A DNA stretch of 64,000 bases from Macrostomum hystrix (Eukaryota > Animalia > Platyhelminthes): assembly GCA_950097015.1 (NCBI GenBank), contig CATNEN010000005.1, positions 3,968,001 to 4,032,000 on the forward strand, in the 5' to 3' direction. Below the pieces are notes generated by a model. That model ran no database searches and was not told where the DNA came from. It worked only from the letters and a program-made list of their open reading frames with translations. Position numbers and translations under genes: made by a program. Shown here one piece after another: positions 1-64,000 of this stretch. How positions within the stretch are numbered: position 1 is the first letter of the stretch; every line of letters begins with the position of its first letter.

Positions 1-669
1 CATGAGCTGTTTTTACACTGAACTGGGAAAAGTGCATGCACTCTCCTATTCATCCGCTTTAGTTTGCTAGGCTAAATTTTAGGGGAGTGAATAAACACTA
101 CATATCTCATCCCATTTTCACGCTCTACGCGGTATTGCATGTAGCACATGATGATGGGATAATTCCCACTTTTACTGTGCTATGGGAAATATCTTGTTAG
201 CTATGCATTTTAAACATGGCTCACAAGCAATGAAATATAGTTGCTCTCACAGAGAATGAAAAAAGTCTAGTTTATCCAAATGCAACGGCTGCAGGGATCA
301 ATGAAATTTCTAGATCTGTTTACAAAAGTGCATAAGTCCAGGTAGTGACAATGGGGCCTAATAGCCCGAACACTCTCCTATAGGTATTAATTTCGTATAT
401 CCGAATTATTAAGTCTATAGCAAAAGAATGACGTCAAAGTCACCCTAAGCAATAAAAGTGCGCCAGCATTGCACACGCTGAGTTCAATTTTAGCTAGCTA
501 TGCCTGTTTAATGGCTTAACACGCTCACTCACTCACATTGCCTCGTGGGAATTCTTATGGAGAGGGCGTCGCTTTCAGCAATAAACTCAACAACAGGGCT
601 CAGGGTTTGTCACATTTCTCCCAGTGTTTCATGCGCAACTAGGACTAACACTTGGCGCATGGGTAATAC

Positions 670-968
<299 letters not shown>

Positions 969-1504
969 CAGTGCCCTTTCCTGTCCGATTTACAATAAAT
1001 CCCTGCTCAATAGTTAGACTCAAATCAGGTTTAGTAAAGACCCGTACGATATTATACGCTAATTCCTGAACTGATCCATGAAGCACGCGATTAAGCTTTG
1101 AGGAAGAAAGAAAAGAAGGAATTATCCCCAGGTATCAATGTCAAAGGAAAGTCGTTGGGTACCCGTGGCTGCTTCAAAACCTGCTCAGAGACCTCAAAGA
1201 GCTCAGAGAAGGCAGCTCCCGGGATGATAGTTAAGCGGCTTTCGTGCGACCTACTTTTTAACTGGATGACACTTTTGACTTCAGTCTCTGGTGTATAAGC
1301 GCCGTAATTAATGCATGCGAAGCCGACTTAATCACAAGTCATGCACGGAAACGCTTAAAAAAATATGGCGAAGCGTCGCAAATGACCGTCACGAGCTTTT
1401 TTTAATTATAGATTGAGGTGGGGAAAAGTACTTCAATTTTAAAATTAATATTTATGAATTTAGCCACATAATTTTTCTATATATCTACATATTATTTGTC
1501 AATT

Positions 1505-1875
1505 CTTCTACATGTCTATCTGCCTATCAATCTACCTATCTATCTAACTATCGCCTGTCTACCAACCTATCTACCTACCTATCTACCTGTCTACCAACTT
1601 ATCTATCAATCTATCTACATGTCTACCAACCTATCTATCTATTTATCTAGCTCGTACCTATCTATATAACTGTCTATCTACCTGTCTATCTACATATCTA
1701 TTCACCTATCTAATGACCTGTTTATTTAACTGTCTATCTACCTATCTATCTACATATCTATTCACCTATCTAATGACCTGTTTATTTAACTGTCTATCTA
1801 CTTATCTAACAATTTTCTATCAAACTATTTAACTACTTACTATCTACCGATCTTTCTACCGATCTAACTACCTAC
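1505..1875. repeat. Degenerate (TATC)n-derived low-complexity region
   Basis: Diverged ctatc/tatct units, plus a duplicated block of about 60 bp (tacatatctattcacctatctaatgacctgtttatttaactgtctatctac) near 1691 and 1751. Confidence 0.8.
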
Positions 1876-2934
1876 ATAATTATCAGTTACCACTCTGAAG
1901 ACTTAGCTTCTACTCCTATCTAGTCCCAGTTTTCAATCCAGTCCCGGCAATTATCGATGTCAACAACTGCTGTGGACCAGATAAGGATGATTATAACAAC
2001 TAATTAGACAACTGCCCTAGAATTTCCTTCTATTTTCTAACTAGTACAATGCTTATAAGTGTATTTTATAAGTGCACTTTTACCTTTTACTTAAGCGGAT
2101 GACAGTCCAATTGAATGATTTTAGCAATTTACTTTCGACAAAAAAGTAGTTCTAGAGATATTTTTCTTGTCTGATTCTGCTGTTACGCCAGTTTTAACTC
2201 TGTGTAACTAGCTAATTAGATTAGTTGACAGATAGGATTTGCGTCATTCGAACTAAACCTAGGTACGCTGGCTCAGAATCTGCATAGTATGAGGAAGCCT
2301 TTGTAGCTATTTGTACTTTTGTAGATTCATTTGAATTTCTTATTATCGTTCCACCTTTGAATCTCTTTGACCCAATCTCATTGTATCACATAATCAATCC
2401 GTGCCTCACTAAATCTCTCTTCATCATCTCACCCAACACACACTTTGTGCTCAGCCACTTATTATATCTGACTATCTCCCTAGTCTAAGTCTTCGCTAAA
2501 CGATTAAAATGTGTGCATTTTCTGTCTCGTGTTAATGTTCTTTAGAAACACATTTTTCCAACCGACTCACTCACCCCTCACCTAAAGCCATCCATACTCG
2601 TAAATTTGAGTTGAGAGAATTAATTTTGCTCTGAAAGTCGGACAGATTTTCTCTAAAATCCCCATTAGGCAAATCCCACCCAGAAAGATTTTTGCAGCAT
2701 CCCATAAGAGCCAATAATCCACGGAAAATTTAACTCTCTTGGCTCACCTCGGCCTCGCACTAGCTACGCCTGACGCGAAAAAAAGTTTTTAACAGTCAAT
2801 TATAGCGTTCAAGCACTATACGTCCTACTAGCAGTAGCCTAAATCGAAAACAATCTACAAATTAAAAATAAAAAATACGTGGCTAATATATTAGATGCCC
2901 TGCTATATTAATAATAATGATGGTTGGTCGTTGG

Positions 2935-3150
2935 TCGCTGTTTGCCTCTCGCACCAATGTCCCTAAGCTCGATTACACGGCGAGGCCACATTAAATTGGG
3001 CGCAGCTGCGGAGAGAAGGCTTGGGGGCTTGTCGTGCAATTTACGCCCTTGAGGGCCAACCTTCAAGGCACAGTTGAAAGTGTACACTGCCTGACGATGA
3101 GAAAGTCAGGGCAGATGTACACACCTGTGTGAGTGTGTGCTCATGAGTAT
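2935..3150 (+). mobile_element. tRNA-derived SINE family S1, partial copy
   Basis: Matches the family body (gctcgatt..cggcgaggccacatt...ccttgagggccaaccttcaagg...ctgacgatgagaaagtcagggcagatgtacac) seen in full at 53664. Confidence 0.85.
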
Positions 3151-3903
3151 GATTAATCCCCGTGCAATATACGCAGGTGTTTTTGGTGAATTTTTTGACT
3201 GATTAACGTTTAGCGAACTTGAGAAATAAAGAGGAATTAAAAAGACAAGAGTATACGTTAAAATGTACAGTATGGATGCAAACTACTAGTAGTATGATAT
3301 TTTAAAACTAGAAAGAAAAATTGTCGCTAAACAAATCGTGTGTCTCTCTCTTTCACCTTTGGGTCACGTATTTTCGTTTTCGCTGGAGGGATAGATTTTT
3401 TGTTACAATCAGGTATAGCTCGTAGCACTGGTAAAAAAAGGATAGTCGAAAAAAAGGAAATCTGTCTGACTGGCTACGCAGTAGTCATTGACAACCACAC
3501 GCCTCTCCGATTTCCAGAGAGGCCAAAAGTAGGGCTGTACTATAGCTATAGGCCCTTGCAGTAGAGCAGCATTAGATCAATAATTCACGGCTTCTATGAA
3601 GGCTGACCAACCAAATAAGCACGTTTACAATCAGCTGTGTAGGTAGCATGCAGAGTTCAAAGACAGAAACGTCAACCTGGCCAATACGCAGGCAGTGACG
3701 TCCTACTTTCATCAATCTCATCCAACAAGGAGAATTTTTTAACTTCCTTCCCTTTTATATCTTTCAATGTTCTCAACGCTTTCTGGATTCTGTGTGATTT
3801 TTTCTGATTGTGTTTGATCTCACCGTAGTCCCACAAGCGATAGAGGTCTCTGCTGCGCTGTCACAACGGATTGAATAATATTAAGCTTCTGTACAAAGCA
3901 GAG

Positions 3904-6900
3904 ATGCAACCGCACATTGTGGTGCAGAAGACTAGCTCCTCACCCAGCACTCTGCACCAGGCGGCTGTGCTAGCCAGATTTCGTCGTGTGCACTTCTTGA
4001 GAAAGCGGAGCATTTCAGCTCCCGTGCCGCCGCGTCGAAGTCCGGGATGCGCGACGCTTTTGTCAAACGGGACATTGTGGAGTGCTGACTGCGCCGACAG
4101 GTGAGAAAGATGAGTTGACATCGAACCAAGGTAGCTGGGCTCGATCCCAAATAACAGTAGATCTACCAATGAGGACGGGGAAATTCCCCCTGACAAGTTT
4201 TTGTGCTGCATCCGAGCGGAGCAACGTAAGCACACAAAACTCAAGATGACGGGCCAACTTTTTGTTGCGCATCTTCTGAAACTAGAATCAAGTCCCCAGC
4301 TCTTCAAAACGTCGAGATATTCAATGATTCTGGCCGAAGGTCAGATTTTTTCCATAAGCGCAAGTGTATTTCATACACTTCTATACACGAATTAGCACTG
4401 CGCCTCAGCGCGGCCTTGCGAGGCCTTCAAAATTTATCCGCATGTCACCCGAATGTGCCTGCATCATCTCCGTGTTCGGTGGTCACCTACCTTTATCTAG
4501 ATGGAGCTGCAGGACCTTCAAGGGCTTCAACAGGTGACAGTAGCTGAATATGGACACCCTGACGCGAATTTCTCCATTTTTACTCATTAACACCAAATAT
4601 TAGGCGCAGTTTAACCACAGGACACCATCGCCTAGTCTGTCAACCAATCAGTCACCACCCAACGCTGTTTGCAAATTGACTTGTCTTGTCATCTACTTGT
4701 ACTTTTGGTGTCTGCTTAAGCACAACCACTGAGGTTGAAGAGAAGTTTATCTAGCTCGTGCATCATATTTTATTTTTTCTTGGTAGCTTTTCAGTCGATA
4801 AGTCTTAGCGATACCTTTGTACTGGCGCTTTAGTTAACAGATTGTGTGGGTCAAAATAAAGCTCGGTATGCATGAGTAAAATGAGCCTTGACTTATATCA
4901 CTTGACTTGGATGTAGTGACTAGAGGGTTTTTTCAACGATTAGCCAAGCTTGTCATAGCGAGCTCCACCCAAATATTAATCCTCGAATCTAGCTGTTCAT
5001 GTTTCATGTTCTAGTCTTGCCATATTTTTTCTCGCTTGATTCCCTTGGCACGCTCGCGACATGAGCTTCATTCAATAATCCTACCGCCTTCCCATTGCTT
5101 GCGCTCGTCTCTCTAGCTTTTTCCATCTCCAATCTTTCTAGCCTTGCCTATTGTGTCCGATGTACGGGCCTAGTTCGTCACGCGAAAACACCTGCAATCT
5201 CTTTCTTCCGCCTTATATAACCCCCGCATTGGGCGACTGAGTCTATCTAGATTCAACCCATCGAGCATCAGTCCTGGTCTATTATCTTGCTAGCATCTCC
5301 GATCACATGCTGACGCCTAGAAAAAGATTTCTCTTACGAACGTCTACCGTGAGCTTGTCGCGCTTGACTCAGCAGGGAAAACGCGGCGGTGGCACTTCCA
5401 GTTGTGGCAGATTTTTCGCCAGCGGATTATCCGACTGGGAACGGAGCGGAAGGTACCGGACATTGCTTTGGTCTCTGACTGATTGATTTCTTTGAGACTG
5501 ACAATAGTTTTATCATTAAGTTTGGTAGCTTCCACAGGGTCCGACTCTCCTATCAAAGTCATGAGCTCGATTCCGCAGCGTGGCCACATTCGTTTAGGTA
5601 TTGAGTCGTCTAGAGAGGGCTTTAGGGGCTTGTCATGCAATTTCTGCTCACAATAGATTGCGCTCAGGAGTCAACTGAGCGGAATGATTGCCTCCTCCCC
5701 TGGTTGAGGGTTGACTGTCCAATTAATGTAAGTGCTTACAGCCCCTCCAAATGTTGCTGTTACTATGGCTAGTGCAAGCGTTTAATATCTCGAAAACCAG
5801 ATGCGGCTCAGCCCCGAAATCAATCCCGATTTGAATAGGTAAAAATGATTACGTTCTATCTGCAACTAGACCTACGGCTGATACAATTAAAGTAATTAAG
5901 AATTAGCTTATCCAGTTCAAAGATTCTTGTTTCGAAGGTCTGAATTCATTTTCGAAGATTGGCTTCTTTTTCAGCCTTGCTAATTATTTCCACCAAATTT
6001 CAACATTCCTTTGATTATGCCTAATAATCAGTAGCAGAGAGCAATTATGTTCGTATGTCATGCGATTCTTTCGCTTGGTCAAGTTTTCTAAGGCTTGTAG
6101 GATCCGTCAGACTAATATTTCCACAAATAGCGAGAAACTATACTAATGAATCAATTAGTAAATATAGCCTCACCACCGACGCTCGAATAGTGAACAAAGT
6201 TGCAAATATGGTACGGAAGAGTCTGTCTGAATGCATGATTGCTCCTTTTAACACTCAGTTGTAACTATAAGGACGCGTGCAAGACTGACGCGTGGCGACT
6301 AACCCATTTTTTTACTAATAGGATGATTCTCTCTTCGTGAAATTCAACTTGACCTCTATTGGCTCTCTGTTTTGGCAGCTCTAACTTTCACGGGAAAACA
6401 AGTTTTTTCTGGTTAGTGTACATTCTCGTATATTAAACATTGGATCTTTTTCTCGAAAATACTTTATCACTTATGTTTATGCTTTTTCAATTTTATTACA
6501 AAACATTGACACATTTAGCTACTTTCCAATGTTACTTTACTAGGAAAAAATTACATTTTTGGTATCCTAGGTCCTTGGGTTTTTTTAATGCAGCGGAAAG
6601 TATCCATATAGTTTTTCTCGTCATGTTCGTGCCTTTTCGCAGCCATTTACTTCATTGTTACAAATTGCAGGCACGATGAATCGAAAATTCAGGACATGCT
6701 TGTTAGTTTAGCAGTAGAAAGCCCACATTGGTATTTCAAATGCCCACGTTCTTTTCTTTCGGTCTCTCCTAAAATATTCTCCCAAACGGCATAAAAATCC
6801 AGAACAAGGGCTGAAATTTCCGCTGCATCCGATGAAACAAGTTCCAGAATCACAAAAACTCGGCATCGCCGAGATAGTCAACGATTGTCGTCGGGGGATG

Positions 6901-9900
6901 ACTGGTGGCAAAAACCACCAATATAGGTATATTTTTTCTGCTCATACGATTTCGTATCGGCTCCACAAACTACGTCAAATCAGTACAGGACCTTTGTTCC
7001 CAGCATCCCAGTCACCAGGGTCTTCTTCATCATCGAATGGAGCATTAGCGACGACGGTCGGGACCTCAATGACGACTGCATTCCCAAGGCTGAAATTGAA
7101 TATCCTCTTCTGCCTGTCTTCCGTCAGGAGACAGTGAAATAGAACAAAGGTCTCTAGGACAGACGGACTCAAACAAAAATGGATAGAGGTTTAAACAGAG
7201 CAATGTTGGTTTTCCTTGTCTCCAGGTTCTTCGACAAGAATCACTGAATATCTCGACTATGCTGACGTCGGACAGCTTTGAAATTTAGTTTATCGTAAAG
7301 GGCGGGGAAAAATTTGATCCATAAGATGGACTTTCACGAAAATCTGTCATTCAGTTTGGGCGCAATCGCGATGTAGGCAGTGGGTATTTAAAATACAACC
7401 ATGGTATTTCCCCAATGGGTAAAATAGCGTGATCTTTCTACTGTTAAAAGCTTATTTTTAACTGGATAGAAAAGCAAATTGAGCATATTGATTGCGCTGT
7501 GTGAGTTAAACTATCGCTCTACTAATAGAAAACCTGGCTAAATTGCATTCAGCTATTGTGTACACGCGTAGTACAACAAGAAACGACTTAAGCCACCAAA
7601 GCTGCTGTTCACACCAGCAACGTGGCAACCAATGAGAAGCGCGGGCTCTCTTTCCAACTCGGACTATTCACCAAGGAAGAACTATATCGAGCGACCATTT
7701 GAGGGAACTCCTCTAGCTAACCCAAGTTTCAAACTTGCCTGAAATGAAATAGCTACCAAATTGTACAGTTGGACTACTACTGCATTAGTCTAGAACTATG
7801 AGCCTAACGCCGCTACCTGAAGGCATTGAAGCGACCACCGATGCAGCTGGAGTGACGGAATGGACTGAAACAGAGGAACTGCCACCAGAGGAGGTGGTTC
7901 AGTACGAGACTGCAGTGATTCCCACGGCCAGTGGAGACATCACTGTCACTAAAAAGACCACCAGAAGACGCCGGGTTAAGATAGTGAAAAACGTACAACA
8001 GTCGATGGTACCATTGTCCAGCGTGGCTAATCGCAATGCTGTGGTGACGTCCAGTATTCTGAAGGTCACACGAACCAGACAGCTTGTAGGGTTGGTTAAT
8101 TCGTTACTCGCTTTGCTGCATCAGCAATGTCCGATAGAATTTGTAGTTATGTTAGCAATATGGCTTTCTCAATTGTTGTAATTAAGAACATTTATTTAAG
8201 CTCTGTCAAGTTTGTTTAAGCTTTTCGAGATTTTAATAAAATTCCATCTAGCGCCACAGTTCTTTCCTCAGAATGCTTATTCTAATCATTTCTGAGCTGG
8301 GGTGTCATTTCTTAAGATGAAGGTGCTATTTTCTAATCTGTGGTGTCATGTCTGAGCTGTAGGTTTGAACTCACCAACAGACACGATGAGCAGCGAGACG
8401 GTCAGGCCCATGGCTAGACAGTCTGCTACAAAAAATAAAAATTTTTCTTATGCTAGCAATATGGCTTTTGCAATTTATAATATTAAAAAAACCTTTTAAA
8501 AAGTCTTTTAACGTTTTTAGCAAGAAATTTTAAGCAAATTCCATCCAACGCCACAGTTGTTCCTCAGAACTTTGCGCAGCAACAGCCCAGGGATTTGAAC
8601 TATCCATCAATCACATGCAATCTGAAAGCTTTTGCAAGGGCTCTGGCCCAAGTACTGCCAGTAGAGTTATTCCAAGTTTTATGCGGCCAGAGGGCGAGCT
8701 TGCCCTATAGTGTCGTCCTAGGAATTTTCCTCGGCAGATTTTCTGAAATCTTGCGAGCCGCCCGGGGGAGTTTGACGACTTAAGCCTCATCGATTTCCCC
8801 GCCCACCCTGATCGGATTATGCCCGCGAGAAGCGGAGTTGTGGAACCCGATATCCTGATGGCGGGGCATGCAATTGCTCTTCTCCTTGATAAGCGGAGCC
8901 GATCTATCACTGAGCGAGATGCCTTTCATAGCAAACTATGAACAGAAGAATCCGAGCTCAGCATTTCGTCTCGGGTTAGAATTGCATTCAATTTCTTCCA
9001 GTTCCACTGTCCTGATACGCATTTTAAAGAACTTTACTTTTTTTCCACTTCCTCCTGCAAATATTTTCGAATGCTTTTTTAGATCAATGTCATCGAGAAC
9101 AAGTGGTGTCAAAAACAATTCGTTGTTTTGAACAACTTTTGTTCTCGAGACGAAACAATTCATATATATTTTTTTATATATAAAGAAAATCCGGGAATCT
9201 GTGTTTTTTTAACGCATAAAAATCAGTTTTTGTTTATTTTTATATACGCTAGTAGATTAATTGGCGAGACATTGTTGGGCCATGTGTATCGACATAGCTA
9301 TTGCGTAGCACTTTCAAAGAACTGGGTGAATCGATACACTGAGTGCCTTGCTCAGTAAAACTTATTAATATTCCCCACTTTTCCATTATAACTACCAACA
9401 GTTTCGATGAAAATGCTGCCCAGAGACCGGATGGCCATCCTCCGGGAGGCCTGGTGTTGCACCATCTGCCGCATCAGAGGCGCGAGTCCTTCCTCTATCG
9501 CTCGGATTCGGACTTCGACGTGTCACCAAAAACGTCGCGTCACTCCTCTCTAGCGAGCGATTTGTAAGTTACTCTTTGCGCAAAAATGCTTTACACACTA
9601 CTGTTAGTGGAAATCTACGATACGAGAACGCCAGAAGAGAATCGAAATATTTTTTACTAAATTTGCGTCGTATGTATCAGGAAAAAATCATATACTCTAA
9701 TTCGACCAGTAATTCGACTTTGTAAGTATTTCTTACTTGAAACGAAACGAGACTATACAAATGTCCTTACACATAACTAAGTAGTAGAACTAAGTAGAAA
9801 CGTTTTTTTATTGAAGGGAATCCATTGGTTAAAAAGATAGTATATAATGATACGAGTAAAGATAAAATCAACTGCTATTATCTCAAAACATTTCTGCTTC

Positions 9901-12900
9901 AAAACCGATACACTCTTTGTATATATCTGGGAAATTATCTTTCCAGCAAGAATGAAATCGATTTTTTTGTGGGAAAATGTCAGCTGTCTAAAATTTCTCA
10001 CTTATCAAACCTTTGGCTTTGATCTCTTTTCTGCTCCATTTGCTTCCGTGTCACTTGTCCGCCGAATTTCACTTTTGAAATTAGAAAATTTCGTTCGATT
10101 AAAAAGCAATTTATTTTCTTGGCCTGTTCTCTCGACTTTCATTATTTCTAACTTCGTCAATTTTTTTCCTCACTAAAACTCTTCGAGGCTGTGATTTCAC
10201 TCATTCTTGAGCCAATGTCATGGCCAACTCACTTTCGCTTTCCATTTAGGTTGAGAAAAAACGACGTGCAGCTTTTCTAAAGGAATTTCTCATTCTCTTT
10301 ACGGAGAAGTAATGGGAATTCGGTGCTAGAGTTTTTTTATAAGTTTCTTTCTTTTTTCACTCGTCTTTTTCTTGCTTTGCCTTCCTGCTCGCCCCGTCCC
10401 GGACTTGCTTCGTCGCTAACCACCTTTGCTTAACCGAATTCCCTTGTCCAGGAGTCGTCTTCCTTCGCTTTCGGACCCTGGAGACGAGGCTAGTCGCTAG
10501 GCTGGTTATAAGAGCATACCAAACCTCCTCTACTCCTTGGGATGGCAGTGGAACAGGAAAACGGTGACGCCGTAATCCAAGCGGCTTCTCTCTGTCTGAA
10601 AAGGAAATAGAATGGGAATTTGACTGGACCAGTACATTTTCATTTGCGACTACAGTGGATGCCGAGCAGCCTGGCTGGCTCTGGAACAAGAAAAAAACAT
10701 GCCAGGCAGAGCTCCCCCGTTCTCGATCTTGCCAAACACAACTAAATGTCAGTCTGTCAATGACGCACGTGCAGACTGCTACATTTATTCACACCCAAGC
10801 CCCCACTCTATGTCTCTCGCACACAACTACACACAACTATGTCCCAGTTTCTGCTCCTTCCTCAACCCTGTCTTCATCTCCCAATATTAGCGTGGGGTAC
10901 AGTCTGCAAAGGGATGAAGACTTGGGCAGCGAAGCAGAGATGAAGCAAGAATCTGTTCAGGCCTAGAAATCCTGGCTCAATCAGCGGGCAGGCATCTCTC
11001 CTCACTCCCTTTCCTCTCTTTTCTCTGTAGCGTCGATCGGATTCTGGTTCCCGTTCTGCTCATCGCTGCTCCCCAAATGCACCCCAGTGCCCTCTCCCTG
11101 TCCTTGTCATGGTTCTCTCACACACACACACCGGTTCTCAAGCCCACACATCCATGCTACTCCCTCCATCCCACTCTGATAAGTGGACTGCTTGTCCGTC
11201 GATCGATCGAATCAATATTATAGCATGTATGCGGCTGCGCGCCCTTTTTGTAAGCGCGGATGTGTCAGAGAGCTACATTCACCAATGCGTAATGATGCAC
11301 TCACTAATCCTCTTGTTTCTGGTTCCCTACGCAAATAATTTGCGTTGTTGCATGTCGGGGCCGATTTTTCTTTTTTTTTTTACTCGAATTCTTTGACGCG
11401 AAATAGGTGAAAGATGGGATGCAAAATATTAGAGACGGAAGTTCATATTCTTCATAATTTTAAGGAATAAAATACTTCACTCGGGATTTGCAGTGCTTGG
11501 AGTAGTACACAGATGCCTAGCGCGATACGCCATTAAGAGGGGAATAATGCTCTGAGAAGTTTTCAGCTGCGGCACCATTTGAATTTTACCCTCTCTGCTT
11601 CTCTATTCCGTCCACCTTAGTCGTCTCTCTTCCTATCCTGCAGCAGCGGCGGCAGCTTATCGCTCAGCTCAGCAAAGAGCCGCATAATCTGCCTGGTATT
11701 GCTTCTTCACTGGTCGAATCCAGTTCCCGTCGAGGTGAAGAGGCACCACCAATCTTTTTTTAATCCACCTTCACTCATCCCACGTCGGGCAAAAAAGGCG
11801 AGCCATCGAGTGAGCGAGGGAAACACGGCCGCATACAGGCAAAATTATTTTCCTCTCCGCTATCCACCTACTGCTCTTCCTTTTTTCCTTGCCCTTCATT
11901 CATTTTTTCGTGTGAACTTTCTGCATCGATGCCGCTTTGAAAGACCGCTTTCATCCAAGGGAAGTTAATTTTTGTGTATTTGCTAGAGAGTATTGCACGG
12001 CTCCAGTGCCGGACACTCCGCTTACTCTATAAGTTAATTCTTTTCTACCGTTATAATAAAAGAGATATACTCGTAAGTAGAGAAAAAAAGCGGCAAGAGG
12101 GTGAGATGAGGTCGGGTGGAGGTGGGTTTAGCTGAGTGGACCGGGCCCCCGTGAATCCGGACTGGTTGCTGGGCCAGGATCCAGCCATAACCGACGTCAG
12201 ACAGTTGCGCCACACGGATAGGCTTCACTCTTTGGCCAGAGGACCAAGCGCTTCCAGCCCTCCCCCAATTTCTCTCTAACCCGTCCTTCTCCCACGCGCG
12301 TCTCTCGCTCTGTCCGAACGATTTACCGTAGCTCCTCTTTCAGGAGAGAGAGCGCCAAGAGGGAAAGAAGAGAATTATAGGCTCCTTATCGGATTGACGT
12401 CACGCGGCGCTTCGACGCTATTCAGTTTGAGATTACACCCAAGCGGTATCTGGACTAGAAGAACAAGAATACGGCAGCTAAGGTGGCAGCAACGGCAGTC
12501 CACGTTCTTCTAGATCCCCGAAAGACAACAATTTAGCTTCCTCATTAGCGGCTACAGTCAAGCGCTTTGGCCTTCCCTAGCTGGGTCTATCTGTTATTGT
12601 CAATCCTTTTTCGACGCCCTGCCTCTCCACCCGTCTTTTTGCTTTAAATTTTAGTTCGAGAGCCGCTCCGCTTATTCGAGTGTAACTTTTTTCTCTTGGC
12701 TGTCTTCTCCGATTATCTTGTATTCACCGTTTTATCACCGCTCAAAAAGAGGGTACCAAGCCTGGCCTCCTTCTATCTGTCTTTTTCTCTAGCTTTTTTG
12801 GTCCACATCTGTAATTCAACTCTGCCCACAAAATTCGTGCGGGGACAACAAACTGCGTGCCAACAATGGGGCCGCTACAGTTTCTAGGGTTGCTGAATTC

Positions 12901-15900
12901 TTTTTAACCACGATAATAAAAAATTAGCCGTAGGTAGCCGCAGAAGGCTAAGAACAGACATTTCTATTGCACAAGCTTAGTTTTGTTTGAGCTAGGAACG
13001 CCATGCAAGTTAAGTCCCTCCGATAGCAATTTGGACGTGTTCGGAAAAGGGCAAACATTGCTGAATGCCCGGCGCAAAGTCGGTGTTGTGCAGCCTCTGC
13101 ACCTGTCACAGAGGTGGCAGCCGAGGCGGTTCTAAGCAACAACGGCAACAGTGCGAGATGGATGAGCCAGGTCAACAACTGGCAGATAAGCGAGGCCAGT
13201 TGTCGCAGCAATTGCTGCCACTGCCGCAGCTTTCAGAGGCCACTACTGATGAGGCATCGGACGATATGCTCACAGAGTTGCCTACGTCATCCACTGCAAC
13301 GGGTGCTTTGGCTGGCTCTTCTAATAGACAGCCGCTGCAGCAGCAGCAGCAGATGGCACCTTCTACAGTTGCAGCGGCTGCTGCGGCTGCGATAGCAGCC
13401 CAGTTGTCTACGGGTACTTCAAGAAGAGGCTCCCTGTACTCTTTCAGACACTCGGACGAAGTGATTGTTACGCCGTTCGCTCAAGTGCTGCACACCCTGC
13501 GGTCTGTGTACGACAGTGTGAAGACTCTCACAGGAGCGGACAACGCGCCAAATCACCGGGCCAATAAGTGAGTTAAGTTTTTTATTAGCTAAATCTTGTA
13601 AGCCTGATAATATGGCTAATTGCCTGTACTTTGTAATTTCTAACTTGGGTCGAACAATCTAGAAAATATGTAGCATAATAACTGTACTTTAAAAGCAGTT
13701 GTTACGAGGGTTATTCATAGTCGACACTATTCCAGTTAACTATCTTCGACTTCATAATGCCTTTCAAGTATTCCCAATTAGCGCTTAATTTATTACAACT
13801 GTCACTTTAAGGACGGAGCAGAACTTTAATATAATAACGAGCCTTCGCTAATTCGCAATACTCCGCAGTCCGCTATGACTTAAAGTCCTACACCCCCCGG
13901 GCCCTGTGTTCTAAGTCCGCAGAAAGCCCCACCTCATTCTTTCCTTTCTTCCTGACTTATGCGAGCGTAGCAACCCCCTCCCCCCTTCCAACTGGCCCAA
14001 ACCTACCCCACTCGTATACACACACTCGCCGAGCACCACACACTTCTATCCTAACCCCCTCCGCCGCATCACCCCCTTTACCCCGCTGGGGTTTTGCTGA
14101 CGTCAACGCAGTCTAAAAATAGACCTTCCGGGGGAGGGTGTGGACCGTGGGGTGGTGGGGGGTTTCAGGGGGAGGCAAATACACACACCATAGCTAACAC
14201 TAAAGCGACTGTCACACACACAAAAGCCTCAGAACCGGCGCGCTTTTGGGGCGCGCAGTGGGTTTGTTAGATGAGGTCGAGGCGAAACGAGACGAGATGA
14301 GAGAGAGAGAGAGAGAAGGGAGTTCTTCCCCTCTTCAGACCAACCAAAAGCCTTTAAAGCCCTGCGCCATCTCTCTTTGCCAGCAGTCTGTTCAAGTCTG
14401 ATCATTCTAGGCTGAGAAATGAAGATCTAGTCCTTAATATTACTATCAGTGCATGTAGGAGTATTAACGTACGTATGCATTTAGATGAAGCCATGCAAGC
14501 AACATTTATTGGCCTACACATGGGATTTTCCCTTTGTCGATCTCTACTGGAGCAAAAAATATCCAACGATGCATTGAATAGTTCATGGTTATAATGCTAA
14601 CAAGACCATGGCTGACAGACAAGCAAGATATATTGAACAATTATGCATTTGGTATCTGGAGCATAGAAAACAATTCGCGTTAGCTGGGGATTATTTAGAG
14701 ACACGTCCGTTTTAACTAGCCAGCCAGGGGATTTGGACAGAGTAGCCTGGAAACAATAACACAATGTGTCTTCCCTAACAGCATTCGCGATCCATTTTAG
14801 GTCGGGTTGTTGCAATAAATCATGCAACATAGAGCTACACTGAAATGCACTTACAGCGTTACTCATACGCTCGTACAATCAGTCCTCATTTGCGGTGTCT
14901 TTTGTGTGCGCGCAAGCCCGTGTGTTAAAGGGGGTCATCCTCCCTGTCAGACTGGCAGGTTTAGCAGAGCTGTAGAATAGGTTTACACTTTTCTTTCCGT
15001 TTCCCCGCTAGCTTGCTAGTTACTAGGTATGAATAATTCCAATTTTCAACGCTGGTGCAATTCTTTGCTTTACTTTCAGTTCCGGAAGATCCACCGGTGG
15101 GGCGGCTGCGAACGAAGCCGGTAAGCTGCTTCATGGAAGTTTTGGTGCATTGGTGACGTGGGCGATGGTGACCTTTAGGGACGGACTGGGTTACAGGAAT
15201 AACTGAATAATTCTGCAATAATTCTGCATATCGGTCTACCGTTAAAGTTTCTGATCTACATTGAATTATGTATTTCTACTATGCAGACGATGAAGACTAC
15301 ACAGTTCTGGCTGAGAAGACTCTAAAAGACTTGGAATGGTGCCTTGAACAGTTGGAAACTGTGCAAACTCATCGCTCCGTTGCCGACATGGCTTCTAGCA
15401 AGGTAAAGACGAAAGTACTACTCCTAATTCGTTACGAAATCTAGATGCTTCTAGTTTTTTTAACTGAAACTAATCTCACAAAAAATTCAAATTGGAACAT
15501 TGACAGTTTAAGAAGCTGCTCAACATTGAGCTGGAGCGCATGAGCAGTGGACCCAGTGCGTCCAACGCTTCAACAGCTAATCAAATAGAGAACTACATAA
15601 AATCGACGTTTTTGGGTAAGCAGTTCAGACTCATTATTTTTTAGCTGAGTCGCCCAAACGCCAGCAACGCCTTGTACGAGCGCGAGTATCGCTCCATCGA
15701 GTGTCTATGGCACTGTGGCACGCGCAAGCTATGTTTCTATCACATTATTCTACGGCCGAAGTTTCAGTGTTTGGTATCAACCCAAGAGATGTGATTCCGG
15801 ACTCGTTTAGGCCATAGAATAGTGCGCGTTGTCATATTGACTAGACAACAGTGGGGCCTGCCATAAACAGGAGCATTATTGCACTCTGACTGCTAATAGT

Positions 15901-17937
15901 CTATGGTAACTCTCCATTATTTTGACTCACTGGTTGGCTAGACTATATGACAATGCCCAGCATGCTGGTTGGTCTTTTAGAACGGTCGTGAGCATTTCGT
16001 ACAAGTACCATAGACTTACGAGCTAAAATACAACAATAGTCTGGTGCCAATCACCACATCTACATGTACAAAAAGTATAAAGTACTCGTACAAAATAAAA
16101 ACACATGACGCAAGCTTATACACCAGCTTCCATTTTTTGTCTGAAACATTTCCAGAGAAGGACGACGACGAAGAAGGCAGAGCGGCCACAGATGCAGGAG
16201 CCGCCGCTGCAGGTGCCACCGGTACTCAGGTGCAGCAACAGCAGCAGTTGCAGCGCTCGCCAAAGGAGGCCAATGGAGCCCAGGCGACCATGACGCGAGT
16301 CCCGGTGCAGGCTCTACGTTCGCCTAGTTTGAGCGATGCTCCGATTCCACCGAAGCTGGGCGTGGAGACGCCTCACGCAGATGAGCTCAACGCATTGTTC
16401 AACGACAGCCTGGACAAATGGGGAATCGATATTTTCCGGGTTGACCATCTGTCCAACCGGCATCCACTTGTCACAGTTGTGTTTGCGATTTTTGAGGTGG
16501 GTTTCTCTTTCAAACTTAGACCTTTACTCTTGATCGCTCTTCATTGTTCAAACGAGTGCGTTTCACTAGCTCGAAATCACAAGTCCAATTTCACAATTTC
16601 ACAATCGACATTCCAGATCTTCGAAAGTCCGTGCATATCAAAATAAATTTCTGACAAAAAATCCTTTAGTTCTAACTACATGAACGTAATTCGATGTTTG
16701 TAGGCGGGGAGGCGTGAGTGTGTGCTCAGGGGTCAGCGAAATGGGCAGAATTGCCTCCTCGCATGCTGCGGGTCTAGTCTCAACAAATGATGTGCCATTG
16801 CCCGCAGCCCTCCTGCTATTATCATTATTATTCGGCTCGTTATCAACGAAAGTGTCCGGTGGCATATATGTCGTTTCTCTTTATGTCAGGGCTTATCGAG
16901 TCAATCAGACAGTAATCTCCTAATTTTCAGAAGCGTGACTTCCTTGGCAAGTTCCGAATCCATCCGAGCACACTAGTCAACTATTTCACTGGCATCGAGG
17001 AACATTATAAGCAGGACAATCCCTATCATAACGCTGTGCACGCAGCAGATGTCACTCAGAGCACGCACGTCCTGTTGAATGCAGCCTCCCTAGTGAACGT
17101 GTTCTCCGATCTCGAGATTCTAGCCAGCATCTTTGCCTGCGCTATTCACGACGTTAATCATCCGGGCGTCACTAACCAGTTCCTTATCAACACAGAGAAC
17201 GAACTGGCCATCATGTACAATGACATGAGCGTACTAGAAAATCACCACTGCGCAGTGGCCTTCAAGCTGCTTCAGGAGCCGAACTGCAACATTCTGCGAC
17301 ACCTGGACGACTCGCAGAGGAAGCAGCTGCGCAAGATGGTCATCGACATGGTGCTAGCCACGGACATGAGCAAGCACATGTCCCTGCTGGCCGATCTCAA
17401 GACCATGGTTGAGACCAAGAAGGTTGCCGGCGGTTGCCTATTGAAGCTGGACAATTACAGTGAGAAGATGCAGATTATGCAGAACATGGTGCATTGTGCC
17501 GACCTCAGCAATCCGGCCAAGCCGCTGCCGCTGTCCACCCAATGGGTGACGCGCGTCATGGAGGAGTTCTTCAATCAGGGTGACAGGGAGAAGGCCCTCG
17601 GCCTGCCAGTCAGTCCAATGTGCTGCCGAGAGACGGCTAATATTGAGAAGTCTCAGGTAAGGTGTTTATTAGAAAAACTGAAATGCTGGACTTCCAGAGT
17701 CATAATTATGTATGGGTCTACTTATAGCTGCGTCAATGCCTTTTCCAGGTGTCCTTCATTGACTTCATTGTCCACCCACTTTGGGAGGCGTGGACTGAGT
17801 TAGTTCACCCTGATGCTGAGCACATTCTGAGCACTTTGGAACAAAACAGGGACCACTATTCGGAACTTTCTGCTGCCAGAGAGGCAGAGGAGCAGCAGCA
17901 GCAGCCGCAGCAACAGAAGCAGCACCGTCACTCGTAG
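3904..17937 (+). CDS. PDE4: cAMP-specific phosphodiesterase 4 (dunce/PDE4), long isoform, about 666 aa
   Basis: Exons 3904-4100, 9402-9563, 13448-13567, 15080-15120, 15287-15402, 15507-15615, 16156-16496, 16931-17656, 17749-17937. All introns are GT-AG and phase-compatible (2001 nt). UCR1: [18 protein letters not shown]...[17 protein letters not shown]2: [29 protein letters not shown]. Catalytic motifs: [66 protein letters not shown]. Choice of first exon is the least certain part. Confidence 0.93.
4152..4668 (+). mobile_element. Non-autonomous TIR element family A, copy lacking right end
   Basis: About 500 bp colinear with 52520-53035, starting with taacagtagatctaccaa. Confidence 0.8.
6708..7447 (+). 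mobile_element. Non-autonomous TIR element family B
   Basis: Ends ttagcagtagaaag and ctttctactgttaa are inverted. Internal segments recur near 24500-24790, 25840-25960, 49474-49628 plus 50243-50410 (reverse), and 53368-53590. Confidence 0.7.
7798..8090 (+). CDS. Candidate alternative first coding exon of PDE4
   Basis: ATG-initiated open frame ([12 protein letters not shown]...) with a phase-2 donor GG|GTTGGT at 8090/8091, compatible with the phase-2 acceptor at 9402. Confidence 0.5.
8919..8974 (+). CDS. Candidate alternative first coding exon of PDE4
   Basis: [18 protein letters not shown] followed by phase-2 donor GG|GTTAGA, in frame with the UCR1 exon at 9402. Confidence 0.45.
12395..12427 (+). 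promoter_or_regulatory. Full CRE (TGACGTCA) followed by Inr-like TCAGTT in a PDE4 intron
   Basis: TGACGTCA at 12395-12402 and TCAGTT at 12422-12427, about 670 bp upstream of the 13065 ORF, with a GA-rich stretch nearby. Confidence 0.45.
13065..13567 (+). CDS. Candidate alternative PDE4 first exon reading through the 13448 acceptor
   Basis: 168-aa ORF with coding-like Q/A-rich composition that runs in frame into [12 protein letters not shown] and ends at the shared donor AA|GTGAGT. Start is ATG 13065 or the downstream MDEPGQQ. Confidence 0.6.
14098..14105. promoter_or_regulatory. Full CRE in the PDE4 intron upstream of the UCR2 exons
   Basis: TGACGTCA within a C-rich/G-rich promoter-like stretch (about 13900-14320) that includes a (GA)n run. 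Confidence 0.4.
16705..16830 (+). mobile_element. SINE S1 3' fragment in PDE4 intron
   Basis: gtgtgctcagg..cagcgaaatgggcagaattgcctcctcgc...cccgcagccctcctgc plus an (att)n-like tail. Confidence 0.85.
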
Positions 17938-19325
17938 GACTATAAATTTCAGTACCTCTTTACCATTCTGAAATCAGACAGGGTTCCGTACAGAAATATT
18001 CTAGCCCTCACTCAATCGCTTATAAAAAGGTTAACAAAACTGCTAGCTATATATTTTCATGCAACTACAATGTATCTTTCCGTGTTCCTCGTCATCCTCG
18101 TCAGTTATTTTTCTGTTTCATTTCCTGACGCTTCTTGTTGACAACTCGGCCATCGGAATTTTCAGTCAATCATTCAGGCAGATTTGAGTTTCGCAGACCT
18201 CAGCCGTATTCTATTTTTAAGTACCAGACACACTAGCTAAAGTAAAATAACGAAATCGAAAGACAGCTGGGTGAACTGAAGTTCTCAATTCCCTTCCCTT
18301 TATAAGATTCGAACTCACGACCTTTCGGTCCGAAGTTCCGACCACTTAACTACTCGTACAAGATTAACCCACAGACTTTGCTTTGCTAACTTACAATTAT
18401 TGTTCTATTCCAAGCGTTGAAACCGCTGGTCCAAGAATTTTTCTTTAAAGTTCCGTATTACCTGTGTTCTTTAATTTTCTACCCGCCTGTGTCCTGTGTA
18501 TTGTTATAAATGCGTAGATGTGTTAAAGAGTCTAACAAATGTATACATATTTATTATTTGTGTGCGTACCCGTGTGTGAATATTTCGCGAAGGAGACAAT
18601 TATTGAATACATTAGCTTAGGAATCATCTTTTGAAGCATAACCGTTTTTGCTTTTCTGTGTCCGCGCGCGCTGCTCTCCGCTTTCTGATCATTCTTGTTT
18701 TTAAGCTGCTTGTTTGCTTATTTTGTTACTATTAACAGTGCGAACAGTAGGCGAAAAAGAAGTTTCTGAATTGAATTAATGCTGTTGTAGTTTAATTTAA
18801 CTAAACTGTGTAAATTAATTCATGTCCTAAATTATTTATATTCCATATTACTTCACAGCTAGAATTTAATTTGTGCTATTCTGCAACAATGACATCAAGC
18901 AAACAATGCGTTTCTAAGACATGTGAGGACTCAAACTTGTACTTTCTCTTTTCTTGTGACAGTTTAAATGAGAAAGGAGCTAAAATACTTCTACTAAGCT
19001 GCATTGTACTCGTTAACCTATCTGTACCCTGTCGTCTGTCCTTTAAGCGCGCCAGTTAAATTTTGTGTCTGTCTGCATATCATGATACTTAGGTAAATTT
19101 ATTTGTTACATATAGGTGATTTGTGTGCAGGAAATGTTCATAAACAATGAAGCTTAATGTTTAAATAGACAGAGAAAATTGAATTTCACATACTCAAATT
19201 TTATCCGAAACTATTACCTTTTCTGTGTCGTGACTCCGTCATTCTGTTAACACACCGATCCACGTAGCGGATATATTCTGCAATGACAAATGACTGTGCA
19301 TTCCCTACACTTTATTATCGATTTA

Positions 19326-20033
19326 AACTCCATTCACCATCCCGAGTCACTCTCCATTCACCATTAAGAGTCACTCTCCATTCACCATTAAGAGTCACTC
19401 TCCATTCACCATCGAGAGTCACTCTCCATTCACCATCGAGAGTCACTCTCCATTCACCATCGAGAGTCACTCTCCATTCACCATCGAGAGCCACTCTCCA
19501 TTCACCATCGAGAGTCACTCTCCATTCACCATCGAGAGTCACTCTCCATTCACCATCGAGAGTCACTCTCCATTCACCATCGAGAGTCACTCTCCATTCA
19601 CCATCGAGAGTCACTCTCCATTCACCATCGAGAGTCACTCTCCATTCACCATCAAGAGTCATTCTCCATTCACCATCGAGAGTCACTCTCCATTCACCAT
19701 CGAGAGTCACTCTCCATTCACCATCGAGAGTCACTCTCCATTCACCATCGAGAGTCACTCTCCATTCACCATCGAGAGTCACTCTCCATTCACCATCGAG
19801 AGTCACTCTCCATTCACCATCGAGAGTCACTCTCCATTCACCATCGAGAGTCACTCTCCATTCACCATCGAGAGTCACTCTCCATTCACCATCGAGAGTC
19901 ACTCTCCATTCACCATCGAGAGTCACTCTCCATTCACCATCGGGAGTCACTCTCCATTCAACATCGAGAGTCACTCTCCATTCACCATCGAGAGTCACTC
20001 TCCATTCACCATCGAGAGTCACTCTCCATTCAC
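19326..20033. repeat. 24-bp minisatellite (actctccattcaccatcgagagtc)n
   Basis: About 29 highly homogeneous units. The 270-aa and 235-aa ORFs here are repeat artefacts. Confidence 0.97.
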
Positions 20034-20223
20034 AAATTAATTCTTTATTATTGTTAAAGAAAGATATTTCTGCTCGTCTGTGCTACTTAAAGTAGTGTTT
20101 TTTGGAAAAAATTGTATCTATCTAAAGTGCATCAAGCCGCAGTCAATTCATAATAATTCTCGTGAAATGCATCCAGCGCCAATAAAAAAGTATATTTTGA
20201 GTTATTTCGTGATAGTGGCTGTG

Positions 20224-22513
20224 GGGGAGAGAGTAGATGAGAGTGTGTGAGAGTGGGTGAATGTGGGTGAGAGTGGGTGAGAGTGGTGAGAGTGGTGAGA
20301 GTGGGTGAGAGTGGGTGAGAGTAGGTGAGAGTAGGTGAGAGTGGATGAGAGTGGGTGAGAGTAGGTGAGAGTGGATGAGAGTGGGTGAGAGTGGGTGAAT
20401 GTGGGTGAGAGTGGTTGAGAGTGGGTGAGAGTGGGTGATAGTGGGTGAGAGTGTGTGAGAGTGGGTGAATGTGGGTGAGAGTGGGTGAGGGTGGTGAGAG
20501 TGGGTGAGGATGGATGAGAGTGGGTGAGAGTAGGTGAGAGTGGGTGAGAGTGGGTGAGAGTGGTTGAGAGTGGATGAGAGTGGGTGAGAGTGGGTGATAG
20601 TGGGTGAGAGTGGGTGAGAGTTGGTGAGAGTGGATGAGAGTGGGTGAGAGTGGGTGAGAGTGGGTGAGAGTGGTTGAGAGTGGATGAGAGTGGGTGAGAG
20701 TGGGTGATAGTGGGTGAGAGTGGGTGAGAGTTGGTGAGAGTGGATGAGAGTGGGTGAGAGTGGGTGAGAGTTGGTGAGAGTGGGTGATAGTGGGTGAGAG
20801 TGGATGAGAGTGGGTGAGAGTGGGTGAGAGTGGGTGAGAGTTGGTGAGAGTGGATGAGAGTGGGTGAGAGTGGGTGAGAGTGGATGAGAGTGGGTGAGAG
20901 TGGGTGAGAGTGGGTGAGAGTGGGTGATAGTGGGTGAGAGTGGGTGAGAGTTGGTGAGAGTGAATGAGAGTGGGTGAGAGTGAATGAGAGTGGGTGAGAG
21001 TGGGTGAGAGTGGTTGAGAGTGGATGAGAGTGGGTGAGAGTGGGTGAATGTGGGTGAGAGTGGGTGAGAGTGGGTGAGAGTGGGTGATAGTGGGTGAGAG
21101 TGGGTGAGAGTTGGTGAGAGTGAATGAGAGTGGGTGAGAGTGAATGAGAGTGGGTGAGAGTGGGTGAGAGTGGTTGAGAGTGGATGAGAGTGGGTGAGAG
21201 TGGGTGAATGTGGGTGAGAGTGGGTGAATGTGGGTGAGAGTGGATGAGAGTGGGTGAGAGTGGATGAGAGTGGGTGAGAGTGGTTGAGAGTGGATGAGAG
21301 TGGGTGAGAGTGGGTGAATGTGGGTGATAGTGGGTGAGAGTGGGTGAGAGTGGGAAATAAAAGTAATAGTGGGGAAGCTTGTCAAATGAGGCGTGGGTCA
21401 CAATAATTCCCTTAAAGTACCCAGGGGTGAGAGTGGGTGAGAGTGGTTGAGAGTGGATGAGAGTGGGTGAGAGTGGTTGAGAGTGGGTGAGAGTGGTTGA
21501 GAGTGGATGAGAGTGGGTGAGAGTGGATGAGAGTGGTTGAGAGTGGATGAGAGTGGGTGAGAGTGGGTGAGAGTGGGTGAGAGTGGGTGAGAGTGGGTGA
21601 TAGTGGGTGAGAGTGGGTGAGAGTGGGTGATAGTGGGTGAGAGTGGGTGAGAGTTGGTGAGAGTGAATGAGAGTGGGTGAGAGTGGGTGAGAGTGGTTGA
21701 GAGTGGATGAGAGTGGGTGAGAGTGGATGAGAGTGGGTGAGAGTGGGTGAGAGTGGGTGAGAGTGGGTGATAGTGGGTGAGAGTGGGTGAGAGTTGGTGA
21801 GAGTGAATGAGAGTGGGTGAGAGTGAATGAGAGTGGGTGAGAGTGGGTGAGAGTGGTTGAGAGTGGATGAGAGTGGGTGAGAGTGGGTGAATGTGGGTGA
21901 GAGTGGGTGAGAGTGGGTGAGAGTGGGTGATAGTGGGTGAGAGTGGGTGAGAGTTGGTGAGAGTGAATGAGAGTGGGTGAGAGTGAATGAGAGTGGGTGA
22001 GAGTGGGTGAGAGTGGTTGAGAGTGGATGAGAGTGGGTGAGAGTGGGTGAATGTGGGTAAGAGTGGGTGAATGTGGGTGAGAGTGGATGAGAGTGGGTGA
22101 GAGTGGATGAGAGTGGGTGAGAGTGGTTGAGAGTGGATGAGAGTGGGTGAGAGTGGGTGAATGTGGGTGATAGTGGGTGAGAGTGGGTGAGAGTGGGAAA
22201 TAAAAGTAATAGTGGGGAAGCTTGTCAAATGAGGCGTGGGTCACAATAATTCCCTTAAAGTACCCAGGGGTGAGAGTGGGTGAGAGTGGTTGAGAGTGGA
22301 TGAGAGTGGGTGAGAGTGGTTGAGAGTGGGTGAGAGTGGTTGAGAGTGGATGAGAGTGGGTGAGAGTGGATGAGAGTGGGTGAGAGTGGGTGAGAGTGGA
22401 TGAGAGTGGGTGAGAGTGGATGAGAGTGGGAAATAAAAGTAATTGTGGGGAAGCTTGTCAAATGAGGCGTGGGTCACAATAATTCCCTTAAAGTACCCAG
22501 GGGTGAGTGTGGA
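20224..22513. repeat. 10-bp G-rich satellite (gagtgggtga)n with higher-order blocks
   Basis: About 2.3 kb array interrupted three times by the same unique segment of about 75 bp (gggaaataaaagtaat...cccttaaagtacccagggg) starting near 21352, 22195 and 22428. Confidence 0.97.
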
Positions 22514-23189
22514 TGTTACAAAAGCTGACATGCGATATGGTGTCTAAATTTAGCAGGAAAAATGTTTTTCGACCAGAAACACGGATAGGATTACGGGTAC
22601 TCATGCAGCGATGAGTCTGTGAAGGTCTTTGTCAAGTGCTTTCGAAATCCAAGCAGCTGTCTATTATTCGACTACGGCATAAAATGTCGTGAAAGCTTTC
22701 TCGGATAAAAATCCTTGTTTGTTAGATCATGTTTCCCGAAACACGCCGTCGTAATGGAAATGAATATACGAGTAATCTTCGAATCAATCGCCTGATATTT
22801 TATCCTTGTATTTTTGCTCTTTCCGATCTGCATTTCTAATACTTTCTTCTTCTGTATATTGATTAATGAAAATGCTCCGACCGTTGGTGCACTAAATATA
22901 GCTTTGTTGTCTCAATTTCCTGAAATATTTCAGATAGTAACTTCTTTATTCATCGTTATATTTCCTGTAAATTCTTTGCAGAACGATGAAGGAAGACCTG
23001 TGATATATTTAGTCCTTTTCAATCTGGTTTAATAACCTAGCCGTCAATTCTGTTCGAATCCTTTTGAAAGCATTGTGACCGGCTAAGATTTAAAGGTCTT
23101 ATTTGCACTTTTATGGCCGCTAATTAACCTGAATTGCATCTTAGCAATAAATTACCTAAATTGATAATTGAGTTAGCTGCTAATTACCT

Positions 23190-23935
23190 TCATTGATAAT
23201 CTATGCAGGGTCTCATTACCCCCATCAATCAATGCAGGGTCTTATTACCCCCATCAATCAATGCAGGGTCTTATTTCTCTCATCGATAATCCATGTAGGG
23301 TCTTATTACCCTCATCGATAATCCATGTAGGGTCTTATTGCCCTCATCCATAATCCATGTAGGGTCTTATTACTCTCATCCATAATCCATGTAGGGTCTT
23401 ATTGCTCTCATCCATAATCCATGCAGGGTCTTATTGCTCTCATCGATAATCCATGTAGGGTCTTATTACTCTCATCCATAATCCATGTAGGGTCTTATTG
23501 CTCTCATCCATAATCCATGCAGGGTCTTATTGCTCTCATCGATAATCCATGTAGGGTCTTATTACCTTCATCGATAATCCATGTAGGGTCTTATTACCCT
23601 CATCGATAATCCATGTAGGGTCTTATTACCCTCATCGATAATCCATGTAGGGTCTTATTGCTCTCATCCATAATCCATGTAGGGTCTTATTGCTCTCATC
23701 CATAATCCATGTAGGGTCTTATTACTCTCATCCATAATCCATGTAGGGTCTTATTGCTCTCATCCATAATCCATGTAGGGTCTTATTACTCTCATCCATA
23801 ATCCATGTAGGGTCTGATTGCTCTCATCGATAATCCATGTAGGGTCTGATTGCTCTCATCGATAATCCATGTAGGGTCTGATTGCTCTCATCGATAATCC
23901 ATGTAGGGTCTTATTACTCTCATTGAAAATCTATA
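23190..23935. repeat. 32-bp minisatellite (ataatccatgtagggtcttattgctctcatcc)n
   Basis: Period 32 measured between atccatgt at 23321 and 23353. About 22 units with degenerate edges. Confidence 0.95.
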
Positions 23936-26164
23936 CAGCCGCTAATTACTCTTATTGATAATCCATAAAAACCCTTGAAAACCCTGGGATTATTCTTTAT
24001 TAAACTCCATCAAAGCTGCTAGAATTGTGCCTCAAGTGGTAAGGACAAGCAACCCGGTCTATTTCATATTAAGCCAGGGTGCCTCCTGTTTCATTATCCA
24101 TCTTGCCTCCCATTGAAAAATGTTTTCCAGCTGTCTTCAGTAATTCGCTCCATTATAGTTAGAAGAAGCCAAATCGCGGACCAAATGGTTGAGACAAGAC
24201 TGGGCCTTAACAACTAATAGGCATTCATTCTTTTCTTCCCTACTAACCAAGCTAATTAGTTGAAATATGGCAAGATTGATTGCGGTTGGTTCTATTATTA
24301 GAAGTGCAAAAGCTTTTGGCATCGATCTGCTGCTGTGGTCGCCATAAATTGGAATGGCTTCCCCAAATGGTTCATCGCAAGCTTCTTCTTAACACTAGAA
24401 AGATAACGACGTGTTCAAATACCTACATTTCGTCTGAAACACGGCTTTTAAAATTTCTAAAATTTTAATTCAATCCGAACAAACAACTTACAGATTTACA
24501 AAACATCGGTATCGTCGTCGAGTTATTCAAAGATTCTCGTCGGGCTGACTGGTGGCAAAACCCACCAGTATGAGTATAGGAATTAATTTTTTGATCACGA
24601 AATTTCGCCATGTAACCATGTCGACTCCACAAACCATGTCAAAATGAGTCGCAGGATCTTTGTTTGTTGCAGGAGCAATAGCGGCTACCGTCGGGACCTT
24701 CAACAAAAGCACCCGATCGGCATCTCAAAGACAGCTGCGTTCCCAAAGCTGAAATTGAAGATTCATCTTCTGCATTCAGTCTTCAGTCAGTAGACATTGA
24801 AGGCTGGCTGACAAAGAAAGATTTGCTAAAAACAAACAAAGACTTGCTAAGCGATGGTGACCACTCAGGCAGCGAGCTTGTTGCTTTATTTTTGTGAATG
24901 GCTTTTTAATTTGAATTATTTTAAACATTGTTTCTTAGAAGCAACACAAAAATTAGTGACAATGCGGTTCTAACAGGCCATTGTATGAGCAGCGGTTACT
25001 GGATTCTGAATGGGAGTTTATAAAGCCAAATGCTTTCCAATGCGCAAAGATGATACAATGGAATGAATCAAAATTTTTAACGATTCGTTTAAACAAAAAC
25101 TCCTTGAAAATAAAAGGGATATTGTCTTCCAGTTTTGCAAAAAGCTTTAACTGGGTTGAATTGCATCTGAAAGCAATCAAACATACTTTAGATTTGATTC
25201 AAGCGCGAATACAGCGTTACAATGTTCCTTATGAAAAAAATTAACAACGTAAATTAAGACTAAAATTGGTGTGCGCAAGACCAGCTCCTTCGGCCCATAG
25301 ACAATACCCGTCTGGGATTTACTGCATTGTAGCTCAGAAGAGGGATGGCACGGAGATCAAGTAGCCGCACATTTACCGCACAGTTGCGGAATTTACTGCA
25401 CACTTCAATCTATTTCTTTGATGGCCTTTGGGCCATAAACTATACACGAGCTTGAGACGTTTACGCACACTTGGTTATATGCCAATGGTCGATAAATTTA
25501 GCTCACTACGTACGAGCTCGTACGTAAAAATCGAAATATTTTTCTAGAGCTTACAAACTTAACTGCTACGAGCTGTCGATCGATTTGTCTGTAAGAAATG
25601 AAGCCCTTTTGGTCATGCAAAGTCGCATGTTGTGTCACATCCGGGACGAAACGGTAACAAGGAGAATAGATATAAAACAGAACAAAATCGGTGAAGCATT
25701 GATATGATCTGGAGTATATAGAGACAGTTTTAGCATGTTTAATTATTGATCAATTATTGATTGACTTAGTATCGCAAACAAAAATAAATAAAAACGATGC
25801 GAATAACGGACCAGATAAAAAATAACGACTACAAAACTATTAGCAGTAGAAAGAGTTCGCCTGAATCTTCCAAAATACTCTATCCGATGAAATAACTTAC
25901 AGATTCCACGACGATGCTGACTTTTCGACGATGTAGTCGTCAAGGAATCATGGAAAAGTTTAATCCATATGGTGGACTCCCACGAGAATCGGTCATTCAA
26001 TCGCTGCTATCCTGAATTAGGCAAAGGTAAAACTTCTACGACCTTCGCACGATGAAGTTCTAAGTTAGACAGGGCAAAATCGTCAATAAGTAAACGACAC
26101 AAAAATAATGTAGTTATCGAGGTCGCTAGTGTTGCAAACAATGGTTTTCCTATCTCTGTACTCT

Positions 26165-29100
26165 TCACAATCCTTTGTGATGATTTTGATGGTTGCCATG
26201 GTTGTTATTCAACTGGCCATTGCCCACTTCGGACATGAATCCAATCGGTGTCTTGGAGAGCAGCAGGGCAGTCGCCGCGGTCGAGTTGTCCAAATGCTGC
26301 TCCTGCAGCTTCTCCTGCTGATCGTCGTCATCGCTAGCAACTGATCCGGCGGCGGCGGCGGCGGCTGCGGCTGCAGCGGCTGCAGCCTCTTCGGCGGCGA
26401 TTAATCTAGCCAGCTGTTGAAGAACATCGCTGGCTAGTAGGCCTGACACACCGGCGTCGATGTGAAGCAGTAAGAGGGTGGCATCACAGTCTAGCTGCTG
26501 CTGCTGCTGCTGCTGCTGCACCTGCTGCTGCATGCCGCCACGCTGAAGTCGACTTACTAGACGACGTCTCAGCGGAGGCAGCAGGCAGAGCAGCCAAACG
26601 AGCGAGCTGACACCGCTGGCCACAGCGCAGATCAGCAGCCACAGAGCTCCGGCCACGCACAGACAGTTGACGAGGGACTCGTGAGCGAATTCGCAGACGA
26701 GCTGGTGCGCGTGCTGATGATGCACATGCAGCTGGCCGCCATATTCGCAGTGGAAGGCGCCCGGCATCAGTCCTGCCTGCCAGTCGGAATCCAACAGGAG
26801 GCGCCTGGCCGGGCCAAGCGGGTGTCCCGATACGGCGTTGAATGGCCGACCTAGCAGGCGCAAGCAGGCCAGAGCGATGCCGCAGGTAGTCGCCTTGACA
26901 ACCAGATAGATGGTTGCTAGGCAGCAAGGAAGCGGCGCCGCTCTACGAACTTCGTCGGCTAGATAGGCGGTGGCGTGGCTGCGCTCAAGCCACGGCTGCC
27001 ACTGGCAGGCCAAGCCGAGGGACACCAGCTCGTGAGCCCGGCGGCCAGCCAGGCGCCATAGCAACCGCGGCGCGACCATAGCAACGGCAATCCCGGCGAA
27101 CACGGCTGGAAGCCAACGGAGGTAGTCTGAAAATTCGCAAATGAAGTATGTTCGCTCGAAATTAAACGATGAAGTACAATTTTCCTAAAGAACTCTCTTT
27201 TTTAACCAGCTTAAATTCCTATCTATCAGGGTAATGCTATTGTCAGATTAAAAAACTCAATCATCGGTAGAAATTTTTTAGGCGCGACAATGAGTGGCGT
27301 ATAATTAGCTAGACAAGGCAAATATTATTGTCACAGTCAGCGCATTCCAAATTAGGCCAAGTTGAAAAATTGTTTCTAGTCGACAAATTTTCGGTTCCCA
27401 CCCACTTATGTCAATGAAATTTGTTCTGTCAATAACATGAATTCTAAAAATAGCTTCTATATAAGCTTTTTAGTGGAGTTTAAAAGTCCTGGGTAAAAGC
27501 CAATGAGATGTCGCAATAGCTTCGTGCATGTGTGTCGGGGGGGAGCTTCATGTTGACGGGGTACCAATTTCATCTGGGTCCTACTTAGCCCTTTGCCTCC
27601 AACACTGTGCCAAAATGTTCTAAAAATAGCCGCTGTTAGAACAGCTAAGTCTGGTCTTAGCTCGTCACTGTCAAATTCTGGTTAGCTTTTTTTCTCCATC
27701 TGACGCTTTTTATTCGACCACAGCAGGTGCCTTCTGCCTTACTTCCTCATGGAATATTTAGCTAGCGCGGCTCCTCGAAGCTCAAGCAAAAAATGATGAA
27801 AATTGCTTCGCGGAGAAGGAGGTAAGGTGGGAAAGGAGAGGAGACAGGGTGGGCAAGAGGAGAGGAAACGGAGGGGCAAGTCACGGACGAGTTATCCGGT
27901 TGAGTAGATGGATCTAAATATAAATCAGTCTAGTGATATATGCGGTTACGGGGGGTCATTGCTGCCAGGCTCTGCACTTTATAAATTAAGAGAAAAAAAA
28001 CTTGCGGCTTGTCCAGCGTCAAATTTGTTTCCCCTGCTGACCGTCGCGAAATTGTGACGAGATTTTCATCCCCTCTGCTCTATCCCAGCTCTCCCGATGG
28101 GATTAATCGAATCCCTCCCACGCAAAAAAATCCCAACAGGATGGAAACAAAAACTAAGACAGTCCGCCGCGCCCTGTGGAACTAGTTTTATGATGAAATG
28201 CTAATTTTAGCTTCGGCTATTGCTGGCATCCATTTAACAGCTGGGTGAACTGAAGCAATGCAGAGTTAAGTATCTGGCTGAAGGACACATATTTTTTCGC
28301 GAATCGAACCTCCGACCTTTAATTCGCGAGTCCATCGCTCTAATTACAGAGGCCGAAACCCCAGCGGATTTCCTTTCAATAATTTCTACTCTTTGAGCTT
28401 GCTTTCCCATTCCTTTTGCAAATCACTTCCGTTTTCTGCATGCTCAAAGTCTTTCAGCCCGCTGTCGGATAGGCATAGCTTGAGGCTAAAACACTCACTA
28501 ATGAGCGGTTATTCGCGAAAAAAATATTGCAAAAAAATTGCTTGGCTTCCCAACATGCAAAGAGAGAGCTATCGATTCTAATGTGTAGTTTTTTATGCCT
28601 TGGATGAGTCTGGAATCAGGTCTGTCGAAACATCTTCTTTAGGTAGCAAGAAGTTGAGCACTATATAAGAGAAGCTATTTATTTTACACTTTTTAGCTTG
28701 GTTCCATTTCGATTCTGTAGAATCGATTTGAAGTATTTTTGTCTAGATATAGTTTAAAAAAAATTTATGCACTTATAAGATTAAAGCTTGTAGGTCTGAA
28801 CCTTCATACTTCTGATCGAGAGATCCGGAGTTCGAATTTTAGCTCGGGTAAATCAGTTAAAAGTGTTATTGAGCAAGACTGTTGATTTGTCATCGTTTTA
28901 CTGTTGAAACTGACGATGCGTACAGTTAGACACTCACTTTTGACTGGCACTCCTTGGCCGTTGGGTAGCTGGGCGGTCCTATTGACCTCCTCGAACAACA
29001 CGGGCGCCTCCCAGCAGAAGGTCTCGGCGTGCTCCAGCCAGGCGTGATTGAACTCCTTCGGTGCCAGACAGCGCAGGGGAGACGGCAGCGCTGTCCAGTG

Positions 29101-29211
29101 CATCACAGCCGAGGAGTAGACGGAGAACAGACCGAACAGGGCAGCGGAGCCGAGCCAGCTGGCTTTGTCCGACCAGTCCTCGGCGGTGCCTTGGCACAGC
29201 CAGTTGAGCAT
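26165..29211 (-). CDS. Innexin (invertebrate gap-junction/pannexin family), divergent, 411 aa
   Basis: Exons 29211-28938 and 27126-26165 with a phase-1 GT-AG intron (1236 nt). Four hydrophobic segments. EL1: LRCLAPKEFNHAWLEHAETFCW (C-x-P-x-EF...CW). YLRWLP occupies the YYQW position and PRLLW ends TM2. EL2 has two cysteines. Confidence 0.85.
28235..28350 (-). mobile_element. SINE family C 5' fragment (tRNA head plus central domain)
   Basis: acagctgggtgaactgaagcaatgcagagttaag...aaggacac...gaatcgaacc, matching 52340-52470. A further fragment lies near 18265-18350. Confidence 0.7.
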
Positions 29212-29244
29212 GGCTGATTGAGATAGGTACGATTGTATAATAAC

Positions 29245-29606
29245 AATAATTACAGGAGGGCTGCGGGCAATGGCGCATCATTTTGGTGACACTAGACCCG
29301 CAGCCAGCGAGGAGGCCATTCTGCCCATTTCGCTGACTCCTGAGCACACACTCACACACATATACTGTACGCAGACACACGCTCACACCATGTGTGTACA
29401 TCTGCCCTGACTTTTTATCTTCAGGCAGTGTACACTTTCACTGTGCCTTGGAGGTTGGCCCTCAAGGGTGTAAATTGCACGACAAGCCACCAAGCCTTCT
29501 CTCCGTTGCCAAGCCCCAAGCGGATGTGGCCTCGCTGCGGAATCGAGCTCAGGGACCTTGGTGCAAGAGTCAATAAACGCGTTAGACGCTCTGCCACTCA
29601 CACCCC
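29245..29606 (-). mobile_element. SINE S1 near-full copy just upstream of the innexin ATG
   Basis: Reverse complement of the full 53664 copy, including the A-box region (gtggcagagcg) and the tail. Confidence 0.9.
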
Positions 29607-30799
29607 GCACAGACGATGACGTAACAACGAATATTTGTGATGACGTCCAGGGGTACAGGTGAAAGTATCGAGATCATTGCGATGATAAAAGTTCCTTTAA
29701 ATTTAACTTCGTAAATGCGCTAAGATCTTGCGAACATCTGATACAATTTGTGATTCCATATCTCCCAAAATTTGTGGATCAAAGTCATTTATATTAGAAG
29801 TACTTTGTCAGCTTTAAATGCATATTGGCTTGACGTCAAAAGTAAAAAAATGCAAATCCTAGGAGCTACGTAAAGGGATTAAAGAATTACATGGGAACTC
29901 ACCCTTCCTCTCTTGATGTCCTCGCTGTTCAGTTGGGTCCTTGTGATCTGTTCGTCCTACTAGAGAATCGTCTTCCACACGCCAAGCAGACGCTTCTATC
30001 TCACTCTCTCTATTTTCTTTCCAATCACTATCTGTGGGCTTATATTGTGCTAAAAATAGCTCATATACCTACAGTCAGAGAGCAGCAAACTGATGTAGAA
30101 CTAAGGAAGCTAGGGCGGTTTGGGAGTCCGGGCTGGGGCCTACAGTTGACTGCTAGTATAAAGTAGCCTTTGTCCACACTGTGGGAGCGGAACAGATCCC
30201 AAATCTCTATCGGATCCCCAATCCCTAAAAAGAATCCTTCCACCCCATCATCAACAACCCCTCAGCCTTCATCTAGGCTGGTCGGCGGGTTCGGAAGGCG
30301 CTGGCGGGGAAAGAGAAGGGCTGGACGAGAAGTGGCGAGAGGCAGCAAGGCTTTGAGGATTACTAGCTCCGACAGCCAATAGAGTGTAGAAGCGACAGTT
30401 GAGAGCCGCTAGGTGGGAGGATGGGCCTGGCTTAGTGGAATCCGGGACTAGAGAAACGGGAAGGAAGTTTATTGGGGCCCAGGCTGCCCAGCCATGCAGC
30501 GAGAAAGCATTGAGCTGTGCCAGTACTGCGTGAGAAAGCTATGCTAAGGGACAACAACAATCAGCTGCTGTGAAGGACTTTGGCTGGGAAAAGATCCAAC
30601 CCCGCCTACCAAATTTCAAGTTGGATCTGGCTTGCTCATGTGACTGTGGACTGGACTGGCTAGCAATGCTCAGGGAGCCTGTAGTACTGTAGAAGCTACT
30701 GTCCTTGAACATGACAACAAATTTCCTTTTTCTTCTGTGTAACCTGTCAAATTAAAACCGAACATTAGTTTGTGTTGAATTTTGTTTAGAAAATATATA

Positions 30800-31082
30800 A
30801 TTGTAGGAGGGCTGCGGGCGATGGCACAGGTCACACTATTGACCTGAGGATGCAATTCTGCCATCCCAACTGACTCCTAAATACGCAGGCACACGCTCAT
30901 ACAGGTGTGTACATCTGCCCTGACTTTCTCATCGTCATGCACTCTCACTGCGTCTTGGAGGTTGGCCCTCAAGGGCGTAAATTGCACGACAAGCCCCCAA
31001 ACGATTGTGGTCTCGCCGCGGAATCGAGCTCAGGAACCTTGGTGCGAGAGGCTAATGCGTTAATCTCTCTGTTACTCACCCC
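30800..31082 (-). mobile_element. SINE S1 copy
   Basis: Reverse-strand match to head, body and 3' end, with internal deletions. Confidence 0.85.
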
Positions 31083-31545
31083 CCAATGTTGGGTGTTCGT
31101 ACACCAGTCCATGGAATGTACACAACATTCGCAATTATGTACCTAAGGCCCAGCTTAGGTAGGTGTAATTCTACTTATCAATTTTCCATCAAGTTCAGGT
31201 TTCAACTTGCCAAATATTTCAAATCTTCAACTATCGATGGGTCCGATTTCTCTCCCGAGTCCTTTCTAAAAACAGATTAGCTGTCGTTGCTTCGGTCACC
31301 GAGGTGCGACAAAATTATATCTGCTTCAGTTAGTTCTAGATATTGACATGCAAATTTTTGCTAGGTCATGCCCAGCAGGGCCCTATCAACTTAAAGAAAT
31401 GTTTGGACAGCCGAAAAGTGACGAAGAGAAGAATGATAGATGTGGCAAACTGGTCAGACTTAGATTCCTAACAGGCAACCAAAGAATGAGTAGCAATTTT
31501 TGCTCGTGCAGTTGAAATATGTACTTGCATATATTCTCAGTCATT

Positions 31546-32090
31546 TAGATTGGTGTGTTGTCAATCTTTGAGAGATTGGTGTCTTGTCAATCTCTGAGAT
31601 TGGTGTCTTGTCAATCTCTGAGATTGGTTTCTTGTCAATCTTTGAGATTAGTGTCTTGTCAATCTTTGAGATTGGTGTCTTGTCAATCTCTGAGATTGGT
31701 GTCTTGTCAATCTTTGAGATTGGTGTCTTGTCAATCTTTGAGAGATTGGTGTCTTGTCAATCTCTGAGATTGGTGTCTTGTCAATCTCTGAGATTGGTGT
31801 CTTGTCAATCTTTGAGATTAGTGTCTTGTCAATCTTTGAGATTGGTGTCTTGTCAATCTCTGAGATTGGTGTCTTGTCAATCTCTGAGATTGGTGTCTTG
31901 TCAATCTCTGAGATTGGTGTCTTGTCAATCTCTGAGATTGGTGTCTTGTCAATCTTTGAGATTAGTGTCTTGTCAATCTTTGAGATTGGTGTCTTGTCAA
32001 TCTCTGAGATTGGTGTCTTGTCAATCTTTGAGATTAGTGTCTTGTCAATCTTTGAGATTGGTGTCTTGTCAATGTTTGAGATTGGTGTCT
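31546..32090. repeat. 24-bp minisatellite (gagattggtgtcttgtcaatctct)n
   Basis: About 22 units. Each unit contains the inverted pair gagattg/caatctc. Confidence 0.96.
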
Positions 32091-32589
32091 ATTTGAATAT
32101 TTCTTCGAACTAGTGATTAATTTATTTCAGGGCAAAAAAATCAAACCTGGCATTATAATTTTAGAAACTTGTAAAATAATGCTTCACCACATTAGGCCTA
32201 TGCCTGAGCTCCAGATGACGAACGTGAGAATAGAACGTGACTGCGAATTTCGGCTGCTTGAGTGTCTCAGAGAGCACGGATGGAGTGTGTGGCTTAGAGG
32301 GGCGGAACACGCAGAGAGCGGAGCAGAAGAGAAAACTTAATTTCCGGCCCTCTGGTGAGCTCTTTGACACTCGCTCAGACTGGCACTCGAGTTTCTGTTG
32401 AGTAGCAGTCGGGACAGATTCTATTCCTGGCGTTGGCCACGCATGGGGCGAAACATTTTGGTGATTGAAGAGCAAGCCGACAATGAAGGCAGCTGATTTT
32501 GGGCTGAAAAAAAAACTGTTTTAATTTCGTCCCCAACGACTGACAATAATAAAAAATACAATGATTTACACGAGGGCTTTGGGCACTGG

Positions 32590-32822
32590 GTCAACATTTG
32601 GTGACACCAGATCCGCAGCTGCAGTGAGGAGGCAATTCTGCCCCTTTCGCTGACTCCTGAGCACACACGCATGCAGGTTAGGCAGTGTACATTCTCACTG
32701 TGCCTTGTACAGTTCGCGACATACCACCAAGCCTTCTCTCCACCGCTGCGCCACAAATACATGTGGTATCGCCGCGGAATCGAGCTCAGGGACCTTGGCG
32801 CGAGAGGAAAATGCGTTAGACT
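32590..32822 (-). mobile_element. SINE S1 copy
   Basis: Reverse-strand match (ccgcggaatcgagctcagggaccttgg; gaggaggcaattctgccc). Confidence 0.85.
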
Positions 32823-34072
32823 CTTCTTGAGTACTTACGAGCTTTGCCAGGAGAAGCGAAAATATCTTGTTTACTATTTTAATTTTGTTGCTATGCAAAT
32901 GAAAATAATATAATAAGTAACAAAATTCTGACAATCTGACAGTTGCAAGGATGCACTCTGTTCTCTTTCTCCAAGAAACGACAAAAATTTTGCTTTAAAA
33001 AGCATACAAGATTGTTGCAAACTGGTTACTCAAACATATATTGTTTTGTTCAAGAAGCATACATTTTGTCTTGTGAAAGTATAGCATCTTCGTTACTAAT
33101 AGTAGTATATTATATAAAACAAGTGTGAACGAAATAGAAGGGAAGGAAATATAGGATTGGTCACGAGAAAATTCTGTGCGAATAATTTTGGTTTTTCTTC
33201 GAACACACAATCCCCTCGTTATAAACGACAAAAAGAATCACAAAATGGTCGAGAGAACCGTGTTAGCTCGAATATTATAGAAAAAAAATAAATATAAGGA
33301 ATATCCTTAATCTGTGAAGTTTATTCTAACTTGCGGGCTGTGAACTTAAATAGAAGTTCAAATCGATGAGCATGTACGGCAAAGATTTTCGCCAACGAAG
33401 AATAGAAATATAAGTGGGGCCCTCACTAGGCAGTAGATGAATAAATATATAATAAACATATATATTAGTAAACGTTTGCTTTGTTAAATTTTTACTGATT
33501 TTTAGCAGTAAAAGACATGCAGAAGTATGTAAACAGCAAAACTTTGTCACGAGACAATGCTGTCCTAGAGTTCGGAGAGTATATTACTTTTGGTGTGTGT
33601 GTCAATGACCTGCAAGTATCGATTGTTCATGAGAAGTAATTTAGGGAAGTAACTTGCGACAGATAACAAGACATTGCTGTGGGCAATTTGGTGTCTTTAG
33701 ACCCGCAGCCAGCGAGGAGGCAATTCTGCCCATTTGGCACACACTCGCACTTGGGTGTACATTTTCACTTTAAACACATTGTGGGCCTCAGGCGCGCACA
33801 AGCCCTCTCTCCGTGGCTGCGTCCCAAATAAGAGTGACGCGAGAATGGAGTCTTTGTACGCCTTAAACTGCTCACCCACTCAACCCCTTGAGAAATTTAT
33901 TTTAAAAAACAGGATTTAACAGGATAAAAACAGGATTCGCCATAGAAGAAAGAAGAAATCGGCCTAAAAAAGATGAACAGCTACTTAGTTATCAAAGTGA
34001 GTATTTTCTTGTCAAAGTTTTCAGTCAGCCAGTCGGTTGGAGAAATTTCGAAGCATTTGATCCTGTGTACGG

Positions 34073-37000
34073 TCAGGCGCTACGCTGAGCCAGCTGCGTC
34101 TCCAGCTGCTCGATTCGTTCGTCGCCGACGCCTCCGTTGTTCTCCAGACTGACGGTGCGAAGACCGTTGCGAGAGGCGCTCTGCGCGATAGAGTCGCACG
34201 CTCGGTCAGTCAGGCGATTGCCTTCGAGGTCGAGACTTTCCAGAGTTCGATTCTGACCCAGGCCATCTAGCAGGGCAGCCAGAGCCGAGTCAGTCAAGTC
34301 GCAATAGTCGAGCATGAGCGACTCCAGCTGAGTGTTGGCCCGCAGAGCTCTGCCAAGACCGGCCCAGGCCGCCTCCGAGAGGCCACGGCTGGCAGTCAGC
34401 TCCAGGGCTGCTAGGGGCGGGTTCTCGGCCATCAAGCCTGCCAGCTGCTGCAGACCTTGGTCAGTCATGCCTGTGGCGCCGAGGTCAATCTGAAGCGTTG
34501 AAATGGTTGTTTTGTCGGCGTGCATATAGGTTAAGAATTAATGACGAGTACTTTAAACATTAATATTTCAGTTCGTATATTTCCAGGAGAACTGGTTCTG
34601 GCTCTGCAGTTGGTGACACTAGACCCGCAGCCAACGAGGATGCGATTCTGCCCATTCCACTCACTTCTGCGCACTGTACACGCACACAGACATTGTTTGC
34701 AGGCACACTCACAGGGTGCGTACATCGTCATCGTCAGGCAGTGTACACTCTCACTGTGCCTTGGAGGTTGGCTATCATTTAAGGACAAGCACTAAAGCCT
34801 TCTCTCTGCGACTACGCCCCAAATGAATGTGGCCTCGCCGCGGAATCGAGCTCAGGGACCTTGGTACGAGAGGCAGACGTGTTAGACCGCTACCGCTGCC
34901 TAAGTTTTAGCCTCTCACCCACCCCCAAAGTTGGACGCATTAAAACTCTCGATGCGTAGAAAAAGGGATACGATTGGGCCATAGACAGGAAGTTCCACCG
35001 AAGAAGACAGCATCTTTTTAGAACAGCAGGCTCACATGGTTCAGGTCACAATGGATGAATTTTGTTGAAAAATAACTGACATTGCATTAGCGAGATGGGA
35101 CAAAAGGAAGTAGCAATTAAAAATGTTTAAGCACCTACCGTCTGGATAACATTTGAATTTGAACGAAATCTCGTCCTCAATCCTTTGACCAAAGCGTAGA
35201 TGCCATCGTCGCCAACTGCGTTGCCGTGCAAATTAATATTCTCCAGATTGGGCCAGCCAGACAGTCGCTCGGCAATTACCGAGGCAGCCCTAGGCCCGAT
35301 ATTGTTATTGCCAAAGTTCAGGTAGATAAGGCTGCTGTAGCCAGCTAGAGCTTCCAGCACTCGAATAGCCTGACTGTCCGTCAGCTGACAGTTGCGCAAT
35401 GCGACATTGTCGTAAGCTTTGGCTCGCTCCGGTTTGCTGAGCTCCTTGAGGAAGAGCTCGAACTGTCAATGGGGACGATGGTTGTAAATAATGCACTGTT
35501 GAGGCGGTGATTACTGTAGCTTGTTTGCGATGACTGCATTGTGATAAATCATGTATTAAACAATGATATTTAAAGTGAATGACTGTACATCTGGGCCAGC
35601 TTTCTCGTATGCTACTTGAATTAGCCATGTTTGTTTTATTCATATCTTGAAATCTTTAAATGGCATTTAAATGAGATTGAATAAGATTTTGCAGGTCTTA
35701 TTCATATGGTCCTATATGCACAATGAATTCGCAACAAAGAACTAATAAAGAAGCATCCGCTGAATATAAAGTACGAGCGAATATATTAGTAGACATAAGT
35801 AGTATGCAACGTAGGAAATTCTAAAGCGAACATAAATTGGATTCAACTAATTATTTTCCAAAGAAAGCTGCTGCATTGTACGAGCATAAAAATATTAATT
35901 CGTTCCTAAATATCTGGACCACAGTGACGTCATCCAAGCTTGTGTAAAATAACAAAATAACTTTTTTACATTTTGAAACTTCATTAGCACACGGATATAC
36001 GAGTATTAGACTTGATAAGTTTCTTGGGTATAATATATGCACAAAAATTTACATTTTCGCGTTCAACAACATTTTTGGTGTGAAAAAACATATTTAACGG
36101 ATCAACCGATTATTCAAAACTATATCATGCTTTGGTGTTCGATAGTGTAAGAGAGTGTTTAGGTACAGTAGTCGATAAAATGCAGTGTCTTCTTATTGTT
36201 TAAGTCGAGAAATGGTAAATTTTTTACATTTTTTATGACATTTTTTATCTAAGTTAATTTTTTACCGAAGTTAAATTTTCATGAAGTCATAATAGTAATA
36301 ATAATTGATGAAACCTGCCCAACTGGGCCAGATGTGCAGCTATTGCGCGGTGCATCTGAAGTCTGCGTACGGCTGTTCAGTCCATGGACTTGGGGGACGC
36401 CAAACCCACCCTCAATTACTCCAGCTGATGAACTGAAGCTATATGTAGAGTTAAGTGTCTTGCTAAAGGACAAAAATTGTCCTAATGTGACCTCCAAGTC
36501 CTGAGTTCGACGCTCTAACCACTCGGCTATATGCATTCTGCTTCGTTTCAAAGCCTTGACTTTGTACCTAGCTAGTCTTCGTGACAACGGTGCTTCAATG
36601 TGCACCAAATGTGAATTGCAAGAGGAAAATTGCGTTCTGCACCTCGAAATAAACGTGATGCGCTTCATTTCAAATCAATACAAACCTTCCTTGCAACTAT
36701 CGAATAAAATTTGTTAACATTAAAGAGAAAATACAGAACAGAAGCTAAATGTTATAAAGTATAAAAGTGCGAAAATAACGATTGAGCACAGCGAAATATG
36801 ACAGCGATTTGATGCAGAAGACGCTAATTTTTTAATCGGAGATAAAACTTACCGTCTGCAAAAGAAAAACGAACGTTGTTTCATGGAAAGAAAGTTTTTA
36901 GCGCGAGTTAAATAGTTCTCTGCAGTATTTCTGCTACGTTTTAGGGCACTTTCTCTACTTTAAGTAATACTAGTTTACGAATGCAAGAAAATTAATTATA

Positions 37001-40000
37001 GTATGGATTTAGTCACGACAGCACTTCAAAGGTACAGCGCAGGTAAAGTAAAAAATGAAACAGTGCAAAATGCTCATCGTTTTATTTACTGTTTTTAATT
37101 TTCTGTGGGTCGAGCAAGTATAAACTAACTAGACTATGTAAGCGAGGCATAGTTTACATATAATTTATTCTCGTATTTACACTCATTTAAACTAATTAAA
37201 ACTTGTACTTGTACTTCTAATTTATACTTATAGTTCCTAATTTTCGCGATTGAAAAATAACAGTTTCTCACCTGCTCCTCCGTCAGTTTAGTATCGAACA
37301 CCTTGACGGCCTTATCATCGTCTAGAAATAGTTCGCGAACTTTGCCAGTGCGCGTCTCGGGCAGACCGATGTCGTCTGGCTGAATTGACCCGCTGCGCAT
37401 TCGGCTCTGTCGCTGCCTCGCCGAGTCGTCATCCTCGGCTGGCGTCTCCGTCTCGCTGCCGGACGATGTTTCGCTTTCAGCTTCGGTTGATTCTTCCACA
37501 GATGAACTGCTCACTTCGTCCGATTCAGTATCAGTTTTGCTTGAGACGCTGGCGACGTCAGATAGCTGAGGAGTTGTGGTTGTGCCGCTTGCCGTGTTTG
37601 ACGGCTTGTCGGCCACGCTCGCACCCCCGATTGTTGAGGTTGTAGCTTCGGTGGTAGTTGTGGTGGCAGCTCCACCTTTTAGGGAAGCTTCACCGCCTGC
37701 TGTAGCGGTGGTGGCAGCGGTGGGAGCGGCTGCGGCGGCTTCTGAACGGCCAGCAGACGATGGCTGAGAATCTTCGTGCTTCGATTCGTCGCTGCTGTCA
37801 CCCTCTTCTTGAATGGCTGCGAGCAGAGTGTACCTGTTGTTCTCCCTCGTGAACCACGTGCTGCCGGGGAATTTATGGGTCACATTTCGCTGCAGATCTT
37901 CGACTTCCACCTGGAGAAGAGAGCAAAGAGTGCAAAGTTTCACGACTAATGTCATTCGTTTCGTTTTACTCGCCGAAGGTTTCAGCCGAAGGACCTCGGC
38001 ACAATTCGAATCTATCCCCTACTAGCTTACATGCGACAATAGCCAGTTGTCCTGCTCGTACTGCGCATCTGTCCACAGACGTATTTTACTGATTGCGCCA
38101 AGGTCCGGCGAGCTTATCAAGAATTCGTCAGTTCTAAAATAAATAATTTCGATGGTGAAGGAGAAGTTTAGCTTGAGCTTAGTTGATAAGTTACATTGAG
38201 AAAAAAAATTATTAAGTTTGTTCCTACCGGCCACTCTGAAACTTATCGCCTCGCTCATTTTTAAACGTCCTGACGTCTGTTTCGCCTAGATCTCCGCACA
38301 GAGTGATTGACACTGCGGCGTGTGTACCAGCGTTTTCAACCGAATCCGTCACAAATCGCAGCTTGTAGTCACAGAGACCTGTTTAACAACAGGGTTGTGA
38401 AAATTTAGGGCAGGTGTTTCGGGGCCGGGATTTTGGGGCAGGGTTTGTGAGGCAGGGATTTTGGGGCATGGGTTGTGAGGCAGGGGTATTGGGGCAGGGG
38501 TTGTGAGGCAGGGGTTTTGGGGCAGGGGTTGTGAGACAGGGGTTTTTGGGAAGGGGTTGTGAGACAGGGGTTTTGGGGCAGGGGTTGTGAGAAAGGGGGT
38601 TTTGGGGCAGGGGTTGTGAGGCAGGGGTTTTGGGGCAGGGGTTGTGAGGCAGGGGTTGTGAGGCAGGGGTTTTGGGGCAGGGGTTGTGAGACAGGGGTTT
38701 TGGGGCAGGGGTTGTGAGACAGGGGTTTTGGGGCAGGGGTTGTGAGACAGGGGTTTTGGGGCAGGGGTTGTGAGGTAGGGGTTTTGGGGCAGGGGTTGTG
38801 AGGCAGAGTTATTTGACATTGGATCGTAAAGCTGCAACTGGGGAGCTCGGGGTTGTGGAATCGCGTTTGTGATTCTGGATTGTTTTTGTTAGGACTTGCT
38901 GTAATTATTGGGCTACGATGCTAAATAATTAAGGCTACCTACCCTTCTCCTGAGCGGCCTGTTTCTCCTTCTGTTCCTGCTCAATTCGAAGCTCCCTCTC
39001 TTCCTGTTCCTCTTTCTCGCGTCTAAGCTGCTCCTCGCGCTGTCGTTGAGCTTTCTCTTCATCGCGCTTTCTGGCTGCTTCCTCCTCGTCACGCTTTCTG
39101 GCCTCCTCTTCCAGCTGTTTCCATCTCTGATCCTCAGCTTCCTCAGCTTCATCTTCTTCATCGCTAAGTAACGTCGGCTTCTTCTCCTGGCTAGCAGCTG
39201 CTTTCGATGTCGTTGCTTCTGCTTCGTCCTCGGAACCTGTATTAAGTGATAACATTTAGCTAAAGGTTTTTTTGAATTTTTTGTCGAAATCCTTGGTGGG
39301 ATTTTTCCGAGAAACTGCAAGCACCCACCCCACGCCAATGACCCACCCCACGCCAATCACCCACCCACGCTATTCTGCACCCACCCACGCCCAGCATCCA
39401 CCCAACGTAAAGCACCCTCCTCACTTCAAGAACCCACCTCAGTCTAATCACCCACCGCATTCCAAGCCAAACACACACCCGCACCAAGCACCCACCCCAC
39501 ACCTCGAAGCATCGCGGTTGGTATGTGCAAAACAAGATTTATTGATTTGAGCATACCAGAGTCGGACTCCTCAGAGAAGCTGGAAGCTTTCATTTCCTTT
39601 TTCTCGCCCGCACTTTTGTTGCGCCTGTTTTCGTCATCTGAAACAAAATTTGTCAAGTTGTCAAGTTCAGTAAATTTGTTTTTTTAATGATCGATTCAAA
39701 GGGTGCTAAAAACGATAGTCGTCGTAATCACCTGAATCATTATCGAAAGAACTGTTGCTACTAAAAGAACCGCGCCTCTTGATTTCGTCTGAAAAATGCG
39801 ATTGTTTGTAGCAAGTGAAAAATTGCCTTAGCGTAAAAAACGAATTTGTCTTGGCGTAAAGCTTGCAAGAAATCAATATTTACCTTTGCGGGTATCTCCA
39901 CTGTTGGAATTCTTCTGTGGTGACTCTTCTGCAAGAGGACATGTGGGTTTGCGTATAGGTCATACTTAGAGGTTATAATGCAGGTATTATTTTTGTACCA

Positions 40001-43000
40001 TAGAAATTTAGGCCAAAGCCTCATTTCCTGCGCGAGGGACGGGGTATCGGGGCGTTGGGCGTCGCCCCACCCATGACCATAGACGATTTGTTTTTCGAGA
40101 GAATCTTATTAGTTGCTCTGTAGAAAATAGGAAGTACGAGTTTTTGCTGGGGGTCTGCGCAACGATAAGAAATTCTGGGCAGATTATAGCTCGTATATCC
40201 TATGTGAGTGCGTGTTTGCGTATTGTACCCGTGTGTGCTCAGGAGTCAGCCTCCTTACTGGCTGCGGTTCTGATCTGCCACAAAACAATCTACCAGTGCC
40301 CACATACATTTTTATGGTATTTTAATCGAAAGAAACTGCAATCAGCAATATTGTGAAGACAGCAATCAAGTGAAGTGAAATTACCAATATCGGGTGCATC
40401 ATGCACTGAAACTTCAGGGTCCTTAATGCGCTGCTGCTGTTGGTGATCTTTCTGTTGTGGCTGTTGTTCTGTGAACAAGTAAACAAATGAAAATGGAAAG
40501 TTCTGGTAATAAAAATATTCACGATAACAGTGAAACAATTAAAACAAATTTGTGTACAATAGCAACGTGCTTCAAAGTACAAAGTATTCCGCGTGAAGTT
40601 TTAGTGAAGCCTTAAAAAGTATACACCGTTTATTACAATTGATACTTTTAACTGTAAATAAATAAAATCAAATATTTTTACAAGATAGGTGATTTCGCTT
40701 AGATATTATAAACAAATTTACTAGGGAAAGATTTAGATAGCATTAGTTACTTAGAAACACTAGTGAAAAACAGGTCCTTTAAAGAGATCAATGTGTACAT
40801 ATTATTCAATATGTACATTACTCGCATTATTTTTCATGCAACTGAAGGCTGCGTACGGCTGTTCTGTCCATGGACTGGTGGGACGCCACACCCACCCACA
40901 ATTACCCCGACTATTGCTGGCACCCATATACAGATTGCAGCTTTTGGAGTCGAAGTCTCCAAAGTCGTGAGTTCTACACTCAAACACCAAAAAAAATAAA
41001 CGGATCAAGATCGATAAACTATTTTAAACTACATCTAAAACTTAAGGGCCAGATGTACAGCTTCCGACAGCTGTTCAGTCCATGGACTGGGGAAAACAGT
41101 CCCCAGTTACTCTAATTTCAATTTTACAGCTGGGTGAACTAGAGCAGTATTGATGGAAATTTTATTCCTCAAATTTTCTTTAGAAATATTAGAATACATT
41201 CTGAACAATAACTTTTCCGTGATTAAAGAGAACGTGCTTGGTAGTGTTTAGTGCGCCATAGAAGACCACTACATAGAAGTTTATTACAGTATTCTACTAC
41301 TATAGGCTACCTTCACTTGCACCGTATAGCACAGCCTTGGCAGCGGCAATGTCGCTTTCAAAATCATCGCCACCTTCTTCATCCTCATTGTCTGTGTCGA
41401 ACTTCGGCCGGGGAACTTTCGTTGGTTTCACAATTGGAGTGCACGAAATTAATGCTTTTTATGATAATTTCCTCGTTAAGTTTGTTAATTTTGAAATAAT
41501 TTGCAGATTAATTAAGTAGTTTATTATACCGTCATCGACCAAAATACGAGCGTAGTAGTTATTTTCATTTTTGAACAAATCTAATTAATTAACCATTGGT
41601 TGTGAAAAATTACAACGAAAGTTTTGTTAGCCGTCTAAAATTTTGTCACTGCAAAAAAAGTTTTTTAAAACGATCACTGTTAGATATTTCAGATTAAAAT
41701 GTTTAACTAAAACATGTTTTCTATTAGAAATTTAGTTATAAAAATACAGATTTCTTATAGTAAGCAACTTTCGGTTTAAAAAATCCGGAAATTTCGTTTA
41801 TTTTAAACAATTATTGCGTGACAAAAATACAACAAATATTTCTTAAACTCTATATGGATTTTTTGTAATCAATAATCAATAATCGTAATCAAATTAATAA
41901 AACAAATAATTGTTTACTCACCAGGAGTATCGTGTTCCGGCGAGCCCTCGATCTTGAAGTTGACAACTTCTTCATCTTCCTCCTCGGACTCTTGGGAGCG
42001 GTTGCCTTCGCTGGAGACTCGCTGAAAAAATGCAGACGTGGAGTTTTTACGGAATTAAGTAATGTCATTGAATTCCGATTAACTAGGTCTGTGCGTAGTT
42101 AAAAAGATAAATTCTACCCACTTTTCGTCTATGTTGCGCCTCGTCGTCAGATTCGTTATCCGATTTGGCAGCTAAAATAGAAAAATAATGATAAGGCAAT
42201 TCGACCAGGTAAAAACTAAATTATGTTCATGCAGATTTAAAAAATAAATTAATTACAAGCTGCACAACGCTCTTGTCGACTCTTTTGCAGCCATCGATCG
42301 AAGTGGAACACCCAGCGTTTGCCGTCTTGCTGCTCAACTGTGACGGTATCAACGTACCAACCAGTCGAGATGCCACCTTCCACCAGAAGTCTGTCAATGG
42401 TTTAATTGATGGGATCAATTAATCTATGATGAAGTGGGAAGCTCAGATGATAATTTAAAATTAGCGTTTAAATATCTGCCACCCCGTTCCAGGCACCCAC
42501 CCGTCTCTAAGCATCCACCCCACTCCAAGCACCCACCCCACTCCAAGAACCAACCTCTAAAAAAATAATGTTTATGTTAGTAAGAGGGCTGTGGATACCC
42601 ATCACACACTCAAACAGGATGTACATCTGCCCTGACTTTCTTATCATCACTCTCACTGTGCCTTGGAAGTTAGCTCTGGAGGGCCTAAATTGCACAAGCG
42701 GTGTCTCCGCTGTTGCGCCTCAAATAAATGTAGCCTTGCCGCGGAATCGAGCTCTGGCTAGGCGCAAGCGCGATAGACCGATCGTGCAACCACCCCTTGC
42801 CGCGCAACCACCCCACGCCGAGCAACCACCCAACGCCGAGCAAACACACCATGCCGAGCAACCACCCCACGCCGAGCAACCACCCCACGCCGAGCAACCA
42901 CCCCACGCCGAGCAAACACCCCACGCCGAGCAAACACCACGCGCCGAGCAAACACCACGCGCCGAGCAACGACCCCACGCTGAGCAACCACCCCACCCCA

Positions 43001-46000
43001 CGCCGAGCCACCACCCCACGCCGAGGAACCACCTCATGCCGAGCAACCACCCCACGCCCAGCTTTTTCGTCTCGAAGTTGCTTTTTTACTCACTCGGCAT
43101 CCTTCAAATCTCCCAGCTCTTTGTCGGCGAGCACTTTGAATTTGTTAATCTGGCCTCGATCGAAAAGATTGACTCCATCGCTGTCCTGTTGCGATTCTTT
43201 GTCCAATGACAGCGGCTTCGAAGTGTCCAGATTGCCAGCTAGGCGGAGGGTGACGCGGCCGTCTGTTTTGGCACCCATTCTGTCGCCAGTTTTCACAGTA
43301 ATCGAATAGGTTCGCTCCTCCGCATTTTCAGTTGAATCTTCTTTGCCTTCCGGTACTGCAAAACCCAAAAATTGTTCAACAACTAAGTTTTTTTAGCATG
43401 TTTTATATCATTAAAACGACTGTCTAACAGAGAAGTTAGAAGGCTAACATGTAACACACGTTTAACAGATGACAGACGTGTCTAACAGGTGACACCTGGG
43501 ACAAACGCACTCTCGCTTTAATTTCAAGTTACTAACCAACTGGCAGCGTCTCGGACGAGTTCCTCTCGATCCAACGGTCAGCTTGGAAGCGCCACTGCTT
43601 GTCGCCGTGAGCAACTGTTACAGACTGCGGCAGCCAGCTGCTTGTCAGTCCACCACCTTCCGTCTGGAGTCTGTAATCAGGTTTGGAGTTTTTTAATGAA
43701 AGCTTCACCATTAGGGGCGGATAGCTCAGTCAGTAAGGTGTCGGACTCTGGATCAGATGGTCCTGGGTTCGACTCCCGACCTAGTCTAGAACTATTCGTG
43801 CAGCCTTTGGCAAGCTGCTTTGCCCTGATGTGCACACAGTCTACTCAGCTGCAATTGAGTACCGACATTTCGTCGGGTAATAACTATTCCGGCTGGCGTG
43901 GAATAAAGCAGTTTTGTGCGGCAATTCTGTGGGGTTTGGATGCTGCCGATATGTTTGGAAAAATAAATTCCATTGCTGACACGCGGCTGTCAACCGGTGT
44001 CCGAGAGAGCCGGGGAGTACAATAGGTGTGCAGTCCCCACCTGCTAGTGTGCCTGACACACAACACCTGCACTGGCCCTTGGGTCTAGTGTCAATTATTA
44101 TTATTATTATTATTCACCATTAGAGTTAACAAATTTATAAAAATAATCAACTCACTCAATCGCTTTTATGTCGCCCAGATTGGCGCCAAAATTCACGCTA
44201 AACTCATCCGTTTGGCCGCATTCGAAGCAATCAATGCGATCGTTTCTCAGCTCGAATCGCTCTGATTTACGATTCTGGCCAATCAGAGTGGCGAATACTC
44301 GAGCATCTGTTCCGGCCGATCGCTGATCCGAGGTGCGAATCGTCACCTTGTAGACGCTCTCTTCGTTTGACTTGTCATTGGCATCTTCTGTAATAAAAAA
44401 TTGACCTGTCAGATAGAAGGACTGACCTGATAGAGAACTGTTACAGAGAGAGAGGAACTGTTAGACAAGGGGAGTGGAACTGTTAGACAGAGGGGAACTG
44501 TTAGACAGAGGGGAACTGTTAGACAGAGGGGAACTGTTAGACACAGGGGAACTGTTAGACAGAGGGGAACTGTTAGACAGAGGGGAACTGTTAGACACAG
44601 GGGAACTGTTAGACAGAGGGGAACTGTTAGACAGAGGGGAACTGTTAGACAGAGGGGAACTGTTAGACAGAGGGGAACTGTTAGACACAGGGGAACTGTT
44701 AGACAGAGGGGAACTGTTAGACAGAGGGGAACTGTTAGACACAGGGGAACTGTTAGACACAGGGGAACTGTTAGACTGAGGGAGAGTCACTGTTAGACAG
44801 AATGAGAGGAACTGTTAGACAGAAAGAGAGGAACTGTTAGACAGAAAGAGAGGAACTGTTAGACAGAAAGAGAGGAACTGTTAGACAGAAAGAGAGGAAC
44901 TGTTAGACAGAAAGAGAGGAACTGTTAGACAGAAAGAGAGGAACTGTTAGACAGAAAGAGAGGAACTGTTAGACAGAAAGAAAGGAACTGTTAGACAGAA
45001 AGAGAGGAACTGTTAGACAGAAAGAGAGGAACTGTTAGACAGAAAGAGAGGAACTGTTAGACAGAAAGAGAGGGAACTGTTAGACAGAAAGAGAGGAACT
45101 GTTAGACAGAAAGAGAGGAACTGTTAGACAGAAAGAGAGGAACTGTTAGACAGAAAGAGAGGAACTGTTAGACAGAAAGAGAGGAACTGTTAGACAGAAA
45201 GAAAGGAACTGTTAGACAGAAAGAGAGGAACTGTTAGACAGAATGAGAGGAACTGTTAGACAGAAAGAGAGGAACTTTCCGACAATGAGAAAGAGAGAGA
45301 GAGAGTCACTTGTTAAACCGAACAGAAGTCTTTCTAACCTGCACTCAACGTGTCAGACGAGTCCTTTTCAATCCATCGTCCTGCTGGAAACAACCACTGA
45401 CGGTCGCCGCGTTTTACCGTGACTGACTCCGGCAACCAGCTGGTGTTGAAACCGCCTTCTCTAAGGTAGAGCCTACAGTTTTTTAATGAAAATTTTTGAT
45501 AGATATGTATGTTACTACTTGAGTCTGCAACACTCTGAGGGATCGCAATGTGACGTCACTCCAATCGCAACATGACGTCACTCCAATCGCAATATGACGT
45601 CACTCCAATCGCAACATGACGTCACTCCAATCGCAACATGACGTCACTCCAATCGCAACATGACGTCACTCCAATCGCAACGTTACGTCACTCGAATCAC
45701 AACATGACGTCACTCTAATCGCAATTACAGAATTACTCTAAACGAAATTAGCATCTAAATCAAAGAATTTCACTCACTTAACGGCGGTAATTTCTCCCAG
45801 ATTTTTTCCAGCATCCACGCTGAAATGATCAGAGTTGCCGCGCTCAAAGAGATCCTTTCCGTCTTTGCCTTCTAGCGACAATTTCTCCGAGGTGGCATCG
45901 GTGCCAACTAGCTGAATAAGTACTTTTCCGTCGGTTCCAGACCCAAGTTTGTCGCTAGTTTGCACCGTCACTTCATATTCGCCGTCACTCGAAGCTTTCT

Positions 46001-49000
46001 TGCCGCGACTTTGACTGCTGCTGGCGCCGCTGCTGGCACTGCTGCTTCTGGTCCTAGAGGATCCGTCTTTGTCTGCAGAGCATTGTGAACAAGAAATCAT
46101 ACAGATGTCATCGTGTGGCCTCGACCATACTTGACTAATAATTGGAGTAACATAATGCTTTTTCTGCAGCCTTTGAGTAGCAAGGGCATCTTTGATGTTT
46201 GGTCTGTTTGTGCGCACAGAGGCCGTTAACGAGAAGGCTCTAAGAAGTGTCGCACGCACAACAAACAAAACAAACAACTTTGATGTTACGAAAACCGCGG
46301 CTCAACTAACGGGGGACAAAAAAGACTTTTAGATATTGCTTCTGCTGCTGCAATTGAATGCTCTCTTGATCAGCTTTCGAGCTTTTTGCCTTCAACAGCT
46401 CCCTGCAGCCCTTGCCTATGGGCCTATCCAGCAATCAGGCCTAGATAGCTGCGTCACACTGGAGAGGACTCGAAACGAGGTCACATAAGCTACGCAGGCA
46501 ACCGGGTTGAGAATAAGAGAATATGAGAACGAGAACAGGAATAGCAATGGCAATATTCGTTTGTATTTGCAAAAGCCATCTGGGCAAATTAGACAGCAAA
46601 TGGGCTGGCTGATATGCTGCCAGTGTCATGTATGCTGTCATAGATCAGGTTAAGTTGAGGAACACGAGCTTCATCAGTGTTGGGACTAACAATGATTAAT
46701 TAGGTTTCTCCTAGAAGATGTTCCAAAATATTCTGTAATTTTTTTAACTATTTTCTTGCATATGAGAAATTAAATTGTGTAGTTTGATTTTATATTGAAC
46801 TGACGTATTTGCTTGCAAACCAGTGGTTTATAGGGCATGGAATTTATGACAGAGAAGTCGGGAGTTCGAATCTAAGCCTAATAAATAATTTTGTGCTACC
46901 TTAATTGAGCAAGGCATCTCCAAAATAACTGCTTTCATCCTTATTTTGAACCGCATTCTAAATAACAGAATGGTGTATGGATATATTTAAAGTAACAGTC
47001 ACCATAGATCTGAAAATTCTATACTGGGGGGTGAGTGGCAGAGAGGTCAAACGCCTTTGTGTCTCGCACCAAGGTCCCTGAGCTCGATTCCGCGGCGAGG
47101 CCACATTCATTTGTGGCGCAGCCGCAGAGAAGGCTTTGGGGCTTGTGGTGCAATTAACTCTCCAACCTCCAAGGCACAGTGAAGTATTCACTGCCTGACG
47201 ATGAGAAAGTCAGGGCAGATGTACACACGCTAACAATGTGCGTGTGTGTTTGGGAGTCATAAAAATTTCCAGAATTGCCTCCTCGCTGGCTGCGTGTCTA
47301 TTGTCACCAAATGATGTGCCAGTGTTCACAGGTTCATGCAATTACTATTATAACTATTATTGGAAGTTAACTCACCAGAACCCTGTTCGTCGTCTTTCTG
47401 GGACTCATCGTCATCTTGGAAGTCCTCTTCGTAGGCTGAAATGTCAAATTTAGTTGCAAAAAAGTCAACTGACTGCTGCTGCGGCTGCTGCTGCTGACAT
47501 TGATTGACTAAAGACAATTGATGATTAGAACTCTGACTAGAATGAAATACAGCAGCTTGTTGAACAAGTTGTCCAACTAGAGCAATCTTCTGACAGGGTA
47601 ACATTCAGTGCTTGCGGCTGTGTTTGAAAACGTGTGTGTCTTTATCCATGAATGAAAATAAATTGAAGATTTCAGATCGATTTGTCCGGAAGAAACGTCT
47701 CATTAGTATGGAAGAAGAAAGATGGCTTGAAAATCGCAGCGAAAATAGACGCCAAATCTATTCTGATTGGTTGAGGACGTTTCGGCTAAAAATGCTCAAT
47801 CATTTGCCGATTGGTTAAAAGCGCATTGGCTTATCGAAGAATTGAGCTATCGCACAGTTTGGTTATGTAAACATAAGCAGTAAAAGTTAACATAATCATC
47901 GATATGTAAAAAGACATTTCTATGATATAAAAAATAGTGGCGTCATTCGGTGCTTTCTATCGCGTTTGCGTCCGGCGTCAAGGTCCCCGAGCTCGATTCC
48001 GCGGCGAGGCCACATTCATTTGGGGCGCAGCCGCGGAGAGAAGGCTCGGTGGCTTGTCGTGTAATTTATGCGCAAAAAATGCAAGCCTTCAAAGGTGCAG
48101 TGAGAGTGTACAGAGCCTGACCATGAGAAAGCCAGGACAGATGTACCCAACAATGGGTGTGTGTGCTCAGGAGTCGGTAGAATGTCGCTGGCTGAAGGTC
48201 AATACAGCATTGTGAAACAACATTATTTGCTGTTGTCACATAGCTGTTTTATAAAATAGCAAAAGTAATACAGGATAAGAATATATACGAAGAAATTAAT
48301 TGAAAGTACAGAAAGGTCACAACTAATAGGTCAGTAGCAAGAAAACTACGAGGGTGTTGCAAAAGTTTCCGGACTAATGCTAATCCTGGTGACAATTCGT
48401 GTTTGATTTGGCTGAAAATTGATGTCTATGGTATTCAGCCGTAGAAAATACTTTTCCTAAAATTTTATGCAGCTTAGTCAACCACAGCATACATGAGGGC
48501 CAAAATAGGTTGCAACCCTATGAAGCTGTTGACACAATTTTCACAAACCAAAAGTGAGCGAAAATGAGTCGACCGAAGAATCCATCGGAGTTCGGGTCTA
48601 AGAAAGCCAGCTTCCAACGACTGCTGAACCACCCAGCCTACAGTCCCGATCTCGCCGTCGCCGATTTCCACCTCTTTGGCCCAATGAACATGCCAATGCG
48701 GGGCGAGATCTTCACAATGCGCGAGGAGGTCATCGAAGCAGCCAACAAGTCTCTACGTCAGTTCGATGCCAGCTTCTGGGAGTCTGGCTTCGACAAGCTG
48801 ATTGAGCGCTACTGAAAATGCATCTCGGTAAATGGCGAATACGTGGAGCGAGCCAGCAATCAACCTGTGGACGCATCCGGCGATAGAAGCGACAGTGACA
48901 GTGATTGGTAGCTGTAACTCGGAACTCGTATTTCATGACTATAATAATCTAGTGTACAATCGCTTATTACTTTGGACCATCAACTCCAAACTTTCTGAAA

Positions 49001-52000
49001 CTTTATAATATTATAAAATACAGTTGCCTGTTCGTCTGTTTAAATTTTTTGCTGAATCAGGCTAAAATTATCACCATGACGAGCATTAGTCCGGAAACTT
49101 TTGCAACACCCCTCGTGGATGTATATTTATTAAGAACATTTTCGAGGAATTCGGTGCTTTCACTACCAAGAAAATAAATAGCGACTCAAAAGGTAAGGGG
49201 AGGCCTGAGATTGAGTACAAGTACCTGATGCCTGCCTGCTACGGCTCATGGCAGAGGAGGCTCTACCAACGCCGTCACCGACTTCAACAACTGCTGAAGC
49301 TGTGGAAGCCGACATTGGCCTCTTAGAAGCCTTTGAAGATTTCGAAGTCAAGCTTCGACTGCGGCGACTAGCTGGACGCGAGTTTGTTGTCGAAGCCGCA
49401 GAGGCTAGGAAAATTAATCCGTATCGTCGATAGAAATGCAATATACGTTTCTCTAAATTAATGTACTAAATGCTAGCAGTAGAAAGACTATCCAATTTTA
49501 CCCATTGGGGAAAGACCGAATGGTATTTCAAATACCCACTGCTTACATCACGATAGCTCCCAAAACAAATGTCAGATTTTCGTAAAAGTCAACCTTATGG
49601 ATCAAAATATTTATTGATATTCTTCCCGTACCGACTGCCACGAACGCAGCATCGACCAGTTCATTTTCCGTCCAACCTATCGACCTGTGAATTTGCTTGG
49701 CTTCGATTATATCGTGTGAGAAAACCATTGGAAGCACCATATCAGGGCCCTTTCAAGGTCATCCAATCCACATCCGCCCCGCCGACACAATGACCCTGGA
49801 GATCAAGGGCAAACCTCAAGTAGTCTTGATAGAACGCATCAAACCGGCGCGTCTGCCGGATTCTGCACCTTGGACACGCTCAATAGCTGCCAATTCAAAC
49901 CCTGTGGTCAGCCCAGTTTTGCAAGTACAACAGCGCCCCGTAAAAAGCGTCCGTTTTAATGACAATGCAACTGTTCTTACTCGTTGAGGGGGGAGTACTT
50001 GTAGCGTCTCAAATGAACTTAGTTATTTGAGACTTAGTTACGACTCCAACTTTCTTTTATTTCCATAAACAACCCCACTTATTCCACCAAGCAATACTAA
50101 CCTTCCCTTTTTCCCATAGATTTTCTGTACTCAGCTCAACCAAATAAAGCCGACCACGGGGGCTAAGGCTCCCATTCTTAACCCTGCTAACCGAAATACA
50201 AATTCATCGCCTTAGCTTAATCTGTTGTGGCTGAGAGCCACACGCCCTTTGCGATGAACTAACTTTCAAAGCTGTCAAACTTCAGCAAAGTCGAGATATC
50301 CAGCGATTCTAGTCGAAGACCCTAGTGACCCTAGAATCGTTGAATATCTCGACGATGCTGGTGCTTTGTTGTGCTTCTGTAAGTTGCTTCATCGGATCGA
50401 GCAGAAAATTGAAGCCCTAAATATGTATTTTCATGAAAATTAGTTCAATATTTTTGTTGTCCAGAACCCTAATTTGAGTACGAGTACATAGTATGCATTC
50501 GGAATTAATTTTTAATCGAACTATAGTAGTCTTCTAGGGAAGCAAAGAAAACGTGTTCGACACAAATTTACACTTTAAATTAGTGCGAGAATCGTTCCGG
50601 GACAAAAACTAACAAACACGCATGCACACACTGCACGCGTATACAAACATAGAGACAAATGCTCATCAGAAACCCATACACAAGGCCTATAGGACGAATC
50701 AAAGGAAGATTTATAATGCGACGCGTGAGACTGACAGACAGAAAAAGTACTCTCGCTTCAGTGGCTCAAGATAATTGCTGCGCATATTTCCAGATAATGA
50801 ACACACACCTGTTCTCATTTGAGCATTTGGTTTTCTATGATAAACAAAATATAGGAAAAATGCTTGACAAGAAAATCACTGCTGTAGATTGGATTGCATC
50901 AAAATTGTCTAGATAATTATTGTACTTTTACACGACTTTATCACTCCTGAATATATATCAATCCCGAATATTTATTAATCCTGAATATTTATCAATCTAA
51001 AATATTTATCAATACCGAATATTTATCAATCCTGAGCATTTATCAATCTCGAATATTCATCAATCCTGAATATTTATCAATCCTGAGCATTTATCAATCT
51101 CGAATATTCATAAATCCTGAATATTTATCAATCCTGAATATTTATCAATCTAAAATATTTATCAATACCGAATATTTATCAATCCTGAGCATTTATCAAT
51201 CTCGAATATTCATCAATCCTGAATATTTATCAATCCTGAGCATTTATCAATCTCGAATATTTATCAATCCCGAATATTTATTAATCCGGAATATTTATCA
51301 ATCCTAAATCTTTATAAATTCTGAAACTTTATCAAACCCAAATATTAATCAGTCCTGCATTTATAATTTTTTTTGTCGAAATCTGCTAAAAGCATTATAC
51401 GAATTTAGGAAAAAGACAAGTCTGACCGTGATTAAATACAAAATTAAATTTTTACTGAGTAGAATCAAATAACATACTTTATCGCATGAATCGGTGAAGC
51501 CATTATGTGTTTCTGTGAATCATTTTCAATTTAAGTGATTCGCTTTTTTGCGCAAGCTATTTTGAAACTACTCGTAAGCCGAGTAAAAAACACATATTCA
51601 GTCTAAATACCTGCTCTATTGCCATCTTTGCCACCGGATTCCGTAACAAAATCTGAGCTAAAGCTTTCATTATCATCGGCATCGGAATCTAACACCGAAA
51701 CCTCCGGTACAGATGGTTTCTGGTTGGCAATCGATTCTGTTTTATCCTGCCTAATATCGTTATCCGATGGTGTTCGATGTACTTTTTGCGCCGCAACATT
51801 GTCCGGAAGTACATTTATGTCGGAGCAATTTTGTGACGCCTCTTGGGAAGCAGTTCTGTCGATAGTTTTCTCCGACGCCAGATCCTCTTGTGCGGGGATC
51901 TCTGTTTTAGCTTCTGACGATTAAAAATTAATAGTTTTTTTACTTTTTTGAATGCACTATTGTTACCTATTGCATTGGAGGGTTAGTGGCAGAGTGGTTT

Positions 52001-55000
52001 AACCCCCTTGCATTTCGCACCAAGGTCCCTGAGCTCGATTCCGCGGCGAGGCCACATTCATTTGGGGCGTATTTGGCAAGATAAGGCTTGGGGGCTTGTG
52101 GTGCAATTTACGAACTCGAGGGCCAACCACCAAGGCCTGCGGCTTTCTGTAATAACCATCTTTATCAAACAAAACAATTATTAATAATTGATTGCACTGC
52201 ACCAATTGGGCCAGAAGAGCAGCCGACAGCACAGCCGCAGCTATTGCGCGGCGCATCTGAAGACTGCGTACGGCTGTTCAGTCCATGGACTGGGGAGACG
52301 CCACACCCACCCTCAATTACCCCAGCTAATGCAGGTACCAATTTAACAGCTGGGTGAAGTGAAGCAATGCAGAGTTAACTGTCTTTCTAAAGGACACAAA
52401 TTGTTCCGGTGGAGTCGGGAATCGAACCACCGACCTCCAAGTCGAGAGTCCGACGCTCTAACCACTGGGTTACAACCCACCATCTTATCAATGTTTCACA
52501 AAAAACTGTAAAACCCACATTAACAGTAGAACTACCAAGGGGGGGGGAATTTCCCCCCCTGACAATTTTTTTGCTGCACCCGAACGGAACAATGCAAGCA
52601 CACGAAACTCAAGAACACGGGCCAACTTTTTGTTGCGCATCTTCTGAAACAAGAATCAAGTCGCCAGCTCTTCAGACCGTCGAGATATTCAATGTTTCTG
52701 GCCGAAGGTCCGATTTTTCCCATAAGAGCTAGTGTATTTCATACACCCCTATTCACGAATTCGCACTGCGCCTCAGTGCGGCCTTGCCAGGCCTTCAAAA
52801 TTTATCAGCATGTCACTCGAGTGTGCCTGCATCATCTCCGTCTTCGGTGGTCACCTACCTTTATCTAGACAGACTGCTGGACCTTCAAGAGATACAACAG
52901 GTGGAACTAGGCCACTATGGACACCCTGACGTGAATTTCTCAAATTTCAATGCTCAAGCCAAAATATTAGGCGCAGCTCAACCACAGGACACCATCGCCT
53001 AGTCTGTCAACCAATCAGTCACCACCCAACGCCGTTAGCATTCGGGCGCTGCCAAAAAAAATCCCCCCCTTGGTATAAAAACGGGCGGCAAAATGGCTTG
53101 GTAGTCCTACTGTTAAAGGGTTAGCTACAACTTAACAGCATCAATTGATTAGTGTTGTTAAAGTTATATTGTCCTGTTGTACTCTAAAACAATTACCGAA
53201 ACCATTTATCACCTGTTTTTGGCCTCCTTCGTCCCACCGGTTGCGAGCCAGTCTTCTCCTTCTTGCTGCGACCGTCTTTCATCTGCTCCTCAACTTGACA
53301 CCTGAAGGTTTATTTAGAATTGCCCAAGTTAAAACCGGATTCTCTGTCTTAAATATCCACATACTTTTTTAGCAATAGAAAGATCACGGCTATTCCAAAT
53401 GCCCACATTTTTGCTTTTCCTGCATTTTAATTTTACAAAATACTCAACCAATCGCTATGAAAATGCTGAACACTGTCTAAAAGTTTCCGCTCTATCCGAT
53501 GAAACAGTTTATAGAAGCACGAAACAGCGGCATCGTCGAGATATTCAACGATTCTCGTCGTGGTCGATTCTCGTCGTTGTCTTTCTACTGGAAAGCTACT
53601 ACTTTTAGTAGTGCAAATGTAAAATCTAATAAAAGAGGAACCAGTATCCACAGCCGATTAAGAGGGGTCGGTGGCAGAGCGGTTGACGCGTTTGTCTCTC
53701 GCACCACGATCCCTAAGTTCGATTCCGCGGCGAGGCCACATTCATTTGGGGCGCAGCCGCGGAGAGAAGGCTTGGGAGCTTGTCGTGCAATTTACGCCCT
53801 TGAGGGCCAACCTCAAAGGCACAGTTAAATGTACACTGCCTGACGATGAGAAAGTCAGGGCAGATGTACACACCTGTGTGAGCGTAGGCCTGCGTACAGT
53901 ATCTGTGTGCGTGTGAGCTCAGGAGTCAGCGAAATGGGCAGAATTGCCTTCTCGCTGTCTGCGGGTCTAGTGTCACCAAATGATGTGCCATTGCCCGCAG
54001 CCCTCCTGCAATCAATATTATTATTATTATCCATAGCCGACCTGTAGCACGGTGCAGCCTCCGAGACGCTGACGAAACCGAAATGGCCAGTCTTGGAGCC
54101 GAGACGGACGCCCGTGCGGTGCTTGTACTCGCAGCAGGCGCTGACTCGCGAGTCCATAACGCCATCGATGTATAACGACAGGGAGAACGGGTAGCCGCGG
54201 TGCCGTCTGCTGACGAAGGTGAAATCCTCTGGAAGCAGGGGAAAATTTAAACAATTGGGGATTTAAAGAAGAAGATCAAGCAATTGGGATTCTAGATATT
54301 TAGAGATTTAAACAACCGATAAGTGTAAGAATTAGAGAACGAGAAAGGTGAGGGAATTGGATAACTGGAAGGTGTGAGGATGGTAGAACGGAAAGGTGTG
54401 ACTAACGGACAGAATTGACTCCTCACTGACTTCAGTCAGTCAAGCTAATACTGAAATGCTCACGACTACTCTGTGAGTATTATTAAAATTTTGAGAGAAC
54501 TGAGAAATTTAGAAAATACCAAAGTAGAGCAGGACTCACCGCCCGGTTTCACAAGGCCGAAGAACACTCGTAGAGTGTTGCCACCCGAGTGCTGCTGCAT
54601 TACTGTGACCTCCTGGCCCTCCTGGCCCGGCCCGTCGTGCGGTATCTTCAACGCCGGTCCGTAGTAGTGCAGCGTGACCTTGCACAGGCTCTGATAGGAG
54701 GCCTGCTTGTCGAAGGCCGGCTCGGTGCGGTGGAGCTTCAGCCTACCGACTCGCCGTTTCCGCTCCTCGCCTCGATCGTCGGCTGCGTCGCTTTCGTCAT
54801 CCTCTCCTCGTGACTCGGCTCTGGGTCTGGCCGCCGATTTCGGTCGACCGCTGCGCGAGCGACCTTCTCGGAGTCGGCGTCCGGGAGATGACGAATTTTC
54901 GGCGCTCCTTCGACGTCGTCGTTGAGACGAGCCACCGCCGCCGGCACGGTGCGAGCTGAGATTCGAACCCCCTCCGCGACCACTTTCATTGCGGCGCATT

Positions 55001-57432
55001 GCCTCGAGGATGTTCGCGTACTCCTGCAGTGCGACACTATCAAGTGTAATCAGGTGCTTGGAGTCTATTTCTGAGTGCGGAAATTGACGTCGAAGTCGAC
55101 GACGTTGTACAGTGTCCGGATGCGGTGGAAGGCCGGATGGCTCCGGCTGCGGTTTGAAATTGGTTTACAGAGAGTCAAAAGCGAATTTGGATTGGTTTTT
55201 GTTGGTGTAAAAACTCTCCTGTATCAAATCGGATCAGCTATTGCGATTGGTCACCCAAATCTGTTCACCTCATTGTCTCCTTCAGCTTCTTCGGCATCGC
55301 CACCGATGCGATTTGGTCGCTGCTTTCTTCGGCGAATTCCGGACGACGTCCCAGCTCCGGGATCCAACAGCGGCATCAGGTCCTCGTCGCCACGTCGGCT
55401 TCGTTCGTTCTGTTTTGTTTCGAAGAAAAGAATGACCATGCTTTGAAACAATTGAAACAGCAAAAATAGTTTTCGTGTTTATCTTCCACGATTTACACTC
55501 ATTTCGTGAATTTTTGAGGACGTTCAAGTCGTCAAATTCTTAAGTAACCAGGATCAGTGAGAACCTTTTCAGGAGTGACTTTCATCGTTTGTGACAAGTT
55601 TTCTGGTAGCATGATTGCACAGTGACTTAAGTAAAATATTAACCGAAATGGTAGCATTGACAAAACAATGATTGAAATTATAGCAGTACAACAACCATAT
55701 TGACAAAACACGCATGCAGCGGCCTTTCAATTGTCAATCGGTTGGTACCAAAACAGCAGCAGGTGGTGTACGCTCGTCTGGACTAGACAACGACGATACG
55801 TCGCCTGAGCGGTGCGTCTCAACTGGTTGGTGCATTGTGGGCGATCGTAAGCCTCCATAATAACTCCTACGCAGCTGCATCGGTGTCAGCAGAGCGGGCT
55901 GGCGCTGTTGAAGTCGCCGATGCTCGCTAGTGATGGTTGGCGCAGTCTGAGCTGCCAGCTGAGCCAAGCTGGTTGGCGTCAGTTGAGACAATAGGCCGTC
56001 GCGATCTTCGGCTTTGGCCTGACCCTTTTTAGTTGTTTTAGACCATTTTTCTGCTACTTTTTTTACATTTTTACATTTGGAATTGACGGATTCTGAAGGT
56101 GGGAAGTACTCGTAAAACAAGGTGGAGATAATTATGAAACAGGAAGGTGTGAGAATGGTGGAACAGGAAGGATTGAGAATGATAAAACAGGAAGGTGTGA
56201 GAATGGTGGAACAGGAAGGATTGAGAATGATAAAACAGGAAGGATTGAGAATGATAAAACAGGAAGGTATGAGAATGATGGAACAGGAAAGATTGAGAAT
56301 GATAAAACAGGAAGGTGTAAAAATGATGAAACAAGGTGTGAGAATAAGTAAATGAGATATTATTGCATAAATATTATTTCTAATACACTTCAGACGAAAG
56401 CACTGCGTTTTCTGTAAGCGAGCATTCACACGTTGATATTCACGCAACACAATATAATCCACTGATTTGAACCCACAAAACGATGATTAGTTCAGCTTTA
56501 GTTATTTTGACTAACCTTGATTCGCCTGACATGCTCCATCTTGGCAATTTCCTCAAGTTTGCGTCTTATGTCAACCTGACGTTTTCGTTCCAAATCAAGC
56601 GACTTGTGCACAATGGCCTGGGCCAGCATGTCCCTGACGTGTCGCTTGTGTTCCTTCCGGGCCATCTTGAGCCGATAAACTGGCTCGGGTACAACCTCAC
56701 CAGACCTGGTGATCTGCAGGGCATGCCATTTTTGTTAATTAAAGTGTCCTACTTCAGAGAAGCATAATTACGATTCTTAATAAGTTCGATTTTCTTTCCA
56801 AACAGCCTTACCAATCCAGCCTTTACTAGATGACGCCATTTAGACTTGTTGTTAAAATAGCCAGCCAAATGCTCATCCTTTAGGCTGTTGTACTGGGCTA
56901 ATGGCCTAAAATAAGAAAATTACAGAATGCACCGCTAAAAAATCATAATTTTATAAAATCTTGCTTTTCATTTACTAGCCATGGTATAAAACAGTAATGT
57001 AATAGTTTTAAATACATCCACATTCGGCAAGAAGTAATAGATTGCTGATTTTGCTATTTGTGAAATTAATAAGATTTTATCGATCTTATATGGGCGTTGC
57101 AGCCACTAAGCATCGGCATGTCCTGACTCCTGTTAGACTATTTGTGTATTAATTATGCTAGTTGCTGCATTTTGCAATGATATGTTTACACAAAATAGAA
57201 TAAAACTACTACAGATATGATTGTCAGTTCAAAACTAAACATGATTAAACAGAATACAATACAAACCGATTTTAGTTAATATGTAATAAAATGTTATAAC
57301 GCGAATTCAAAGAATAGAAAAAGCAAACAAGCTTATTTTAATTAGGCTAGATATTTTTAAGCAGCCATAAAAGCTTAATAATTAAAGCAAAAATCATTAT
57401 AATAAAGCATACCCAGTTTCTGGCTTTGCCAT
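34073..57432 (-). CDS. ERICH3: ERICH3-like (DUF4590) protein with four PLAT/LH2 domains and C-terminal LRRC73-like LRRs, about 1745 aa
   Basis: 26 exons (minus strand): 57432-57413, 56905-56812, 56713-56516, 55409-55269, 55146-54540, 54228-54042, 53301-53213, 51913-51611, 47435-47376, 46072-45778, 45472-45339, 44387-44156, 43670-43537, 43355-43094, 42390-42257, 42171-42122, 42021-41922, 41415(or 41454)-41311, 40468-40385, 39637-39557, 39236-38943, 38378-38228, 38133-38031, 37910-37272, 35462-35139, 34489-34073. All junctions are GT-AG and in phase. The N-terminus (PLAQYNSLKDEHLAGYFNN...ITRSGEVV...AQAIVHKSLDLER) and VMQQHSGGNTL...FTFVSRRHRGYPFSL...SACCEYKHR...GHFGFV..CYRC match my recollection of ERICH3. 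PLAT motif YxVTVxTxDxxGxGTD recurs. LRR end: LESLMLDYCDL...RTLESLDLEGNRLT. The symbol applies to the N-terminal part only. Confidence 0.8.
34600..34890 (-). mobile_element. SINE S1 copy in the last intron of the ERICH3-like gene
   Basis: Reverse-strand match including ctcgccgcggaatcgagctcagggaccttgg. Confidence 0.85.
36290..36532 (-). mobile_element. SINE family C copy
   Basis: Colinear with 52176-52474, with the tRNA-like head at the 36500-36532 end. Confidence 0.8.
38408..38806. repeat. 28-bp G-rich minisatellite (caggggttttggggcaggggttgtgaga)n
   Basis: About 14 units in intron 38379-38942. ORF 38349..38837 is a repeat artefact. Confidence 0.95.
39320..39500. repeat. Degenerate C-rich repeat (cacccacc...)
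   Basis: Imperfect units of about 18 bp, similar in character to the 42783 array. Confidence 0.6.
42600..42760 (-). mobile_element. SINE S1 diverged copy
   Basis: atgtacatctgccctgactttctt..catca..cactgtgccttgg...ttgccgcggaatcgagctc. Confidence 0.75.
42783..43062. repeat. 18-bp minisatellite (gccgagcaaccaccccac)n
   Basis: About 15 units in intron 42391-43093. It generates several overlapping repetitive ORFs. Confidence 0.93.
43714..44112 (+). mobile_element. Complete tRNA-derived SINE (family D) with target-site duplication
   Basis: tRNA-like head (A box tagctcagtcagt, B box ggttcgactcc), (att)n tail, flanked by ttcaccatta at 43704-43713 and 44113-44122. Confidence 0.92.
44445..45280. repeat. 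Compound satellite: 18-bp (aggggaactgttagacag)n then 22-bp (gaggaactgttagacagaaaga)n
   Basis: Shared core gaactgttagacag. Period changes from 18 to 22 near 44780-44810. Fills most of intron 44388-45338. Confidence 0.96.
45545..45725. repeat. 22-bp tandem repeat containing CRE and CCAAT
   Basis: Unit atgacgtcactccaatcgcaac. TGACGTCA at 45551, 45573, 45595, 45617, 45639, 45661 and 45705, TTACGTCA at 45683. Confidence 0.95.
47028..47350 (+). mobile_element. SINE S1 near-full copy
   Basis: gggggtgagtggcagagagg...gagctcgattccgcggcgagg...gcctcctcgctggc...tattat tail. Confidence 0.9.
47960..48180 (+). mobile_element. SINE S1 copy
   Basis: caaggtccccgagctcgattccgcggcgaggccacattcatttggggcgcagccgcggagagaagg... 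Confidence 0.85.
48349..49115 (+). mobile_element. Internally deleted mariner (Tc1/mariner) element
   Basis: 33-bp TIR cgagggtgttgcaaaagtttccggactaatgct at 48349-48381 and its inverse at 49082-49115 (one extra C). TA on the left flank, TG on the right. Transposase C-terminal remnant HPAYSPDLAVADFHLF...DKLIERY*KC (YSPDL motif) with an in-frame stop. Confidence 0.93.
49629..50242 (+). mobile_element. Ty3/Gypsy LTR retrotransposon 3' remnant (pol C-terminus, PPT, LTR)
   Basis: Frameshifted RVRKPLEAPYQGPFKVI / TMTLEIKGKPQVVLIERIKPA. Polypurine tract gaggggggag at 49986-49995. LTR-like TG...CA segment 50000-50242. Confidence 0.8.
50940..51330. repeat. 17-bp AT-rich satellite (gaatatttatcaatcct)n with 153-bp higher-order period
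   Basis: The variant unit tctaaaatattt recurs at 50996 and 51149 (9 x 17 bp). Confidence 0.85.
51978..52140 (+). mobile_element. SINE S1 5' half
   Basis: agtggcagagtggtt...caaggtccctgagctcgattccgcggcgaggccacattc. Confidence 0.85.
52176..52474 (-). mobile_element. tRNA-derived SINE family C, most complete copy
   Basis: Reverse strand: A box taacccagtgg, B box ggttcgattcc, then gtgtcctttagaaagacagttaactctgcattgc...cacccagctgttaaattggtacc, which resembles the conserved central domains of CORE/V-type SINEs. Other copies near 18270, 28240, 36300, 40840 and 41050. Confidence 0.8.
52514..53120 (+). mobile_element. Non-autonomous TIR element family A (piggyBac-like ends)
   Basis: Left taacagtagaactaccaag and right cttggtagtcctactgtta form a 19-bp inverted pair with 1 mismatch. 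The right end finishes aaaggg|ttag. Reverse fragments near 59490-59680 and 58850. Confidence 0.75.
53664..54030 (+). mobile_element. SINE S1 full-length copy
   Basis: A box tggcagagcgg, B box agttcgattcc, about 365 bp, (att)n tail. Flanks tatccacagccga (53645-53657) and tatccatagccga (54028-54040) form a probable 13-bp TSD. Confidence 0.92.
55734..56018 (-). CDS. Candidate alternative terminal exon of the ERICH3-like gene
   Basis: Phase-0 acceptor ggtcAG|GCC at 56018, open GC-rich frame AKAEDRDGLLSQ...VLVPTD* in frame with exon 3. Confidence 0.45.
   Translation of the reverse strand, partial: AKAEDRDGLLSQLTPTSLAQLAAQTAPTITSEHRRLQQRQPALLTPMQLRRSYYGGLRSPTMHQPVETHRSGDVSSLSSPDERTPPAAVLVPTD
56128..56345. 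repeat. 24-bp minisatellite (aaacaggaaggattgagaatgata)n
   Basis: About 9 imperfect units in intron 3 of the ERICH3-like gene. Confidence 0.9.
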
Positions 57433-57885
57433 GACAAAAACGATTAGCTGTTCCGGATTAGTGATGGATGCCAAAAGAAAATGTGCGAAAAATCGGAACT
57501 TAAATTTAAGATGAATGTCTTAGATATTCGCCTATAAACATTATGGCCTGTCACATACAAAATGAAGGTTTAAAATTAGCAATAAATGGTGGTTAAGAGA
57601 GATATTTTTTAGCTTTCTTAGTAAACGAAACAATAAAAAGATTCGCATACTGTTTTACTTGTTATATTACTCGATCTAAAAGCTTGCAATTTAAAACTTG
57701 CAAGTACAATCTTTCTATGAAAGAAATATCAATACTAACTAGGTGTCAACGAATTCATTTACCAATTTATTATTATTATTATTCAAACTACACAAAGCGT
57801 ATCTATAATAGATTCAGCCTGGTAAAGTAAAGTCCACACTCTAAGTTTCGCATAGCATTTTTTCTTCCATTAGCAAATGAAAAGT

Positions 57886-60800
57886 ATGGCTGCGAATATT
57901 GCGACTGTTGCCAAAAGCTATGAACTGCTAAGGAAAGAGTGGGAACGCGACTCTTGTGATCTTAACCGATGTGGTGAAATTCTGAAGACTCTTAAGGTAA
58001 GATTTTGTATATTTGGTTACTGGCATTTATTTTTTACTGTAATATCCAGCAGTCCGTCAATGGTGTTTTTTAAATTGCCATAAATTAGTGTTCCGCTATA
58101 AGTATCACTATATTATAACTAACTCTGCTATGACTAAATTTGGCTGCCACTTACATTTCTCAGTTCCCGTTAAATAAATTATACTTACAGCTATATATTA
58201 CATGGGAGTAATATTATTATTAAACCCATCTTGTTTGATTCCATAACTGAACATAAAATTAACAAAGCAAAGTAAATTTGACTGCAATAATCCATTTAAT
58301 TTTAGAGAATAGAAACTTGTAATACATTTTCCCATATGTTTTTAAAGTTAAAATAACTATTGTTTGTTGCTGCAATCCCTAACTCTGTAACACAATTAGT
58401 ATTTGAATCTATCTCACTGCCAAGACATCATTATTAAGAAATTAAGAAATCTTTCAATTCTATATTAGTATACATCAAAAATTTTCATCTGCTACATGAC
58501 AGGCATTATGGTGGAAAACCTGGTTATGATGGAACATAGAAAAATCAGTGGGTGAGAAGGCTGCTATACTGAAGGATCAGTGGGTAAGAGAAGGCTGCCA
58601 CACTAAACCCTCAAGTTAACTTATGTGCAATTGCAATTATAAAGCTTTGTAAAAAGTGCATTTTTCAACTATAATAATGTGAAATAACCAACTCTTTTTA
58701 TATTGTCTTTTTAACTTATCTTAAAAGCCATGACTATATTTAGTTACTACCAAAGGCCTTAGTATATACTGCAAATGCTTTGATTTGAGCATGCATGACA
58801 GTGTTATGATCTGACCATAGTATTATATATGATACACCACTATAAACAAATTTGCACTATGCCTCAGTGTGGCCTTGCCAGACCTATAGTTTACAAGTTT
58901 TAAATGGTGCTATATAATATACTGGTAAAATAATTTTCTATTATCTATGGTAAACCAAAAGTATGCCACATTTTACATTGCAAAATCATTTTAATGGCAA
59001 TTTAAATAAGCCATTAAAAAATCCTACAGAAAGTTTACTAGAGACAAGAGTTTAGTTTACTATGTTAAAATGTATTACAAAAGCTCAACCAAAATAAACA
59101 GTTTAATAGCTTTGGCATACCCCTTTGCCATACCATTTGAGCTTAAGTAAAGGGTAAAGTTTTGAATGTTTAGCACACCAAGTTTAGCTTACCAAACTTT
59201 TGAAAAAAAACATTCAACAATCCAACAAGTTTTAAAGCTATATAATATATATATTTATTCACAATATCAACAGTGCTTCCTTAAATCTGAAAGTTTTTTA
59301 ATGCTTTGAATAAAAAAAGACTTGCTAACAATGTTTCTGTTTTTTACATGCTTAGGATGTTTATAAAAACTTAAAAACTTGTCTTACAGAAAATGCATAG
59401 ATTATTTTTCAATTTCTTTTTTTTCTGAGACTTATTCAGAAAAATAGGAGACATGGTTAGAGCCACTCATTGAATGTCTAGCAGCTACATCTAGATAAAA
59501 GTGCATGACCAGCAAAGTTGGCGATGATGCAGACATATTTGGGTGCCATTCTGATAAATTTTAAAGGCCTTGCAAGGCCACATTGAGGCACAGTGCAAAT
59601 TTGTGTATAGGGTATATAAAATACACTAGCTCTTATAGCAAAAATCACCTTCAGCCAGAGCCTCAAGAACCTCAATTGAAATAATATTCAATGTAGATTG
59701 CATTTTCATTTAGATAACATTAAATTTAGGTTATATTTATAGCTGTTTATTAACATATGTGGCTCATTTCATGTACTAATAATATCAATGAATGCTATTA
59801 AAGCTAGTTCACCATTGAAGCAAATGTGGTCCATACAGATGTTCTTTCTCCTGCCCACTTGGGGAAATCTATAGAGTATGCCTATAGATTTTACTGCACA
59901 TCTAAAATTAAATATAGACTGTGAGCCTGCATCTGACAGTGTCAATTATTTCACCATTTTTAGATTTCTTTGCTCAATTATTCATTCCTGCCTGAGTCCC
60001 AGTCTGGTGCCAGTCAACAAGAGCTTCTAATTGCTCGTAAGTTAATGAGCATTTTCTGTGATATTGACAGTTAAATTGTCAAAAAATTCATTTATATATG
60101 AAGAATTTGACAGTCGTTACACATTTGTAAATGAAATCCATCTTGGTTTGAAATAAAGGCAATACACTTGAGATTGGCGCACTTCACGCCATCTCCTCGA
60201 ATGATGTGTCCGCTTTTGAGCGCTACCTGTCACAGTTGAAGTGCTACTATTTCGACTACAAAGGCCAGCTGCCACAGTCGCCATATGAGCACGAATTGCT
60301 CGGCTTGAATCTGCTCTACCTGCTGTGCGAGAGTCGTCTAGCCGACTTTCATTCTGAATTGGAACGGCTCAGCGATCAACAGATGGATAGCGTCTACATT
60401 CGGCACCCGGTGTCTATGGAGCAATACCTGATGGAGGGCAGCTACAATAAGGCGAGTTTTGTGTTAAATAATTTTTTTTCTGTCGTTAACTTTATCATGT
60501 TATAGTGGCAAAAATTGTCGCGTTTGCCATTTACATCAAAGTCCCCGAGCTCGATTCCGCGGCGAGGCCACATTCATTTAGGGCGCAGCTGCGTGGAGAA
60601 AGCTTGTGGGCTTGTCGTGCAATTTAGGCACCTGAGGGCCAGCCTTCAAGGCACAGTGAGAGTGTACACTGCCTGACGATGAGAAAATCAGGGCCGATGT
60701 ACACCCTTGTGTGAGTGTGCGCCTGCGCCTGCGCGTCCACTGTCACCAAATGATGTGCCATTTTCAGCAGCTCTCCAGCAATTATATTATTATTAATCCT

Positions 60801-61199
60801 ATGTACTCAAATTGACGAGTGAAATTTTACACTAGTTTTGATATATTGACTTACTCGTATTTACTAAAACTGCAGGTGTTCCTATCCAAAGGCAATGTGC
60901 CATCTGAGCGCTACAATCTATTTATGAACATTCTGTTTAACACCACTCGCGACGCCATCGCCAAATGCATGGAGGCCAGCTATGAGCGCATCGAACTACG
61001 CGAAGCCCAACGCATGCTATTCTTCGACAGCCTGGAAGCCATGGAACGCTATCGTCAAGGCCGTGGATGGCAGCTAGCTGAACGTACCCGCGAATTCGTC
61101 TTTCAAAAGGCGCCCTCCGATGCCCAGAAGCGATTCCCGGCTGAGCGAGTCTCCGAAACCATGCTGCACTACGCTGCGGAGCTGGACAAAATTGTCTAA
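57886..61199 (+). CDS. PSMD8: 26S proteasome non-ATPase regulatory subunit 8 (Rpn12)
   Basis: Exons 57886-57996, 59964-60036, 60159-60451, 60876-61199. Motifs [55 protein letters not shown]|[18 protein letters not shown] match Rpn12. Third intron is GC-AG. An in-frame ATG at 57877 is an alternative start. Confidence 0.95.
60520..60795 (+). mobile_element. SINE S1 copy in PSMD8 intron 3
   Basis: gagctcgattccgcggcgaggccacattc...ctgacgatgagaaa.tcagggc...tattattatt tail. Confidence 0.88.
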
Positions 61200-63142
61200 A
61201 CTGATTTATTATTTTCTCACTCTGATGCTTTGGCTGAATTATTTAAGCTAACTATACAGTGTACTTGACACCCGAGTGTTATAATCCTGTCTGACTTAAA
61301 GAAGCAAGTCTTCAGTTACCCTTTCTCTCTTTTCCAACGCGTCCTTAGCAACCCCTAGTGCTGCGTTTATTCGTTTATAGCACTTTACTGTGTAAAACGT
61401 CTCTCTGTGCTAATAAATCCTGTGCTCTAGGTGGGAATTAAAAATCTGCTTCTTTATAGGAATTTTCGGGTATCTGTAACGCCAGTCCGTTATTCATGTT
61501 TAATAAAATCAGCAAAAATTTACTCTCTACTTGTTTCAATTAATACAATCGAAGGAATGCAAGTTTGGAACACAACGCAACAGAAACGTACTGTCTAAGA
61601 GGCTGGGAATCCGTTATTATTATTTTAGAAGATCAAGATTAAAATTTAGTGTACCCGAAACAAATTGCTACTTAGGTTATTTCTTTTTTGTTGCAGTGTA
61701 CTTCAAAGTTGAATTTGATCAGTCAGAATTTTTATTCGTGTAGTTGTATGTAAATATTTGATTAAGCATAAGTATCTAAACACAAATGTGCTTATGAACT
61801 AATGCTGATACTTCATGCTACTAATGCTTAACGCAAGTAACGTTAGTATACACACGCAAAACATAACAACCAGAAATAGAAAACGTTTTGCAGACTTTTA
61901 ATTAGCATTAGTAATAGCTATTCGGATATCAATATGAAGTTATAACTGTAATAATAAGTGAATAGGTTATAAAGTACCTATGTTTCGTTATCGCTAACAA
62001 AGCAAGAACTTTTGTCTTCAATATACGAACAGACACTTTACCGTCTTTTAATGTAAAATCATTCCGGAACAAAAATAAAACAATGTAATTGTGATGGTGT
62101 AATTTATTTTTGCATTTTTTGCTAAAGAAAAAAATAAAAAAATGGTTTTGAAAAAATATATTTAACTTTATAATTTTAAAAGACTACTTTGTGACGCAAT
62201 AAATACATTTTTAAATCAACGACGCTCTTGTTCAATGAAGTAACTATGAATTAACCAACCTCAGTTTTTTAATATGCTAAGCTAAGTTACTGGCTCTTTT
62301 GTATTGTATTAGTTATTTAAACAAAGTATGATTACTATATCATGTTGCAACTCTTTCTTCCCATCACCTGGATGGAATTTCGATCTTTTTTATTGTTATT
62401 CGATAGAAAGCAGAATAGCTTAACGGATCTAAGATGCAAACAAACTTCAAGTTAGACTTGGCACATGTTGCTTAAATGCTTAATGATGTCTGAACTAATA
62501 GACGAAAAAGGAAATTATGAATATCTAAAGCTCTATATTCTGACTTAAATAATGTAAAATATAAATTTATCAAAAACAATATTCGATTTGAAAAAAAGCT
62601 GCTTGCTGCTTTATGTCTAAGCTTAGACATAGCTAGGCTTTGATAGGCTGGCAGACTCCAACACAAAGAAAGAATTTTTTACATGTTATGCCTTCCTGCA
62701 CTGTCTATTGTACAATTCTCAGATATAAAAATCAATTTAAACTTCAATACAGCACACAGAGAAAAAATATGCCTTACATTAGAGTAATTAGACAAGTTTC
62801 AGATTATGGAATTTCTTGTACACTAGAATTTTATAATTTATTTGTGGCAATATGCCTAGCTAGTAAAATAAGGTGGCCTGGTAATGTTTTATTTTGTTTA
62901 GTTTTTAAACAGATGTGAACTCATGCAACCATAGTAAGGTATAAACTGTGGTCACAAAGGTCACAGACATGCAGATGTAGCTTTGCAAGGTTTTATGTGC
63001 TGACATGGATTTGGGGAGGGCTTAAGTGCCATAGACATATGCAGGCTTTGTGTGTGTGCTAGGACTGGGAATGATTGGGCAAAATATAGAAGTGCAATAT
63101 TGATTTCCTAACTACTATATTTCTATACTTTTCTTAACTGTA

Positions 63143-64000
63143 TCTATATATATAAAAGTGAAAACTCTGTCTGTCTGTCTGTCTGTCTGTGTGCAACCTT
63201 TTGTCTTTATAGACGCCGAAACCGCTCAACCAAATCGCACCAAACTTTGCACATACCTAAAACCACCTACGCTGAGTGCAATAGGCTACTCAAATTCCCG
63301 AAAAATCATTTCCTTCCTGCTCAAAAGTGCAAAAAACTGCTCAAAAATCGTCAAAAAATCACTCAATTCGACATATCGTCGCCCCACTTTGTCAGATTTT
63401 CTCCAAATTTGATCCACTTACACTTTACATGTTTTCCAACAATGCTGTCAATTTTGAACATCTCTACTCAATCCAGAGCAAAGCTGCATCATCTCAAAGT
63501 GAGTCACTTTTTGTTTTTCGAGGACAGCCACCCCAACTCCCCTCCGCCACTCTGCGGGCCAAATTTTATTACAGCCACCCCCTCCCTTCCCGGGCGCCGA
63601 AGCCCCAGACTGTACATTGTATTTCAAGCCGTGAATGTACACAGCCCAAACCCCTAGACTGTCTACTGGCCCCCAAGCAGCACTGAGACTGAGTGCGGTG
63701 AGTGCGGTGGCGTCCCAGTGCGCAGGGCTCTCCGGTCGATATTTCTCTCCAGCCAGCCTGGAAGAGAGAGGCTGGCGTTTACTGGCTGTCAGAGAGGGCA
63801 ATTCTGTGTCCTAGAAATGATGCCGCCAACTACCAACTGCTTCAGGAGTTGCCAGGTGCAGTTTTCACCTACAAGTCAATTGATACAACGTTGACTGATG
63901 ACACCGCTGTGGAGTATCCTGTTGAGTTTCTGAACTCTCTAGATCCTCCTGGAACTCCATCGCACAACTTGCAGCTGAAAGTTGGGGCACCAATTATGCT
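63143..64000 (+). mobile_element. Helitron deletion derivative (5' end plus helicase fragment), runs off the window
   Basis: A|TCTATATATATAAAAG 5' terminus followed by (ctgt)n and aaaccgctcaacc, typical of invertebrate Helitron 5' ends. Frame from 63783 reads WLSERAILCPRND...YKSID...[29 protein letters not shown] (Pif1-like Helitron helicase). Confidence 0.9.

What the first reader, a model, noticed from the sequence alone, without database searches (positions are those of the whole stretch)
34073..57432. One gene fusing ERICH3/DUF4590, four PLAT domains and an LRRC73-like LRR module
Seen: 26 exons on the minus strand chain with canonical GT-AG sites, and every one of the 25 junctions is in phase, giving about 1745 aa with no internal stop. 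The order is ERICH3-like N-terminus and DUF4590 core, acidic linker, PLAT x3, charged coiled coil, PLAT, S/T-rich linker, then RNI-type LRRs. Known: vertebrate ERICH3 has a long Glu-rich low-complexity tail without PLAT or LRR domains and is linked to cilia. PLAT repeats bind membranes and lipids (LOXHD1, polycystin-1). LRRC73 is a separate small gene in mammals. Inference: this may be an undescribed multidomain ciliary membrane adaptor, and possibly a Rosetta-stone hint that ERICH3 and LRRC73 work together.
Basis: partly seen in the sequence, partly recalled or inferred. Interest (0 to 1): 0.78.

Follow-up and report, generated by a model that had tools for sequence, protein, structure and literature searches.

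The report
Flatworm ERICH3 gene with PLAT, LRR
This is one real 26-exon flatworm gene, the counterpart of the ciliary protein ERICH3. Its extra PLAT and leucine-rich-repeat domains are the usual non-vertebrate form of that protein, already present in public databases, not a new fusion.

Summary
The gene is real. On the minus strand from ATG 57432 to TGA 34073, an ortholog-guided model has 26 exons, all GT-AG, 4917 nt and 1638 aa with no internal stop. It aligns end to end (68% identity) with Macrostomum lignano BOX15_Mlig011659g1, an RNA-seq-derived single-gene model of 25 exons with the same boundaries. The fourth, 51611>47435, is not: the orthologous junction is 53213>47435, and the acidic ORF has no M. 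lignano counterpart.

The architecture is not new. DUF4590 with a C-terminal LRR module occurs in a sea anemone, molluscs, nemerteans, an annelid, echinoderms and a tunicate. DUF4590+PLAT+LRR occurs in scallops (two PLATs) and a nemertean, and DUF4590+PLAT in rotifers. The vertebrate ERICH3 proteins sampled lack the LRR. Only the count of four PLATs is special here.

The LRRC73 link could not be tested and stays a lead. The LRR is generic RNI-type, and LRRC73 was not named among the top 120 sequence hits. It does rank 3rd and 5th in an embedding search, and both proteins are reported in motile cilia.

The joined protein was not searched in any database.

The parts
57413..57432 (-). Exon 1: start codon plus 6 codons (MAKPETG), donor GTATGC
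   Evidence: Identical peptide and the same split codon as M. lignano exon 1.
56516..56905 (-). Exons 2 (56905-56812) and 3 (56713-56516): conserved ERICH3 N-terminal region, predicted as a short helix plus a long single helix
   Evidence: 94-98% identical to M. lignano and 55-70% to mollusc and nemertean ERICH3-like proteins. Helix 46-114 has pLDDT above 90 in the family model.
55269..55409 (-). Exon 4
   Evidence: Maps 1:1 to M. lignano exon 4, both 141 nt. The ORF at about 56018-55800 that my ab initio chain inserted has no ortholog support.
54540..55146 (-). Exon 5: basic and Ser/Arg-rich stretch, then the first third of DUF4590
   Evidence: Maps to M. lignano exon 5. phmmer matches to the DUF4590 N-part of homologs reach 1e-16.
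54042..54228 (-). Exon 6: DUF4590 core
   Evidence: Pfam PF15257, E 4.2e-29, 101 bits. 100% identical to M. lignano. 382 library proteins at E <= 1e-3.
53213..53301 (-). Exon 7: end of DUF4590 and a basic stretch (CQVEEQMKDGR...)
   Evidence: Orthologous to M. lignano exon 7, same phase.
51611..51913 (-).
   Evidence: No counterpart in the M. lignano locus. Has in-phase AG and GT sites. Codon score 0.14, the top of 48 intronic ORFs but low for an exon.
47376..47435 (-). Exon 8: 20-codon acidic micro-exon
   Evidence: Orthologous to M. lignano exon 8 (57 nt, same phase); AYEEDFQDDDES versus TYDDDFQDESDH.
45339..46072 (-). Exons 9 (46072-45778) and 10 (45460-45339): Ser-rich lead-in plus PLAT 1
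   Evidence: Pfam PLAT 9.3e-11 and 3e-3 on the two halves. Maps to M. lignano exons 9-10.
43537..44387 (-). Exons 11 (44387-44156) and 12 (43670-43537): PLAT 2
   Evidence: Pfam PLAT 1.6e-9 and 7.9e-3. Maps to M. lignano exons 11-12.
42257..43355 (-). Exons 13 (43355-43094) and 14 (42390-42257): PLAT 3
   Evidence: Pfam PLAT 9.6e-7 and 1e-4. Maps to M. lignano exons 13-14.
39557..42171 (-). Small linker exons 15-20 (42171-42122, 42021-41922, 41391-41311, 39928-39884, 39788-39732, 39637-39557): acidic and Ser-rich low-complexity linker
   Evidence: All are in phase with GT-AG sites. Exons 16, 19 and 20 have recognisable M. lignano counterparts. Exons 17-18 are only 20-27% identical and tentative. 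Exons 14+15 equal one exon in M. lignano.
38943..39236 (-).
   Evidence: Maps to M. lignano exon 20; 52% identical. The composition is visible. The helix type is inferred.
37272..38378 (-). Exons 22 (38378-38228), 23 (38133-38031) and 24 (37910-37272): PLAT 4, then the S/T/A-rich linker
   Evidence: Pfam PLAT is weak on the pieces (0.04, 0.0017). The orthologous region of P0216 (1134-1244) scores 2.5e-42 with a family PLAT profile and hits lipoxygenase and polycystin-1 PLAT in the PDB.
35139..35462 (-). Exon 25: first half of the RNI-type LRR module; phase-0 acceptor
   Evidence: Pfam LRR_6 2.3e-6. Maps to M. lignano exon 24, both 324 nt. Matches the C-terminal modules of mollusc and nemertean ERICH3-like proteins.
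34073..34489 (-). Exon 26: second half of the LRR module plus stop codon TGA
   Evidence: Pfam LRR_6 2.1e-8. 74% identical to M. lignano exon 25. In every homolog the module ends at the C-terminus.
33896..33901 (-). AATAAA, about 170 nt after the stop: likely poly(A) signal
   Evidence: Pattern scan. Its function is inferred.
57877..61238 (+). Divergent upstream neighbour, a CSN8/eIF3K-like gene, which fixes the 5' limit of the ERICH3 gene
   Evidence: tblastx blocks 80-94% identical to the gene that sits head-to-head with the ortholog in M. lignano.

Best explanation
The region holds one protein-coding gene, the ortholog of ERICH3 (glutamate-rich protein 3) in a Macrostomum flatworm, in the non-vertebrate form of that family. 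That form has a conserved N-terminal helix region, the DUF4590 domain and long charged or low-complexity linkers. It ends in an RNI-type leucine-rich-repeat module of about 250 residues at the extreme C-terminus. Between DUF4590 and the LRR cap the Macrostomum lineage carries four PLAT domains. Scallops have two in the same places, a nemertean has one, and rotifers have two.

Likely working (inferred, not shown): a ciliary scaffold protein. The DUF4590 domain is predicted as a C2-like beta-sandwich, and the PLAT beta-sandwiches give several weak membrane- or partner-binding surfaces. The charged helix and disordered linkers act as spacers. The LRR horseshoe docks a protein partner.
For: Shown:
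- Domains on exon ORFs.
- A 26-exon, all GT-AG, stop-free chain of 1638 aa.
- End-to-end alignment, 68% identity, with P0216 = M. lignano BOX15_Mlig011659g1.
- 25 M. lignano exons with the same boundaries and phases.
- That annotation derives from RNA-seq transcripts cut at experimentally found trans-splice and poly(A) sites (PMC5730564).
- A conserved head-to-head neighbour.
- The same collinear order N-term, DUF4590, PLAT, LRR in scallop, nemertean and other proteins.
- The LRR module is always C-terminal, in 52 of 137 long family members.
- An oyster assembly contig of 4898 nt (Logan source; RNA origin inferred from one unbroken ORF filling nearly the whole contig) encodes DUF4590 and LRR in that one 1544-aa ORF (P0188).

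For function:
- Human ERICH3 localises to primary cilia and is abundant in airway motile cilia (PMC6848114).
- The DUF4590 model (pLDDT 80-93) matches C2 domains best, e.g. BON1 C2B at Z 7.6, rmsd 4.1, 114 aligned, and DOCK180 at Z 7.2.
Against: No transcript of this species was reachable (blank), so the junctions rest on orthology and splice-site logic. Exons 17-18 and the acidic ORF are unresolved. The C2-like fold match is at the level the tool calls common (Z below 8), and Foldseek gave nothing at E <= 1e-3. No structure of any ERICH3 relative is solved. The ciliary role is carried over from the vertebrate protein, which lacks both PLAT and LRR.
Confidence: 0.82

Rival explanations
1. Two or three mature mRNAs come from one transcription unit. 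The LRR module, or the PLAT-LRR half, is also or only made as a separate protein by spliced-leader trans-splicing to an internal acceptor. Macrostomum spliced leaders are said to end in AUG, and the acceptor at 35462 is phase 0, so a leader-donated AUG would be in frame with the 246-codon LRR part.
For: Exon 25 starts in phase 0. Trans-splicing and multi-gene precursor transcripts are frequent in M. lignano (PMC5730564). Earlier notes on this genome report leader-donated start codons (unchecked here). Mussel annotations and assembly contigs hold LRR-only products of 326-407 aa, though these may simply be 3' fragments.
Against: The M. lignano pipeline cut transcripts at detected trans-splice and poly(A) sites, yet left this gene whole. 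The fused order is conserved from Cnidaria to tunicates. No AATAAA-plus-restart signature was looked for or found inside the gene. The only candidate signal noted lies after the final stop.
Confidence: 0.1
2. This is the reader's reading: a lineage-specific, previously unseen fusion of three separate genes (ERICH3, a PLAT-repeat gene and LRRC73) that creates a new ciliary membrane adaptor.
For: Four PLAT domains is more than in any other family member seen. No paper found links ERICH3 with PLAT or LRR domains.
Against: DUF4590+LRR and DUF4590+PLAT+LRR proteins are deposited for many phyla, including the congener M. lignano. The architecture is therefore ancestral rather than a local fusion.
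Confidence: 0.03
3. The long model is an annotation artefact shared by automatic pipelines. Neighbouring genes on one strand are merged, and the true ERICH3 ends before the PLAT exons.
For: Most homologs are automatic predictions. The linkers are low-complexity and poorly conserved. A second ERICH3-like locus in the same genome shows no clear PLAT and no LRR within 40 kb.
Against: Independent pipelines and phyla give the same order. One unbroken ORF on a single oyster assembly contig carries both DUF4590 and the LRR. All 25 junctions stay in phase over 23 kb, and exon phases match between the two Macrostomum species.
Confidence: 0.05

Closest known systems
Macrostomum lignano hypothetical protein BOX15_Mlig011659g1 (P0216, 1654 aa, GCA_002269645.1 contig NIVC01000842.1)
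   Same: Ortholog: 68% identity end to end. It has the same domains and order, the same exon boundaries and phases for 24 of 25 exons, and the same divergent CSN8-like neighbour.
   Different: M. lignano exon 14 is split by an 85-nt intron here. It has no counterpart of the acidic ORF 51913-51611. The linkers differ in length.
Scallop and nemertean 'glutamate-rich protein 3-like' or uncharacterized proteins (e.g. Mizuhopecten XP_021365223.1 = P0011, Argopecten P0192, Pecten P0198, Tubulanus XP_074656719.1 = P0092)
   Same: ERICH3 N-terminus, DUF4590, PLAT, linker, C-terminal RNI-type LRR module. Scallops have one PLAT after DUF4590 and one just before the LRR, as here.
   Different: One or two PLAT domains instead of four. 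The first PLAT is triplicated in Macrostomum (PLAT1-PLAT2 42% identical in M. lignano).
Vertebrate ERICH3 (glutamate-rich protein 3; frog, crocodilian, snake, caecilian, coelacanth, lungfish and teleost sequences sampled)
   Same: N-terminal region and DUF4590 are 55-65% identical. A ciliary protein in human cells (PMC6848114).
   Different: No PLAT and no LRR module at E <= 0.01 in any sampled vertebrate protein. A long Glu-rich tail instead.
LRRC73 (small vertebrate RNI-type LRR protein)
   Same: Same LRR class (LRR_6 / LRR_TMOD-LMOD). The LRRC73 cluster is among the nearest embedding neighbours of both the mussel and the M. lignano module (rank 5 and rank 3, score 0.95). It is reported in motile cilia and rootlets (PMC12772120).
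   Different: Not named among the 120 best sequence hits of the module. Several unrelated RNI-type clusters score the same. No LRRC73 sequence was available for a direct alignment or tree.
PLAT-repeat proteins (LOXHD1, polycystin-1) and lipoxygenase N-terminal PLAT
   Same: Same domain family. The PDB hits of the ortholog's PLATs are coral and human lipoxygenase PLAT (1e-8 to 3e-7) and polycystin-1 PLAT (7e-3).
   Different: No lipoxygenase, REJ, GPS or channel part. The PLATs sit inside an ERICH3 frame.

Membership tests
ERICH3 / glutamate-rich protein 3 family | DUF4590 domain (PF15257) | tested here: met
   Exon 6 scores 101 bits, E 4e-29, against a cutoff of 27. The first third of the domain lies in exon 5.
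ERICH3 / glutamate-rich protein 3 family | Conserved N-terminal region (LAxYNSL..HLAGYFNN..RHL.KAGLI.. followed by a long helix) | tested here: met
   Exons 2-3 match family members at 1e-8 to 1e-27. 55-70% identity by tblastn.
ERICH3 / glutamate-rich protein 3 family | Orthology rather than a shared domain only: collinear full-length alignment and synteny with an annotated family member | tested here: met
   End-to-end alignment with M. lignano P0216, shared exon structure and shared neighbour. A second, more distant DUF4590 locus exists on contig 7.
ERICH3 / glutamate-rich protein 3 family | Ciliary localisation or function | not testable with these tools
   Known for the human protein only (PMC6848114).
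PLAT/LH2 domain (PF01477) | Four independent matches to the PLAT profile | tested here: met
   First halves score 42.9, 38.9 and 30.0 bits, above the cutoff of 23. The PLAT4 pieces score 15-19 bits each, below the cutoff. Four full domains at 1e-42 to 1e-44 in the ortholog with a family profile.
RNI-type LRR (LRR_6 PF13516 / LRR_TMOD-LMOD PF27087) | 28-29-residue repeats matching LRR_6, with ribonuclease inhibitor as the closest solved fold | tested here: met
   LRR_6 at 27.7 and 34 bits against a cutoff of 23.4. Ribonuclease inhibitor is the best PDB hit, at 2e-11 for the ortholog and 3e-48 for the family profile.
LRRC73 | LRRC73 proteins as nearest relatives of the module (reciprocal best hits or a common clade among RNI-type LRR proteins) | tested here: inconclusive
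   No LRRC73 is named in the top 120 of 231 hits in the right length range, though the word filter may miss it. The embedding search places the LRRC73 cluster at rank 5 and rank 3, tied with unrelated clusters. No LRRC73 sequence was obtainable for a tree.
C2 domain superfamily (for DUF4590) | Eight-stranded beta-sandwich superposable on C2 domains, well above background | tested here: inconclusive
   VIA Z 7.6 / 7.3 / 7.2 for BON1, DOCK5 and DOCK180 C2, with 105-114 residues aligned. Foldseek's best C2 hits have E about 1e-2. The tool states that Z below 8 is common.

The most novel reading that the evidence does not exclude
Ancestral ERICH3 carried its own C-terminal RNI-type LRR module, from Cnidaria to tunicates. 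The vertebrate stem lost it from ERICH3, and vertebrate LRRC73 may be that module set free by gene fission. ERICH3 and LRRC73 would then be predicted to act as a complex in motile cilia.
Probability: 0.25. Interest if true: 0.55.

Novelty: new member of a known kind. Interest (0 to 1): 0.25.

Why it matters
For this locus, the result is a clean gene model and a correct name: the ERICH3 ortholog.

More generally, the literature describes ERICH3 from the human protein only, as DUF4590 plus a Glu-rich tail. The public sequences gathered here show that the widespread animal form ends in an LRR module and, in several spiralian lineages, carries PLAT domains. That gives testable hints about what ERICH3 does in cilia: a partner-docking LRR and membrane-facing beta-sandwiches. 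It also raises a candidate vertebrate partner, LRRC73, which is itself an uncharacterised motile-cilium protein. None of this is specific to, or first visible in, this window.

Tried and rejected
1. An ab initio splice and codon-usage chain gave 32 exons and 1920 aa. It added ORFs in introns (56018-55800, 52854-52817, 50308-50264, 49404-49225, 48673-48633) that have no ortholog support, so I rejected it in favour of the ortholog-guided chain.
2. The word search with the S/T-linker exon was blank. No RNA-derived fragment of this species was found, so there is no direct junction evidence.
3. The search with the DUF4590 exon against 1.84 billion representatives returned no hit above about 70% identity. 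M. lignano P0216 was absent from the 150 listed and turned up only through the mollusc N-terminus with a region search.
4. PDB sequence searches with the ortholog and with a profile of N-terminus plus DUF4590 found no solved ERICH3 relative.
5. A weak SPMAP1-like (PF15075) match of the N-terminal motif recurs in 4 of 15 family members, with a best E of 0.013. It is too weak to use.
6. A profile of the LRR module against the PDB showed no special closeness to any axonemal LRR protein. Ribonuclease inhibitor and LRRC34 lead generically.
7. Paper searches for ERICH3 with LRRC73 or with PLAT found nothing.
8. The joined spliced protein was not submitted to any database, family or fold tool, because it has no reference. 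It was assembled only inside local scripts, to check frame and stops and to align with P0216. Full-length questions were asked of the ortholog P0216 instead.

The window is a flatworm contig, not human.
Full report
**What is there.** The window is eukaryotic. That fits what I found: the best full-length relative is a Macrostomum lignano protein at 68% identity, with conserved gene order. The window is not human.

Pfam, run exon by exon by reference, gives:
- DUF4590 at 54228-54042 (E 4e-29);
- three PLAT domains, each split into a first half (E 9e-11, 2e-9, 1e-6) and a second half (3e-3, 8e-3, 1e-4);
- a fourth PLAT split in three weak pieces;
- LRR_6 in the last two coding ORFs (2e-6, 2e-8).

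**Gene model.** A search of 1.84 billion representative proteins with the DUF4590 exon found no close hit from this genus among the 150 listed. A word search seeded with a mollusc N-terminus did find P0216, the M. lignano protein BOX15_Mlig011659g1 (1654 aa, partial at the 5' end).

I mapped P0216 exactly onto its own locus L001. It has 25 exons, all GT-AG. Each exon was then mapped onto the window. The resulting window model has 26 exons:
- 57432-57413, 56905-56812, 56713-56516, 55409-55269, 55146-54540, 54228-54042, 53301-53213, 47435-47376
- 46072-45778, 45460-45339, 44387-44156, 43670-43537, 43355-43094, 42390-42257
- 42171-42122, 42021-41922, 41391-41311, 39928-39884, 39788-39732, 39637-39557
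- 39236-38943, 38378-38228, 38133-38031, 37910-37272, 35462-35139, 34489-34073

All 25 junctions are GT-AG and in phase. The sum is 4917 nt, giving 1638 aa and a single terminal stop. Exon lengths equal those of M. lignano or differ by multiples of three, and the phases are the same. M. lignano exon 14 corresponds to two exons here, which accounts for 26 against 25. Per-exon identity runs from 100% (DUF4590 core) to 20-27% for two tiny linker exons (17 and 18), which are therefore tentative.

An AATAAA lies about 170 nt after the stop. The 5' limit is fixed by a divergently transcribed CSN8/eIF3K-like gene, which is also the head-to-head neighbour in M. lignano.

The start, the stop, the domain order and three of the four named junctions are right. 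The junction 51611>47435 is not supported. In M. lignano the counterpart of 53301-53213 is spliced directly to the counterpart of 47435-47376, and the acidic ORF 51920-51606 has no match anywhere in that locus.

An in-phase exon 51913-51611 is formally possible. Its codon usage is the best of 48 intronic ORFs, yet low for an exon. It stays an open candidate cassette exon.

**One gene or several?** I could not reach RNA of this species (blank). Indirect support for a single mRNA is nevertheless good:
- The GenBank annotation of M. lignano was built from RNA-seq transcripts that were cut wherever trans-splice or poly(A) sites were detected experimentally (PMC5730564), and it keeps this gene whole.
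- The same collinear order is found in independent predictions from other phyla.
- One oyster assembly contig of 4898 nt carries DUF4590 and the LRR module in a single 1544-aa ORF (P0188). I take it for cDNA because the unbroken ORF fills nearly the whole contig.

A residual alternative exists. The acceptor at 35462 is phase 0, so a spliced leader ending in AUG could in principle also give an LRR-only product.

**Is the architecture new? No.** Precomputed and locally computed domain content of the family shows the following:
- DUF4590 plus a C-terminal RNI-type LRR module is present in 52 of 137 family proteins of 900 aa or more. These come from a sea anemone (Actinostola), bivalves, gastropods, nemerteans, the annelid Dimorphilus, five echinoderm classes and the tunicate Styela. 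The module always ends at the C-terminus.
- DUF4590+PLAT+LRR occurs in scallops (Mizuhopecten, Argopecten, Pecten), the nemertean Tubulanus and M. lignano. Scallops have two PLATs, one after DUF4590 and one before the LRR, as here.
- Rotifers have DUF4590 plus two PLATs without an LRR.
- Many of these proteins are named 'glutamate-rich protein 3(-like)' by RefSeq.
- The vertebrate ERICH3 proteins sampled (frogs, crocodilian, snake, caecilian, coelacanth, lungfish, teleosts) have neither PLAT nor LRR.

The window therefore holds the ordinary non-vertebrate form of ERICH3. The only lineage-specific trait is four PLATs, through triplication of the first one.

I found no paper that describes this architecture. 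The ERICH3 paper I read shows only DUF4590.

**LRRC73.** The LRR module is generic RNI-type. The best solved relatives are ribonuclease inhibitor, LRRC34, NLRs and DRC5. A word search with a mussel fragment that consists of the module alone (P0169, in the right length range for LRRC73) returned family fragments, then RanGAP-, NLRC3- and RNH1-like proteins. No LRRC73 was named among the top 120 of 231 hits.

An embedding search placed a chordate 'LRRC73' cluster at rank 5 (mussel module) and rank 3 (M. lignano module). Its scores were tied with unrelated protist and plant clusters. I had no tool-given LRRC73 sequence, so there is no alignment or tree.

Three things keep the idea alive as a lead:
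- The fusion is present in non-vertebrates and the module is absent from vertebrate ERICH3.
- The LRRC73 cluster is chordate-dominated.
- LRRC73 is reported in motile cilia and rootlets (PMC12772120), and ERICH3 in cilia (PMC6848114).

**How it may work (inference).** A family model of N-terminus plus DUF4590 shows a long confident helix (residues 46-114) and a beta-sandwich for DUF4590 (pLDDT 80-93). The nearest solved folds are C2 domains: BON1 (Z 7.6, rmsd 4.1, 114 aligned), DOCK5 and DOCK180 (Z 7.3 and 7.2), and CEP120. Foldseek also lists C2 domains at E about 1e-2. This is suggestive only, because the tool states that Z below 8 is common.

A C2-like domain, four PLAT sandwiches, a charged helix, disordered spacers and an LRR horseshoe fit a scaffold that touches membrane or partners at several points and docks one protein at its end. 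The link to cilia is carried over from the vertebrate protein.

**Limits.** The joined spliced protein has no reference, so it was not searched in any database, family or fold tool. Exons were searched by reference and the ortholog P0216 served for full-length questions. The joined translation was made only inside local scripts, to check frame and stops and to align with P0216.

**Verdict.** The gene is real and correctly outlined, with one doubtful exon. The LRRC73 Rosetta-stone idea is untested but not excluded.

Noticed in passing
own genome G000 contig 7, 10691579-10694840, minus strand (loci L003, L004, L007): A second ERICH3-like locus has the N-terminal motif and DUF4590 (75% identical in the core exon). 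It shows no LRR and only one weak PLAT-like ORF (E 7e-4, at 10680797-10681087) within 40 kb downstream. It may be a short paralog without the PLAT/LRR half.
   Followed up: partly
window 35462 (acceptor of exon 25): The LRR half starts in phase 0. A spliced leader ending in AUG, as earlier notes report for this genome, would be in frame and could yield a 247-aa LRR-only protein. No RNA evidence either way.
   Followed up: no
window about 53790-53700, 52110-52000, 48070-47980, 47160-47020, 36450-36300 (minus-strand frames): A short interspersed repeat recurs in several introns. Its translations repeat the strings [17 protein letters not shown] and [17 protein letters not shown]. One copy region (intron 7) also matches two introns of the M. 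lignano ortholog at 76-82% identity.
   Followed up: no
window 56400-56100, 45300-44420, 43090-42500, 38900-38400: Intronic minisatellites give long spurious ORFs (Pro/Ser/Leu-rich, up to 250 codons) with strongly negative codon scores. The satellite noted earlier at 45545-45725 lies in intron 9.
   Followed up: no
exon 2, window 56905-56812, and family members: The N-terminal motif around HLAGYFNN..RHL gives weak, recurrent matches to Pfam SPMAP1-like (a sperm microtubule-associated protein): E 0.08 here, 0.0044 in a fish ERICH3, and 4 of 15 family members at E <= 0.1. This may hint at a shared microtubule-binding motif.
   Followed up: partly
family model m0c7d67fdbb37 (P0061), residues 203-323: DUF4590 is predicted as a C2-like beta-sandwich. 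The best matches are C2 domains from copine BON1, DOCK180/DOCK5, PLC-epsilon, NEDD4 and CEP120, at Z about 7.
   Followed up: partly
window 57877-61238 (+) and about 63965-64000: Conserved synteny with M. lignano: a CSN8/eIF3K-like gene sits head-to-head with ERICH3, only about 450 bp from its start codon, and the ribosomal protein L4 gene probably begins at the window's edge.
   Followed up: partly
proteins P0168-P0171 and P0224-P0229 (mussel and other mollusc records): Several annotations and assembly contigs encode only the C-terminal LRR module (326-407 aa). They may be 3' fragments or genuine short isoforms from an internal start.
   Followed up: no
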